Positions 1-64,000 of a stretch of 64,000 nucleotides of DNA are shown here, piece after piece. The notes beneath the pieces are model-generated. The model made no database searches and was not told the origin of the DNA. It saw only the letters and a program-made list of their open reading frames with translations. The DNA is from Lingula anatina (Eukaryota > Animalia > Brachiopoda). The stretch is taken from contig CM120645.1 in the NCBI GenBank assembly GCA_051362555.1, positions 16,368,001 to 16,432,000 of the forward strand. Reading direction: 5' to 3'. The number at the start of each line of letters is the position of its first letter. Positions within the stretch are counted from its first letter, which is position 1. The translations under genes were made by a program, and so were the position numbers.

Positions 1-456
1 TTTTATCCTTCGTTTGATTTCTTTTTCCAGTGTTCGATCACTAAGGCTGAACCGTTGCCCAAGGTATATATACTCTTCTACTGCTTCTATCTCTTTGGTG
101 TTGACCTTCACTGTGCAAGGGGTGGTTAGTGGTCCAAACATCACCTTTGTCTTGCTGGTGTTCATCTTTAGCCCACTTTTTGCGCTTTCATCTGCTAACG
201 CCTGTAGCATTTCTTCGAGGTCTTTTGCATCATCTGCAACTATTATGATGTCGTCTGCAAACCTTAGGTGATTGAGCCTGGTACCGTCTATATTTATGCC
301 CTTGTCCTGCCAGTCTAGATCCCTGAATATACGTTCCAATGCTGCTGTGAACAGTTTAGGAGAGATTGTATCTCCTTGGCGTACACCTTTCTTGATCCTG
401 ATCTTATTGGTGGTCTTGTGTAGTTTGACTGTTACAGAGCTATCGGTGTATATGTC
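1..456 (-). mobile_element. RTE-clade non-LTR retrotransposon, 5'-truncated reverse transcriptase fragment running off the window edge
   Basis: Minus-strand frame is open and reads IRIKKGVRQGDTISPKLF...LNHLRFADDIIIV...GLKMNTSKTKVM...EEYIYLGQ...EIKRRIK. These are the QG-x-x-SP and FADD RT motifs typical of RTE-like LINEs. Confidence 0.9.
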
Positions 457-2401
457 AGGGTGGGAGGGGGAGCAGAAGAGAAAAGCGAATAACTGTATAA
501 GCAATATACTAGGGAATACCCTGCTATTTATATTTTTTTCAATTCTTGCCGAGAAGTATCCGATCGATCGATCGATCTCGCGGATATTTCACATGGTCGT
601 TTAAACCAATGATTTTTAAATAACCCACACCCCACCCCACCGAACGTCATATAAGCATGTTTCCGAAGAAAACTATATACCAAAGAAAATAATTTAGAGG
701 CCAAAAGAGAGAGACAGCCAAGGGAACGCTTCTGTATGAATATAGAAAACTGTAGCTTTAATATAGACATAATGAATCAATAAACACAAATTCCTACAGT
801 ATGAAACAGCTGACCATGTTCGGATTTGATTGATCATGACTGGTTCACATATATGGCGCATACCCGTAAATAAAGAGTATTTACTGTTGTTTTTGGGCCA
901 TGGAGCCAATCCAAGGGCGAAACACAAATATTCAACGTTAATTGTACATCTAATTTAATTGTTCGAAGACTTTACCAAACCGCATATTTAAGGCCCCTAT
1001 TTTGCGCATTTTATCTCTATTCAACTACATGTATTATGTTATGAAATAACGTTCTGAAATTAAAAAGATGTCAAGTTGAGCCTTTCTTTTGATATACTTT
1101 ATCATGTTTTGTGATTATTTGGCTTGATCTTTTAAGAAGATATATAACTCCCCTCCCCTGCTCACACTTATTTCAACCTGTAAGAATGTTAAGTCTGGCT
1201 CGGGAAATAAAATCTCACTATCTCCACATCTGGTTTCTATCAAGCTCGTTCAAGAGCTTAGGACAAACATAGCTCCTCGGACCAGGAAATCAGGAGAGGG
1301 GAGTAGAGTGGAACATGTCTTCTCAATATGGAAATCTATATATTTTTGGTAATTTCATTTTTTTTACATTTATATGCACTATAACATTCACTTTCTCGAA
1401 TAAATATCATGTTCACACATGTCTGTAACTGTCCCGAATTAGATGAGAGTGTTTTAAACTAAAAACATCTTGTCAATAACCGGTAGCCAGTTAGCCGGCA
1501 GAGTGATTTAGTTATTATGATTAACATTAATTTTTTTTTGTTAATTTCAAACAATCTTTACTGTTTGCACGTATACTTGTACTCTTTACCTGTACTCTGC
1601 GCCATATAATAGTAATGGCGCAAAGTAGTGATACTTGTAAAATCCTATACAATTTTATTTTTTTCGAGTATAAAATTTTATAAAACGTTGAATACAAAAT
1701 TGTTATAAAGACATGAAAGAATCAGGGTGAGCATATATGCTCGGAGTTTTGTCGGAGGGGGATATTTCTCGAGTTCAACTCACTGCCCTGTGAAGCCATA
1801 TTTTTGTGGCCTGAGATGCCGTATCCGTTACTTTGTGACATGACCTGCAAAAAGCAAGTCTGCGCGCGCTCTTTTCTTCTTTCATATCTCTCGCATTAAT
1901 CAAGAAACAGAGTATCAATTCCAGGTGCTCGGGCGGGATGGAAGCATGAAGGGAATTAATCATTATTAGCAGTATCCTTGGGACACAAGGTATATACTCT
2001 GCAATTTATCTGTATGCTGTGAAATATCACCCAACTAGCCTGTTGATCTCGCGAATCAACCAAATTAGCGTTCACTTGGTTGCTAAACTGCAAGTCACTA
2101 ACCCCTCCCCTCCCCTAAACGTCATACTGGCAGGTATGCAAGTGAAGACTATACCGCAGAAAAAATTTGGGGCCCAAAAGAGAGACAGCTAAGGACACGT
2201 TTGGGGAACACGTTTGAACACGTCATAATTGACATTTTCAGGTGTAGGACCAGAGCAGAGCCGCTTGTAAACAGTTTAGAACCAAGAGACCGAATCTGGT
2301 TTGAGGACCAGAAGAGAGGCTTAATACACGCCTCCGCTGCATCCAAAATTTGAAGGGGGCGTACGGTTCTAAAATCCGTGCAACCGGACCAAGGCTTTAT
2401 A

Positions 2402-2843
2402 CAACATTGGTCAAAAAGGTTGTTCCACCCCCATTTCCATGTGCTTTTATTTTTACAAATGATCACCTCATGTCTAACATTATTAATGTTTAAAAAATAT
2501 AAAATAGTGGTGAAAATATACACATTTAAGCCATTTAGTAAAACTTATAAGAGGTACCCCCTTAAATCCACTGTTTCACTGTGACTTCTACAGGTGTAAA
2601 GAAATGTCTATTTTAATATTTTAATTTAAAAATTGAAAAGACGCCATCAAATGCCACCAAATTCCGTGCCTAACAGCGTGTGCGTCTACCGCGTACTGCA
2701 ATTATCTCCTGTAGACGGCGCGTCAAGCCTTCAACATGGGTAAATATTCTCTTATGTGGGACAGTGCCCCATTCTTCTTAAACAAGTTGGGGAAGATGGT
2801 CCACGTTTTTATGGGGTTGGTTCAACCTTTTTGACCAATGTTG
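2402..2843. mobile_element. Non-autonomous Tc1/mariner derivative (MITE), internally deleted relative of 17314-18928
   Basis: TIR CAACATTGGTCAAAAAGGTTG / CAACCTTTTTGACCAATGTTG with TA on both sides; the body aligns by eye with 17314-17780. Confidence 0.85.
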
Positions 2844-2988
2844 TATAGCATGTACTCTGTACAAGACTTCGCGACTGTATATTTGTTCCATGTGATGCTT
2901 TATGCGTTCTATGTCAAATCTAATTATAAGTAAAAAGAGAATTCAAGATCAATTTTTATATACATGTATCTATTTAAAGAATGCTCAC

Positions 2989-3268
2989 TGTTTTCATAAC
3001 TGTATCCATAGACAAATCCATACAAACGAGGCCATTCTTGTGCAGGTAGACCAAGGCGTCCGCCAGTTGCATTAGACAACCTACCGGTTCCTTGAGTAAA
3101 TTATGGTCCAGCTGACCCGGGAGGACTTTACGACTGCCCTTGCCACTGCTGAAGACCCTCAAACTTGTCAGACGCGGGGTTATGATAAGAGCTGGCAGTT
3201 CGTTTGTTGGATCCAAATAAGTACCCAGTATGGTGGGAATGAAACTCCTCTTTTGTTGCTTCATTTTA
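2989..3268 (-). CDS. Coding exon 7: kinase hinge to catalytic loop (QLADALVYLHKNGLVCMDLSMDTVM)
   Basis: Acceptor ttttttccag| keeps phase 2; donor ACA|gtgagc; subdomain VIa/VIb-like sequence. Confidence 0.85.
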
Positions 3269-6200
3269 CTGGAAAAAATCATTTGTCCATGTGTAGTGTC
3301 CTATTTAATGTATGGTGCCAGTCATAAATCTCTAGGATTAAAAAAGAAAAAAACTGAACTGAAGAAAGCATAGAGAATGCTTAAGACAAACAAATGTCAA
3401 CTTCAAATTTCTACACACCTCATTTCAATGACTTCCTCACGTACTTGCTTCTCACTTGTAGCCCCTTTAAATCGTTTTACAGATATTTCGATGGATTGAT
3501 CTTTTGGGGATTTTAAGATGGCAGGGAAAACTTCAGTCCAGTTCCCTTCACATGTCGTTTGCTTTTTCACAGAATTGATGTCTGGTTCCACATCTGTCTC
3601 GTTATAATCATACGAGAAAAGATGTGTCATAGCAAAATCTTCCAGCGCATTGCTAACTGTGGTAAACTTCTTGACGACAGGGTCATAGGTGTCGATGAGC
3701 TGCTCTTTAGACCGTTGGTCTTCTTTAATGGTCTGCATGTAGTTTCGTGTTGAAGATATAAGCTGTGGAATGGACTTGCTCATCATCTGTAGATGATCCC
3801 TGGCCTCTTGGAGTTGAGCATCGACATAGGCCTTTGTAACATCATGCTTAGCCATAATTTTCAAAGCCTCGGATGATCTGTCTCGCAGAAATTCACATTT
3901 GTTCTGCTCATACTGCTTTAAGATACGTTTCTCTTTCCGCTTCCTAACATGCTTTTTTACGTCAACAAAAAAAAATGCCGGTGACGCAAGAAGCATGCCC
4001 AACGCACCGATTGGTAAAATAATTGGTGAAAATAAACCGAGTGCAATTTTTTCACCTAGCTTCAAGTCTACAATTGACATTTTGTTCACCTCATTGGCCA
4101 TTAGGTCTTGTAACTCCATATATGTTGCCAAATCTCTACTTTCCCTGGAATCTGTTTCCGAGGACCTTTCCAGCATGTTTTCAATCATTCGCAGCTCAGA
4201 TTCAATCAACTGGAAGTCTTTAGTGAATTTCTGGAACAAGTCTCTCTTGAGGGTTTCAAAATGTTTTTTCTCCGTTTCCCAAGAGCTAATGGCATCAATG
4301 ATTTTTTTACAGATGGCATCTTCTATTCTACCTTCTAAATAGTTCCAACTTAACCCATAAGGAGCTTCCGCATTGGTCCATGAGGTGACTCGAGCACAGA
4401 CAGGGTCGCTGCTAAGATATTTAGAAAGAGAATCAGTAATGGTGTCACATTCTTTATTAAGGTGGCCCTCTAGTTTTTTCAAAATTTCTTCCGACTTTTT
4501 CTCAAGTCTGTCCAACCGTTTCTTCTGTGAGTTGTGCTGAGCCTCGAGCTCATCCCTAGTCAAATTGGCAGAATGAAGATACTGCTGGGCATAATCTATG
4601 GTGCGCTCTACCATATGTTTGCCCCATCTAAATATAAACATAAGTCAACATCTTACTTGGTTGATTCTCTTAGCAAGATCTTACCTGTATTATAAAGATA
4701 TTTTAAACACACCCAGGAACTGGCCTAGAATCTTTATGAATTTAAACGTACACTATATGTAAATATGGTTTTAATATCACAATTTGGTATCTTGTTATTA
4801 CAAAAACAAATACGGACTATTTTCGATAAAGTTTACTTGAATACATTGGATAAATAAAGAATGTAAACTTAAACACACCGGTGCACATGCTCCGTCCTTC
4901 TTTGCAAACTCACTGGAATCAGGCTCTTGATGCCTCTGACCAGTCGCCTGTAGTCGTGAGTCATGTACCCAGCCTGACTGTGCTGCCACGCCATTTTAGC
5001 AGAAAGGGTAAATATCTGCTTTGATGAATCCATGGGCCGGTTCCAGCCCTCACTCACAGCCAAAGACACCTTCTCTAAAGCCTTTTCCCTCACGTCCTCC
5101 GGTACCAGATCCCAGCGGTTGCAGACAAAAATTGCACAACCAGGGTCAAATACTGGCTCACCAGAAGTATCCTTCATATCTTGAAGTTGCCGCAGCAATG
5201 TTTGGAGCTAAAGAAAGAAAACCAGAAAAGGAACATGCTATCATACGGTTTTTACACATTTAAAATCGTTTTATTTAATCTCACATCTTCAAACGAAAAA
5301 CAAAAGGCTATCACACAAATTACATCTGAAGTGAGCTGAAAATAATGTCTGAAAACCAAAATATTATTTCTGACTGTTGGTGGCCGTTTTGCATTTTAAA
5401 CAGTAAAGGAACGAAATCAGTTTATTTTCTCTGCACATGTGGGCTAAAATAGTGGTTTGAGCATAATAAATGAACATTTTATGTACTCTCTGGTAAAAAG
5501 CCGTATTTCAAGGGAATAACCCATCTGCCATTAAATCCCGCAAACTACATTGCTTATTAGTGTATAACTGAATTATAAGTACAGTATATTTTCGAATGGT
5601 CTACTTTTGGTGTCCAAATATGACATTTATGTCTCCTCCATCCCAGTGTACCACAAACTTGCATAGTCCCATTCATAACAAAAGTTAAGGCAACAAAGAC
5701 TATCGTTTGTTCATGATTTGGCCAAACAAGGCCGCTTTTATTATATAAACTCCTAAAAATTTTAACAATAATAACAATGTAGCAAATTGTTGCCTGCATT
5801 CAATGTAATGGCCTTAGGGATAAAAATTAAATATGAAATATTAAATAAGATTCATCATTCTAAAAATTATGATGTGACGTGTCAGCAAAAGGTATTATTT
5901 TCAAACAATTCTGCACAAATTTCGTTTGTGGGGTTGCAAGAGGCCCACACTATGCAACGGTTATCGTAAGCTGTGTTCCACGATAAGCAATTATTTGACA
6001 ACAGTAGTGCATCTAATTTAGCTTGTCTGATGGCAAAGGCCAGGTCAATGCATTGCAGGACTCGCAATACAATTCTACATAAGTACCGGCATGACAATGC
6101 TGTTAGCGGGTGACCTAACCCCTACCTCGGAAATGCAAAGACACAAAACGTGCCACTCACTCCCACGAAGCGGAGCGGAATATTAAGACACAAAACGTGC

Positions 6201-9200
6201 CACTCACCCCGACGTAGCGCAGCGGAACAAAAAGTTACAAAAATAAGGCATGAAAAATTATGCCACTCAACCTGAAAAACAGGTCGGAAATGCAAAGACA
6301 CAAAACGGTGTTGAAATTAATTATATACTACAAACATCTAAAAAATCAAGGGCTGTTACCCTTGTGGAAAACCTGCAGTATGTTTAAAGATCTAAGGATA
6401 AAAGGAAAAACCTCCCGGTGGCCCTGAAAAGGTGGGGCCTGAAAAGGTGGGGCATGTAATGAAGTTGAAAACCGGATATCTGAAAAGATCAAGGGCTGCA
6501 ACCCTTGTGGGAATCCTGCGGTATGATTTAAGATCTAAGAATAAAAGGTAAAGGTCGGGGTCTGAAACAAGAAGAAGTGCGTCTGTGGGCCTGAAAAGGA
6601 CTAATGATGAAGTTGGATTCTCTGCCCAGAATTTGGTAAGTGGTCTGCAATGGAGGAACTATATATCCTGAAAGAAGTATTGGTTTAGAAATTACTTCTG
6701 GTCATCTGTAAGAGAAATAAGGGACCGTTCACATGGAAAGTCCATTTTTCAAAAAACCCACCCTCTACTCGCGGTATCTTGTGATCACGGTCTGTGCCCT
6801 GTTACCCAGTTACTTCCGTGATCACAAGATACCGCGAACAAAAAACAGATTTTCAGAAAATATACCCTCCATGTGAACTTGCTGTGCTGAACTTGAATCA
6901 CCACCACATGTGAAACGCCGAATTCGTCGTGAAAACGACGGACTAAATCTTCAATGACTTTACATTGGTTAGGAGGGGAAATATTACGGTCGGAAAAGTC
7001 GTTGGACCCAATGATAAGTACGAGCTGTTATTGGCGAATATAGCCTTGATTCGTTGGTATATTAATTTATATTTAACGGCTGGTATAAATAGTGGCTATA
7101 CAGACCACCCGTTTACGTTAATTAACAAAACACTTTTAAAATATAAAACAATACAACTTTAGCTACACTACGTTCTTATTAGAAACCGGCCATCGGTGAT
7201 TGAGGAAGCTTGTGTATGAATTGCCCTCTTTAGGCGCTAGCACGGTTGCCAGGGTGTACGTATGGGATCATGTAAGACTTCTGTCTGTATTCTTAAGGGA
7301 GGGATGTACCCAAATATAGCTAAAAATCGTCATTTTTGGGTTTTTATGTCTAATTATTGGTTAAATGTGTATCTAACGTTTAACAGAATAAAATGTTTAC
7401 ATTTTGAACAAAAAATATGTTTTTTCTGAGGATTCTGATGCTGCACACATCGGCACCGGTGGCCTGGTCTATGCCCCGCCTTCGTTGCCAAGGGTCGATG
7501 GCATGGGTTAACTCGGTGGGTGGACCTTAGCAGCATCAGCACGACTAGAGAAACAATAGAACAGGGATGCGCCATGCCCCCTTTGTCATTAAACAGCGAT
7601 CGGCAAAGCAGTGCCTATTGTTCCGTTTAAGCTGTTGTGATAGTCGCTCTTGATTGTGATCAGCGCTAAGATGAATCTTTTCCGACACATTGGATTTGCT
7701 CGAAATACGCGTTCTCCCTTGAATTGCTTGTTGTTACACGCGCTCTTTCAATTTTCTTGTTAACTTTTTGAGATACGCAAGAAAAGAAGAAAATCCCGTT
7801 GCTTGCTACCCGTGACAACAATCGTCATACTTTCGATCCATTTTCGACAACAGCACGATGCAGTTGTTAGATTTTAAAAATCCTATCTATGCAACTTGGG
7901 CAATATGGCCATCGAGCCGCAACTAGCCTCTAGCCCTCTCGAGCTCTTAATTATTTCTGCTTACCAATGATCATCGGAAAATTAACTATGATAATATCTA
8001 ACCTTTCCACCTGAAACGCAGTTAACTCAAGTGTCAAGATGACATCAAGCTCTAGTCTAGCTAGCATGCCATACTAATTTCAGCTTATATGCAATTATTT
8101 ATTTGTGCATCACTTAAAGTTAAATACCTTGATTTCGACTTATCTGCAATTATCAGGTTAGGCATTATTAAAAGTTAACGATCTGATAATATCCCCCCAG
8201 TTTCCATCTCGCGTCCAGTCCACTCTTGAAAGTGTGCTATATAAACAGAAGCACGTGCAGTTGTAACTCATAAGTCTTAGACCCCATTTCCAGAGATAAG
8301 ATCGATCTACTTTAGATCGACCTAACTCCCTATGGGTTCACGTTAAATAGCTGTCAGCCGGGCGGACACGAAAGTTAATTACCCCCTTACAGCTTGTAGT
8401 AGGCGGGACGGACATTTAAGGCGGATTATCTGAGAGTAATGTAGTGGGGATAGATCGATCTAAAAGCTCTGGGAATACAGGCTTACGTCGGTAAGCATAA
8501 ATCGCTGTCGAGATGGGTAAAAGAAAGAGAAAATCAAAAAATACATTTCCTGAAGAACGTAAGATAATATTAACCATTGGACGAATACTGGAATCACATA
8601 CAAGATTGTTTTGCGTAAATAAAAGTCTTGAGCCCACATCCTAGCAAAATTATTCACTGGGTGGCGTAAAGGTTCAATACATGTGCATTAAAAAAAGTTC
8701 AGCAAATAAATCTAATGATATTGCTAGAATTCGCGCGAACTATATCAGGCTGAGATCACGAAAGAGCTTATTATCAACATTTTGATTTTTCCGAATTATT
8801 CATTTCGACTATAAGATATGAGCTGGAGAATAAGCCCTTGCATTTTAAACGCAAATGCTGTTATACCGCGAGGTACAGTTCTGGATGCATGTACGCACTT
8901 TCAAGGCCGACATAGTGCTTTTTTCTTCAACAATTAACGCAGAATTTTTCCTGACTCACCCAACTTTAGACATCTTCTAACAAAGCCTTTCTGGTTGCGT
9001 CTATTTCTTGTTGTTGATGGTCCGATCGGCGTCCTGTAACACGACCGTGTTTTCGAACCATTTTTGCTTGGCGAATGTGGACAAGACCGGCTGCGATGCT
9101 GCTATTGTGTTCACATCCTAGAGCGCATCCCTTACATTTTCCCCGATGGCAATTGACGTGGCCACTGATTGCTTGCCTTACTTGATTGCCTGTCAATCAT

Positions 9201-12200
9201 TCTGGTAGTGCTAGCGGTAACCCCTTGAAGTTACTATGAGGAGGCGAGATTAATACAAAAATAAGATTTTCTGACATCCAAATGCATGCAAACTAGCTAA
9301 TTTAATAGAGTACCGTTAATAGAGTACCCATCTGCGCGATTGTCAGAACGATAACAGGTAAAGCTGTCAACAATTTAATTTGCTATTTTGGACAATTAAC
9401 CTCCCTGAAAGGGTTCTTGCTCTTTTTCTTTGCTTTCAATATTGACGACATAGCGTTATCGTAGCAAGCTATTACTGTCTACCTGTACACCTGAGGGAGA
9501 CCAAATTCACCATGCTAATTATGAAAAGTATGCACTAAAAGTGCTTTTTAAGAAATTTTGATTGATCCTCTCTTTTCTAATTTATAGAAAGCGAAAATTT
9601 CCTAATATTTTGATGTAATTGACGTTTTTATAGATAAAATCAACAATAGTTTCTAAAGAAAAATCCCTGACTCCATCCTGTAGTACTTTGTTCAAGTGTT
9701 ATAATGCCATTAAAAGCAAGTTTATAGCTGTCCAGGTGCCTGAGAAAATCAGGTGTATAAAAATGGCGGTTTTTGTCCCCAAAATCCCAATATTACGTCA
9801 AACGATGAAGTTGGAGCTTAAAAGAATTGGGTATCTCCCGCTTTTCATAATATACTAAGTTATATACAATGAACTAAGTTATGTACAATGAACTAAGTTG
9901 TCAGTAGTGCTCTTTTTTACACCCAACATTCTTAAAAAAATCCGTTTGTGGCTTTCTTATACCCCTTACCAGGTTAAATCTCCATGCATAATTTAAAATG
10001 TACTAACGTACGTAAAACTGCACATTTAGTAAACACATTAAATAAATGGTTTTTTCAATGCTACTAGTAGCAAACAATGCTTTTTTTCTTGATCTACAAC
10101 ATGTTTTTGGGTTTGACAAAGCTTACAAATTTGCAAAAAGTTTTGCGTACAGACGCAGAACTTGTGTTTTAAGTTATAAAATGATAAATCTTTAAATTAT
10201 TTAATATTTCAAATGAAATAACCATCAGAAACAAATCCTCAAAGCATAAACGAATTAGGATAACGAACCATTTTATTACAGCAGTTCCCATTTTTTCTTT
10301 AATATACCGCTCTTTTTCCTGTTTTTCCTCAACACGTTTTCTTCCACGGAAGTAATGCCTGGACATACGCATGCTTCAAGATACCCTGAGAGCAATATCC
10401 TTTATTGCACTGCATGAAAAAAACACCTTTCATCGCCTTTCATCTACAAAATGTTATCGAAAGATGATCCCTCATCTTTGATCATCCTTTCCTGACGAAA
10501 ATGTCATCTTTCACCTATCATTTGTAAAAGGTCATCTTTTTATTAACTTTTATCTCTCGGAAAGACCATCATTCACATTTTCATTAACTTTCAGTTTTCA
10601 AAAGTTCAACTATCACCTTTTACATTGCAAAAGGCCACCTTACATTCCGTTTTTGTTAACTGGAAAGGTCACGTTTTGTTTATCTTTTATTTTCCGAAAG
10701 CTTAAAACTGATTTTATAATATCGAGTGGTGATCTTTTGATTATATACTTTTTATTTTATGTACATGAATTAATTCCGAATTTTACAGTAAGCGCAGTAT
10801 GGAAAAAGCTAATACTTTTGCAAATTGTTTGCATGATGAAATGGAAATGGACTTTGATTAAACTATTCAACAGAGAGATTAAATGTGGTGCTTTGCATTT
10901 TGGAGAAATAATTACGCAATCTTACATTGGCTCGGGTTTATGTACAAATATATAGCATTCAGTGCAGTGAAAGAAGTGTTCACCGCCTTTTACCTGAGGT
11001 AAACATATAATCTTGACGCTATGAACGACAAACAACTTTCAGAATCGAACGTAACTTATATTTTTATTCCAATATTGTCAGGATTTAAATACACTGCTAT
11101 ATTGTAAGTTTATTAGTAAATTTAATCAGCTTCAGATAAAATCTCTGAGTAGGTTTTTTTATCCGCTTTGAACAAAATAAACTGATAATGTTTTTGGAGG
11201 TAGGCCTTCAGGAATGCAAGTTTCATTGAAAGTGAATCTTCAGTGTTTTCATAACTTTTTTTATGAAAATTAGACAACAATCGTGGCGCTCAAAAGATTA
11301 AGATAGTAAAAGACTTATTGTAACAAAAAGCCATCGTTAAAAAGAGGTGGTTTGGTTGTTGATTTATTAGTCAATATTACACTCATTTCAGCAAATACTA
11401 CCTAACACAAGTATTGAAAAAGATGAATACATACATGAACAAACCAGTAATCGAGCGACATTTGAAAGTCCTGAGGATGTAGAGCGTCACATGCAGGAAC
11501 TGCAGACTGCTTGGACTAAGAAAAATTCGAAACATGTAAAGGCGTTGCTGAGGAGCACACGACCACACCAACGAAGTATCCATGCTTCAAAGAAAACACT
11601 TATGTAAGTTTCTTAAGCTGCTCATAGCTAGTTTTGCACATGTCAAAATCCAATGTCAAATTTAAGCTTTTAAATATGCTAACTTTAAGAAATCTTATAG
11701 ATTACAGTGTCAAAATAAAGAACCTGCTGCCAAAATTGTATGCCGGGTCTCGTCTCTCTGCTATGACTGCCTGACCACCCTTGTTTCATGGTTTGATCCA
11801 CCTTGATCACATGTTTAGCCACCATAATGTTTGGCGTGTAAAGCTTTATACAGATAAAAAGTTCCTTTGTTGCTTGTGTTGATGCGCATTTTACAGATGT
11901 TTTTAGCCTAGAAGTTTGGCACTTTCTTTCAATAACCTGATCGTTTGTAATACGTTTTAGGCACATCAAGCTGATGCGCATGTAATTATCAATGTATGAT
12001 TGTTTTAGCTATGTTTACTACTTGTATTCAGAACGATGATTTAGTAATAACTATATTGTGTAATCAGCATATTTGTCGGTTTTATATGACTTAAAAACTT
12101 TGTGCGATCACTGATGTGAAGAACATTGAAGTGTGTAACGTTTTTATTGTAATTTTGTCCTCTTACAAATAATGCATTTTGATTGAAGGACACCAAGTGT

Positions 12201-15200
12201 TCTAGATTACTTTCAAAATAGCAAGTGTTCTAAATTTCTTTTAGAACACATCTTAGAGTTCTCAAAAAGTAACATTTGAACACGTGAAAAATGTTCTAAA
12301 TTTACATGTAAATGTGTTCTAAACAAAACACAAAAAAGAACATAAAAATGTTTTCTATATTTCACAACGCTTACTGTTCTAGCGTCAGAACACTGTTTAA
12401 AGCGTTCTCAAGATGTAACATTTGAACACGTAAAAAGTGTTCTAAATTTACATGTAAATGTGTTCTAAAAAACACAAAAAAAGAATATAAAAGTATGTTA
12501 TATATTTTACAACGCTTAGTGTTCTAGCGCCAGAACACTGTTTAAAGCATTCTCAAAATGTATCATTTGCACACTTAAAATGTATTCTGTTTCATGTTTA
12601 CGACGCGTTCCCGAACTTTGGAGTGTTAAAAGTGAGATTCTGCGCACAATTTGGACGCAAACAGCCCGTATACGAGCCCGTAAGGCCGGTTGTGACCGAG
12701 GCTTCATATAGAGACCCATGCTGTAGAAACCCTCTACACATAGGGTGGGCTTGATCCACCCCACTCCTAATGGGAATGAAAGTACATTTTGTACAACTAA
12801 AGTTGTTTTGTTAATACCCCTTTGCATCTGTTTTGCATCTATTTTGCAGCAAACTAAAAGGCTCCATCACACACACCCTAGTTTTGTTATTTAACCTTCA
12901 ACACCGGCACTATTTGTAATAGCACTGTAGTTTTTTTTTTTTTTTTCAAAATGCTACGAATGGCTTCTATTGTCAAGGAGATCACTGAAAACCTATTGAC
13001 TTGGTAAAAAGTACAAACAAGAGACCACCAGCCTGTAATTAATGATCAGATATCCCGCACGAAAACGCAGTAGATGCTCCAGCGCAGTAGACTACTGCAA
13101 TCATACTGCAAATATGCCTCAAATCTGCTTCGCATTGCGAGTTAATTAGCATATTTGAAACATGCTTCTATCATGCTGCTAATCTACTGCATTAATGCTC
13201 CTCCTCTGTACAACCCTATGCAATTTTTGAAGTAGAATTGCAGTAGGGTATACTGCATTTCTACTGTAAATATGCTCCACACCACTACTGCGTTAATGCT
13301 TCTTTGCTACTTCGATACTACTGCATTTTCGTGAGGGATTTACCATCGCAAGATCAAAAGTGTTTTGGGCAGTACATCTGATTAATTATCTATTGTTTCT
13401 TAATGCATTTTTATCTTCATATTTATATATTTTGTACAATGTAACCATTGGAGTGCGTTCTATTTTTTCCGGTGAATTAGTTTCATTGTCATACAGATTA
13501 TTGACCATAACCGTTACTACGTATACTTTATTTTCATTCAGTTTTTGCTTTCACCTTTTCATTAGTTTGGGACAATATATACCTTGTTTATTTTATGGTT
13601 ATTGGAACTGTACCAGCTTTTTGCTTTCAGCATTTTTAGGATTCTTTAGAGAGCCTTTTAAAGTGTATATTAGTCATCAATATAATTATTGAGACAAAGA
13701 AATGCTGGTCTAGGAGAAAAGTTACATAAAATGAATAAAGGTGCTGAAACAAGTTGTCCTAGTTATAATATTATTATATAGTAAAGTGAAATCAGTGATG
13801 ATTTCTGTGGGAAAATACCATAATGCAACACCCATCTCTCTCTTCTCTAGGATTAAAAAATACAATTCCCTTATTATTTACTTGTGCCACACTACAAGTA
13901 TTTAACATATAACTCCCTTTACACCACAAGACATGTTTCAATAGAGAAAGAAGTTGCCCTGCTTCATTAGACTGCATACAACAGGTATATTTGCCCCCCC
14001 CCCCCCCAACACATAAAACTCGTTAAATAATAAAATAATACAAAAAAAACAAATAATATTCTTTCACTCAGCAGATATATGCATAAACTTTATGAAAGTA
14101 AATTATTTTTAGAACTTGACGGTGGGCACTTTGCCAGTGGTTACCAGCATTCATCCTTTGGGCACTCATGCTTGGTCTGATGATGGTTCGACCTCCATAA
14201 TAACTAAAACTGAATACAAGCGCCACCGTTGGCAAGTTCTAACCCAAATGTCTTCAGCAAACCTATCCCAAAATTGACATGGAATAAGGAAATCTTATAT
14301 CAACGCTATGAATAAGTAGTTTCATTTCATCAGCAAACCAAACATGCACCCTTTTGCGCACGTAAAGGTAATGAAGGGTCCATTTTTAGGGGAGGTTTTC
14401 TCTCTGTTTGGTGAAGATTTTTCTTATAGGTACATCTGACCCTAGTCATTCAGTAGTCTGCTAAATTTCCTCTTTGAGCCTGTTTGTTACCATGTGGCCC
14501 ACTGAGAAAAAGCTGTCAATCTTCTCCTTTGAAGACACATCTGGTAGAGCATACGATTGTTAAGATACTTCATGGTATATTACCACTTCATGGGATAAAT
14601 GCTCTGATTTTACTGTCAAATCGACTTCATAGGATAAAATGCGACTTCATCTCCACATAACAAATTGTCCACCACAGGGAAAGCTTGACCAATATAAGCG
14701 TACCTAGCCGAGACAACCCCGTCCCCATTCCAATTCTGCCCCTATAGAACTTCACACTAGCTTCTGGTTGCAAAATGCGTTCCGGTTGAAAAAATCGTTT
14801 TCACGATATTCTTTGGTTGCAAAATGCGTTGCAGTTGCAAAATGCGGCTCTACACCAGTTGTATGAATCCCCAGCATTTCATTCTCCCCAACATCTATCT
14901 GGACAGTTGACGGTTTCAAACCTTCAGACTTCAGACTTTCCGACCTTAAGCGCTTTCATTAAGTATATAGGCCAGGAGGTCAATCTTTTTAAACGACCAA
15001 GGTATATTCGAAACATTTATGTTGCATATCAATAGAAAAGCCTATACTTCTATAACACGAATAATGGAATAGACGGTTTGTTAAAGATATTAATGTATAC
15101 CTAGTGTGGAGCAAAATTAAAAACTCTCTGCCTAGTAGAGTTCTCTACCTACAGTGGAAAGACATACATTCTTGCTACTGTGTACTAGCCACATCTATAA

Positions 15201-17273
15201 ACCTGCGCCGTCAATTAAATCACACATGGTCATTTTTATGCCCTAGTTTAAAGGCAGGGAATGTGTTTATTCATACTCTTCATTTGTCTTATACATCTAG
15301 TGCCTTAGACCCGCCATGATTCAACGTCCAAATATTATCAGTTTTTAATCGTCCTGATATCTGAAAAATCTCAAAACTAAATGGGTAAAACAAAAAACTA
15401 GCTTTATGCTTTCCGTCACTGGACCAGAACTCTTGAAATAAAGTACATTAATTATAATTAACCTCACGGGTATCTACGAGAACATCTGAAAATAACAGCT
15501 TCATTAAACTCCAACGAGATAAAATACGCACTATCATGTGATTGAGTAATGTAACTCCCCCCCCCCACCCCACACCCACCATTGCAAAACCACGCGTCAC
15601 TCTCGAAATCATGATCTAGAATGAAACATCATATCGACCTTCGCGCCTAATTTCCACATCCAACCAGAACTGAAATATTTTTGGATACAATGTACCATGA
15701 AGTGGCAATATACTACGAAGTCTCCTAAGGGTCCTTATTTTTTAACCAATGAAGTCGCCTTCTATCATGAAGTAGTAATTCTTATCCTATGAAGTGGTAA
15801 TATACTATGAAATATCTAAACATACGATCCTCCCAGGATGTAGTCCTAGGGGGAAACGGTGCCGATGCCTGATCACACATATTCCTTTGACCGCTGCCGG
15901 TGGGTGACATTACGGTTGATTGGTTCAAACGGAAACACCAAAAAAACCGTTTACGACCAGATAGCGCATCCAGAAAACTCACCAAGATCTTTAAGTCGAG
16001 ACTTTGCCAAGCAATAACTACAATGGACAAAACTTACTTGCGACAGTGAAACTATTTTCATATTTCTGACAATTGTGGCATGTAGTGAACTTTGAAATTA
16101 AATCATCTCCAGTTTCCGAAAAATTCCATTATTTTTGCAAGAGTAAACAAGGGTTTTATTTCTTTGGTAATTAGCGGTCACTTTTGGAAGTTCATGTTCA
16201 TGTTCTTCGCAACTTTAAGTATGTCCACTTGAATAGCTTTTATGCAATACACACTTAAAATGATTTGATGCAATTTTGTCCGAGGAAAATTGCACAAGTA
16301 TATTGCCTGGAGTATTATTGGAAAATTGAGAAAACCATAAAATACAATATGAGTGAAAAAAACTTCTTGCATTCAACTTACCCTATCTTCTTGTACTCCT
16401 CCTGACTTATCAGTCATAATGACGTAAATGAAGGCAAAGACGTCATTGTTGGCAATGAAGTTAAGAACCACGTCATCCATGGCACCACTCTCACCAATAC
16501 CAGGGCTGTCGATGATATACACACCACTCTAAGGGTATAATACGACTTTGTAAATGTATTTTGTGGATACTAAATATAAAGGCATCGTACCTCAAACAGA
16601 AAGTTTGGCAATTTTTCTGTGAAATTTTGCATGTATATACCAGTGTCCGATTCAGTTTCATGTCACAATTTTGCAGGTCGATCTCTAAGAAACACGATCG
16701 TTAGATCATTTTTCCATAAGCCATGTCTTCATAAAATACTACATTACCTTTAAAAGTTCCAATGGCAAATAAACATCGACCGTGCACTTTTCCTGTTTAC
16801 CCTCCCTGGCTGCACCCTTAGGGAATAGAACACGCTCTAAAGCCGAGCACAAATCATCAGGGTTCTTGATGGGGACCTTTAACGAATCTCGCCTGCCGTC
16901 AGGTTGTTGTACCACTTTGACTACTCCAGGGTTTTCTCCATACATTATTCTTGTGATCGCAGCTGTACAGCTTAAATGGGCCTCCGGTAGGATCTTCTTG
17001 CCAAGGAGAAGGTTCAAAAGCGTGCTTTTCCCCGAAGAAGTTTCGCCTTGAATGTGATAAAGCTTGTCAGTGAAAATAACATTATAGAGCCTTCATATCA
17101 CACTGCTAACAATGCCTTGACAAAGCACAATATAAAATACATGAATGAATGAACAGATAAATATAATGCAAATATAAAATATATAAAGTAAACCAAAACA
17201 TGAACGACGCAATCGACCAACACGCGAGCATGAATATAAAGGATAAAGGAAGAAAATGCTGCAAAGAGTAACC

Positions 17274-17316
<43 letters not shown>

Positions 17317-18925
17317 CATTGGTCAAAAAGGTTGTCCCACCTCCATTTCCATGTACTTTTATTTACAAATGATCACCTCACAGCTGTGATCTGTTAGAAA
17401 AAGTGCTTTTCATTACGGATACCGTGTCTAGCATGATTAATGGTTAAGAAAATACAAAATAGTGGTGGAAATATACACATTTTATACTATTTAGTATCCC
17501 CTCAAATCGACTGTTTCACTGTGACTTCTACAGATGTAAAGAAATGTCTATAAAATTGAAAAGACGCCATCAAATGTCACCAAATTCACACACAATCAGC
17601 ATTAGGGCGTGCTCGTTAAAGATCACGTGCCTAACAGCTTGTGCGTCTACCGCGTACTGCAATTATCTCCTGTAGACGGCGCGACAAGCCTTCAACACGG
17701 GTTACAAATCTGTTTTTGGGATACTGTCCCATTCTTCTTAAACAAGTTGGGGGAGTTGGTCCACGTTTTTATGGGTTGGTTCTCCTTTGCATTGCACACT
17801 TCATGTTACAGTTGATAAGTGAGTTTAATATCAGGGCTCAAAGCTGATGGTTCCATCCTTAGACCATTGTGTTTTTTCAACAAACACTTACCAGGTGACC
17901 AGTCATGATAAAGCCTGGAGTTAACCCCAAAGTCAGTACCTGAAGATGGAATGAGATATCAGCTACTTTCAGTGATCCCACAGGCACCTGAACCTGGCCA
18001 TTCATCACTGGAAGGAAGTCGATTTTGATGCAGAATCAAATTATTCATTGTATCCCATCGATGGTCAAAGATAGTCCATATACATGTTAAAAATGCCTCT
18101 TGGAAGGGTGTGTGTGTATGGTAATATCGCCTGAGGTGTTAGATCAATCCGCATTTGGAGAACATTCTAAGCCAATGGTATTAGTAAATTGTTCCTTTTG
18201 GAACAAAACGTAACAGGGGCATTTTTTTGTAACATTCTCAACAGAAATCTCACTCCATTTGCAAGAGGTGACTTCAGGGATGCTGCTGGCTCCATTGTGA
18301 CAACGCACTTGCTCACACTCTCGTCTGGCAAACGATTTGTTGCAGAAACACAGGGCTCTGAGGATGGGACAGCCGTCTTTGAGTCCTGATATTAATCGTA
18401 CTGAGCACCTGTGGCATAAATTGGAATGTGCATTGCAGAGGAGAACCAATTCCTAGAAATCTTAACCAATTCCGCCACGCTCTTTAGGATGAATGGGACT
18501 ATATCCCACAAAACAGGATTGTTACCCATGTTGAAGGCTTGTCGCGCCGTCTACAGGAGATAATTGCAGTACGCGGTAGACGCACACCCTGTTAGGCACG
18601 TGATTTTTAACAAGCAAACCCTAATACTGATTGTGTGTGAATATGGTGACATTTGATGGCGTCTTTTCAATTTTATAGAGATTTCTTTACATCTGTAGAA
18701 GTCACATTGAAACAGTCGATATGAGGGGGGTACCTCTTATAAATTTTACTAAATGGTAAAAAATGTGTATTTTTTCACCACTATTTTGTAATTTTAACCA
18801 TTAATCATGTTAGACACGGTATCCGTAATAAAAAAGCACTATTTCTAACAGTTCACAGCTCTGAGGTGATCATTTGTAAATAAAAGTACCAGGAAATGGG
18901 GATGGGACAACCTTTTTGACCAATG

Positions 18926-18980
<55 letters not shown>

Positions 18981-20290
18981 CTGATGATAACACAGTGAGC
19001 AAACATGCATTGTGTTTATGCTATGCAATCCATTGATAAAAGCCGGGCGGCGTTATAAAAAGTGTCCAGCTGTTAAAAGTTACTACTTTGGGTACTATCT
19101 CACTATTTCTGAGCTCAAATGTTTATATTATGACAAATAAGCAGAGGACGAGTACTAACTGGCCGATCAATTGATAATAAACAGTGACTTGTTTGATTGA
19201 TAACTCCTACCTGCTACAAGTATTGGGCAGTTACCAGTTTCGAGCATGTCGATCCTCTTTTGTACGTTTCCTTTCGCGCTCTCAGATAAAATATTCTCTG
19301 CTTCCAGTCTCTTTAAAATGCTCAGGTCAAGTAAGGGTAGAGAATTCTTAAGGGTTTCAAAAGTCGACTGAAGTGCGATTCTTCTTTGTTTGTCATTTTC
19401 TCGTAGTTCAGCGAAAACATCTGCAGCCTACAGATATATATATAAATAACGTTTGCACCCCGACCGGTTCTAACAATATATTCAATGTCCTCCCTGAATA
19501 TACTGTTGACACCTGCCCTCTTTGAGGGCAGCAGTTATTATATAGACATTTTCGATCAGGCACCGTATATAGTCTAGTGAGGTTTTTGAAAAAAGGCTCT
19601 GCATAAGAGGCAAGGGGCATTTTGGGGTAAAAGTTGGGAACCAGGCTTATTAGCATAATTTTGGGGTGCTGAATCCGATTTACCCGGTTCCCAAGCGAAA
19701 TTTTGCGTTTTTAACGGTCTAATTTGCAAAAAAACAATATGGCCGCCAGATTTCCTATTTTCTGCAGTATCTCTGGAACTAGACAGGCAAATATGACAAA
19801 TGAAGTGTCTTTACCTATATTTTCAGGGTCGAGGAACATTATTAAGATGTTTCTGTTAGAATTAGATTTACGCAATTTTCCTAAATATGCAAATTATGAT
19901 CGCCATTACTGAAAAACCGTTTTACTTCTGTATCTCTGTAACTAGGCAAGCAAACATGACAAATGAAGTGTCTACACCTATGTTCTCAGGGTCAGGGAAT
20001 GTGATAAATCAGATTTCTTGTCTGATGGGTAGCACTGACTTTGTGAATCATGTCCGAGTAGCACCTTTTATTGTTTCTTCCCTGTATCTGTCAAACACTA
20101 GTCAATCTGCTGATAGTTAGAACCTGCCTCCAGAACTGCTCTTACGTACGTGTCAGCCAAACTACCAAAGGTCACTGCATTGTCAGGCTTTCCCAGTGAA
20201 ATTGCCAGTGCTTGCCCATCAATTATAAGGTAAGGTGAGCAGAGGCGGATCCAGGATTATTTGAAGGGGGGAGTCCGCGGATGCAAAGCC

Positions 20291-20321
<31 letters not shown>

Positions 20322-23300
20322 ACTTGGCAACGGGTTAGGGGCCTGCTGAAGGGCCACGAAAAATTTTGGTATTTAAGGGGTGAACGGTGCCATTTGGTAT
20401 GGTTTACAAGTATGATTCAGCTAGTCAAAATTATAATTTCAAAGGGGGACCAGAATTCGAAGGGGGGGGGGGGGAGGGGGGGTCAGGACCCGCCTTACGT
20501 AATATGTGGCAGTTTCTCTGAGCAGTCCTCTTTGGCTGGTTACAGAATGCGTATAAAAGGGCAGCAGTTCTGCAGAATAAGTCTCTATATTTCGGCAACG
20601 TCCAGTCAGAGGTTTGCTATTTTGCAGACTCTTAGCTGACCTTACGGTATGTGAACTAACGGCAGCAACTTGCCACACTATTGTTGCATTATGCCAGAAT
20701 GGACAGAAGCACACTGCTATTGCCAGACAGCTAAATGTGTCCCAGGGAGCAGTTTCTAACGTCTTACAGAAACACACCCAGACTGGTGCATTAACACCAC
20801 GGCCAGGACGTCCTAAAGTCACCACCAGAAGGGAAGACCGCTTGCTTCTGCGATTATGTCGCAACAACCGGACAAAGACAACTCTTGCTGTACAAATTAC
20901 CTGTGGCAAATTACCTGTGGCAAATTACCATTCAAAAGCATGTTTCTAGAACTCTAGTGAATGCAAGGCTACTTTTAGCTGGTTAACTCTATGAACAGAG
21001 CAACATGGTGGGCTAGACGCCATTTGCGCTTCCAGGCACAGCACTGGGTTCATGTAGATTTTTACAGATGAGGCAGGGTTTGAGTTCCACCACCGCGATG
21101 GCTGAATCAGAGTCAGTAGGTTTCCAGACGAGTTACTGCATGAGGATTGTGTCACACTACAGTGACTTGTGGCCGTGGCAGTATCTGTGTATTGGCCGGT
21201 TTCCACTCTGGAGCCAAAACACTATTGGTGGCAATTGACGGAAAACCCAACCAGATAAAATACAGGGACGTTTTAGAGAATACTTGCTTGCAATTTGCAA
21301 GAAGGTACTTCCAGGACAACTTCATCCTGCAAGATGACAATGCCCGACCACACCATGCCCATGCAATAACTGCTTTTCTGCAAAACCAAGAGGTAAACCA
21401 GTTGCCTTGGCCGACGAAATTCCCCTGACAAGAATTCTATAGAAAATCTGTGGGCATAAATCGCTAGCAGAATCAAGAGCTTACCCGTCCACCCTACAAA
21501 TCGGCACAAGCTTAAGCAAGCTCTGACTAATGCGTGTTACACAATACTGGATCATACTCTCAGAAACCTCTCTGCATGGAATGAGGGCTCTGGTTGCAGT
21601 TAGAAGAGGCTGCACGTGTTGTTATCAGTTTCCATTTTTCACATTTGTCTTGATGATTCTTTTGTGTGAGAGAAAATCCTTACCAACTGATATTCTTGAT
21701 AATATCGAGTTCATAAGAATTTAATACCTCGTTGTTATCAGCTATAAAATTATCCATGCGCTGTTTATAACGCTGATTTGAATACGTATTTAAATTAAAT
21801 TTTTGATGATGTATTCACACGGGTTGATTTATTTAAGCCATATCGAACACGATAACAAGTGTTTTTTCATCTATTACTAATATATGGGAAAAATCAAAGA
21901 AAATATGTTTGAAAAAATCCATATTAAATGTGAAGTCTGTACATTGCATTACATGAATTACTTGGTTCAGCAAATCCCTCCATTGCATTAATAAGGTAAT
22001 CTTTTTTAAATCTAGGTAAAAGGGGCAGTTGCGTGATTCAATGTTTACATCCCAATGGCAGCGCAGTTTTTAATTGCAAAATTCAATTCAGATTCGAATA
22101 ATTGCTACAGTGTGACAGTGTAGCACTCATTGCTGATTTGATTATAGTGAAAATGTCTTAAGGTAGATCGGTCGTTACGTAATTTGACGATTTGCGCAAT
22201 TTCAGCGCATCGTCAATCGTCTCTAACGACACTTCGGTCTGTTTTATCAATTTGAGGGAATAAAACAGTTATCTATAAGATAAACACACATTATCAACTT
22301 GTATGTAACTCTGTATGATCGATACAGATTTTCAACAACGTTTGTCGACTATGATTCCATACGACAACTGTAGCACGTTCATAGACTTGCCCTTCAAGAA
22401 ATCGTCGGAATAGCTCCTTCTCCAATTTGATTTGGCACTAGAAAATGTATGACAGCTAAAGCTCACAAATTATGCAGTAGGTGCTATATCATGTAAAGAA
22501 TAAGTGTTGTAAATTCCAATCAAAGCGGCTGCGTACATTTTGAGGTAGAACGCCCTGAATGTGCTGCATACCGTAGCTTAGATTTCGACGAAAACCGGAA
22601 GTGCGTCGTAACGCCACTCATTTGGACTTAGAGAAATTTGGGCTGAGGAATATTTCGTAGCTTATACAAATGTTCAGAAAATGGCCATACAGCTTGAAGA
22701 AAATTCACTAATCAAAATTGAAACTGCGTTATATTATACAGAAAAATTGTGCACTTCTGACCTTGACTTGTCAGTGTAAACAAAGTGTACTGAACGCATC
22801 GAAAGCAAGCACGTGAATGCCGCATTTGATACTTTGTATCAGACGCTTCATTTTACTTGACAACACAGTGTTTACGATGTCACGTTCATGTTATATTCAT
22901 TAATTAACAACAGCGACAACAATAAACTATTTTCATATGCATGAGTATTTCCCTTATTACTCTCTTCAATAATTTTGTTGTAAAGTTAATGGCTTACACC
23001 TCATCAGTATGACAAATCTGAAAATAGCTGAGTATACTCTCTTTAACTGTTAAACATAATGAAATTTTTAAATGTTCTTAGATGTCTCTCCACACACACA
23101 CACAAAACAAGAAATCATAAAAAATAACGATTTAGTAAAAACACCCATTTTCCCATTGATTTGAATGGGGACTTCCGACTGTTGCGTCACGCAGGGTGTA
23201 ACGCACTTCAACTTGGCGTAGTTCTCTTATTTGGTCGGTGACCCCCAACTTTTTTGGCAAAATTAAAATCTACTTGGATGCCTCTTTACACAAAAAGTTT

Positions 23301-24479
23301 TTAAAAAAAATTCAAACGTCAGAAAGTCATAAAAAATAATGCTTTAGTGAAAAAACACTCATTTTCCCATTGATTTGAATGGGGATTAGTGCGTCACGCA
23401 GGGTGTAATGCGCTTCAACTTGGCGTAGTTCTCTTATTTGGTCCGTGACCCCCAACTTTTTTGGCAAAATTAAAATCTACTTGGATGCCTCTTTACACAA
23501 AAAGTTTTTTAAAAAAATTCAAACGTCAGAAAGTCATAAAAAATAATGCTTTAGTGAAAAAATACCCATTTTCCCATTGATTTGAATGGGGACTAGTGCG
23601 ATATGCAGGGTGTAACATATCTGGGCGTAGTTCTCTTATTTGGTCGGTGACCCCCAATTTTTTTTGCAAATTTTTAATGTACTTGGGTGTCTCTTCAAAC
23701 AAAAAAATTTTTAAAAAAATTCGAACGTTGGAACATGTAACGACCGATCTACCTTAATCACTTTCCCTAACGCTGAAAACATGGGTGTGGGCACTTCATA
23801 TGTCATGTTTGCTTGCCTAGTTAACGTAAAAGCAGTTCTGAAGGCAGGTTCTAACTATCAGCAGATTGACTTGTGTTTGACAGATACAGGGAAGAAACAA
23901 TAAAAGATGCTACTCGGACATGATTCACAAAGTCAGTGCTACCCATAAGACAAGACATCTGATTTATCACATTCCCTGACCCTGAGAACATAGGTGTAGA
24001 TACTTCATTTGTCATGTTTGCTTTCCTAGTTACAGAGATACAGAAGTAAAACGGTTTTTCTAACAGAAACATCTTAATAATGTTCCTCGACCCTGAAAAT
24101 ATAGGTAAAGACACTTCATTTGTCATATTCGCCTGTCTAGTTCCAGAGATATTGCAGAAAATAGGAAATCTGGCGGCCATATTGTTTTTTTGCAAATTAG
24201 ACCGTTAAAAACGCAAAATTTCGCTTGGGAACCGGGTAAATCGGATTCAGCATCCCAAAATTATGCCAAGAAGCCTGGTTCCCAACTTTTACCCCAAAAT
24301 GCCCCTACTATTCATCTTTTGTGGAAATCCCACTAGACTAATAGAAAACAACGTGAATTTAACCAGAGATTTAACTGCAAATATTTAGTAAAAATCAATA
24401 TGTGGTCTTTGTAGAGGGTTGTTGAAACTAACCCATGAAGATATTGTTGAAACAGGCCGTGGCGCAAAAGGCACTGTTC

Positions 24480-24527
<48 letters not shown>

Positions 24528-25064
24528 GTGTGTACATTCTTCAGTAGTTGACTTGATATTTTAATTACAATACCTTTAGAATCTACAATGTAAAAGATAG
24601 GCCTCAAATAATGTAGTCACAATAGTAAATGTCGCATTATGGTTGTTTTCGTGTGTTTGCGAATGTGTGTGTGTGTATGTGAGTGTTTGTGTGTGTTTAT
24701 ACTCTAGTTTGCGTCATGAAACTATATGACAATATTACATAATGCACTGAAATGACGAGATGATTTGTGAATGGTTATGTTCCTTAAGAACTTAAAACAT
24801 ACGTGTATATGTTTACGATACAAATGTGGGATTTGAGTATCCACGCAAGTTTTTGCATAAAAAGAAAGATATATACAATACCTTTTCCAATCTTGGAATT
24901 TGAGAGTGTTTTGCCTCTAAATATAAGCAAAGCCTCTCTTTTAGTTCATGTAGATCTTCAATATCGTCAGTGTTTATATCTAAACCATCGCAAATACGAT
25001 AGCCTTCCTCGAAGTCGTTCAAAGACTCGATGATGTCTGGGGTTATGTCACTTACGTTAGCCAT
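2989..25064 (-). CDS. Multi-exon gene: mitofusin/bacterial dynamin-like GTPase fused to a C-terminal degenerate protein kinase (DSTYK-like architecture); 3' end not found in window
   Basis: join complement(24882-25064, 19211-19427, 16748-17046, 16382-16528, 4879-5207, 3419-4627, 2989-3268). All introns are GT-AG with compatible phases (0,1,0,0,2,2), giving 2664 nt = 888 open codons. Motifs: G1 GETSSGKS, G3 DSPG, G4 NRWD, G5-like FTLSAK, a hydrophobic segment, kinase ISVK and LHKNGLVCMDL. Confidence 0.85.
3419..4627 (-). CDS. Coding exon 6: helical stalk, hydrophobic hairpin (IALGLFSPIILPIGALGMLLASPAFFFV) and kinase N-lobe
   Basis: 1209-nt open exon within ORF 3403..4641; acceptor tttag|, donor AG|gtgtgt; degenerate Gly-loop CEGNWTEVF, ISVK lysine, EEV alphaC glutamate. 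Confidence 0.9.
4879..5207 (-). CDS. Coding exon 5: G4 (FVCNRWD) and G5-like (FTLSAK) motifs
   Basis: Acceptor tttctttag|, donor CG|gtgtgt; 329 nt; overlaps ORF 4869..5198. Confidence 0.9.
6727..6879. repeat. Short palindromic MITE-like element with a perfect 21-bp inner stem
   Basis: Outer IR GTTCACATGGA/TCCATGTGAAC; inner IR CGCGGTATCTTGTGATCACGG (6770-6790) / CCGTGATCACAAGATACCGCG (6816-6836). Confidence 0.65.
8280..8482 (+). mobile_element. ~210-bp dispersed MITE-like repeat, copy 1
   Basis: Homologous to 54369-54583 (same orientation) and 55916-56130 (inverted); internal IR GATCGATCTA/TAGATCGATC. Confidence 0.8.
12265..12590. repeat. Tandem repeat, ~146-bp unit, about 2.2 copies
   Basis: GTAACATTTGAACACGT recurs at ~12269 and ~12415, with a degenerate copy at ~12560. 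Confidence 0.75.
12630..12704 (+). mobile_element. Right-end fragment of the Harbinger MITE family
   Basis: Matches 35372-35442, ending CCGGTTGTGACCGAGGCT. Confidence 0.75.
13054..13337. mobile_element. ~280-bp MITE (CCCGCACGAAAACGCAGTAG TIR), copy 1
   Basis: TIR pair at both ends; homologous to 34697-34966. Confidence 0.8.
16382..16528 (-). CDS. Coding exon 4: G3 motif (SGVYIIDSPGIGE...GGVQEDR)
   Basis: Acceptor cccttag|, donor AGG|gtaagt; 147 nt, phase 0/0; DSPG motif. Confidence 0.9.
16748..17046 (-). CDS. Coding exon 3: G1 P-loop (GETSSGKSTLLNLLLG) and G2 region (SCTAAIT)
   Basis: Acceptor ttcaag|, donor AAG|gtaatg; 299 nt; dynamin-family P-loop. Confidence 0.9.
17314..18928. mobile_element. 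Tc1-derived foldback element with ~550-bp inverted arms, flanked by (TA)n on both sides
   Basis: Termini TAACATTGGTCAAAAAGGTTGTCCCA / TGGGACAACCTTTTTGACCAATGTTA. Both arms carry a decayed Tc1 transposase C-terminus; the right arm reads SPDINRTEHLW...EWDYIPQNRI...LSRRLQEIIAVRG. Confidence 0.85.
19211..19427 (-). CDS. Coding exon 2 (AADVFAELRE...NCPILVA-G), strand preceding the P-loop
   Basis: Acceptor tctgtag|, donor CAG|gtagga; 217 nt open, phase 1 joins exon 3 to form CPILVAGETSSGKS. Not present in the ORF track. Confidence 0.85.
20262..20492. mobile_element. Truncated poly-C/poly-G MITE (GGCGGATCCAGG-type terminus)
   Basis: Starts GAGGCGGATCCAGGATT, followed by long C and G runs, ending GGGGGTCAGGACCC. 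Confidence 0.5.
20614..21620 (+). pseudogene. Degenerate Tc1 transposase
   Basis: HTH region IARQLNVSQGAVSNVL...RPGRPKVTTRREDR; DDE region FTDEAGF, FILQDDNARPHHA, LPWP...NSIENLW; broken by frameshifts and stops. Confidence 0.9.
22162..23753. mobile_element. Non-autonomous Kolobok-like element nested in the Academ-like element
   Basis: TTAA on both sides; TIR GGTAGATCGGTCGTTAC / GTAACGACCGATCTACC; GG terminus rather than the piggyBac CCC. Confidence 0.8.
23115..23730. repeat. Three tandem ~210-bp subterminal repeats inside the Kolobok-like element
   Basis: TTTCCCATTGATTTGAATGGGGA...GGCGTAGTTCTCTTATTTGGTC recurs at ~23150, ~23363 and ~23570. Confidence 0.85.
24481..24527. repeat. (TTA)n microsatellite
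   Basis: Direct reading. Confidence 0.95.
24882..25064 (-). CDS. Coding exon 1 (MANVSDITPD...IPRLEK) of the dynamin-like/kinase gene
   Basis: ATG at 25064, upstream acceptor ttttag at 25115, donor AAG|gtattg, phase 0 matching the next exon; acidic helical N-terminus. Confidence 0.65.
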
Positions 25065-25734
25065 TGCTGCTAACGCCTCATATCTCGAAGAATTAGGTGT
25101 TTTCAATTATTTACCTAAAATGATAAAGCGTTTAAATAGGTCCGTGTTTAAAAGAGAAAATGTACTATTATCTGTGTCTAAATTAGATTAAAAGATTTAT
25201 ACACCTCCCCCTGGACTTGAGAAGAATACAAAAACGCTGGTGATTATACAAGCACGTTAGAGACAAGAGTAAGGCATGTTTATCTGTTTATCTCTTTACC
25301 TGATTGCATTCAACAAGTAGCCCCGCGAAGTTGGTTCGAAATACCTAGAATGATAGTTTCATTTTGATCGCCCCTAAAATAGCTGATTTCAGCTATTCAG
25401 TTCAGTTCTGTGAAAACCTGATGGTATAAACTGTCAGTTTTATCCATGAATCAATTTGATGCATATTACAGTTTGTCACTACAAAGTTTTATATTTACAG
25501 ATATGTGGTCTGGGTCATATCCCCCACCTTGTAAATGTCATTTCATGGTAAATGCCTGCTTAAGATAGTTGATAATTTATTAACAATTTACGTCCAATAA
25601 CAGTTTTATTATGCACTTTATGCAACACCTTGGAGCACAGCATACATAAATGTTTGTTTTAAACCCCAGTCTTGATGAGGTCTCTGTTGATCGAAGGTCG
25701 ACTTCCAAACGTGGGACGCGCCAGTAGGAATCAG

Positions 25735-28550
25735 GAACCACAATCGGACGCATGCGTAGGATCGTACATGTACGGCCCCTGCGAATTTTGTGTGCAATGG
25801 ACCCCATGGAGTTCGTAGAAGTAGAGGAGAGTTTGCAATGGAAAGGCGCAAGTCTACCTTGCGAGTCGCAGTGTCCATATGACAAGCAGGGACGCTAATA
25901 AGGTCGCGCGACAAGGTTATTTTCAGTTGTACCCTGGATTACGCACGCTTGCTCCGCAAGGTGTCGCCTGTGGTGGGGGGGCAGCACAGCCCATATGGTT
26001 ACTGTGGCGAAGGTGACAGGTACTTCTATTTTCTACAGGCGTTTTGTAATTTTATCAACTTGATTGCCAAGTGCCAGACCTTTTCTTCCCAGGTACTAGT
26101 AGCAAACTTTATCAGATAACAATCTGACACTAGCCAAGCTGCACTAAAAGCGCTGTAAACTCAGTTATCAATGCTGTCATCTTTACCTGTATCTTTACCG
26201 CTATTATGCCAGTGGTACGTTTGATACATTTGAGTAAGGAAATATGCTTTAATGCTTATGAAGATGTTCATTTGTAATACGTTAGCATCAACCTGTTAAT
26301 AAAAACTTGGAAACTTTCAATGTTATTACACAATAACAGTATAATGATGGGAGATGTTATGATTAAATGCTTAGAAGAATAATAAAAACAAATTATGTGA
26401 AATATAAAATGAATTGATTTTATTTGGGTTATTTATTTTTTTATTTCAAACCAATTAATTATCAAACATGAAGCTTATTTTTAGAAACATTCGCAGATAT
26501 ATGAAATATAACCCTGCTGGTACACAGATCTACAGTTCTAAAATGCAAATACCAAGTACCTTTCACACACCACTGATGAGATGTGAATAATCATATGTAT
26601 AAAGTAGTAAAAATATCACAAAATGTGTGTAAGCAAGATATTTCTGCAAGTAACCTCATTAATCAGTCAGGAAACTTCATAATGCACCCAATAAATGTAG
26701 AAATTTGAGCCAGAGAAATTCTACATACAGGCATGACAGATTTACCATGTATTGCCACCAACCCTTAACTGAATGGGGATTGAAAGAACAAAGTGAGTCT
26801 CCCTCCCATTAAAAATGAAAAATAAAAATAAACAAATAAAAAACAGATACTGTCATTCTTAATACTGAAAAACAATGGCACCTTGCAGCCTTCACTGCCT
26901 CACTATTTGCAGACAATGTTCTAGTCACTGTAACTGTGTACTTTTGAGGCATAGATGCAAGAATAACTTCTTTGAAGTATATTGTGAAGGTCTCTTTTGT
27001 CATAAATCTGCCATGTATAACCTGAATGTACAACGATTCACACCGCAGCAGCTTGTCTTAGTAAGGACTCAACCAGTTTGAAAACTTGTGGCATAGCTTC
27101 AGGGACAAGATCACACCATCTATCCTTGCTGTGATGATGGATCTACTAGTACATTATCTATGTCTTGTCCTCCTAGTTTCTCTAATACCATTTCCCCTGA
27201 TCTATGCTCACATCAATCTCTACAGCTTTACCAACTGCTACACAGTTTTTACATCTGAAAATATAAAGCAAATTTGTAATAAAGCACTATCAATTTACTT
27301 GTTAGATATTGATTTGAGGGCAAGAGAAAAATGCAGAAACCTCATATCATAATCAAGATAATTGAAAATCCAATATGCATAATCAAATTAATAGCTTTAA
27401 TTGTACATACTACTGATAATTTAATCTTTTAAACTTCAGCATAAATTTCTCTTGTTAAAGCATAGCCACTTTATCAAAATGTGTTTGAAAAAATAATAAT
27501 AATAATGATAACAAAAATAAACAACCTGCACACAAGATGGAACATGGAGGTCAATTGCCACAAAATAAGTTGATTTGTACTTGGTAGCCTGAGAAATAGT
27601 ATCAGGTATTAATTTGAGCAGTAAATTGAGTAATAATACCACAGAGTTAACAATGACACAAGCATATGGTGTTGTGTAACAAAATTCATGCATTACTTGC
27701 TGTGGCAGTGTCCTCCTCAACCTATCGTGCACCGCAGGTTTTGATTTTCAATGTCATCAAAAAGTTTTATTGTTGTTAGTTTGATTTATGTATCTGCTAT
27801 TCAAATAATATCCTTTGGAAAATAACTTACTGCTTTAATTATGCTTTTGCAACATGAAATCATCAGTAACTTTGCCGGTTCACGTGTATACAGTACCTTG
27901 TTATCAGTGCTGCTCTTTTCTCCCCAACTCGCCACTGACAGGCTAACCACATCGTTTCAAAACAACGTTGGTATGCTCCTTTACTTTTGGTGTTGGCAGT
28001 TTCGCCCTGGGGACATCGTTTTTGGTTAAAAACAACGTATCGTTTTCACCCATCTTTGCTTTGCTCGTGTACAAAATGGCCGCTTGCTGCCCCCCAAGGG
28101 AAAAATCGTAGCACGTGGGTTTTTACGCAAGACCTGTGACGTATAACGCGCGCAAGGTTATTGCATGGTGCAATGTACTCGTTTCTTGAGTTTGTCTGAC
28201 TTCCTGCGTACATGGCACGCACTCACCATTTAAGAAGAGAATACTACTCCTGGCGAAATAAATTTCCTTTTGCTTCACATTTGCCTCACACGCTTGTATT
28301 GCTGTACCTTGTACTGACCGCATTGTAATTTTTGCCTCCTGTTCCCCCTTCTTTCTTTTTCCTCCATTCTTTTCTGTTCACTTAGCTTCTTTCCCTTGCC
28401 CTTTGCTTAATTGAGCAAATTTCGAAATTTTCGAAATGATGTAGGCCTACACGAGGCACATGCGACGTTATTTGTCGAGACACGAGCGTGCATCGTTAGC
28501 TTCTGCCGTGCTTTCGACTTTGTTCGTTAGCTGTGAGGGCGTACGTCGTA
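25735..28550 (+). mobile_element. Old Harbinger-family MITE copy split by a 2.2-kb insertion
   Basis: 25735-25905 matches 34295-34450 (CTTGCGAGTCGCA...CAGGGACGCTAAT). 28165-28550 matches 34465-34520 and 35010-35190. Confidence 0.7.
25922..28162 (-). mobile_element. 2.2-kb insertion bounded by direct repeats; possible decayed Crypton (tyrosine recombinase) element
   Basis: Direct repeat CGCGCG(A)CAAGGTTATT at both ends and subterminal IR GGGGGGCAGCA/TGCTGCCCCCC. Minus-strand relic motifs RCTFRLY...KRP, VGGNT and LINEVTCRN occur in DUF3504-like order. Family assignment is weak. Confidence 0.45.
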
Positions 28551-30719
28551 CGTCTCTACAACCAAGACAGCTATTCAAGTGATTAAAAAGGCCTCATAAA
28601 GCTGGGTGAAAGCACTTCAGCGCGGTACCAGGGAATTGTCTTACACTATTTACTTTTGATTTTATCATCTTTTACATGTACGTTAAATTACCCCATATTT
28701 CAATGGGTTATTCACTTCAAAAGACAATAACTTTCAAACAAACAATTTCCTCTTAAACCCCTGACATCATGCTGTAGTCCACATTCCCAACAACAATAGG
28801 TGCAACTTTTGTAACGATCGGTTGCTCAGATAGTGAGATATAATTGGCAGCGATTCACTTATCTCGTCAATATAGAAAGCTGTTAAAACAGCCAAAAACG
28901 TTCACAGGTTGGTTAACAGAGCTTATTAGTCAAATGCTTAGCTGGCAAATTTACGTGTTATCGGTTATACGATCAGATGGAACCATTGCTCATTGTCATC
29001 TAAAAATATTTTGTTTGGGAGCTCTGAAAGGTGCTTTTGTTACATTTTCCGACCACTCGTTAGGCTTGTAAGCGTGCCGCCATTTTGATAGACAGCTCTG
29101 GAGAGGGCCCTAGCCTAGTGATGCCCAGTAGGGTGTCAAGGATATGTAGAAGGAAGCGCTAACAAAGGCGATTACGTTTAACCGCAATTAAGAGGTGTGA
29201 AGTTGCATTTGAACGTTTCAATGGGTCTCCCTCGGCAATCGAGCAATTTTACCTGAGAGTTTCTTTTTCTGTTATCGGCAAAGTGATCAGATAAAACTGG
29301 GTGACAGTAGTAGTTCTTAACTGATTATCCTGGTAACTGTGAACTCGGGGGTTGGGGGGGTTATTAATTTTTTCAAGAAGTCTTTTTGTGATTTTTATTT
29401 TGGGTACATTTTGAACTCTTTCTTCCCGCTTGATCTGTGGTTTTGACATTGTTTTTCTCCAAACATCGCAAAATGCAAGTTAACATGCGTTTTTATTTTC
29501 ATTGTTATTTTTTTAATCATGCTGTCGATCCTTGCTTGGATTTCTCTCATTTGGTCATTCACATTAATATTTTGTGTGTCTCTAAAGCTCCTTGATTTCA
29601 TTTATCGGAGAATAAAATTACATTTGTCAACATTAGTTTTTACCTTCTACAAACGGCGTCCAACAATCATTTCCAGTTTCGTAACGTGTTGCAGATACGA
29701 TCGCCGATATATATCGCCAAAATAAAGAGCTAGGCTAAAAGTATCGTTTCTAGCTTTTTTTCTTTTAGTAATGAATTTTTTGTACAAATGCATTTCTCAA
29801 TTAATTTAGATGATTCGATTTAGTCTTTCACCCATTTATTAGGTATACATAAAGAAAAAAGAAAGACGAATGATATTAAACATTTCATGATGCTTTTAAT
29901 TGAGCTGTACATGCGCCAATGGCTGTAACTGTCTTTCGGACTTTTAACACGAACTTTTCTCTTCCCCATAGCGTACTCGAATTCTTCACTGCTAAGCTGA
30001 TGTAAAGCTACTCTTACAACCGGTCGTGCGTGCTTCTACGAGCGGTTTGCGTGCAAAAAATTGGCCTTTTTTGATTAACAGAAACACACGAAAAACTCAA
30101 AAACATTATTTTAAGCGTAGTTAACCCTATTACCGGCCTTACGTAACAATCTAGGTCAAATTAACCAACGAATAACGGCACAATATAACCTAGCATTATA
30201 TGGGTACGTTGGCCTAGTTTGAGAGTGATTTGGTGGCTGTTCCTAGACCCTTGCTGTTTCATTTATAATTCTTACGCGCAAAGTCCGAGTTTTTGTTGCA
30301 CAACGTTCATGCCTGTATGTCTAAAAGTGTTAAGTGCCAGTTTTTTTAAGCACCAGACAAGTGCGGCAAGGTGGGGGTTCACAGAATTTGACCTTATTGG
30401 GCTGAAATACTTGCCTGAGGACCCTTTTAACTTCTGCCAAATGTTATGCCATAAAACTGTATTTCAGGGGATTTATGCCCAATTTTCTGTTTTTCCAGCT
30501 TTCGAAGCATATTTTCAGTTATCATACACGTCACTCATATATATGCTTATTATACTCTTATCTAGTAATATATTTACTATGTTTATGTATGATGTATTTT
30601 GTTGATCAATATTCTTCCCCCCAAGACATTCAAACTAAAAATATAACCCACCTTGTCCACACTGTACCCACTTTTTTTACCCCACCCCCCAAAACTAAGT
30701 TTACGCATGGCGATTTTCA

Positions 30720-31931
30720 GAGGGTCATATACCCACTAGTAGAGGCCCTATGGCTGTCAAACCTGTATGGGTTTGTAAAGGAACATTAAAAATATAAAGT
30801 ACAAAGGAGATCCTCGTGGCCTTTTCTTTTGTTGGCGATATATTTTAATATTTAAATATCCGAAAATTGTAAAATTTGGATGGGTGTTGCTCTTGTCTTG
30901 GCCAGTAATACCTGCTCAATTACTCTAATCACGGCAGAATTGAACAATAGACTTTACAAGAATAGGCAATTGCCCTATAACAGAGCCTACCTTTGGGATT
31001 TAAACCGTCATATTCATATTTTGATGACTTGTGATAGAAATTTATGTAGCTTTGGTCAAGACATAAACCCTTTTCAACCTGCTACTTGGCCTCAAGTTTT
31101 TACCCTTTGCTCAATAGCTTCCATCTGGATTGTACACCTGGGAATGGTATTCCCTGTAACACTATAGCTTACAAATTTAATTAAAAATATTTTTAGCCTA
31201 ATAAATTTAATTATTCAGAAAATAAAACGACAAAAAAACCCACATTTTTCTTACATTTAATCATATAAAGAAAACTGTATTCCTTCAACATTTCTTTTGA
31301 TCTACTACTTCAACAATTATTGGACACAAGTGGGCACCAATCACACACACAGCTTTTAATCAATCAACAATGTTTCATAATGCATAATCATCTCTTTATT
31401 GGATCTTTAAAGTTTAAGTATAAATAAGCAAATTATTTGGAAGTGTAGCAAACAATTCAAATCTTCATACTGGAAAATATTTATTACCAATAACTTAATA
31501 AATGGGTGGAAGGCATTGTAACTGCCATTCAAGACTACTCCTGTCACCCTTAACTGAATAAGACACCGACAAAGTTTTGACTCAAGATTTAAGTGAATGT
31601 TTCAAAAAAAAAGTAAGGTTGATTTTCATTCTACAAAAACATCAAAGTAATGTAAATCTATATTATCCAACTGAATCCCCTTCCTGAGAAGAATGAAGAA
31701 ATAAGTTGAACTTCTGTAACAGTGTAATTCATGGATTATTTTGCACTACTCAGGACCAGGAACATATTGCTGCTTCTAAATATTTAAGTCAAACTGATCT
31801 TTTGCTCCTAGGAATAAAAATATGATATTCCATATCAATATCTCAGTAAGATCTTATCCCATTGAAAGGTGGCATTCACGGATATCTTCAGTAAAATGAA
31901 ACAGAAAAAAGCAGACATGATCCTAGGTTTC

Positions 31932-31962
<31 letters not shown>

Positions 31963-33712
31963 AAGAACTCCGAACATTTATCATGGGACTCAACACCTAA
32001 GCGTCCAGAGGTCCAGGACACCTTGAATTGAATTAAAAAATGCGGAATTCCACGTTTCTGGGGCAAAAATTCATGTCTGAAAAGCTCCTTGTAAAAAAAA
32101 GTCACCGAAAAGTGTCAGTTTTCATCATTTAATGAAGCTCCCATAAATTACTGTCCTTCCTTATGGGGGATCTCCTTGCTACTTGCTTGGATCATCATGG
32201 CTGACATTAGCTATCTGTCAGGTCATTGGTGTCCTTCAACTGTAGATACAAATACTTGTTCAAAGTAGATAAACATCAAAAATACATTTCAGTCTGTTGG
32301 GCAGTAAGTCAATCCTCTTCACAAAACTTCTTTTTCGGGTGCTTGGATTAATCACTTTATTTTCTTTGCCATATATCTGATTCCTGGCTGCTCTTTCTGA
32401 CCAGTCTCCAAACATCTTCTAGCTAAAATAACAACAAAAATTTATTCTTTAATCTACTGAATGGTTTTAATTTTCAACCAACAAAATTTAACATGAAACC
32501 CCATTTTAGGCTACAACTAAGCTTTATTTCATATATATATATATATATATATAATTCATGTAATTGTGATATGATTGTTACTCTTTTAATCACAAGCAAT
32601 GACCTACAAAAGCAGTATTATTTAGTTGTGAGGGTTCTGTAACTTGTTGCTCTTACAAACAAAAAAGTTTACACTGCTGACATGTACAGTACAAAACATA
32701 AGCTCTTTTCACTATATGTAATATTTAACAAATTTGCTGTGGTTCTGAGGGTCAGAGATAGCAGTATTTAGATGATGACTTAGCTTCACTTGTCTAATTA
32801 CTATGCATATTTAATTCAAACAACACAGATATCATACCATTATCAACCTTCCGTCTGTATGTAAATTCGGTGTGTTAATTAATTATAAAGATGTGACGAA
32901 TGTCAACTTTTTAATTACCTGGGCCCAACCAACTGAATATCTTGGCTTTGTCTTGATAAAAATTTGAATACACTGACTGTTCATGAAAGCTCCCGCTTGG
33001 TCCGAGCAAGGAAAGTCCTACAATAATAACTTGGTCCGAAGAAGTAGTTGACGTGTTCTTGCAGCTCCCCAAAGGATCCATAGCATGTGACGATGCGCTG
33101 GACACACGACTGAATCGAGCTCACTCTCCATTTCCTCTGATGATGACACTGCCTCTCATTAGCCTCTCACACTGCATGTAACTTTTAGCATCGGGAGGTG
33201 ACCCCAATCATCTTAGTCGTATCTCCTGAGTATCGCACAACCTTTCCGTCTTTGTAACGGTCTACAGAACAACAAAGTATACGCTCTGCTGCTTGAAATT
33301 CGGAAAATCTGCAGTGCATTCATCGCACGTCTTCCACCACTGCTACTTGAAACTGTCATGACCGCCTACACGAATTTAGTTTCGAATGCATGTTAACCCC
33401 CGTATTTGAACTTAGCATATACTAATTATCCAGGAATCAATAAATAAAAACTACAGAAGACTATTTCAGTTAATTAGTCCCTAACTAACGTTGAAATTAA
33501 CTTAAACATCCTTGTATGCAAATCGAAACTGTGGGAAGCAAAAATGCTTTACGATAATGTAGCCAGAAAATAGAAGAATTTGCGTCGCTGTTGCAAAATT
33601 TGTAGGCAAAAGGCCACGCCAGTGTTTTAATTTATGGTAGGCCCCTTGTCCATATTTTCAGTAAATATCAGTGAAATTATCTAAGGTGCTCTACTAGTGG
33701 AGATATAAGGCT
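30720..33712 (-). mobile_element. Decayed DNA transposon with imperfect TIRs and transposase relics
   Basis: IR CCACTAGTAGAG (~30736) / CTCTACTAGTGG (~33689) and CGTGGCCTTTT/AAAAGGCCACG. Minus-strand relic ETGQKEQP...EED*LTAQQTEMYF*CLS at 32270-32420. Confidence 0.55.
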
Positions 33713-34287
33713 ATTGACAGGGTGGGTATCTGCGGCAGTCATCAAGTGACCTCAAATAACCTCGGTAGTTTGTAACCATAGCAACGGATTTATGATATAA
33801 ATCTCTGTCGTTATAAAGATTATATATCCATCTTTCAATTTTGGTATTGACCGAAGTAATGAGTTGATCACTTGATGCACATTTGTGAAGCAAACTTCGG
33901 TGAAAAATACACCACTCACACAGCTGAAAAGTGAGACGGGAGCCACGCGAGGCAGTGAAATATTCATGTGGCTGTATCTCGACAATAACGCAACGGAAAG
34001 CTTTAATATTTTACAGTTAAATTAAGGTCACAAAGGTGATTAACTGTGGGCAAAATGAGTGTATTCTGTGAGAACCCCACCTTGCCGCTTTTTGGCTGAT
34101 TTGCCTGGTGGTTAGAAAAACTTGCACTTAATACCTATTTTCCTAAATTGTACACTTATGTGTTATCCTATAAACTAACACCATATTCTTGCGTTCGCAC
34201 ACCTATAGTCGATTCTGAAAATACAGGCTATGCTAGCAGAATTCATATCAAATCGTCAAAAAGGAGGGGTAACGCATGCATACCTTA

Positions 34288-35442
34288 TGCCTCGGTCACA
34301 ACCGGACGCACGAATTTCAGAATCGCACGTCCTCTGCGATTTTGGGGTGTTGCGGAGGCCGTGGAGGTCGTAGAGGTAGAGGAAAGTCTGACTTGCGAGT
34401 CGCAAGGGCCACATGAGATGTCCTTTCAAACAGGGACGCTAATTGCAAGGAGCGGTGGGCGTTGAAATTGTACTCACTTCTTGAGTTTGTCTTGCTTCCT
34501 GTGTCTTTGGCACACACTCACCACTTACGAAGGGACTGCAACGCACGGCGAAAGTAGTGCCCTTTTGCGTCAGTTTTGCTTCTCACTCGCCTCACACGTT
34601 TGTGTTGACGTACTGACGGCGTACATGAGTTTTTGTTTCCTTTCTTCACCCTCCTCTTCTTCTTTCTTCTCCCTCCTCCCCTTTTTCTAATATGTACCCG
34701 CACGAAAACGAAGTAGCTACTCCAGCGCACTAGACTACTGCAATCATACTGCAAACATGCTTCAAATCTGCTTCGATGTGGGAGCTAATTAGCATATTTG
34801 AAACATGCTTCTATCATGCTGCTAATCTACTGCATTAATGCTCCTTCTCTGTACAACCCTATGTAAAGGCCATAGGCCATACTGCATTTCTACTGCAAAT
34901 ATGCTCCACACCACTACTGCGTTAATGCTTCTTTGCTACTTCGATACTACTGCATTTTCTTGCGGGTAAGCTTCTTTCTCTTGCCTTTTGGAGGTATATT
35001 AGAAACTAAATTGAGCAAAAATTTGAAAATTTTGAAAATGGTTGTACACGTTACACAGTCGATGTTCATTGTAAAGACACGAGCGTGCTTCGTGAGCACG
35101 CCTTTTATACACTAGGCGTGGGGGTGACGCACGTGCGAGGCATTCCCGGTGTGCTCTCGACTTTGTTCGTTAGTTGTGAGGGCGTGCGCCTTACTCAACA
35201 CGAAAAGGGCACTTGCTCCTTCATTGCTTGGGACGTGCGTCTTGCACAACGCGCGTCTCTCTTGCTGTTCGCAGGCTATTCGTAGAATGTTTTGGACATG
35301 TCCAACATCCTCCGCACGTGCTTTCGGGCTGTCTGCGAACTCCAAATTTCGTAAGAAGGACTCGCGTGGGACGTGAGTTTCTGCGCAAAATTTGGACGCA
35401 AACAGACCGTAAGAGCCCGTACGGCCGGTTGTGACCGAGGCT
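34288..35442 (+). mobile_element. Non-autonomous PIF/Harbinger element, copy A
   Basis: TIR GCCTCGGTCACAACCGG, TSD TTA; contains the nested MITE 34697-34966. Confidence 0.85.
34697..34966. mobile_element. ~270-bp MITE, copy 2, nested in Harbinger copy A
   Basis: TA-flanked, TIR CCCGCACGAAAA/TTTTCTTGCGGG; absent at the equivalent site of copy B. Confidence 0.85.
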
Positions 35443-35900
35443 TTAAGATGCTCTTTATTGACATTGTGTTTAGATCCATTGACCCAACCGCTTTCTCTGT
35501 CACCTTGGTTATTACTATGGCAATACAGTCGAGGTTAAGAGATTAGATAAGGCGCGTTGTACATTGAAAAGAGGGGTTTATGGCGTCATATCATATAACA
35601 GGTGTGGCAGGATTGCACGCCCTAGTAACGCAAGTCCGCCCGGACACTAAGTCCTGGAAATGCAAGTCCTAAGGCATTGGTTGCTAGGAATGGAAGTCCT
35701 AGGGCATACGTGACTAGGATTCAATGTCCGTAGGACGAAGACTCCCAAGTTATGTAAGTCGTGCGTGTAGTAATGCACGTCGTAATGGGACGTGCGTTCC
35801 AGACATTTAGTAATGCATGTCCTATATAGTTTACACCGATAAATGACATGATATAGATATAGAGATATACTAGTTTTAAAGATATAATAAAAGTTGGCTT

Positions 35901-35903
<3 letters not shown>

Positions 35904-35974
<71 letters not shown>
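35904..35974. repeat. (TA)n microsatellite
   Basis: Direct reading. Confidence 0.95.
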
Positions 35975-35977
<3 letters not shown>

Positions 35978-36358
35978 ATAGACAGTATATATATATATCC
36001 GATAGACAGTTTATATGCATATTATTGAAGTAACAAACACAATTTATTTATTTTATAAGTATTTTTCACCTAGTAAACGCAAATTTTAACATGTGTTAAC
36101 GCATACTTTTGGCGTACTCCTCCCTCGGTGCACTATATGTATGAGCCTGGTTTACCCAATATATTTTAACAAAATAAGGTACCATCCAGTGGCATTCCTT
36201 ACTCCTTTGAGGTATTTGTCTATTATTTTATGACCTTTTCTACTGGGGGTGTGCCTTTTGTGTTTTGCGTCGAAAAAATAGTTGTAATTGTAAAGAGCAC
36301 GGGATTTCGAACACATATTATACATTTAAAACACCATTATACATTTTGCTATAAGTAA

Positions 36359-37195
36359 AGCCTCGGTCACAACCGGTCGTACGGGCTCTTGCGGGTTGTT
36401 TGCGTCCAAATTTTGCGCAGAATTTCAAGTCCCACGCAGGTCCTTCTTACGAAATTTCGAGTTCGCAGACAGCCCGTATGCAAGTACGGAAATTGTTGGA
36501 CATGTCCAAAAGTTTTTACGAATAGCCTGCGAACAGCGGGGCTGCAAGCGTAACTTGCTCTCCTCGAACGGAGTTAGCAACAAAGACGCGCGTTGTGCAA
36601 GATGCACGCGCGTTGTGCAAGATGCACGTCACAATAAAGGAGCAAGTGCCATTTGCGTTTCGAGTAAGGCGCACGCCCTCATAACTAACGAACAAAGTCG
36701 ATAGCACACCGGGAATGCGTCGCACGTGCGTCACCCCCACACCTGGTGTATAAAAGGCGTGCTCACGACGCAAGCTCGTGTATTTATGAACGTCGACTGT
36801 GTAACATGTACAACAATTTTCAAATGTTTGCTCAATTTAGTTTCTAATATGCTTCCAAAAGGCAAGAGAAAGAAACTAACAAAGTAGAAAAAAGGGAGGA
36901 GGAAGAAGAAAGAAGAGGAGAACAGGAAGCAAAACTGACGTACGCCGTCAGTACGTCACCACAGACGTGTGAGGCAAGTGTGTCGAAGCAAAACTGACTC
37001 AAAAGGGAACTACTTACGCCGTGCGTTACATTCCCTTCGTAAGTGGTGAGTGTGTGCCACGTACACAGGAAGCAAGACAAACTCAAGAAATTAGTGCACT
37101 TTCTACGCCCATCGCTCCCTGCAATTAGGGTCCCTGCTTGAAAGGACATCTGATGTGGCCCTTGCGACTCGCAAGGCAGACTTGTGACCGAGGCT
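36359..37195 (-). mobile_element. Non-autonomous PIF/Harbinger element, copy B (inverted relative to A)
   Basis: TIR AGCCTCGGTCACAA / TTGTGACCGAGGCT, TSD TAA; reverse complement aligns along copy A. Confidence 0.85.
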
Positions 37196-39565
37196 TAATA
37201 TGGGGGGGGGGGGGGAGGTGAGGGGGCGGGGGGGTCATGTCAAAGGTACGTCACGAATACAAATATGTTTCAGACCGATTCATGAATACTTACCTTACGA
37301 ACCTTCACGCTAACCACTACACAGACGAGCTGGAGTTGCAAAGTTGCAACCACTTTTTGTCTGATATATGGCTCACCAGAAGGAATTCATATATATTTAT
37401 AATTGTATCATTTAACCGTATTATTGCGTATGGATAGGAATATTAAATAGCATGACTTACATTACTGTCATTGGTGTAACAGGAATAAGAGTCGGACAGT
37501 AATACAAGTTCTACTTACTTTAATTATAAGCCAAGAACCTAAGTCCCAGGAGGACTACAAATTCCAAGTCCGTAGGACCACGGTTCTTGGGGGAATTGGA
37601 TTACTGATACACCGGGACTAGTTGGACCCCCTGACGTCAATTGTGTTTTTCTATTAAATTGTGAGCCATCTGGCACTATATTTGAAAAATAATGACGTTG
37701 CCTAGTTCATAGTGCTTACTTTGAAACCGGTTTTGTTACTCTAGCTAACTCATTCTTAGTTGGCTTTACAAGGCCAAAAGTGTCTAACTGGGCCAACTAG
37801 CCTGGTCTCTCCTATCCATTGTTTTGTCAGACTGCATTATCCATGTGCAAATAGGGTCTTTTGGTAATTCGTATTTAAGTAAATTGAACAGAATCAAGTA
37901 CAAAACTTACCTTTACTGGACAGGTAATGGGTAAAAACGAAGAATGAAGGGAGTTCACGATGTAATTCTTTTCGGCGAAGAGACTGTCTTCCAAGAATTT
38001 GCGACTTCCATTAAATCGACCCCCAGATCAGCTGCCATCATTTGTATAACAAAAATCTAGGCAAAGTTGTTTTTTGCAGCTGCACATCCAGGTGTGCATA
38101 CGGCGTTTAAATACAAGTTTATTTTTCCAAACGTTTGAAAGGGTGTTCAAATGCTTTGAGATCAATTGCATCAAAAGGGCCACTCAATGGGATTCCCTAT
38201 AAAAATGATTAGGTATTCTAAAGACTAGCTAATATTTTCTGCACTAACGCTCCTTGTGCAGTATTTCATTTCTGTTCTTCCAGCGTAGATATCAAAATTG
38301 TCAAATTGAATGGTTAACGCCTGGATAACTTAAGACGCTCTCTTTATTGTGTTTAGTTTCATTGACCCATCAAGGTGACAGCCAAGTCGGTCTCTTTGTC
38401 GCCTTGGTTATCACTGAACACAGAAGATTATTCTGTTATCCAAATGAACGCACGTGAAACAGTAAACAAGAAGTTTCTGGTAAAAGCTAACAAAATCCTT
38501 CAGTGGTAGTGCGTGTTACTGTCACAAGATCGTTCGTTCATTAGAATGCAAACAACTTAGGGGAGAAATATTGTCTTTTACTTTTGGACCTATCGTCCCT
38601 ATTGGATACGGTGCATCTTCATGTACTTACAGTGTACATATACTGTTGTCATGCCTTGAATATAGTATAGGGTTAAAAAATATAAGGCGTTTAACCTAAA
38701 TTGTTTTTTATCAAATGAGTTAATATCATGAGTTATTTTATTTGAAATACTTAGAACACGACAGAATTTCCCCTTTTTAACCTATGCGTTGCATTACAAC
38801 AGCCCAGACGGTCACTCCCACCATCAGTTTAAGGGCAAACAGGCAAAAATTAGCACTTATCATTTATATTATCGTAAACATTCTAAATAAAAATTGGCTA
38901 AGGATCTGTGTTGACTGTCGATTATCTGCGTTCAGTCTATTTTTGCAAGGAATGGGGTTTACCCATTTATAGATCCTGTCATTTATACAAAATATGATTT
39001 ATATGACGTGACTTTACATTTGAACCGAAAAACCTGCCCAAAATTTCCATTGTTTTGTCAGTCCACTTTATCCAAGTGAAATTATGGTCACTTGGTAATT
39101 CGTATCTCAGTAAATATAACAGGACCATGCATAAAACTTACCTTTCCTGGGCAAAAGTGGGTTAAAACGAAGGATAAATGAACTCCATCACATAATTCTT
39201 TTTGGCGGATAGACTGTCTTCGAACGTGCGACTTCCATTAAAGCAGCCCCCAGATCAGCTGCCATCATTTGTGTAACAATAACGTAGGTCAAAGTAGCTT
39301 TTGCAACGGCATATCCAGGGTGCTTTAAAATATGGAAATATATATCTGTTTTGTTCACTGTGGGCGTTGTCGTTGTCGAGAAAGAGGGATCTGCGGAGGG
39401 AACAACATTACCAAAGTTTGCTACCGTATCGACGATACCTTGCCTTAGCGTCTAAAAACAGGATCCGTTCAGCTTTTGTTTTAGTTACCAACAAACAGGT
39501 GAGTGTACGCGCCACAGGCATCAAAATGGCTTTGATTTAGAAGGGTTTGTGGGCATAATTCGTCG

Positions 39566-39566
<1 letters not shown>

Positions 39567-39633
<67 letters not shown>
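39567..39633. repeat. (TA)n microsatellite
   Basis: Direct reading. Confidence 0.95.
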
Positions 39634-39637
<4 letters not shown>

Positions 39638-41376
39638 TTGTTTAGCCTCCCTTACACCGTTTTCCTTTATAATTGAAATCTTAATTGACATCTCAGGGGT
39701 ATTGTTATCCTTTATCATCATCCAGAAATCGAAAAAAGTGAGGATATTTGCTGTATCTAATCGTTCAATATTGTTCAAAAATATCTTTTTTTGCTGATTA
39801 CTGTTTCTACCCTCTTTCTATATTAATTTTTTACGCACGAAGTCAGCGTTTTTGTTGCGCAACCTGCTATAAATGAATAACGTACATGCGTAGTATCGTT
39901 TATATAATCTTTTTATTTGGAAAGAGAAGCCTGCTCGGATTTTCCTTATTTGTCAGAATGTGTTATCCGCGTGCAAATAGGATCGCTGGTTATCTCGAAT
40001 TTCAGTCAATATCGCAGAATTAGGCATAAAACTTACCTTCACTGATTTACATGACGTGACTTTTAATGTGAACATTTAAGCTGTTAAAAAGCCTGCTAAG
40101 AAATTTCAATATTTTTTTGTCAGACTGCGTTATCCACGTGCAAATAGGGTCACTATATATTTCATTTTTCATTCAATAGAATTAGGTATAAAACTTCCTT
40201 TTTTTGGACAAAATATGGCTTACAACGAAGGATAAATGAACTCCACGTTGTAATTCTTTTCGGCGAAGAGACTATCTTCCAAGAATGTGGGAATTCCATT
40301 AAATCAACCCCTAGATCAGCTGCCATCATTTGTATAACAATAACCTAGGCAAAGTTGTTTTTTGCAACTGCACATCCAGGTGTGCACACAGCATGTAAAG
40401 ACAAGTTTATTTTTCCAGGCGTATGAAAGGGTGTTAGCATGCTTTGAGATCAATTGCATCAAAAGGGCCACTCTATGGGATTCACTGTCAAAATAATGTG
40501 GTATTCTCAAGACTAGCACAAAAGTCTGCTATAACGCTCCTGATACAGTATATTATGGCTGTTCTACCAGCGTGAATATCAAAATCGTCAAACAGAAGGG
40601 TTAACGCATGAATAACTTAAGACGCTCTTTCTTGTGTTTAGTTTCATTAACCCATCAATGTGACAGCCAAGTCGGTCTCTTTGTCGCCTTGGTTATCACT
40701 GAACACAGAAGATTATTCTGTTATCCAAATGAATGCACGTGAAACAGTAAACAAGGAGTTTTGGGTAAAAGCTAACAAAATTCTTCAGTGGTAGTGCGTG
40801 TGACTGTCAGAAGATCGTTCGTTCATTTGAATGCAAACAACTTAGGGGAGAAATATTGTCTCTAACTTTTGGACCTGTCATCCCCATTGGATACGGTGCA
40901 TCTTCATGTACTTACAGTGTACATTTACTGTTGTCATGCCTTGAATATAGTACAGGGATAGAAAATATAAGGCGTTTAACCTAAATTGTTTTTTATCAAA
41001 TGAGTTAATATCATGAGTTCTTTTTTTTAATACTTCGAACACGACGGAATTTCCCTTTTTAACCTATGCGTTGCATTACAACAGCCCAGACGGTCACTCC
41101 CACCATCAGTTTAAGGGCAAACAGGCAAAAATTAGCACTTACCATTTATATTATCGTAAACATTCTAAATAAAAATTGGCTAAGGATCTGTGTTGACTGT
41201 CGATTATCTGCGTTCAGTCTTTTTTTGCAAGGAATGGGGTTTATCCATTTATAGATCCCGTCATTTACACACGATATGATTTACATGAAGTGACTTTTCA
41301 TTTGAACTGAAAAACCTGCTCAAAATTTCCATTGTTTTGTCAGTCCACTTTATCCAAGTGAAATTATGGTCACTTG

Positions 41377-42444
41377 CATGGCCAGAAATGCGCAGCATTC
41401 ACGCGATACGCGAGGGCGCTACAGTAGGGCTTCACGTGACTCAACTAGCCAATCGGAGCACAACAATGGCATCGCACACAGACTTTGTGATAAGTGCTCA
41501 GCCCATTGTCAAGTAGTGTTAGTTCATGGTAACAAGCGTCTGACATGTGCAGAGAAGTTTATTGTAATATATATTGTTCTTATTGTTACATTATTAAATC
41601 TAACTCTGTATCCAAGTAGTTACTATACTGTACCAAGTCAGGTACTGATGATGTGCAGAGGTCATATATTCCAGAATATTTATAACTAATTTATAACTTA
41701 AATTTTGTTTAATATGTTATTCATCAAAGAATTCATGAAAGATTATTTTAATTTGTTAAATCGTGATCTTATTCTTTTTATATACAAATAAATGAATAAT
41801 TTGGGTAAAATTGGTCTTCCACTTATTTTTTTGCTTTTTCCCTTTACTACAAGATTAGTTTGGAACAGTTGCAGCATTAAAATTTAAAATAAATAGCAAT
41901 CTGAAAGAAGAATTTTGCATTATAAAATGATGATATGAATTTTGGATTAAGAGATTAGTTAAATACTGAGTAGTGATATTGTCAGTCAATTTATGTAGAA
42001 TCTGATAGTATGATTGAAAATACTGATTGAATTCTTGGCCTTGCACTGGGCCGTTTCACATTTGTGCCAAGTGCTTTTTTTGGACTCCATTGTACAGTGA
42101 AAGACGTGCTTCAATTGCCATGAAAGTTTTTAATCAGACTCTGTATGGTGCTGCTATCTGCTGGAGCTATCGGCAACAAATTAGTTTGCCTTTGTTTCTG
42201 AGTGAATCTACCGTCTAAAATCACTATTTCTGAAAATACGTGCGTTTTGCTGAGGGTAGGCTTGGCAATACACGGCAAACTTCTTAGCTGTCTATCGGCA
42301 TCAGGTCGTTAGTTTGTCAATGATCACGAATTTCCCACGAATCGCGAACCCATTCATTTCCCTATGGCAATCTAGCAACTCATTAAAAGCGCACGCATGC
42401 GCAGTGGGCTAAGCGTGACGTCATACAGTGCATTTCTGGGGATG
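41377..42444. mobile_element. 1.07-kb TIR element inserted into the duplication array
   Basis: Interrupts GGTCACTTG^GTAATTCG, which is intact in sibling units; imperfect TIR CATGGCCAGAAATGC / GCATTTCTGGGGATG. Confidence 0.75.
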
Positions 42445-44516
42445 GTAATTCGTATTTAAGTAAATATAACAGAATCATGCATAAAGCCTACCTTTTCTGG
42501 ACAAAAGTGGGTTAAAACGAAGGATAAATGAACTCCATCATGTGATTCTTTTTGGCACAGAGACTGTCTTCCAAGAATGTGGGACTTCCATTAAATCAAC
42601 CCCTAGATCAGCTGCCATCATTTGTATAACAATAACCTGGGCAAAGCTGTTTTTTGCAATTGCACATCCAGGTGTGCACACAGCATGTAAAGACAAGTTT
42701 ATTTTTCCAAGCGTATGAAAGGGTGTTAGCATGCTTTGAGATCAATTGCATCAAAAGGGCCACTCTATGGGATTCACTGTCAAAATAATGTGGTATTCTC
42801 AAGACTAGCACAAAAGTCTGCTATAACGCTCCTGATCGTCAAACAGAAGGGTTAACGCATGAATAACTTAAGACGCTCTCTCTTGTGTTTAGTTTCATTG
42901 ACCCATCAAGGTGACAGCCAAGTCGGTCTCTTTGTCGCCTTGGTTATCACTGAACACAGAAGATTATTCTGTTATCCAAATGAATGCACGTGAAATAGTA
43001 AACAAGGAGTTTTTGGTAAAAGCTAACAAAATTCTTCAGTGGTAGTGCGTATTACTGTCAGAAGATCGTTTGTTCATTTGAATGCAAACAACTTAGGGGA
43101 GATATTTGTCTCTAACTTACACACGATATGATTTACATGAAGTGGCTTTTCATTTGAACCGAAAAACCTGCTCAAAAATGCCATTGTTTTGTCAGTCCAC
43201 TTTATCCAAGTGAAATTATGGTCACTTGGTAATTAGTATTTCAGTAAATATAACAGAATCATGCATAAAACCTACCTTTTCTGCACAAAAATGGGTTAAA
43301 ACGAAGGATAAATGAACTCCATCATTTGATTCTTTTTGGAAGAGAGACTGTCTTCCAAGAATGTGCGACCTCCATTAAATCAGCCCCCAGATCAGCTGCC
43401 ATCATTTGTGTAACAATAACGTAGGTCAAAGTAGCTTTTGCAACGGCATATCCAGGGTGCTTTAAAATATGGAAATATATATCTATTTTGTTCACTGTGG
43501 GCGTTTTCGTTGTCGAGAAAGAGGGATCTGCGGAGGGAACAACATTACCAAGTTGTGCTGCCTTATAGCGTCTAAAAACAGGATCTGTTCAGCTTTTGTT
43601 TTAGTTACCAACAGGCAGGTGAGTGTACGCGTCTCATGCATCAAAATTGCTTTGATTTAGAGGGGTTTGTAGGCATATTTCGTCGCTTATATACATGCCT
43701 CATATCGTTTTCTTTTAATTTACATCTCAAGGGTGTTGTAAGCCTTTAATCATCATCCACAAACCGAAAAAATGAGGATATTTCCTGTATCTAATTGTTC
43801 AACAATCCAAGTATCTTTGTGTTGATTTAAAACTTTATAAACCCCCTCATGTGGTCGGCTCATGCCGTGGTTAAACTACCTCTTATCAAAATAACACGAT
43901 CCAAGGCTGGGCCCCTGGGGCCGTATGTTTTGACAGTGCCCCTAGTTAAAAGCTTTGATATTGTTTGCGGGACGCTCGAGATTGAAAAATAATGCTGTGA
44001 TTTCCTTGGATAATTTTTTTTTCACGTGTGTGTGACGGAATGATTAGATGTTTCATTTTTTTTTTATATTTTATGTGATAAAATAACTGTTCGTAGCCGT
44101 GTACAGTCTACTACTTTTTACTTGCGTGTTGTGAGGCGTACGTCTCACCTCAGCGTGGTGTGGAAAGAGGCGTCTCACCTCTTTATGATTTTCAAATGGT
44201 TGTACGGGTGACGTACAGCCTAGTGGGGAAGGGGGTTGACTTGTTACAGAAAACGCTTTTCGGTTACAAGTGACCTTCATCAGCTGCAGAGTCCGAATGA
44301 TAGGGGGTGTGAAGGGGGTAGTTAGTGATCAGTGCTGTGTTCAAAACAGTGGTTGGCACATGGGGAAAAACCAATTTTTCAACTAGAGGATCAGAGAGGC
44401 GATACCACCTCCGAATATTGTACCACCAACTGGAGTAAGCGCGATCGTATAGACACACACACAAAAAAAAGGGACACCACCACCAGTCTTATGCTTGACA
44501 AGCTGTAAAAAATGCA

Positions 44517-47497
44517 ATCAACAAGAATTCTCAAAATATGCAAAAAATATATATAACTAAAAATGGTACAATCAAAGTTCAGTTCATAGTGAGGTAGGCC
44601 AAAGGTCAATTCAAGGTCACAGTAAATGCCAAGTATATGACTTCCTTTTCAAGTTCAATAGCAACTATGGGCCTATCTCTGCCAGTTTTGGAGATAAAAG
44701 GGAACCAAAATTTGCAAATTTCAATTCATGATGAAAAGTAGGTCAAAGGTCAATTTCAAGATCACATTTAGATTGCCACTATATGACTTCCTATTTAAGT
44801 TCAATAGCAACTATGGGCCTATCCCTGCCAGTTTTGGAGATAAAAGGGAACCAAAACTTGTTAACTTCGATTCATGATTAAAAGTAGGTCAAAGGTCAAT
44901 TTCAAGGTCACACTTAGATTGCCAGTATATGACTTCCTATTCAAATTCAATAGTAACTATGGGCGTATCTTTGCCATTTTTAGAGATAAAAGGGAACCAA
45001 AATTTGTAAAGTTAAGTTCATGGTAAAAAGTAGGCCAAAGGTTAATTTCAAGGTCACACTTAGATTGCCTCTAATGACTTCTATTCAAATTCAATAGTTA
45101 CTATGGGCGTATTTTTGCCAGTTTTGGAGATAGAGGGAACCGAAATTTGCAATGTTAAGTTCATGGTGAAAAGTAGGTGAAAGTCAATTTTAAGGCCACA
45201 GTAATTTGACTTTAATGACTTCATATTCAAATTCAATAGTAACTGTGGACCTATCTCTGCTAGTTTTGGAGATAATTTGGACGAAAAGTTGCAAAGTTCA
45301 ATTCATGATGAAAAGTAGGTCAAAGGTCAATTTAAAGGTCACATTAGATTGCCCGTATATGACTTCCTATTCAAGTTCAATAGTAACTATGGACCTATCT
45401 CTGCCAGTTTTGGAGATAGAAGGGAAAAAATGTGTAAATTTCAGTTTATGGTGTAAAGTAGGTCAAAGGTGAATTTCAAGGTCACATTTAGATTGCCTCT
45501 AATGACTTTTATTCAAATTCGATAGTTACTATAAGCGTATATTTGCCATTTTTGGAGATATAAGGGAACCAAAATTTGCAATGATAAGTTCATGGTAAAA
45601 AGTAGGTCAAAGATCAATTTAAAGGTCACAGTAAATCGACTTTAATGACTTCATATTCAAATTCAATAATAACTATGGACATATCATTGCCAGTCTTGCA
45701 GATAAAAGGGAACGAAAATTTGCGAAGTTCAATTCATGATAAAAAGTAGGTCAAAGGTCAATTTCAAGGTCACATTTAGATTGCCAGTATATGACTTCCT
45801 ATTCAAGTTCAATAGTAACTATGGACCTATCTCTGCTAGTTTTGGAGATAAAAGGGAACAAAATTTGCAAATTTCAGTTCATGGTTATAAGTAGGTCAAA
45901 GGTCAAATTTAAGGTCACATTTAGATTGCCAGTATATGGATTACTATTCAAGTTCAATAGTAACTATGGGCATATCTCTGCCAGTTTTGAAAATAAAAGC
46001 ATTAAAAATTACAAAGTTCATGGGGTAAAGTAGGTCAAAGGTCAATTTCAAGGTCACATTTAGAGTACATGACTTCCTATTCAAGTTCAATAGTAACTAT
46101 GGACCTATCTCTGCCAGTTTTGGAGATAAAAGGGGACCAAAATTTGCAAAGCTCAATTCTTGATGAAAAGTAGGCCAAAGCTCAATTTTAAGGTCACATT
46201 TAGATTGCCAGTATATGACTTCCTATTCAAGTTCAATAGTAACTATGGACCTATCTCTGCTAGTTTTGAAAATAAAAGCATTAAAAAATTGCAAAGTTCA
46301 GTTTATGGTGTAAAGTAGGTCAAAGGTCAATTTCAAGGTCACATTAAGATTGCCAGTATATGACTTCCTATTCAAGTTCAATAGTAACTATGGACCTATC
46401 TCTGCTAGTTTTGAAAATAAAAGCATTAAAAAATTGCAAAGTTCAGTTTATGGTGTAAAGTAGGTCAAAGGTCAATTTTAAGGTCACATTTAGATTGCCA
46501 GTATATGACTTCCTATTCAAGTTCAATAGTGACTATGGACCTATCTCTGCCAGTTTTGGAGATATAAGGGACTAAATTTTATAATTTTGGTCATTTTAAA
46601 AGGTCATTTTGGTCAAAATTATTCAAATGGGAGGTGCTCTGTAGTTCCAGATGTTCAAATTTGATAAAATAATGTCATTTTTGACCACAAGTTGTCTGCC
46701 TCGCCAATCCTTATGTTTTATTTTTCTGGGGTTCAAAATTTATTATCCATTACCGTACTGTACATTTTGCTTTCACCACCAATATGTAATTTTATGATAC
46801 AGCGTAACTCGAATACTGTATGGAATACAAAAAAACATGCTTTACATGCTCTACAAAATGCAAAAAAGAATGGGTCTCTAGCATTAACGGTTCCCGAATT
46901 AGAGACAGTTTTTAGTTTCTGTATCTTATGGCCGCTACTCCCGTGAAAATGCACCGATTGACCCCAAATTCACGGGGATGAAAGATGACCCGAAGGGTAA
47001 CACTTTCCAGTAATATTATTGGTAAAGTCTGTGTGGTGTCTGAATAAGAGCGCAAATAATTTTTTTTCGTAAAAAAATTCGTTTTTTTGAAAATTTTGGC
47101 CCGTTTGGCCTTGAAATAAAGGTCAAAGGTCAAATCCAAAGGCATATTAGAAATCTACACATATGACTTTTGGAAAGCTGTCTGTAGAAAATTTTCCCAT
47201 AATTCCTTCCGTAGGGTAGATAATTAGCATTTAATTTTGCCATTTTTGGACAAGGGTGCATTGCAATGAGTGCCACACCTAAACCCCAATACCGACAAAG
47301 CCCAAATTTTACGTGGAACGAGTTGAGATTATAGGTGACCTAAATCCAAGAGATGGGTTAGAGGCCCTTACCGTCTAGGAGGAGAAGCGGTAACGGTAAC
47401 TTGTCGGCGGAGCCGGGGGAGCCGGCGGAGCCGGCGGAACGATCTGGTCGGGACTAAAAACATGTGTACCGCCAGCGCTAACGCTGGTGGTACAATA
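44517..47497 (+). mobile_element. Helentron/HINE-like non-autonomous element carrying a satellite array
   Basis: Starts near AACAAG, contains an internal tandem array and GGCGGAGCC short repeats, and ends in the hairpin TGTACCGCCAGCG-CTAA-CGCTGGTGGTACA plus ATAAA. Confidence 0.6.
44590..46575. repeat. Satellite array, ~144-bp unit, 14 copies
   Basis: AAGTAGG-type anchor at ~44593, 44736, 44882, 45028, 45171, 45313, 45456, 45600, 45744, 45889, 46028, 46168, 46313 and 46458. Confidence 0.95.
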
Positions 47498-48289
47498 AAG
47501 ATGCTGGCCTTTGTGAGTGTGCGTCTGCTTGGGCAGATTGCAAGTGCACTTATGTGCAAGGACGTATAGTCTTGGCAAGGGTGTCTCGCCTTTGTGTGTA
47601 TCTGCTAGGCAAATCACAGTGAAGGAGTACGTTCACAAATGTCTCGCTTGTGACGATTTGGTAATTCTACAAAGGTATCTCGCTTTTGTGGTTGTGTTGC
47701 TTACCGATAGTGACATGTAGTAAGGTGGTGAGGACAGTCACATGCGTGTCACTATTCTGAGCCAGGGAGCTCAGACAGCGAGGTGTTGATTGCTTAAATG
47801 TCGAGGTAGAACACCGGCCTCGTTCTCGCATATGACACAGTTTTTTTTTTTTTTTCAAATCCACAGTCGCCCTCCGGCTCTTGAGCCGCTGACACGTTCA
47901 ATTCATACCGTCCAGCTAGTATCCCAGTTGTTTTAGAGGAGAACACCTTAACATGATACAGCAACTTAGACTGAACGGTGATTTTGGATACCCATTCTAC
48001 TTGACGCAAGCGAGACACTTGTGATCAAGCATGCTAGGGCTACTATGAATGCGGGATGGCTCGCATCATTCACAAAGGCGAGACAGCTTCGCTTACCGAG
48101 CACCTTATTCCCATTTTTTTATCTTGGACTTGCAGCTGATAAAGGCCACTTGTTGACGGAAAAGCGCTCTCTGCAACAAGTCCACCCTCCCTCTTCCCCC
48201 GACAGGCAGTGCCGCTACTCTGCTTTGTCCACCACGATCAGTGGTCAGACGCCTTAATCGTACCAATCACGGAAAGAAATACGAATTCC

Positions 48290-48756
48290 CGACAGAATAG
48301 CCTTGTTCTAGAGTGTCCGCCTCCGAGGCGGGAGGACGTGGGTTTGACCCCGTCCTGGGACATACCAGGTGTTTATAAACGGTACCTGATGTCTCCCTGT
48401 TTGGCACTTAGCACTAAAGGGCTGAAGCAGGTTTCTGGCCTGCCAGTGGAAAAGTGGTACGTTTGCTAGCTTTGAGTGACTAATACAGCAGCCGGGCAGT
48501 ATCCTCCCCAGGAGTCTAGAGCGCCAACTTATAGTGTGCAACAGGACCAATCTTCTTTTGAATTTTGAATTAAGTAAATGTATGTACACTATAGCTAATA
48601 AGTCCCCGGTCACTTAAATAGCACACGCTGTCTACATCAGACGCGCTAATGCGCACGTCCCCGACAGTGTTAATGATAGGGGGATTACGATGGACAGCGC
48701 ATGTTGCTCACAGCAGTAGGCACTGCCGCCGAAGTTAAACCGGTAATTAAGTCTTT
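48290..48756 (+). mobile_element. tRNA-derived SINE
   Basis: tRNA-like head with A-box-like TAGCCTTGTTCTAG and B-box-like GGTTTGACCCC, followed by a CATACCAGG...AAACGGTACC...TTGGCACTTAGCAC core resembling molluscan SINE cores; tail GTTAAAC. Confidence 0.65.
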
Positions 48757-50499
48757 AACTTGACTAAACATGTTTTGCTTTGTAACTTGCGTCCTTCAGT
48801 CTTGCTGTTGCGGAAGCGCCGGCGGGACATATCTCCACCTTGCCGATATTTATCCCGACTCTCGACTTTAAAAGTATTATTGGTTTTGATTTTGTCAAAG
48901 TCTTATTATATCAGAAAACCTGCATATTTTCATACGTTAAGAGAATTATAGAAACTGTAGAAAAAGCTACTCGTACATCAGGGATAAAAAACAACACCTT
49001 GCAGCACTATTACCTATTATTCATCACCAGAAGTTACTGTTTCACTTTTTTCTCCCAAATTACAAAGTCTGATGACAACTGAAAGCCTTTAGCCATACCT
49101 CAGGGCAGTGGGAGATAGTCTGGATTTGATTAAATGTAATAAAAGTATATTTTGAAGAATTTTCCTAGCCTTCGGCAATTTCCGCAAAGCTTCGGCATGC
49201 GCGGCAATACAGAGCTGTCGATATCTCAGTGCGTGAGTAATAGAATTGGTGGAACAACGGTTAACGTCGTTGAGTCGTCTGCAACCTACCCGACTGGAGT
49301 TCGTGTCCCTGTTGGTACTTTTGAAGATTTTGAAATTGTCATTATTATAAATATCTATTAATATATAAAACAGTCGTGGCCAATTGTTTTTGCAACGGAA
49401 AGCACAGTAGGAAGGTTTGTTGTTATTGTTAAAATTATTATTACTGGGGACATAAATTAGTATGCTAATCTCTTATAATGGTATAATGATTGATACGATG
49501 GGTATCATATAGTTTTCCTTTGATATAAACAACAAAAGAGCGGCCTTCCAAATATCTTTGCTGAATGTTTATAACGTAGGTACTATTATGCGCAAAAATA
49601 TTGATACATGACGCAAACGACATTTACTAATTTTGGTAATATCAATTTTAATTAAAATTAAATTTAATTGAAATTAAAATTAAAATTTGTCTAAACGTGC
49701 ATATTACCATTCACCTTGTTTAAAGGGTTCGCAACACTTTACATTCTAATACATTTTGCCAATTTTCATGTTTGCTAGTTTATTTTGATTTGAGAGAAAG
49801 CGAGAGAAGACCCTCTACTAGGGCCGCAAATTAATTATGAGTATTTTTCTTCAGTGCAAGAGACTGTGTAATGAAAAATCAATCTGTAACTCTGGTATAG
49901 GGTGGCCTTGTGTGTGAAATAATATACAAATAGGGGCAGGGGTACAGTTTTATAGTACAAATAGTCATTTTATACATCTTATTGATCTCATCGTCGGGTC
50001 ATTGTTTACAATAGCGCTTTGTCGCTGTGCGTACCTTTTTGCATTTGAGTTAGACTCAGTCAGTAACAGCTGGTAATTTTGTCTTTTTTGCGTTTCATTG
50101 ACAATATTTTGGCCACCTAAGTAGGGAAATGTGGCTCTTTGTTTTGAAATGACATTTCCATTGTTCCTTTGAACATGCAAAAGTCAACACACTTACAGGT
50201 ACGTCAACATACTTACTTCGTAATACCAACCCAGGGGAAGAAACAAAAGCCTCATAAGGTGTCGTCATTCACACTGTAAAAGGTGTTAATATCATGCTTC
50301 TATTGTTTGCCCATGAATCATTATGACAAATTTGTAGGGTTGCCAGTTCACTGGCGCTTCATTCAATTCTTTATATCTGCCCTGCAGCCTGGGATGAGTG
50401 ATACTTGACTGACCTTTGTTTACATCTGGAGATTTTCTTTATAATTCGATCAGTGTGCATAAATTATGATATTTTCCATCAGGAAAAATACGTGATAAT

Positions 50500-51575
50500 G
50501 TTACGATTCTTATTTTACGGATACATAATTACAAAAATTAATTCCTGATTTAATACCCCCTATTTCAGCGCCTATTCCTGGCTGCGTTAATTATGGGGGG
50601 TTGGAAAGTAATCCGTTAGAACGCAGGAGTGATGATTGCTACTCTTACCAACGGTGCATCACCGATCAACTAATCTCAGCCACCTGAAGCAGAATCACCA
50701 ACAAAAGACAAATTGGACTACATCTGCCTTCTTGTTGAGACATCTTATGTAAAAAAGGCGATAACGGTCAAAACATACGTGCTTCGTGGTTTATTAAATG
50801 TTCATCGTATTTTTTCGTTCGTTATTCTTATGAGTTAAGCAGCTTCACCTCCGTGGCACCCTTTTTATTTATTTAAACCATTGTTAGATAAACCATGGGT
50901 TTCACTCCAGATTTCACGATCGAGCAGCTGATCATGAGGAGAGTGTAGCATGCTATAGTAAACTACCCCAAATATATATACAACACCTCCAGGGTTTCAC
51001 GATCGAGCAAGTGATCATGAGGAGAGAGTGTAGCAGAGAACTTCATTAATGGTCGTCATAATTGGTGGTTGCCTTGGGAAAATGAGTTACATGATTACAT
51101 AATACAGATACATAATAACATAAGATTAATACTAAAATTTTCCCTGATACAAAAACCCCTATTTGAGCGCTTATTCCTGACTGCGTTAATTACGGGTGAT
51201 TAGAAAGTAATCTATGAGGACGCAGGAGCGATGATCGCTACTCTTACCAACGGTAAATCACCAATTTACTTGACTCCGCTACTTCGAGCAAAATCACACA
51301 CCACCAAAAGACAAATTAGACCACGTTCGTCCTCTTATTAAAACAAAGAATGTAAAAATGTGAAGTCGGTCAAAGAAGAGGCCTAGACTACGTGCTTCAT
51401 GGTTTATTAGATAGGCCTATTCATTGGATTTTTTTATTTCATTATTATAGCTTCACCTCGCGAGACCCTTTTTTATATATTTAAAACACAGCACCCCACT
51501 GGTTTCGCGATCATGAAGAAAGGGAGTGTAGCAAAGAACCTCATTAATGGTCGTAATAATAGGTGGTTGCATTGT
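50500..51575. repeat. Diverged tandem duplication, ~600-bp unit, about 1.8 copies
   Basis: CCCCTATTT...TATTCCTG...CTGCGTTAATTA...GCTACTCTTACCAACGGT at ~50557 and ~51157. Confidence 0.8.
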
Positions 51576-52788
51576 AGGCCTAACCTTGTTCATTTTAGTC
51601 GACAGACTAAGCTAGAAGAAAGAAAAGATCATTATCGCCTCTCTTTACTTAGGAACAATAAGGATGGCTAGTGGCAGCATTTATAAGTTCTTTTATTTAG
51701 AAACTTTCCGATCCTTTGTCTGGGACTGCGTCCGAGAAACGGCGATAACGACAGAGACGTCCTCGAACATTTTGGACTCAGTGCAAATAAAAAAAAAATC
51801 CGTTAAGAAGTAGCCTTTAAATGTCCTGGCAAATAATTTTGCGATGGCTCAGAGAGTTCTAGAATGAATGACAAGCAACGACATTAAGGTTAATAATAGA
51901 CTAAAAACTATCAGAGTGTAGGCCTGTCTTACTTCATTTCTAAGGTCATCTTGTGATACGAGTCATGCTACACTACAAAAGAGGGGGTAGCAGTGGATGA
52001 TTTAATACAGGGATACCATCGATAGTATATCAATAGAAAATCGCAATCCTCAAATGTTTTTAATTCATTAAATATAAACGGTCTTTTCTCGTACAATGGG
52101 TCTGGTATAGTTGTATTGGCCTATGAGTTGGAAACACGTGGTTCGTCTACAATTGCAAATGGCGGAGGTGCCGTGGTAGTTATTGTCGTAAAATTAGCTG
52201 GATACGGTGCACGTGAGAAAATAATTCATTAAATTTAGTTTTCGAGCGTCAGCTTAATCTGGTAAAATGCGAGACGAAAAAAATGATAGATAGAGCCTTA
52301 TGACCCACTGTAGAATGATGCCGAATAATACATCAACGACGTAGTTTATCGGCAGATAAACGTGTTTCCATTCTCGGCTGACTGAGGAAAGGTTTGAAAG
52401 AGCATTTAAAGAAGAGGCGGTCGAACCAATAGTGAGTAGGAAGTGTGCTGCAATCAAGACGAACAATACCGATCATAAGTGGACAGCTAATAACCCCTTA
52501 TTAACCCCGGGTTACGCGCTGCTGTGTTGACTCCTTGCTGGGAAGGGGTAGCGGCCTCCTACTGCTGTGCGTAATCAAACATTGTCTTCTAACATGCGGC
52601 TACACGACGGTTGCATTGTATTAATAAAGTAATACCTATTCATAAGGAAGGGGGCGGATGGTAATCTTACGAGAATTAAATCAGTTATCGATCATACGCG
52701 TACCAATAGTCGTGTTTTTTTTTTAGCTATAACTTCAACCCTCGAGGTTTCAATATGTCAATTAAGTTAATTTAATTTTTTTTTTTTA

Positions 52789-52852
52789 CCAAGTGACCTA
52801 ATTTGCACTTGGATAAAGTCGACTGACAAAACAATGGAAATCTTGAGCAAGT
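52789..52852 (-). repeat. Inverted fragment of the duplication-array unit
   Basis: Reverse complement matches 39035-39095 (TTTCCATTGTTTTGTCAGTC...TCCAAGTG...GGTCACTTGGT). Confidence 0.7.
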
Positions 52853-53654
52853 ACAAAAAGGAAAATCGGTCTTTCAAATTTCTCCTTTTACCCGAGCACT
52901 CACAAACACCGTTTTATTGTCAATTTTAGTACACCATTAAGTACTCCAAGTATCGGCCAGAGATTTCCCTTAAAACCCTTAGTTCAGATTTTATAGTTGA
53001 TAAAGCAAATAATGTCTTTGTTTTATGAAAATATGTAGTAGGGGGCTCATAATTCCATACTAAAAGGCATTTAAACCACAATGACGGCACGCTTGTGGTC
53101 AACAGTGACAATATTCGTGATAAATTCATGGTCAGGCAAGAAGTTACGCCCCATACCGATTATTATGTCACCTCAAAATAGAAAGGTGTTAAATTGACGA
53201 TAAAACTTTTAGTTGTCTATGCTTATATATTGCAACGAAAGATAAACGTCGATATTATAGATTTTGTGTTGGGGGTGATCGGCCCATGCCCTAGATGAAT
53301 TCCACTTTACCAAAATAACACGATTTAGAGGCTGGGTCTCTGAGGACGTGTGTTTTGACAGCGCCCCTTGCAGCGTTAAAGGCGGCTTTTAGATTGTGTT
53401 AGGCTTCTCGCCTTTATTATGATAAGGTTGGTGTCTCGCCTACCTAGCATGAGATTTAGACAGTGGTATACCGCGATACCGACATATACAGACTTGACAT
53501 TCAATATGGAATATTTCAGTTTTGAAGGTATGCCTAGGTAAAATGAGTTCTTTTTTCAAAGAACTCCTATCTCATATAAGATATGTGAATGGAGAAGTAT
53601 GTAGTCAGGTGCGTTGCTACTAATTAAATGAATACCAGGTTTGTTGCGTTGCTG

Positions 53655-54690
53655 CATTACGTAATATGCTGTAATTTAATTGGTTAGTGATCGTTTGGGC
53701 AGGTCAAAACTTGGCTTTGGCAAAGCATGGTTCTGTCAAAAACGTATTCATATGTCGGCAACTACTGCATAGAATAATTTGAAATTTTGCATGCGTGTGG
53801 TCGGTTTTGCAGTGTGTAAAATAAACTATACAGTGCTTTACACTTTTGTTATTATGTGGCAGAATGGCACGGAAAAGACAGACATTGCCAGACAGATAAT
53901 TGCGCCAAACGAAACGGTCTGCACAGTATTAAAGAATAATTTCCAGACTGATGTACCTACACAGAGGCCACGCCCAACGTATTAAAATCTTGCCACCGGG
54001 GTACAAGACCCACTGTCTTTCGTGATACGCTGTTGCAACTAAACAAAAAACACTCAGTCCGTTTAGAAGAAGGGGTAAATTGCTACCAAAACGCATTTTT
54101 CAACACCCTTAGCAAACACCATACTTGGTTTTTTAGCAGGTTAGAATACCAAACGACCTCCGAGGGACCCGATGTAAACAGGATAACATCGTTGTATGTT
54201 TGTCAAATGAATTGGGGACCTTGGCCGTTTCTGGGTTGAACACTGAAACCTCGTTGCTTTCTTTATTGAGGTCAGATTTAACCTGTACCGCTCAACTAGT
54301 CAAAATAGAGTTTAAAGACATCCAGAAGAGGCCAGCGACGAAGCGTGTACCGCGTCTAAAGTGACTTAGACCCCATTCCCAGAGATTGGATCGATCTACT
54401 TTAGATCGACCTAACTCCCTGGGGGTTCACGCTAAATAGCTGTCAGTCGAGCGGACACGAAAGTTATTTACCCTCTTACAGCTTGTAGTAGGCGGGACGG
54501 ACATTTAAGCCGGATTATCTGACAGTAATCTAGTGAGACTCCCCGCGGGGATAGATCGATCTAAAAGCTCTGAAAATACAGCCTAAGGTCATTAACAGCG
54601 TCAGTATTTGGGATGGATACGACATTGGTGCCAAAACATCAATGGTTGTCATCGACGAAAACCTGAACCAGATCAAATAAAGGAATAATG
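53655..54690 (+). pseudogene. Highly decayed Tc1 relic related to 20495-21270, interrupted by MITE copy 2
   Basis: Collinear matches TTACGTAATATG, CAGAATGG...ATTGCCAGACAG and GCCAAAACA...GACG-AAA...AACCAGAT with the 20.5-21.3 kb Tc1. Confidence 0.65.
54369..54583 (+). mobile_element. ~215-bp MITE-like repeat, copy 2
   Basis: Homologous to 8280-8482; TA-flanked. Confidence 0.8.
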
Positions 54691-55009
54691 TAGGAACCAC
54701 TTGGCTACAATTTGATAGGGGGCAACTTAGGAACAATGTTAGGTTGCATGGTGAGATTGTCGGTCCACACATAGCAATTTTCATAGCAGATTACTTACAG
54801 TAATAAGGTAACGTGCAGCTACCTTGGTCATCAAAATCGCCATATTTGAACCACATAGGCAATATTTGGGTAGCTTCTCCGGCGAATTCCATTTATGAAT
54901 GACATCGAAGAGATAATTAAATTTTATTAAAACACGATTTTAATCCTTATTTTCATCTATCAGTCAGCAAATAAGGGAAAAAAACTGATGAAAAATAATT
55001 TGGAAAAAA

Positions 55010-55294
55010 TATCAGCTGCCATCATTTGCATAAAAAAACGTACGTCCAAGTTGCTTTTGCAGCGGCACATCCAGGTGTGCTTTGAAAAGGTGAAATTATA
55101 TATCTATTTTGTTTACTGTGGGCGTTGTCGTTGTCGAGAAAGAGGGATCTCCGGAGGGGACAACATTACCAAAGTTAGCTGCCGTATCGGCTTATTAGCG
55201 TCTGCAAACAAGATCCGTTAAGCTTTTGTATTAGTTACCAACAGGCAGGTGAGTATACGTGCTTCGAATGGCGTTAATTTAAAAGGGTTGGTAG
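55010..55294. repeat. Dispersed B-type unit of the duplication array; Gypsy target site (continues at 63514-63538)
   Basis: Matches 43390-43672; the right flank GTAGGCATATTTCGTCGCTTATATAC matches 43669-43694. Confidence 0.85.
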
Positions 55295-55575
55295 TATAGA
55301 AATCCCTTACGCTAATCAACTCTAGCTCCGGATATTTCTACTAATATTCTGCTTACCTTAGCAGTAACGAAATCCCTTTCCTATAGATAACCACTAGAAA
55401 TCAGGATTCCAACCTCTCTCTCTATCTTGAGTCACAGATATGGCGTCGCCCTTTGTTCTCAGTGCTCCTCGCTGTAACCCACTCCTTACAGCTATCGAGT
55501 TACTCGCAAACTGACACTCAGCCTCGACTCGGATCGAGGCCAAGACAAGCCAAACACCGATGCCGGATCACTACA
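55295..55575 (-). repeat. 3' LTR
   Basis: Identical to 63233-63513 except for 2 substitutions seen by eye. Confidence 0.95.
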
Positions 55576-55586
55576 CTCCTCCCCAC
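55576..55586 (-). other. Polypurine tract
   Basis: Minus strand GTGGGGAGGAG directly before the TGTAG start of the 3' LTR. Confidence 0.85.
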
Positions 55587-55915
55587 TTTATCTGGATTGG
55601 AGGTAGTCATTACAATCCGACACCAACAACACACTCTTACGATCCTTGTATCACTACTCGATCAGCCCATGCTGACCCAGCCAAGGACCTCCCACTCTAT
55701 TCTCTCTACCAGATTTCTTGTCGCTTCTCGATCAGCCCCAGCTGACCAGCCAAGGAATCAATATACGGTACTCATCACTAGGAATACTCCTTCCCAGCAT
55801 CTACTCCTGACCAGGTCATACCTCTCCTGGCCAGCGTCGTGGTGCACTGAAAATTGAGCCCCCACTGGTCTAACCAGCGCTCATTCTCCTCAGTCCTCTT
55901 GAGGATATTTTCTTA

Positions 55916-56130
55916 GGCTCTGTTCTCACAACTTTTAGATCGATCTATCACCGCGGGGAGTCTCACTAGATTACTGTCAGATAATCCCCCTTAAGTGTCC
56001 GTCCCCGCCTACTACAAGCTTTAAGGGGTAATTAACTTTCGTGTCCGCCCGGCTGACAGCTATTTAGCGTGAACCCCCAGGGAGTTAGGTCGATCCAATG
56101 TAGGTCGATCTAATCTATGAGAATGGGGTG
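55916..56130 (-). mobile_element. MITE-like repeat, copy 3, inside the Gypsy 3' UTR
   Basis: Reverse complement of 54369-54583; TA-flanked. Confidence 0.8.
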
Positions 56131-56155
56131 TAACTCTCCACCACGAATCTTGACC

Positions 56156-56716
56156 TTAACCCTTCCCAGGGTCATGGCCTGGACGCACCAATCGACGTGT
56201 GCAATCCTCACACTTATACTTCTTTATCGAGAGGGCGTCAGACGCAGTAATGTTAAAACAAGACCCATGATACCATTCACTACAATAATCGCACTGTATC
56301 ATAAATCGGCCATGCCATTTCTGTCTACAGTTACAATACACTCTGTCATCCCCCTTGACTGTAGAGTCAACCACAGGATTTTTTCTCAATTGCTGGATCC
56401 ACAGAGGTATCCCACTGTCTCGACAAGGTTTTAACCTGTCATGATTGGCCACGAACACCGCATTTCTTACCTTCACCCGGTATAAATACGAGCTCAGCCT
56501 CTCCACGATGACTCCCGGACCCTTCCACGGGGGACATAGTTTCTTACACTTCCCCCGGCCCCCGGCCGCATCCAGTATGTAAACTGAATCCCCGACCGCA
56601 TAAGTGCGCTCCAAAATCCTCAGGTCGTAATCTCTCTTCATACGCTTAGAAGATACTTTGAGCTTACCTAGGGCCGTCTCGTGCGCCTTCTGTAGGTCTG
56701 CTTCTAACTCAGCCAC
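56156..56716 (-). CDS. Gypsy integrase C-terminus (GPY/F-like region) plus PHD finger
   Basis: KKLCPPWKGP...ANHDRLKP followed by C4HC3 VYCNCRQKWHGRFMIQCDYCSEWYHGSC...YKCEDC; frameshifted from the integrase core. Confidence 0.9.
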   Translation of the reverse strand: MAELEADLQKAHETALGKLKVSSKRMKRDYDLRILERTYAVGDSVYILDAAGGRGKCKKLCPPWKGPGVIVERLSSYLYRVKVRNAVFVANHDRLKPCRDSGIPLWIQQLRKNPVVDSTVKGDDRVYCNCRQKWHGRFMIQCDYCSEWYHGSCFNITASDALSIKKYKCEDCTRRLVRPGHDPGKG

Positions 56717-56729
56717 ATACCCCTCGGTA

Positions 56730-57524
56730 CTACTCGGCTCTCTTCCCTTCCATTATTCCAGCAGGAGTGTTGACTTCCCTGCCCAACATCAGCTTATTAG
56801 CCGTAAAACCTGTCATCCTGTTGACCGATGACCTGAGAGCCCCGGCAATTTGCTGTAGATGAAGATCCCACTGGTTTTGAATTCTCTCTGTAAAGCAACG
56901 CACTGCGTCCATCAATGTCCGATTGTACCTCTCAATCTGACCATTGGAAGATGGGCGATAGGGTGTCGTCCGTGCTTTATGGATATCCAATATCCTACAC
57001 ACCTCAGTGAACAGCTTCGAATCAAAATTTCTTCCTTGATCCGTGTATATTTCAAACGGTACCCCAAACCGTGAGAAAAACTGTTCGACTGCCGCCTGCG
57101 CTGTCTCCTCGGCAGACTGCGATGGAAACGGGATGCACTCCACCCACTTGGTAAACTGGTCAACCATCATGAGTATGTACTCATTTCCCCTGGTGCTCTT
57201 CGGTAGAGGACCCAGAAAATCCAAGTGTACACGTTCCATAGGTTCTCCAGCCTGGAACTCGGTTAAAGCACCCCGGCCATGTCTTGCCGACTTTTTATTC
57301 TGATTGCAACTTGCGCAGCCTCGCACAAGTTTATCCACGTCTCGGCCTAACTTGTGCCAATAAAAACGTTCTCGAAGTCTCTCTTTAGTCCTAGAGACTC
57401 CCTGATGTCCTGCTGATGGTAAACAGTGGTGTAACTCGATTGCCTTAACTCGCAATCCATGTGGAAGCACTAACTTCTTATCGTCAGTCTTCGGATCTGA
57501 CCAATACAATACACCATCAATCAT
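56730..57524 (-). CDS. Gypsy integrase (HHCC zinc finger and DDE core)
   Basis: HHCLPSAGHQG...CASC; VHLDFLGP, YTDQGRNF, NGQIERYN. Confidence 0.95.
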   Translation of the reverse strand: MIDGVLYWSDPKTDDKKLVLPHGLRVKAIELHHCLPSAGHQGVSRTKERLRERFYWHKLGRDVDKLVRGCASCNQNKKSARHGRGALTEFQAGEPMERVHLDFLGPLPKSTRGNEYILMMVDQFTKWVECIPFPSQSAEETAQAAVEQFFSRFGVPFEIYTDQGRNFDSKLFTEVCRILDIHKARTTPYRPSSNGQIERYNRTLMDAVRCFTERIQNQWDLHLQQIAGALRSSVNRMTGFTANKLMLGREVNTPAGIMEGKRAE

Positions 57525-58555
57525 TACAAACTCTCTCTATCCAGCCAATAAGACTTTAACTCCTGGCTCCCTCTGAATAGAGTAGACTGATTTGGAATAA
57601 TGGCGTTGTCCACATACTCCCTGATCAGATTCACATCATGATCCGCTTTCTGTGCCGCTTTCACCTCTTCCACTGAATACCCCCAACTGCGCAGCCCTGA
57701 GGTACTCTTACTCTCAGCCTTCACAGTTGATCTCGACTCTGTACTATTAGAGCCCACTTCAGCTGGTCTGGACTCTACATCCTTAGAGTCCACTTCAGTT
57801 AATCTCGACTCTACACCAGTAGAGCCCACTTCAGTTGATCTCGACTCTGCACCAGTAAAGCCCACCTCCGTTGAACTCGACTCTACACCAGTAGAGCCCA
57901 CTTCAGGCGTTCTTTTCATCTTTTTAGCCTGCCGACGAGTGGTGACCACATTAACTCGGACCGATTTCCCTGGGTCCCATGGGATATTCTCGATCACCTC
58001 TCTCAACATCTGGTACTCAGGCATCTCTTCCACCTTTTCATCAGGCGAGGTATCTACCACTGGCCCCAATACCTCCGGTTCTGAAAACTCCCTCACTAAG
58101 TCAACCATAACAGTGTTTACCGTCTTGCCACTGTTACTCTGTCGGTTACTTGAGGTTTCATCGCTTTCGACGCTCCTGGTACCCCCTTGGTTTTCCCTTC
58201 GGATCACCAATGGCACCACATCAGCAACCTCCTCCTCAAACCTGGCCCAGTTTGAGTGAGCACGTTTACAATATTCACATCCTCCACAGGGTAGATCTCC
58301 AAGGCGCACCCCTGTCCCAAACGTTAAACACTGCCCCGTGTGTCCAGCTCTTGACAGTGCATCCGCGTTTGCATGAAGTCGCCCTGCCCGATGTGATAGA
58401 ACCATGTTGAACTGCGACAGCTCCTCTAACCATAGCGCCAACTGACCCTGCGGCTCCTTGAACCTCATTAACCAACGCAAGCTTGAGTGGTCGGTTCTCA
58501 CCATGAATGGCCTCCCCAGGAGATAGTGTCTATACTGCCTGGTGAAACGTACACT
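57524..58555 (-). pseudogene. End of RNase H and repetitive linker of pol
   Basis: YRHYLLGRPFMVRTDHSSLRWL...HANADALSR, CGGCEYC, then 10-aa repeats (STEVGSTGVE). Most of RNase H is missing upstream. Confidence 0.85.
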
Positions 58556-60688
58556 GAAAATTGTTCTTACCAGTCATGGCATACAGTGGAGCAGCGAGTT
58601 TGGAAAAGTCCTTGATAAACGCCCTGTGGTAGTTTGCTAGGCCCATAAATTTCTCAACATCCTTTCCACATGTTGGCATCGGCCAATCTCTGAACCACCT
58701 GGATATCATGCTCCGACATGGCTAAGGTGTCACCAGTCACTACTCGACCTAGAAACTCGATCTTTCTTTGGAAGAAAGAACACTTCTTTGGCTTAAACTT
58801 AAGCCCATACGCTCTAAACCTCATTAGAGCCTCACGCAGATTCTGCAGATGAATCTCGAAACTCGCACCCAGCACCACTATATCGTCCAGAAACGCCAGC
58901 ACCGTCTTCCATGATAAACCTCGAAAGACCAAAATTCATAATTCTGGCATAGGTAGCTGGTGCCCCACAAAGACCAAACGCCATGCGAATGTGTTCATAC
59001 AATCCATACTTTGTTATGAACGCGGTCTTCTTTCTATCCTCCTCTCGAATGGGTACCTGCCAATAAGCTGAGTTTGCATCCAACTTACTAAAGAAAACGC
59101 TACCCGACAAGGTATCCAAACAATTGTTCACCAGTGGCAGTGGGAATACATCTTTAGTGGTAACTTCATTCAAAGCACGGTAGTCAATGCAGTAACGGAC
59201 GCTACCATCTTTTTTACGAATTAACACCGGCGCTGACGCCCAATCCGATGTAGATTCTTGTATTACCCCTGCTTGGATCATTTTCTGCAGATGAGCCTCC
59301 TCCTCATTAGCAAAACACACTGGTGTACGCCGCATCCTCTGCTTGATCGGCCTTGCTTGCCCCGTGTCAATAGTATGTTCTAAGGCAGTAAAATTACCTA
59401 AGTCAAACTCACTTTGGGCAAACACATCTTGAAACTCGGTCAGTACTTGACCCAGTTGAGCTTGCTGATCCTCGCTCAACTCTGTACTCGATTCCTCGAA
59501 CACCTTCTGTAAATGTTGAGGAACCACTGGCCTTTCTTCACCCTCGCCTTCGGCTGGTCTCACCTCAGGCCTCCGCGGTGCAGGAATAGAGTAATTTACT
59601 CTCACCACATCCTCTTCAGTTTGACTCGATGTCGTACTAGACACCCTCGACTCAGTCGAAACTGAACCACATTGCACATTTTCATCAAATGCTTGTCCAG
59701 ACGTCACGACTTTTTCATAAGAAAAAGCCCTCCCAATTTCTGACCCCTTCCGTAGCAGCTTATACCTGTCACTTGGGTTAATCAGCACCATAATAGGGTC
59801 ACTCCCCCTATTACGTATAACCCTTGGAACCAAGAAATGACACGCGCCCCTCTCCACTGGCTCTATGACATAATCATCGAGGTCCATGTCCATTTTACAT
59901 GCCACTCTGACTACAGAGTTAGGAGGAATTACCCGGCGCTCTGACACCATAACGCGTGCTACCTGGGGAACACCCTTCTCCAGGCAACAATCCAACGTTA
60001 AACTCATGTCATCGAAGTGCAGAATCCCTCTTCCCACATCAATCATGGCTTGACCCCGATCTCTCAATATGTCGACTCCCAGCAACATTTCTTCTTCCAA
60101 AGGAGCCACGTATACTGTTTCCGTATACCACTTGTGCCCAATTTTTAATTTTATCGGACCTGCGATAAAACCCGGCATAGCCATCTTCCGCCCTGCAGCC
60201 CACAACTGCACATCCTTTAATTTTCTCGGCGGATTTTTCAAGCTATTGTAGATACTGTCAGATAAAATGGTGACACGAGCACCGGTATCCACTAATGCCC
60301 TCACTGTTTTATCACCTACTCTGACTTTTAAAGAGTAGTCGGATACGGATCCAATCTGGTTCACATACACCACCTCTGGCTCAGGTGTGCTCTTTTCTGC
60401 TTCAGATCCTTTTTCTTGGGCCTTATCATCAGTTTCTTTGACGTCTGACCTAGCATCGTCTCGGATCGAGGATAGGCCCCCTACCTCGACCGCTTGATGT
60501 TCCCTGCTTTGCCCCTGAGACCTTATCTTGTCTCTTTTCCGAGGCATCTCCCCATCTCGGGCACTCACGGATAAAATGTCCCTTTTCCCGGCATTTAAAA
60601 CAAGTCCCATCCATAGGTCTACTCTCAGACTTGGACCCATTTTCTGCCTTCGGCGACCCACTTTTCTCGATCGCCTTCTTTTTCGCAT
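58556..60688 (-). pseudogene. Gypsy pol: aspartic protease and reverse transcriptase (frameshifted)
   Basis: ALVDTGA; WASAPVLIRKKDGSVRYCIDYRALN; FSKLDANSAYWQV; after a frameshift at ~58932, AFLDDIVV...KKCSFFQRKIEFLG. Confidence 0.95.
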
Positions 60689-62969
60689 CCAGTTGTAGAG
60701 ACTTACTTAATCCGAGTACGGTAATAGATTTCTCTATATTCTCCATTCGCTGGACCCACTTGGACATATCCGGATTAGGAGGTGTTTTCTTCTTCGCATC
60801 CAGCTGTAAAGATTTAATGGATTTCTCCATGTTCTCCATACACTGGACCAACCTGGACATCTCAGGTGTTGGGGGTATTTCGGCCGTCGCTACCTGATTT
60901 ACTCTCGGGTTTCCCTGACGACCCCTCCTTGGCACTGTGCGATCCATCACCTGGAACATTTGCTGATGCATTCTCACCAATCGCACTGCCTCACGAACAG
61001 TTGGAGGACTCCGCATATAAATAGCATGCCCCGCCTCCCTGTCCAATAAACCAGCACAAAATTGATTCACCGCCTGCATATCAGTGAATGATTCCGGCAA
61101 GCCCTCGTAAGCACGACCTGCCAGAGTTAACACACGATCAGCCCAGTCATCTAACAACTCATTAGACTCCTGAATTGAACTCTGGAAACGCGACTGTGCT
61201 GTAGCTGGTGTATCCCGCTCTCCGAACCGTTTCTCCAGTTCGTGCAGCAACACTCGTTATGTTAGGCCACCTACCCGCTGACTCAGTATAGCATAGTAGT
61301 CCTGAGCTTTTCCCCGCAGGCACCAACATAACCCATCGAGGGACAAGGCATCATCCCACTGTTCACGAGCTGCATGCCTGATAAATAAACTCTTAAATGC
61401 AGTCCAGTTACCACGCCCATCAAAGACTAAGTTTTTTGGTGGGTTAAACTTCCGTATTGGGGCGCTAGCTGTAGATTCCCATCCACCATCCTATGATCAC
61501 CATCGTGTCCTCCATTGACACCACTATATCCTCCCTGGACACCACGATGTCCTCCCTGGACACCTCTACCTCCGACTTCCATAGGGTAAGAAGCCTCATT
61601 AGTAGGAACTGGTTCCCAGGGTACATCAGCTCTCCTTTGAGAAATGACTGGAGCCTGGTATGGCCCCCCACAGTCATATCCTTGAGTGCTGATACCGGTA
61701 ACTGGTACTGGTTCACCATGGTCCGGTCTCAACCAGTCTTGTCTGAATGGCTCTAGAACCCGACCACAGTTTTCACGATTCGGTCCACCATGGCCCAGTG
61801 TAAATTCACCTGGTAGCTGTCCACCCTGCATATAAGCATGGCTCGGTCCATACTGATCTAGTGTGACCTGGTCTGGCTGCCACCCTGTTGGTCTGACATC
61901 ACGGTACAGTCCACACTGGTCTCGTGTGACCTCCCTTTGCTGCTGCCCGCCTTGCACACAAGCAAGACTCGGTCCACACTGGTCTCGTGTGACCCCACCC
62001 GGCTGATGCACATCTTGCATAAAAGCAAGATTCGATCCACATTGGTGTTGTGTGAACCCACCTGACTGCTGCCCATCTTGCATATAAACAAGACTAGGTC
62101 CACACTGGTCCCGTGTGACCACACCTGGCTGCATATTTACATGTCTGACCCCACTAGTCGGTCCATCATGGCCTTGTGTGAATGGACCTGGCTGATACAC
62201 TGCACCATAATTTTCATGACTCCCTCTGGTGAAAGTTGGGACTGGCTCTGTTTTCCAGTGTACAGTAGCCTGTCGCACTTGGCTGGTTTCTCTATTCCGC
62301 CCAGGTATACGCATATCATGAGTGAATGGAATTTTCACTACAGTATCATCCCCATGCCCTGGATTCTCGGGAATAGGACTTATTCCCCACGGAATTGTGC
62401 TTAACGTCCCTCTAGCTGACCCACGAGATTCCTGTCTGGAACCCACAGGAATCCCCCAGGTGCCTGGTTAACACCTGTCTGCTCCAGGTTTATTACCTCA
62501 TATGTTACTCGTCTCCAGTCTGTGTAGAAACCACCGTCTGCACTGAAGTGGAGACCATTTCCCTCATCCCCTCTCCTGTCTGTACAGGCGTGGAGACCAT
62601 GCGCCTCTCGTCAGCCCTTGGTACCTCACTCAAGGGTGACCGAATGGGTGTAGAAGTCCATAAACACCCAATCCCGAAACCCGAAGAACTGCTGGGCTCC
62701 CTTGACACCATTTTCTGATCCGCGCTGGTGTTACCTCCAGAGGCTTGCGGTACTGCAGAGAGGGTAGTATTAGGAGTAAAGTCCAATAACTCCAACACAT
62801 CATCAGTCAACTTTTTTCGAGTTATTAGTTGTAATAACTCCCTGGTGATTTGCCCACCATTTTGTCTCGCTGACACCATAGTTTCAGCTATTTTGTCACT
62901 AACACCCGGTATTAGTGACAGCTCCTGAACGTCAGCCGAGTTGACTTTAATGACATGTACATTCTCCAT
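60450..62969 (-). pseudogene. Gypsy gag (N-terminal HhH, repeat linker, capsid-like region, CCHC knuckle), disrupted
   Basis: MENVHVIKVNSADVQELSLIPGV...; LVFDGRGNWTAF; LEKRFGER; CFKCREKGHFIREC. Frameshifts near 62500 and 61445; in-frame TAA at ~61258. Confidence 0.85.
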
Positions 62970-63220
62970 ATTTAATATCAATATATATAAAAATGAAGAA
63001 CACAAACGACTATAAATATATTTTTATTGAAAATATATAAATATAGCCCCCTCTAGAAATAATGCACCCACAATTTAATTGTTACTTGCAAAATTTCTAC
63101 AAAACAGTAAAGTCTGCCTAAGCAAACCGCTGAATAAACTAGAAAAACAGCTATTTGTATGAAAAAACAAACAACTACTCGTTTTTAAACTTTTATTCAG
63201 CAACGTGGGCTCGTTGTTTT

Positions 63221-63231
63221 CGCTGCCACCA
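63221..63231 (-). other. Primer binding site, tRNA-Leu type
   Basis: Minus strand TGGTGGCAGCG 1 nt inside the 5' LTR end; complementary to the CGCTGCCACCA 3' end of eukaryotic tRNA-Leu(AAG/UAG). Confidence 0.8.
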
Positions 63232-63232
63232 A

Positions 63233-63513
63233 TATAGAAATCCCTTACGCTAATCAACTCTAGCTCCGGATATTTCTACTAATATTCTGCTTACCTTAGC
63301 AGTAACGAAATCCCTTTCCTATAGATAACCACTAGAAATCAGGATTCCAACCTCTCTCTCTATCTTGCGTCACAGATATGGCGTCGCCCTTTGTTCTCAG
63401 TGCTCCTCGCTGTAACCCACTCCTTACAGCTATCGAGTTACTCGCAAACTGACACTCAGCCTCGACTCGGATCGAGGCCAAGACAAGCCAAACACCGATG
63501 CTGGATCACTACA
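63233..63513 (-). repeat. 5' LTR
   Basis: 281 bp; reads TGTAG...CTATA on the element strand. Confidence 0.95.
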
Positions 63514-63538
63514 GTAGGCATATTTCGTCGCTTATATA

Positions 63539-64000
63539 CACTGTAAAAACAGTGTTAAGCTCCTAAACACATTTCTAAGCGCCTGTTTTGTCTCACTTTT
63601 TCCACGCGTTTAGCTCCTAACATGCTTAGCTTCTTAACACGTTTCACGCTTGTGTTTAGCAGTATGACGCGTTTGACGGCTTATAAATGTAGGGTGTATT
63701 TGTTTAACCTTTAGGTGCTAAGGGTTTCAACTGTTTTAGTCGCACACACGCGCGCACGCGCACACACACACACACACACACGAACTCACGGTCACTTTTA
63801 ACTGCTATAGTTATCTCTTTCTATAACAGGGTACCGTGAACTGTCAACATCGTTGACTTCCCACTATCATCTTTACAGCTGTACTTATTCATCCTTATGT
63901 TAGCTGACCTTGCGAGGAAGTTTATTGGAATGTATTTCTGAAAAGCAGGTTAGGAAAATTCACTAGTTCACTAAAGGCAAGAAACAACTATCAATTTTAC
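63539..64000. mobile_element. Probable left end of another DNA-transposon/MITE insertion
   Basis: Homology to the B-unit stops at TATA|CACTGTAAAAA; the other end is not visible. Confidence 0.35.

Follow-up and report, generated by a model that had tools for sequence, protein, structure and literature searches.

The 64-kb window (the whole stretch of DNA analysed) carries on its minus strand, from 25064 to 2989, a gene whose seven exons join into 2664 nt encoding 888 aa with 0 stops (Table 1). All seven donors read GT and all six acceptors AG, and the intron phases are compatible. Over 888/888 residues and without a gap, the model is 85.6% identical to Lingula anatina LOC106174708 (RefSeq P0001, 1027 aa) and 85.5% identical to RefSeq P0006, confirming the seven phase-compatible exons and 888 or more residues proposed in a first-pass annotation of this DNA. 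Because residues 889–1027 of LOC106174708 have no credible counterpart within the window (best E 0.15), the gene extends beyond the window's left end, and its last exon or exons (aa 889–1027) lie outside.

Table 1 Features of the GTPase-pseudokinase gene (positions in the window)
Feature	Position	Strand	Content
Exon 1	24882..25064	-	aa 1-61; small N-terminal domain of three helices, predicted to fold as a helix-extended-helix (SAP/LEM/Rho-N-like) domain
Exon 2	19211..19427	-	aa 62-133; first neck helices and first G-domain strand; flanking intron positions common to animal locus L007
Exon 3	16748..17046	-	aa 134-233; G1 GETSSGKS and G2 Thr; the ORF containing exon 3 matches Pfam Dynamin_N at E 1.1e-11
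Exon 4	16382..16528	-	aa 234-282; G3 DSPG
Exon 5	4879..5207	-	aa 283-392; G4 NRWD, FTLSAK, start of neck helix
Exon 6	3419..4627	-	aa 392-794; neck/trunk helical bundles, hydrophobic tip, basic patch, kinase N-lobe; single reading frame
Hydrophobic tip run (exon 6)	3964..4047	-	aa 586-613; 28 uncharged residues; KD19 up to 2.11
Basic patch after tip	3957-3925	-	KKHVRKRKEKR, from aa 616
Exon 7	2989..3268	-	aa 795-888; start of pseudokinase C-lobe; catalytic loop CMDLSMDT at 3024-3001
Intron 7, continuing past the left end	1..2988	-	LINE reverse-transcriptase fragment at 1-588

Four intron positions (aa 61/62, VAG/ET, LK/xG and EDR/L, the slash marking the intron) are also found in the unrelated animal locus L007. 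The VAG/ET intron is visible from both sides in animal locus L010, with an acceptor before the equivalent of exon 4 and a donor after EDR. Since intron positions recur in these two loci, the earlier proposal that 16382 is joined to 5207 is supported; the proposed join of 3419 to 3268 is retained on its GT-AG borders and the ungapped match to the relative, which form its whole basis. The fusion of stalk and kinase is independent of splicing, as stalk, hairpin and kinase N-lobe all lie within the exon 4627–3419. GETSSGKS (aa 134), DSPG (240), NRWD (312), FTLSAK (348), the hydrophobic stretch of about 28 aa and the basic patch, all named in the first-pass annotation, could be located in the model. 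Structural comparison of the exon 1 domain gave weak but consistent similarities (best Z 5.8 to Rho N-term, 5.4 to SAP, 5.0 to LEM), and Foldseek returned no match for it at E ≤ 0.001.

The protein almost certainly combines a BDLP/mitofusin-type GTPase, a helical stalk, a tip and a kinase-fold domain. Pfam identifies Dynamin_N in P0001 at E 3.6e-20, and profile and fold searches group residues 60–730 with BDLP and mitofusins. A profile of kinase-less family members matches Nostoc BDLP at E 1.3e-38 over most of the BDLP length and ranks it above MFN2 (7e-16) and MFN1 (1.2e-14). With the AlphaFold model of P0001 (pLDDT 79.9, pTM 0.72), Foldseek places BDLP first (2.8e-17), and VIA-align gives Z scores of 28.2 for MFN2 (rmsd 6.0, 351 aligned), 26.8 for Fzo1 and 21.0 for BDLP (8.0, 516). 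Neck and trunk bundles of this predicted model match those of all three proteins over residues 55–731, and residues 730–1023 match kinases at Z about 21. Domain, profile and both structural searches thus agree with the mitofusin/BDLP-like GTPase with a long stalk that had been proposed. The profile aligns the hydrophobic run across BDLP residues about 520–595, the lipid-binding tip, which includes residue G580 (PMC13663481), and the run likely corresponds to the BDLP paddle as a membrane-inserting tip. The corresponding region of the P0001 model (547–622) is of low confidence, with pLDDT under 50, and the shape of the tip is thus only a prediction. By analogy with its structural relatives, the protein would with high probability work on membranes as a GTPase.

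The C-terminal domain has the kinase fold recognized in the first-pass annotation but not the motifs of a competent kinase. In the N-lobe the beta3 Lys and alphaC Glu are kept (ISVKRF at aa 773, VREEVI at 787) and the Gly loop is degenerate. The catalytic loop HRD-x-K-x-x-N reads CMDLSMDT, retaining Asp and lacking His, Arg, Lys and Asn, and the DFG position, which for the studied gene lies outside the window, is NIS in P0001, P0004 and P0006. Given these losses, the domain, which directly adjoins the last neck helix, is a pseudokinase, and the protein itself probably does not phosphorylate.

Together with hundreds of database sequences, the studied gene belongs to an old, expanded, multi-copy family with members in sponge, corals, molluscs, nemerteans, brachiopod, hemichordates and amphioxus. 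Full-length, collinear homology was found for 105 representatives at E ≤ 1e-30. Among 205 rows of 880–1250 aa scored by the kinase residues Lys/Asp/Asn/Asp, 110 keep them (active type) and 95 do not (dead type); 104/110 active and 83/95 dead rows have the whole set of four G motifs intact. Both types carry GTPase and kinase on a single chain, collinear over 970 columns, and mean stalk identity among dereplicated members is about 19–20%. Sponge relatives have a CARD-like domain (E 5.3e-5 and 0.034, both below the curated cut-off), and other relatives carry HEPN_DZIP3 (E 9.6e-26) or trypsin-like domains. A match of nSTAND3 to P0195 merely reflects the P-loop. The FMO, POT-transporter and colipase-like domains seen on single amphioxus models were set aside as probable gene-model joins.

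In the kinase tree, all 18 bilaterian dead-kinase rows form one clade (100/100). The GTPase-stalk tree, computed without the columns of the kinase trait, places dead types on one side (73/65) and groups the studied gene with dead types from molluscs and amphioxus (99/96); by itself, this tree hints weakly at a single origin of the bilaterian dead type. Core residues of the dead-kinase type are conserved. Long pseudokinase branches can attract each other in trees.

Scans of prokaryotic genomes (1/64 parts), metagenomes (1/64 parts) and viral contigs yielded 6, 12 and 3 loci, respectively, all of which matched the GTPase region only. Three of these 21 loci were read (L001, L007, L010), a sample too small to establish absence, and none showed a prokaryotic kinase fusion; bacterial locus L001 is a plain DLP pair without a kinase. 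In the literature searched, we found no description of the family. The word kinase has 0 occurrences in the main text of one superfamily survey (PMC11789081) and appears once, in a reference title, in that of another (PMC10280142), whose coverage does not extend to BDLPs and mitofusins. The combination of a dynamin-superfamily GTPase and a kinase or pseudokinase in one protein seems to be new relative to this literature. The chimera is thus little characterized, as first supposed, but by no means rare.

Dead and active types seem often to be neighbours. The linkage count covered 73 rows with locus numbers in 13 clusters, coral rows excluded; adjacency was inferred from locus numbers and shared scaffold length rather than coordinates, with a locus-number cut-off of 12 chosen after the data were seen. 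Nine of the 13 clusters mix both types, two are active-only and one is dead-only. Of the 14 dead-type rows with at least one neighbour, 12 have one of the active type, and 16/30 dead-type rows have no neighbour among the incomplete lists. Several amphioxus clusters represent the same locus in related species, which leaves about 7 independent cases. Mixed clusters are present in brachiopod, scallop and amphioxus, and by locus number the closest relative, LOC106174708 (dead), adjoins LOC106174710 (active). One amphioxus pair seems to have been duplicated as a unit, giving 78780/78781 and 64110/64099, with both sister pairs at 100/100 in the GTPase-stalk tree. Coral arrays, outside the linkage count, show no deep dead type. 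The 39 kb upstream of the gene within the window hold no family member. Old tandem duplicates can remain linked without cooperating.

In the explanation we prefer, to which we give an even chance, the protein serves an active-kinase paralogue as its non-catalytic partner, possibly in stress or immunity at the membrane. That it works with an active paralogue has slightly less than even probability; a role in defence or stress, suggested by copy number and the domains on relatives, is evenly balanced. As in BDLP and mitofusin, GTP binding would open the hinge, the tip would insert into the bilayer, and G-domain dimers would tether or bend membranes. From the gene neighbourhood we infer that dead and active types may co-assemble; the pseudokinase could then control the active kinase allosterically or provide its scaffold, and assembly on the membrane would switch signalling on or off. 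Bacterial DLPs are mostly encoded by side-by-side gene pairs, and GTP hydrolysis by the Campylobacter pair requires heterotypic G-dimers (both from excerpts of PMC6104087). Bacillus DynA acts in phage defence through membrane binding (excerpt of PMC12998192). If dead and active types form such a pair, animals would use the bacterial two-dynamin logic plus a signalling output.

The BDLP/mitofusin fold would also fit a GTPase that works alone, as a homo-oligomer, in the fusion or repair of membranes during everyday endomembrane traffic. Its pseudokinase would be an internal latch that an unrelated kinase releases, and the linkage to active paralogues only a relic of tandem duplication. In agreement with this, only one of eight close L. 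anatina dead-type loci, which lie on different scaffolds, has an active neighbour in the listed rows, and membrane fusion with zebrafish notochord vacuoles depends on Dstyk (excerpt of PMC7012607). However, a housekeeping function fits poorly with repeated lineage-specific expansion, the low stalk identity and the CARD-like and HEPN additions, and mixed clusters have persisted in three lineages; we regard this explanation as rather unlikely. Alternatively, the protein could be a GTP-gated signalling switch like the Roco/LRRK kinases, with the membrane as a platform only and the dead form as a decoy or brake on active paralogues. The single collinear chain of both types, the G motifs kept by dead types and the variable tip, whose KD19 reaches at least 1.6 in only 16/41 dead-type rows, agree with such a switch. 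Yet the full BDLP-length neck and trunk retained would be superfluous for it, and none of the 8 Pfam families that P0001 matches at E ≤ 0.1 is Roc/COR; we hold this to be slightly the less probable of the two.

A decaying duplicate is very improbable, as is an ordinary mitofusin or DSTYK orthologue that gene prediction has joined wrongly. In favour of these readings, comparison with the L. anatina copies shows lower conservation in the pseudokinase part (78–79%) than in the G domain and trunk (87–92%), and several of these copies are truncated models. Against this stand 888 codons without stop or frameshift, the age and conserved core residues of the dead-kinase clade, and the lack of an Fzo_mitofusin match. 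In addition, stalk and N-lobe share one exon, and sponge ORFs labelled complete as well as 3–5 kb Logan contigs bear both domains on one piece. Decay and mis-joining are thus largely refuted.

Extending the partner hypothesis, the family could represent a third animal branch of the BDLP/mitofusin type with its own kinase, ranging from sponges to amphioxus, which in bilaterians split into a linked active-kinase/pseudokinase pair whose joint assembly on damaged or infected membranes yields a phosphorylation signal; vertebrate DSTYK would be a single-copy cousin whose N-terminal region is a degenerate dynamin-like module. This wider scenario is speculative, and we consider it possible rather than probable. 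If true, such a module would explain why vacuole membrane fusion is blocked upon Dstyk loss. If DSTYK descends from the family, its N-terminal region would become testable as a membrane-remodelling module, with bearing on vacuole fusion and STING signalling. The gene clusters concerned are expanded in oysters, scallops, corals and amphioxus.

Mitofusins 1/2 and yeast Fzo1 share the minimal GTPase-neck fold with the predicted model (Z 28.2 and 26.8). Mitofusins also carry DSPG and NRWD, a likeness of motifs rather than of aligned residues. In contrast, the studied family has a kinase after the last neck helix and many divergent copies per genome, and is closer to BDLP by profile. Mitofusin identity was rejected: the 8 Pfam matches of P0001 at E ≤ 0.1 do not include Fzo_mitofusin (HR2), and a kinase fold, not the HR2 end, follows residue 730. 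The first-pass view that this is no ordinary mitofusin thus holds. Nostoc BDLP (PDB 2j68/2j69), Campylobacter DLP1/DLP2 (5owv) and mycobacterial IniA (6j72) have the same order of G domain, neck, trunk and tip, and bacterial DLPs are the best sequence-profile and Foldseek matches of the animal family. Unlike these solved DLPs, all of which lack a kinase, the animal gene is interrupted by introns and encodes a HeH-like domain at the N terminus and a kinase or pseudokinase at the C terminus.

Judged by cluster and row names rather than by its sequence, DSTYK is the nearest named look-alike. DSTYK/RIPK5 is of similar length with a C-terminal kinase, and in the Atlas 15 of 30 whole-protein matches fall in a kinase-only set led by DSTYK-named clusters (0.91), in line with the architectural resemblance noted earlier. 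In one cluster 3/6 members are labelled RIPK5. With residues 60–735 alone, the kinase-only set is absent among the matches listed. Among the best 120 of 359 profile matches, nine are named DSTYK-like, yet all are family members, with no DSTYK, mitofusin or BDLP sequence; likewise, a motif check recognized no DSTYK itself among the matches listed. Moreover, Atlas DSTYK clusters show no Dynamin_N family, and the studied protein has lost the catalytic kinase motifs, which speaks against the DSTYK orthology considered in the first-pass annotation. The DSTYK kinase is highly conserved (93.7% similar between human and zebrafish; excerpt of PMC7012607), whereas the studied family is divergent, with multiple copies. 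The membranes of vacuoles and endosomes are sites of DSTYK action (excerpt of PMC7012607; PMC11933320), and PMC11507063 gives the function of its N-terminal part as unknown. LRRK2 (Roco) likewise has GTPase and kinase on one chain, although the GTPase here is not Roc-COR. Finally, in RIPK3-MLKL a pseudokinase on a membrane-acting module is paired with an active kinase related to it (PMC11507063), as proposed here, the membrane module being a four-helix bundle in MLKL and a dynamin-superfamily GTPase in the studied protein.

The gene found at first pass is real. Its seven exons join into a model of 888 aa without a stop, as had been proposed, and all 888 residues align ungapped to the 1027-aa protein of the Lingula anatina RefSeq locus LOC106174708 (P0001; 85.6%) and to a second 1027-aa L. 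anatina RefSeq protein, P0006 (85.5%). This identity points to a lingulid brachiopod as the probable source of the window. No credible match to residues 889-1027 (relative numbering) occurs within the window, and the last exon therefore lies beyond position 1. The long junction from 16382 to 5207 gains independent support because introns coincide in two unrelated animal loci from metagenome collections: L007 (56% GC) shares those at aa 61/62, VAG/ET, LK/xG and EDR/L (slashes mark introns), and L010 (35% GC) shares the last three, as far as its contig shows. For the junction from 3419 to 3268, the support comes from its splice signals together with the gap-free alignment. Since a single exon holds the stalk, the hairpin and the kinase N-lobe, the fusion is no splicing guess.

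Positions of the gene model and of the transposons and repeats around it
Feature	Position in window	Strand	Details
Window gene, seven exons	25064-24882, 19427-19211, 17046-16748, 16528-16382, 5207-4879, 4627-3419, 3268-2989	minus	GT donors, AG acceptors, compatible phase
Ty3/Gypsy-type LTR retrotransposon, young	55295-63513	minus	terminal repeats 55295-55575 and 63233-63513, 99.3% identical
LINE-type reverse transcriptase fragment, inside intron 7	1-588	minus (gene's own strand)	RVT_1, E 3.6e-19
Broken DNA-transposon remnant, intron 1	20581-21436	plus	paired/HTH domain, E 4.3e-8
Inverted copies, intron 1	19613-20147 and 23824-24306		97-98% identical
Inverted copies, intron 2	17277-17884 and 18336-18965		85% identical
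Tandem arrays	44573-46587; 23110-23728; 12258-12588		units of about 142, 207 and 145 bp

In the Ty3/Gypsy-type element, gag zinc knuckle, protease, RT, RNase H and integrase are spread over several frames, with a PHD finger after the integrase (56159-56752) and a helix-hairpin-helix ORF at 62508-63023. The DNA-transposon remnant is Tc1/mariner-like by reading, its catalytic part having no Pfam match, and the inverted copies are probably arms of non-autonomous transposons.

Residues 1-58 of the protein form three helices with a weak SAP/LEM/Rho-N-like resemblance (Z 5-6), followed at residues 60-730 by a module of the type found in mitofusins and in BDLP, a dynamin-like protein of bacteria. Pfam recognizes Dynamin_N (E 3.6e-20), and all four GTPase motifs are intact. 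A profile built from 21 rows of the family that lack a full kinase matches Nostoc BDLP (1.3e-38), the Campylobacter dynamin-like protein (DLP; 8.4e-18), MFN2 (7e-16) and MFN1 (1.2e-14), and places the hydrophobic run over the BDLP tip, whose residue is given as G580 in the accessible text of PMC13663481. With the AlphaFold model of P0001 (mean pLDDT 79.9, below 50 in the tip region 547-622), BDLP is the first Foldseek match, and VIA-align retrieves MFN2, Fzo1, SynDLP, IniA and BDLP (Z 28.2 to 21.0). These searches agree with the first-pass annotation of a mitofusin/BDLP-like GTPase, and by its G domain and its predicted neck and trunk helices the window gene appears to belong to this branch.

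The kinase fold noted at first pass also stands, as residues 730-1023 of the P0001 model align with tyrosine-kinase-like folds (VIA-align, Z about 21), but working catalytic motifs are missing, a degeneracy that had been overlooked. The catalytic loop reads CMDLSMDT as opposed to HRDLKxEN in active relatives, and the three close L. anatina relatives that extend to the DFG position have NIS there. The beta3 Lys and alphaC Glu are retained, but the glycine loop is degenerate. Judged by these motifs, the domain is dead.

A search of 50%-identity representatives returned 105 proteins at E <= 1e-30 and 488 at 1e-10, with named matches from sponge (Oscarella, ORFs labelled complete), corals, bivalves, gastropods, a cephalopod, nemerteans, Lingula, hemichordates and amphioxus. 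L. anatina RefSeq contains 8 close loci, some possibly haplotypes. Counting the window model and only rows with lengths of 880-1250 aa, 205 rows were compared: the kinase Lys/Asp/Asn/Asp is kept in 110 and not in 95, while all G motifs are intact in 104/110 and 83/95, respectively. Dereplication at 70% left 128 rows: 68 active, 41 deeply degenerate like the window gene and 19 with other partial losses. In four relatives (P0136, P0112, P0119, P0146) this GTPase comes with no kinase attached. One of them, an unnamed protein, carries an N-terminal SH3 domain; the scallop and oyster proteins among them measure 627-651 aa, and one is named bacterial dynamin-like. CARD-like, HEPN_DZIP3, SCAN and C-terminal trypsin-like peptidase domains are added in P0131, P0137 (Oscarella), P0284, P0281 (Ostrea, Mytilus), P0052 (Biomphalaria), P0057 and P0074.

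In an IQ-TREE of the kinase domain (39 rows), all 18 bilaterian deep-type rows fall into one clade (100/100). In the GTPase-stalk tree (40 rows), a weakly supported branch (73/65) sets the bilaterian deep-type rows apart from the others, and the window gene groups with dead types of molluscs and amphioxus at 99/96; a GTPase-stalk FastTree of 128 rows grouped only 33 of 41 deep-type rows (84), with 4 changes needed. All trees used LG+G4 or LG+CAT without a mixture model, sponge and sponge-like rows served as the root, and the long branches of pseudokinases may attract each other. That the pseudokinase subfamily is as old as bilaterians is fairly but not fully supported; the kinase losses in sponge and coral are separate events.

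Dead and active types often appear to lie together. With locus numbers <=12 apart and equal scaffold length taken as a proxy for adjacency, a cut-off set after the data were seen, the 73 numbered rows (coral and unnumbered rows excluded) gave 13 clusters, of which 9 are mixed, 1 dead-only and 2 active-only; in the remaining one, an active gene is paired with a truncated gene model from the dead lineage. Active neighbours were found for 12 of 30 dead-type rows, and no neighbour of either type for 16, within incomplete lists. Some amphioxus clusters show the same locus in different species, so that about seven cases (brachiopod, scallop, amphioxus) are independent. The closest relative of the window gene sits in a mixed pair (LOC106174708 with LOC106174710), and no partner gene occurs in the 39 kb upstream of the gene within the window. 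Bacterial DLPs are described as mostly side-by-side pairs in the available part of PMC6104087, where the Campylobacter pair hydrolyses GTP via heterotypic G-dimers. In a bacterial locus (L001, 1222-6035), two dynamin-like genes (598 and 576 aa) flank a 427-aa ORF that is enolase-like by eye.

If the protein behaves as BDLP and mitofusins do, binding of GTP would open the hinge, expose the tip to a bilayer and permit G-domain dimers that tether or bend membranes. The pseudokinase directly follows the last neck helix in the P0001 model and thus would be carried along by the G-domain head. Within a mixed oligomer, its place would be beside the active kinase of a paralogue, which it would serve as allosteric or scaffolding partner. 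Rival readings are a stand-alone housekeeping fusogen, which would act without such a partner, and a brake purely on signalling. The family's possible role in defence or stress is indirectly suggested by repeated expansion, as in L. anatina, low conservation of the stalk (mean identity about 19-20%), the CARD-like, HEPN_DZIP3 and trypsin-like additions, and the activity against phage of Bacillus DynA reported in the accessible part of PMC12998192.

The pairing of GTPase and kinase domains is already present in the Atlas protein clusters (56 and 62 members), and the window gene is therefore not unique. Its earlier description as little-characterised is apt: most named rows are labelled uncharacterised or hypothetical, or else bear unrelated kinase names, and the literature searched, which took in few subscription papers, contained no description of the family. 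A term look-up in the accessible text of PMC11789081, PMC10280142 and PMC12314368 gave no kinase-fused member.

The N-terminal region of DSTYK (RIPK5) resembles a degenerate P-loop GTPase, and DSTYK is the nearest named look-alike. A kinase-only set led by DSTYK-named clusters accounts for 15 of the 30 whole-protein Atlas matches listed (up to 0.91), and DSTYK-like names stand on 9 of the best 120 of 359 rows. This agrees with the architectural resemblance to DSTYK suggested at first pass. A close N-terminal link is disfavoured because DSTYK clusters lack the Dynamin_N family present here and are missing from the rows listed for residues 60-735 alone. Parts of the respective articles describe DSTYK as controlling membrane fusion with zebrafish vacuoles (PMC7012607) and phosphorylating STING at late endosomes (PMC11933320), and call its N-terminal part of unknown function (PMC11507063). 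A working DSTYK orthologue is rejected since the window kinase is inactive by its motifs. Nor is the protein a mitofusin, since Fzo_mitofusin is not among the 8 Pfam families matched by P0001 at E <= 0.1 and the chain ends in a kinase fold. In its GTPase and stalk, the window protein is predicted to work like BDLP and mitofusins.

Follow-up and report, generated by a model that had tools for sequence, protein, structure and literature searches.

A PHD finger of the H3K4me3-reader type at the integrase C-terminus of a Ty3/gypsy retrotransposon lineage

The integrase of a Ty3/gypsy retrotransposon in Lingula anatina ends in a complete PHD finger. The fusion of finger and integrase is lineage-wide, the finger shows purifying selection, and the residues of its pocket are conserved. 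The element lies within the stretch of 64,000 nucleotides analysed here (the window).

The element and its PHD finger

The element is a full-length Ty3/gypsy copy at 55295–63513 on the minus strand, with LTRs that are 99.3% alike and a 4-bp target duplication. Its parts and the sequences beside them are as follows.

55011–55294, continued at 63514–63540, plus strand: repeated target unit with a splice-donor-like motif
55291–55294, no strand assigned: 4-bp target duplication GTAG, partner at 63514–63517
55295–55575, minus strand: 3' LTR, 281 bp, differing from the 5' LTR at 2 positions
55576–55584, minus strand: polypurine tract adjoining the 3' LTR
55912–56136, no strand assigned: high-copy MITE-like repeat in the 3' untranslated part, no part of the element
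56156–56752, minus strand: 198-codon open frame with integrase helix, SH3-like C-terminal domain, linker, PHD and stop
56201–56341, minus strand: C4HC3 PHD finger at the Pol C-terminus (translation, Pfam, fold match)
56730–57536, minus strand: integrase zinc-binding (H2C2) domain and catalytic core, with a frame break before the C-terminal part
57524–60706, minus strand: protease, reverse transcriptase and RNase H, spread over several frames
60450–63023, minus strand: gag, in pieces (HHH_3, repeat-rich middle, capsid-like part, one CCHC knuckle)
63220–63231, minus strand: primer-binding site, 11–12 bases, one base off the LTR
63233–63513, minus strand: 5' LTR, 281 bp, starting TG and ending TA on the element strand

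The two LTRs, the primer-binding site, the polypurine tract and the 4-bp duplication are those of a Ty3/gypsy element, with ends of TG...TA as against TG...CA, and Pol has the Ty3/gypsy order of protease, reverse transcriptase, RNase H and integrase with a GPY/F-type motif (WKGP at 56527, in the same open frame as the finger). An unoccupied paralogous site at 43669–43672 has GTAG once. The primer-binding-site motif, which we take to fit tRNA-Leu, recurs in three related loci (L001, L034 and L054), as does the TA-T-TGG junction at the LTR end; L009 has CA. A Ginger1 DNA transposon is ruled out by the LTRs and the reverse transcriptase, and Troyka, described with CG...CG ends, a 3-bp duplication and no GPY/F motif (PMC12440569), by TG...TA, the 4-bp duplication and WKGP.

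Young as it is by its LTRs, the window copy is nevertheless disrupted by several frame breaks, one of which separates the integrase core from the C-terminal domain. Contigs from another run have different lengths at the same sites, which suggests that the breaks belong to this copy alone or to its assembly. The repeat at 55912–56136 was considered as a portion of the LTR and rejected as such. Contig depth over the LTR was about twice that over the element interior and about eight times that over the junction contig (run X1), values that served solely to place the LTR and have no copy-number meaning. Copies of the repeat (55912–56136, 54363–54587 and 8276–8489) have inverted ends and are abundant in RNA reads. 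Outside the high-copy repeats, RNA depth on the element is 0–2.7 in three raw RNA runs, which says little on expression. Repeats of 63 bp occupy 61783–62160 in gag, and shorter ones lie in the spacer between RNase H and integrase (57700–57900). The gag product starts with a helix-hairpin-helix (HHH_3, 62508–63023 on the minus strand), also seen in L012 and L034 and a possible marker of the clade. In all seven loci checked for it (L009, L012, L038, L042, L055, L064 and L075), gag and pol overlap with an identical frame offset, as would suit a −1 frameshift. The viral contigs gave no relatives of the element, and Rfam gave no match within 37000–64000 of the window.

Minus-strand translation of 56201–56341 yields a complete C4HC3 finger behind the integrase C-terminal domain, and reproduces exactly the peptide quoted in the initial annotation, which had located the finger correctly while drawing it one base too wide on each side (56200–56342). 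The HMMER comparison with PF00628 proposed there gives 33.5 bits against a curated cut-off of 24, with all 47 model positions covered, and 14 residues separate the finger from the stop codon. An AlphaFold model built from a 24-row alignment has a pLDDT of about 90 over the finger and 47 over the linker. Its residues 135–190 match the PHD fold, and among 48,161 chains compared the top match is the PHD of BPTF with bound H3K4me3 (Z 8.3, rmsd 1.7, 56 residues). Pfam finds no chromodomain in the window element at E up to 0.1; the PHD finger is there instead, directly after the integrase C-terminal domain and in frame, and it does occupy the chromodomain position of chromoviruses, as had been claimed. 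The proposal of an in-frame integrase–PHD fusion holds in the window for the C-terminal domain and finger and fails there for the catalytic core. Because that core lies in another frame, the fusion of core and finger rests on relatives: checked for an in-frame fusion, more than 100 of them carry both in one frame.

Conserved residues of the finger and its probable ligand

The predicted cage of the window copy consists of Tyr, Trp, Met and Trp, with codons starting at 56338, 56317, 56302 and 56275. Cages are given as YYMW in KDM7 and YHMW in DIDO1 (PMC10321576; further definitions in PMC4915813). Met and the last Trp are present in all 114 intact element fingers, as are Tyr, Phe or His before the first Cys and Asp, Asn or Glu after the third. 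In a set of 343 host fingers enriched for the same type, 193 have the Met and 152 the complete set of three cage residues. Mutation of the cage Met or Trp has been called structure-disrupting (PMC4915813), and since both residues also support the fold, their invariance alone is no proof of ligand binding. The second cage position is Asp in 40 of the 114, Trp in 39, Tyr in 19, Cys in 7 and another residue in 9, and it changes along the tree; Asp at this position is shared with Drosophila Cfp1. The Y/W/M/W cage that had been read from the window is therefore present in that copy but is no rule of the family, in which Asp is as frequent as Trp.

The pocket for the H3 N-terminus is kept too. In PHF8, residues F19, I21, I45 and Y48 contact H3 A1-R2-T3 (PMC10321576), and their equivalents are Phe in 96, Ile or Val in 111, Ile, Met or Leu in 105 and Tyr or Phe in 111 of 111 element fingers. 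The equivalent of PHF8 E22 is mostly Gln. When the family profile is compared with solved structures, PHF2, Cfp1, DIDO, PHF8, BPTF and KDM7A come out on top at 67–75 bits among the best 60 of 149; EBS/SHL, Spp1 and Alfin-like fingers and TAF3 rank lower in these 60, and the ING fingers score about 30 bits. Family profile and fold match agree on a finger of the PHF8/CFP1/DIDO/BPTF type, in keeping with the comparison to PHF2/PHF8 drawn in the initial annotation. With the residues of an H3K4me3 reader present at both cage and H3 N-terminus pocket, and Y-W-M-W in the window copy, the finger probably binds H3K4me2/3.

It is quite unlikely, in our view, that the cage recognises a non-histone protein, from the host or encoded by the element, through a methyl-lysine or a hydrophobic motif. 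Such binding has precedents, in that the PHF2 finger binds an N-terminal peptide of VRK1 (PDB entries 7m10 and 8f8y) and the cages of KDM7 accept valine (PMC10321576), and the variation of the second cage position along the tree points the same way. However, the PHF8-type anchors for H3 A1-R2-T3 are kept as well as the cage itself, which fits a free H3-like N-terminus.

Judged by substitution ratios, the finger is under purifying selection. Over six independent pairs, taken from 32 loci and selected on similarity of the C-terminal domain, the finger has a dN/dS of 0.065, as against 0.096 in the C-terminal domain and 0.37 in the linker, with synonymous sites near saturation in three of the six and few changes in the two youngest. 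The unsaturated pair L046/L048 has 9.5 synonymous against 1.5 replacement changes. A ratio below 1 had been suggested as a check on the fusion, and the finger stands at about 0.07. This value largely refutes the notion of a passenger, a host exon caught by chance and without function for the element, and the invariant zinc and cage residues also count against it. The broken state of the window copy and the relatives without a finger would suit a passenger; yet the finger is kept across families whose integrase C-termini are 40–65% alike and in hosts of two phyla, and we find the notion scarcely credible.

Spread and history of the lineage

A search among longer proteins with the C-terminal frame gave 95 matches, of which 85 have a full C4HC3 finger; all but one of these 85 are retrotransposon proteins (84), the exception being a fungal Bye1/DIDO-like protein. 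Since that query itself includes the finger, a second search used the RT/RNase H of a relative. The 120 matches listed out of 3,397 contained 78 new proteins, and among the matches listed 40 of the 78 extend to the integrase C-terminal domain. By a tally made by eye, 30 of those 40 listed proteins have an intact finger, one has a Cys-to-Arg variant, four have broken remnants, three stop at that point and two have no finger. An Atlas cluster holds 80 integrase–PHD proteins, with Mollusca the commonest phylum, and a metagenome scan found an intact finger in 40 of 80 loci. Most finger-bearing matches are without a name; those with one come from Nucella, Haliotis, Mytilus, Pinctada, Diadema and Anneissia. 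The suggestion that the finger marks a retrotransposon lineage is borne out, the finger being common to the lineage as a whole, and at least ten related elements survive without it. In one relative, P0154, a Tpt1/KptA-type domain (PF01885, residues about 1060–1250) separates the finger from the C-terminal domain of integrase, and PF01885 also occurs in P0149.

In a FastTree phylogeny of integrase with the finger left out (134 rows, 370 columns, after 14 truncated rows were dropped), eight finger-less relatives split from the other 126 rows with a support of 100. For scoring the trait, two rows in which the finger lies further downstream were relabelled and one frameshifted row was left out. 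The trait then requires two changes, one at the 8-versus-126 split and one for two finger-less Gigantopelta models. This fits a single gain with rare loss, as read from a tree without a named outgroup and a sample biased to finger-bearing proteins. The PHD phylogeny that had been proposed comprised 86 fingers and 48 columns, with KDM7 and animal DIDO outside the set; it was mostly unresolved and pointed to no single host gene as donor. A finger-profile search of every protein was filled by host proteins with several PHDs (BPTF, KDM5 and some CFP1-like proteins), which left single-finger donors unranked; 56 of its 150 matches were scanned in Pfam.

Most relatives carry a third gene. Among finger-bearing loci whose sequence runs 2.5 kb or more past the integrase, 21 of 25 encode a TatD domain there, and among finger-less loci with 2 kb or more, 8 of 10 do; the TatD gene seems to be older than the finger. 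PF01026 is above its cut-off in 13 of the 14 long frames scanned. The order in L009 and L034 is TatD gene, primer site, gag and pol, so the gene is internal to the element. It encodes 600–1,100 residues with a low-complexity middle, a small Cys/His cluster and then the TatD domain with its motifs mostly intact (L002: 2164–4284, L012: 8546–10990, L034: 2691–5018, L038: 6346–9588, L064: 6198–8069, among others), and may resemble TATDN2. All five of the motif patterns searched, which we assume to be catalytic, are kept in 72 of 99 TatD proteins. Named matches include Dreissena, Pecten, Argopecten, Ruditapes, Pinctada, Crassostrea and Lingula; no usable match to the gene came from the Atlas. By tblastn there is no TatD remnant in the window, and the family of the window element is without the gene, a DNA contig and RNA reads connecting the end of pol to a short 3' region.

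Target choice and relation to known elements

Chromoviruses are the closest parallel, both being Ty3/gypsy elements with a methyl-lysine-reader fold right after the integrase C-terminal domain of Pol (Gao et al. 2008, as cited in PMC6673714). Here, however, the fold is a zinc-binding PHD rather than a chromodomain, the predicted mark is active (H3K4me) rather than repressive, and the relatives add the TatD third gene and a helix-hairpin-helix Gag. The element is chromovirus-like by anatomy but is not a chromovirus, from which its C-terminal domain sets it apart. The fingers of PHF2/PHF8/KDM7A, CFP1/Spp1, DIDO and BPTF share with it the C4HC3 fold, the Tyr-x-Met-Trp cage and the pocket for the H3 N-terminus; the element's fingers differ in having Asp, Trp, Tyr or Cys at the second cage position and Gln in place of PHF8 E22. 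Gypsy-7a_cRei and REM1 of Chlamydomonas are LTR retrotransposons with a PHD in the polyprotein and a proposed bearing on insertion, but their host is a green alga and the figure legend places the PHD before INT (bioRxiv 10.1101/2022.06.16.496473, with REM1 through citations there and in PMC6673714). Ginger1-9_HM of Hydra has an animal host, a Gypsy-like integrase, a GPY/F motif and a C-terminal PHD, but is described as a DNA transposon: it is bounded by terminal inverted repeats, lacks a reverse transcriptase and has an Ulp1 domain next to the PHD (PMC2836005). CopiaMBD of arthropods (PMC6673714) and the PHD of RAG2/RAG2L (PMC10629977) are likewise captured epigenetic readers linked to a DDE enzyme, with binding shown in those cases. 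The MBD, however, reads DNA methylation in a Copia element, and the RAG2 finger belongs to a separate subunit and another PHD type. The non-env ORF3s of the bdelloid elements Juno and Vesta are nuclease-type third genes past pol as in the relatives of this element, but encode a DEDDy exonuclease or a GDSL esterase as against the TatD fold, which the window family lacks (PMC5408684).

PHDs are said in PMC6673714 to be widespread in retrotransposons. The passages available on PHDs and integrases, with Repbase Reports and subscription journals outside their scope, describe PHDs in other elements and give no account of this clade, nor do the full-text passages on TatD and retrotransposons. PHD is not mentioned in the main texts of two surveys of mollusc and annelid LTR elements (PMC6238403, PMC8556966), of the Troyka paper (PMC12440569), of a study of errantiviruses (PMC13524379) or of PMC5890265. 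Repbase probably lists the families under plain names. The finger-tipped clade is real, conserved and lineage-wide and, going by these texts and with Repbase entries probable, apparently undescribed, as is the further accessory of its lineage, the TatD third gene.

On balance we incline to the view that the finger tethers the integration complex to H3K4me-marked nucleosomes and so biases insertion to active or open chromatin. The finger would remain on integrase after Pol cleavage and bind H3K4me3 or H3K4me2 tails. Once bound, it would hold the integration complex on marked nucleosomes, much as chromodomains do on repressive marks, and the tether would alter where copies land. If the finger does bind the mark, a role in target choice is probable. 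Chromodomains direct the integration of chromoviruses (as cited in PMC6673714), an engineered ING2 PHD tether moved a retroviral integrase toward start sites (PMC8149907), and the PHD of RAG2 directs RAG binding (PMC10629977).

The RAG2 PHD both localises RAG and stimulates it, and H3K4me3 itself is stimulatory (PMC10629977). The finger might bind methylated H3K4 without choosing the site, acting as an allosteric switch, as a signal that retains integrase or as a means of keeping the promoter of the new copy active. The CopiaMBD paper remarks that such domains may have no bearing on integration (PMC6673714), and the one insertion here bears no promoter signature. We nevertheless regard a finger without influence on the site as unlikely: it sits on a short linker past the DNA-binding C-terminal domain, where chromoviruses have their tether, and anchoring to a localised mark can be expected to skew the choice of sites.

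The initial annotation had called the insertion, in a promoter- or first-exon-like unit, consistent with targeting, though a single observation. We do not count it as evidence of promoter targeting, as the target is a repeated unit, RNA depth beside the junction is below 2 in three runs, and the closest host exon found (dynamin-like, at about 17 kb on the opposite strand, from 30 frames scanned) is about 38 kb off. For these reasons the site neither shows nor excludes promoter targeting. Copies of the target unit that are 81% alike lie at 39254–39550 and 43391–43695, with partial copies at three more places; the unit has 43% G+C and a CpG ratio of 1.1, against 0.77–1.0 elsewhere. The three RNA runs list no splice joint from its donor-like motif. 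A repeated target with such a motif would suit a finger that steers to H3K4me2/3 chromatin beyond host promoters, such as element promoters, repeats or germ-line hotspots, as a safe and expressible site. With Asp as the second cage residue, as in 40 of 114 fingers, preference may shift to the dimethyl state. An invertebrate RAG2L finger prefers H3K4me2 (PMC10629977), and in Chlamydomonas the PHD-bearing Gypsy-7a has a preference for intergenic sites (bioRxiv 10.1101/2022.06.16.496473). Against this stands the fact that a single insertion is at hand, and the idea, very unlikely as an account of its own, is as much a refinement of tethering to active chromatin as a rival to it.

Tentatively, and with some doubt, we can picture an ancient Ty3/gypsy clade of molluscs, echinoderms and their kin that reads H3K4me3, aims at promoters without a host adaptor and in most members carries TatD, a mirror image of the chromoviruses. 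Self-encoded integrase readers are known for repressive marks, and a reader of a promoter mark would, if true, be the opposite strategy. Insertions near genes would then be predicted in many marine invertebrates, with effects on regulatory evolution. At one cage position the natural exchange of Asp, Trp and Tyr supplies a series for comparing me2 with me3 preference in a domain of 50 residues, and insertion sites can be compared between sister families with and without the finger that share a genome.

Elsewhere in the window, three tandem units of about 2.3 kb each, made of a recurring 280-bp piece and without a coding match, occupy 37816–43700, and two of the three end in the splice-donor-like unit that the element interrupts. 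A second array (44607–46589) has at least 13 copies of a unit of about 145 bp. Host-gene exons at 2974–17092 on the minus strand comprise a dynamin-like GTPase exon and an apparently kinase-like end. A paired-box/HTH frame (20581–20949) inside inverted repeats of about 250 and 240 bp (19613–24306) is probably part of a decayed Tc1/mariner element, and further elements with long inverted repeats lie at 17277–18965 and 34384–37183.
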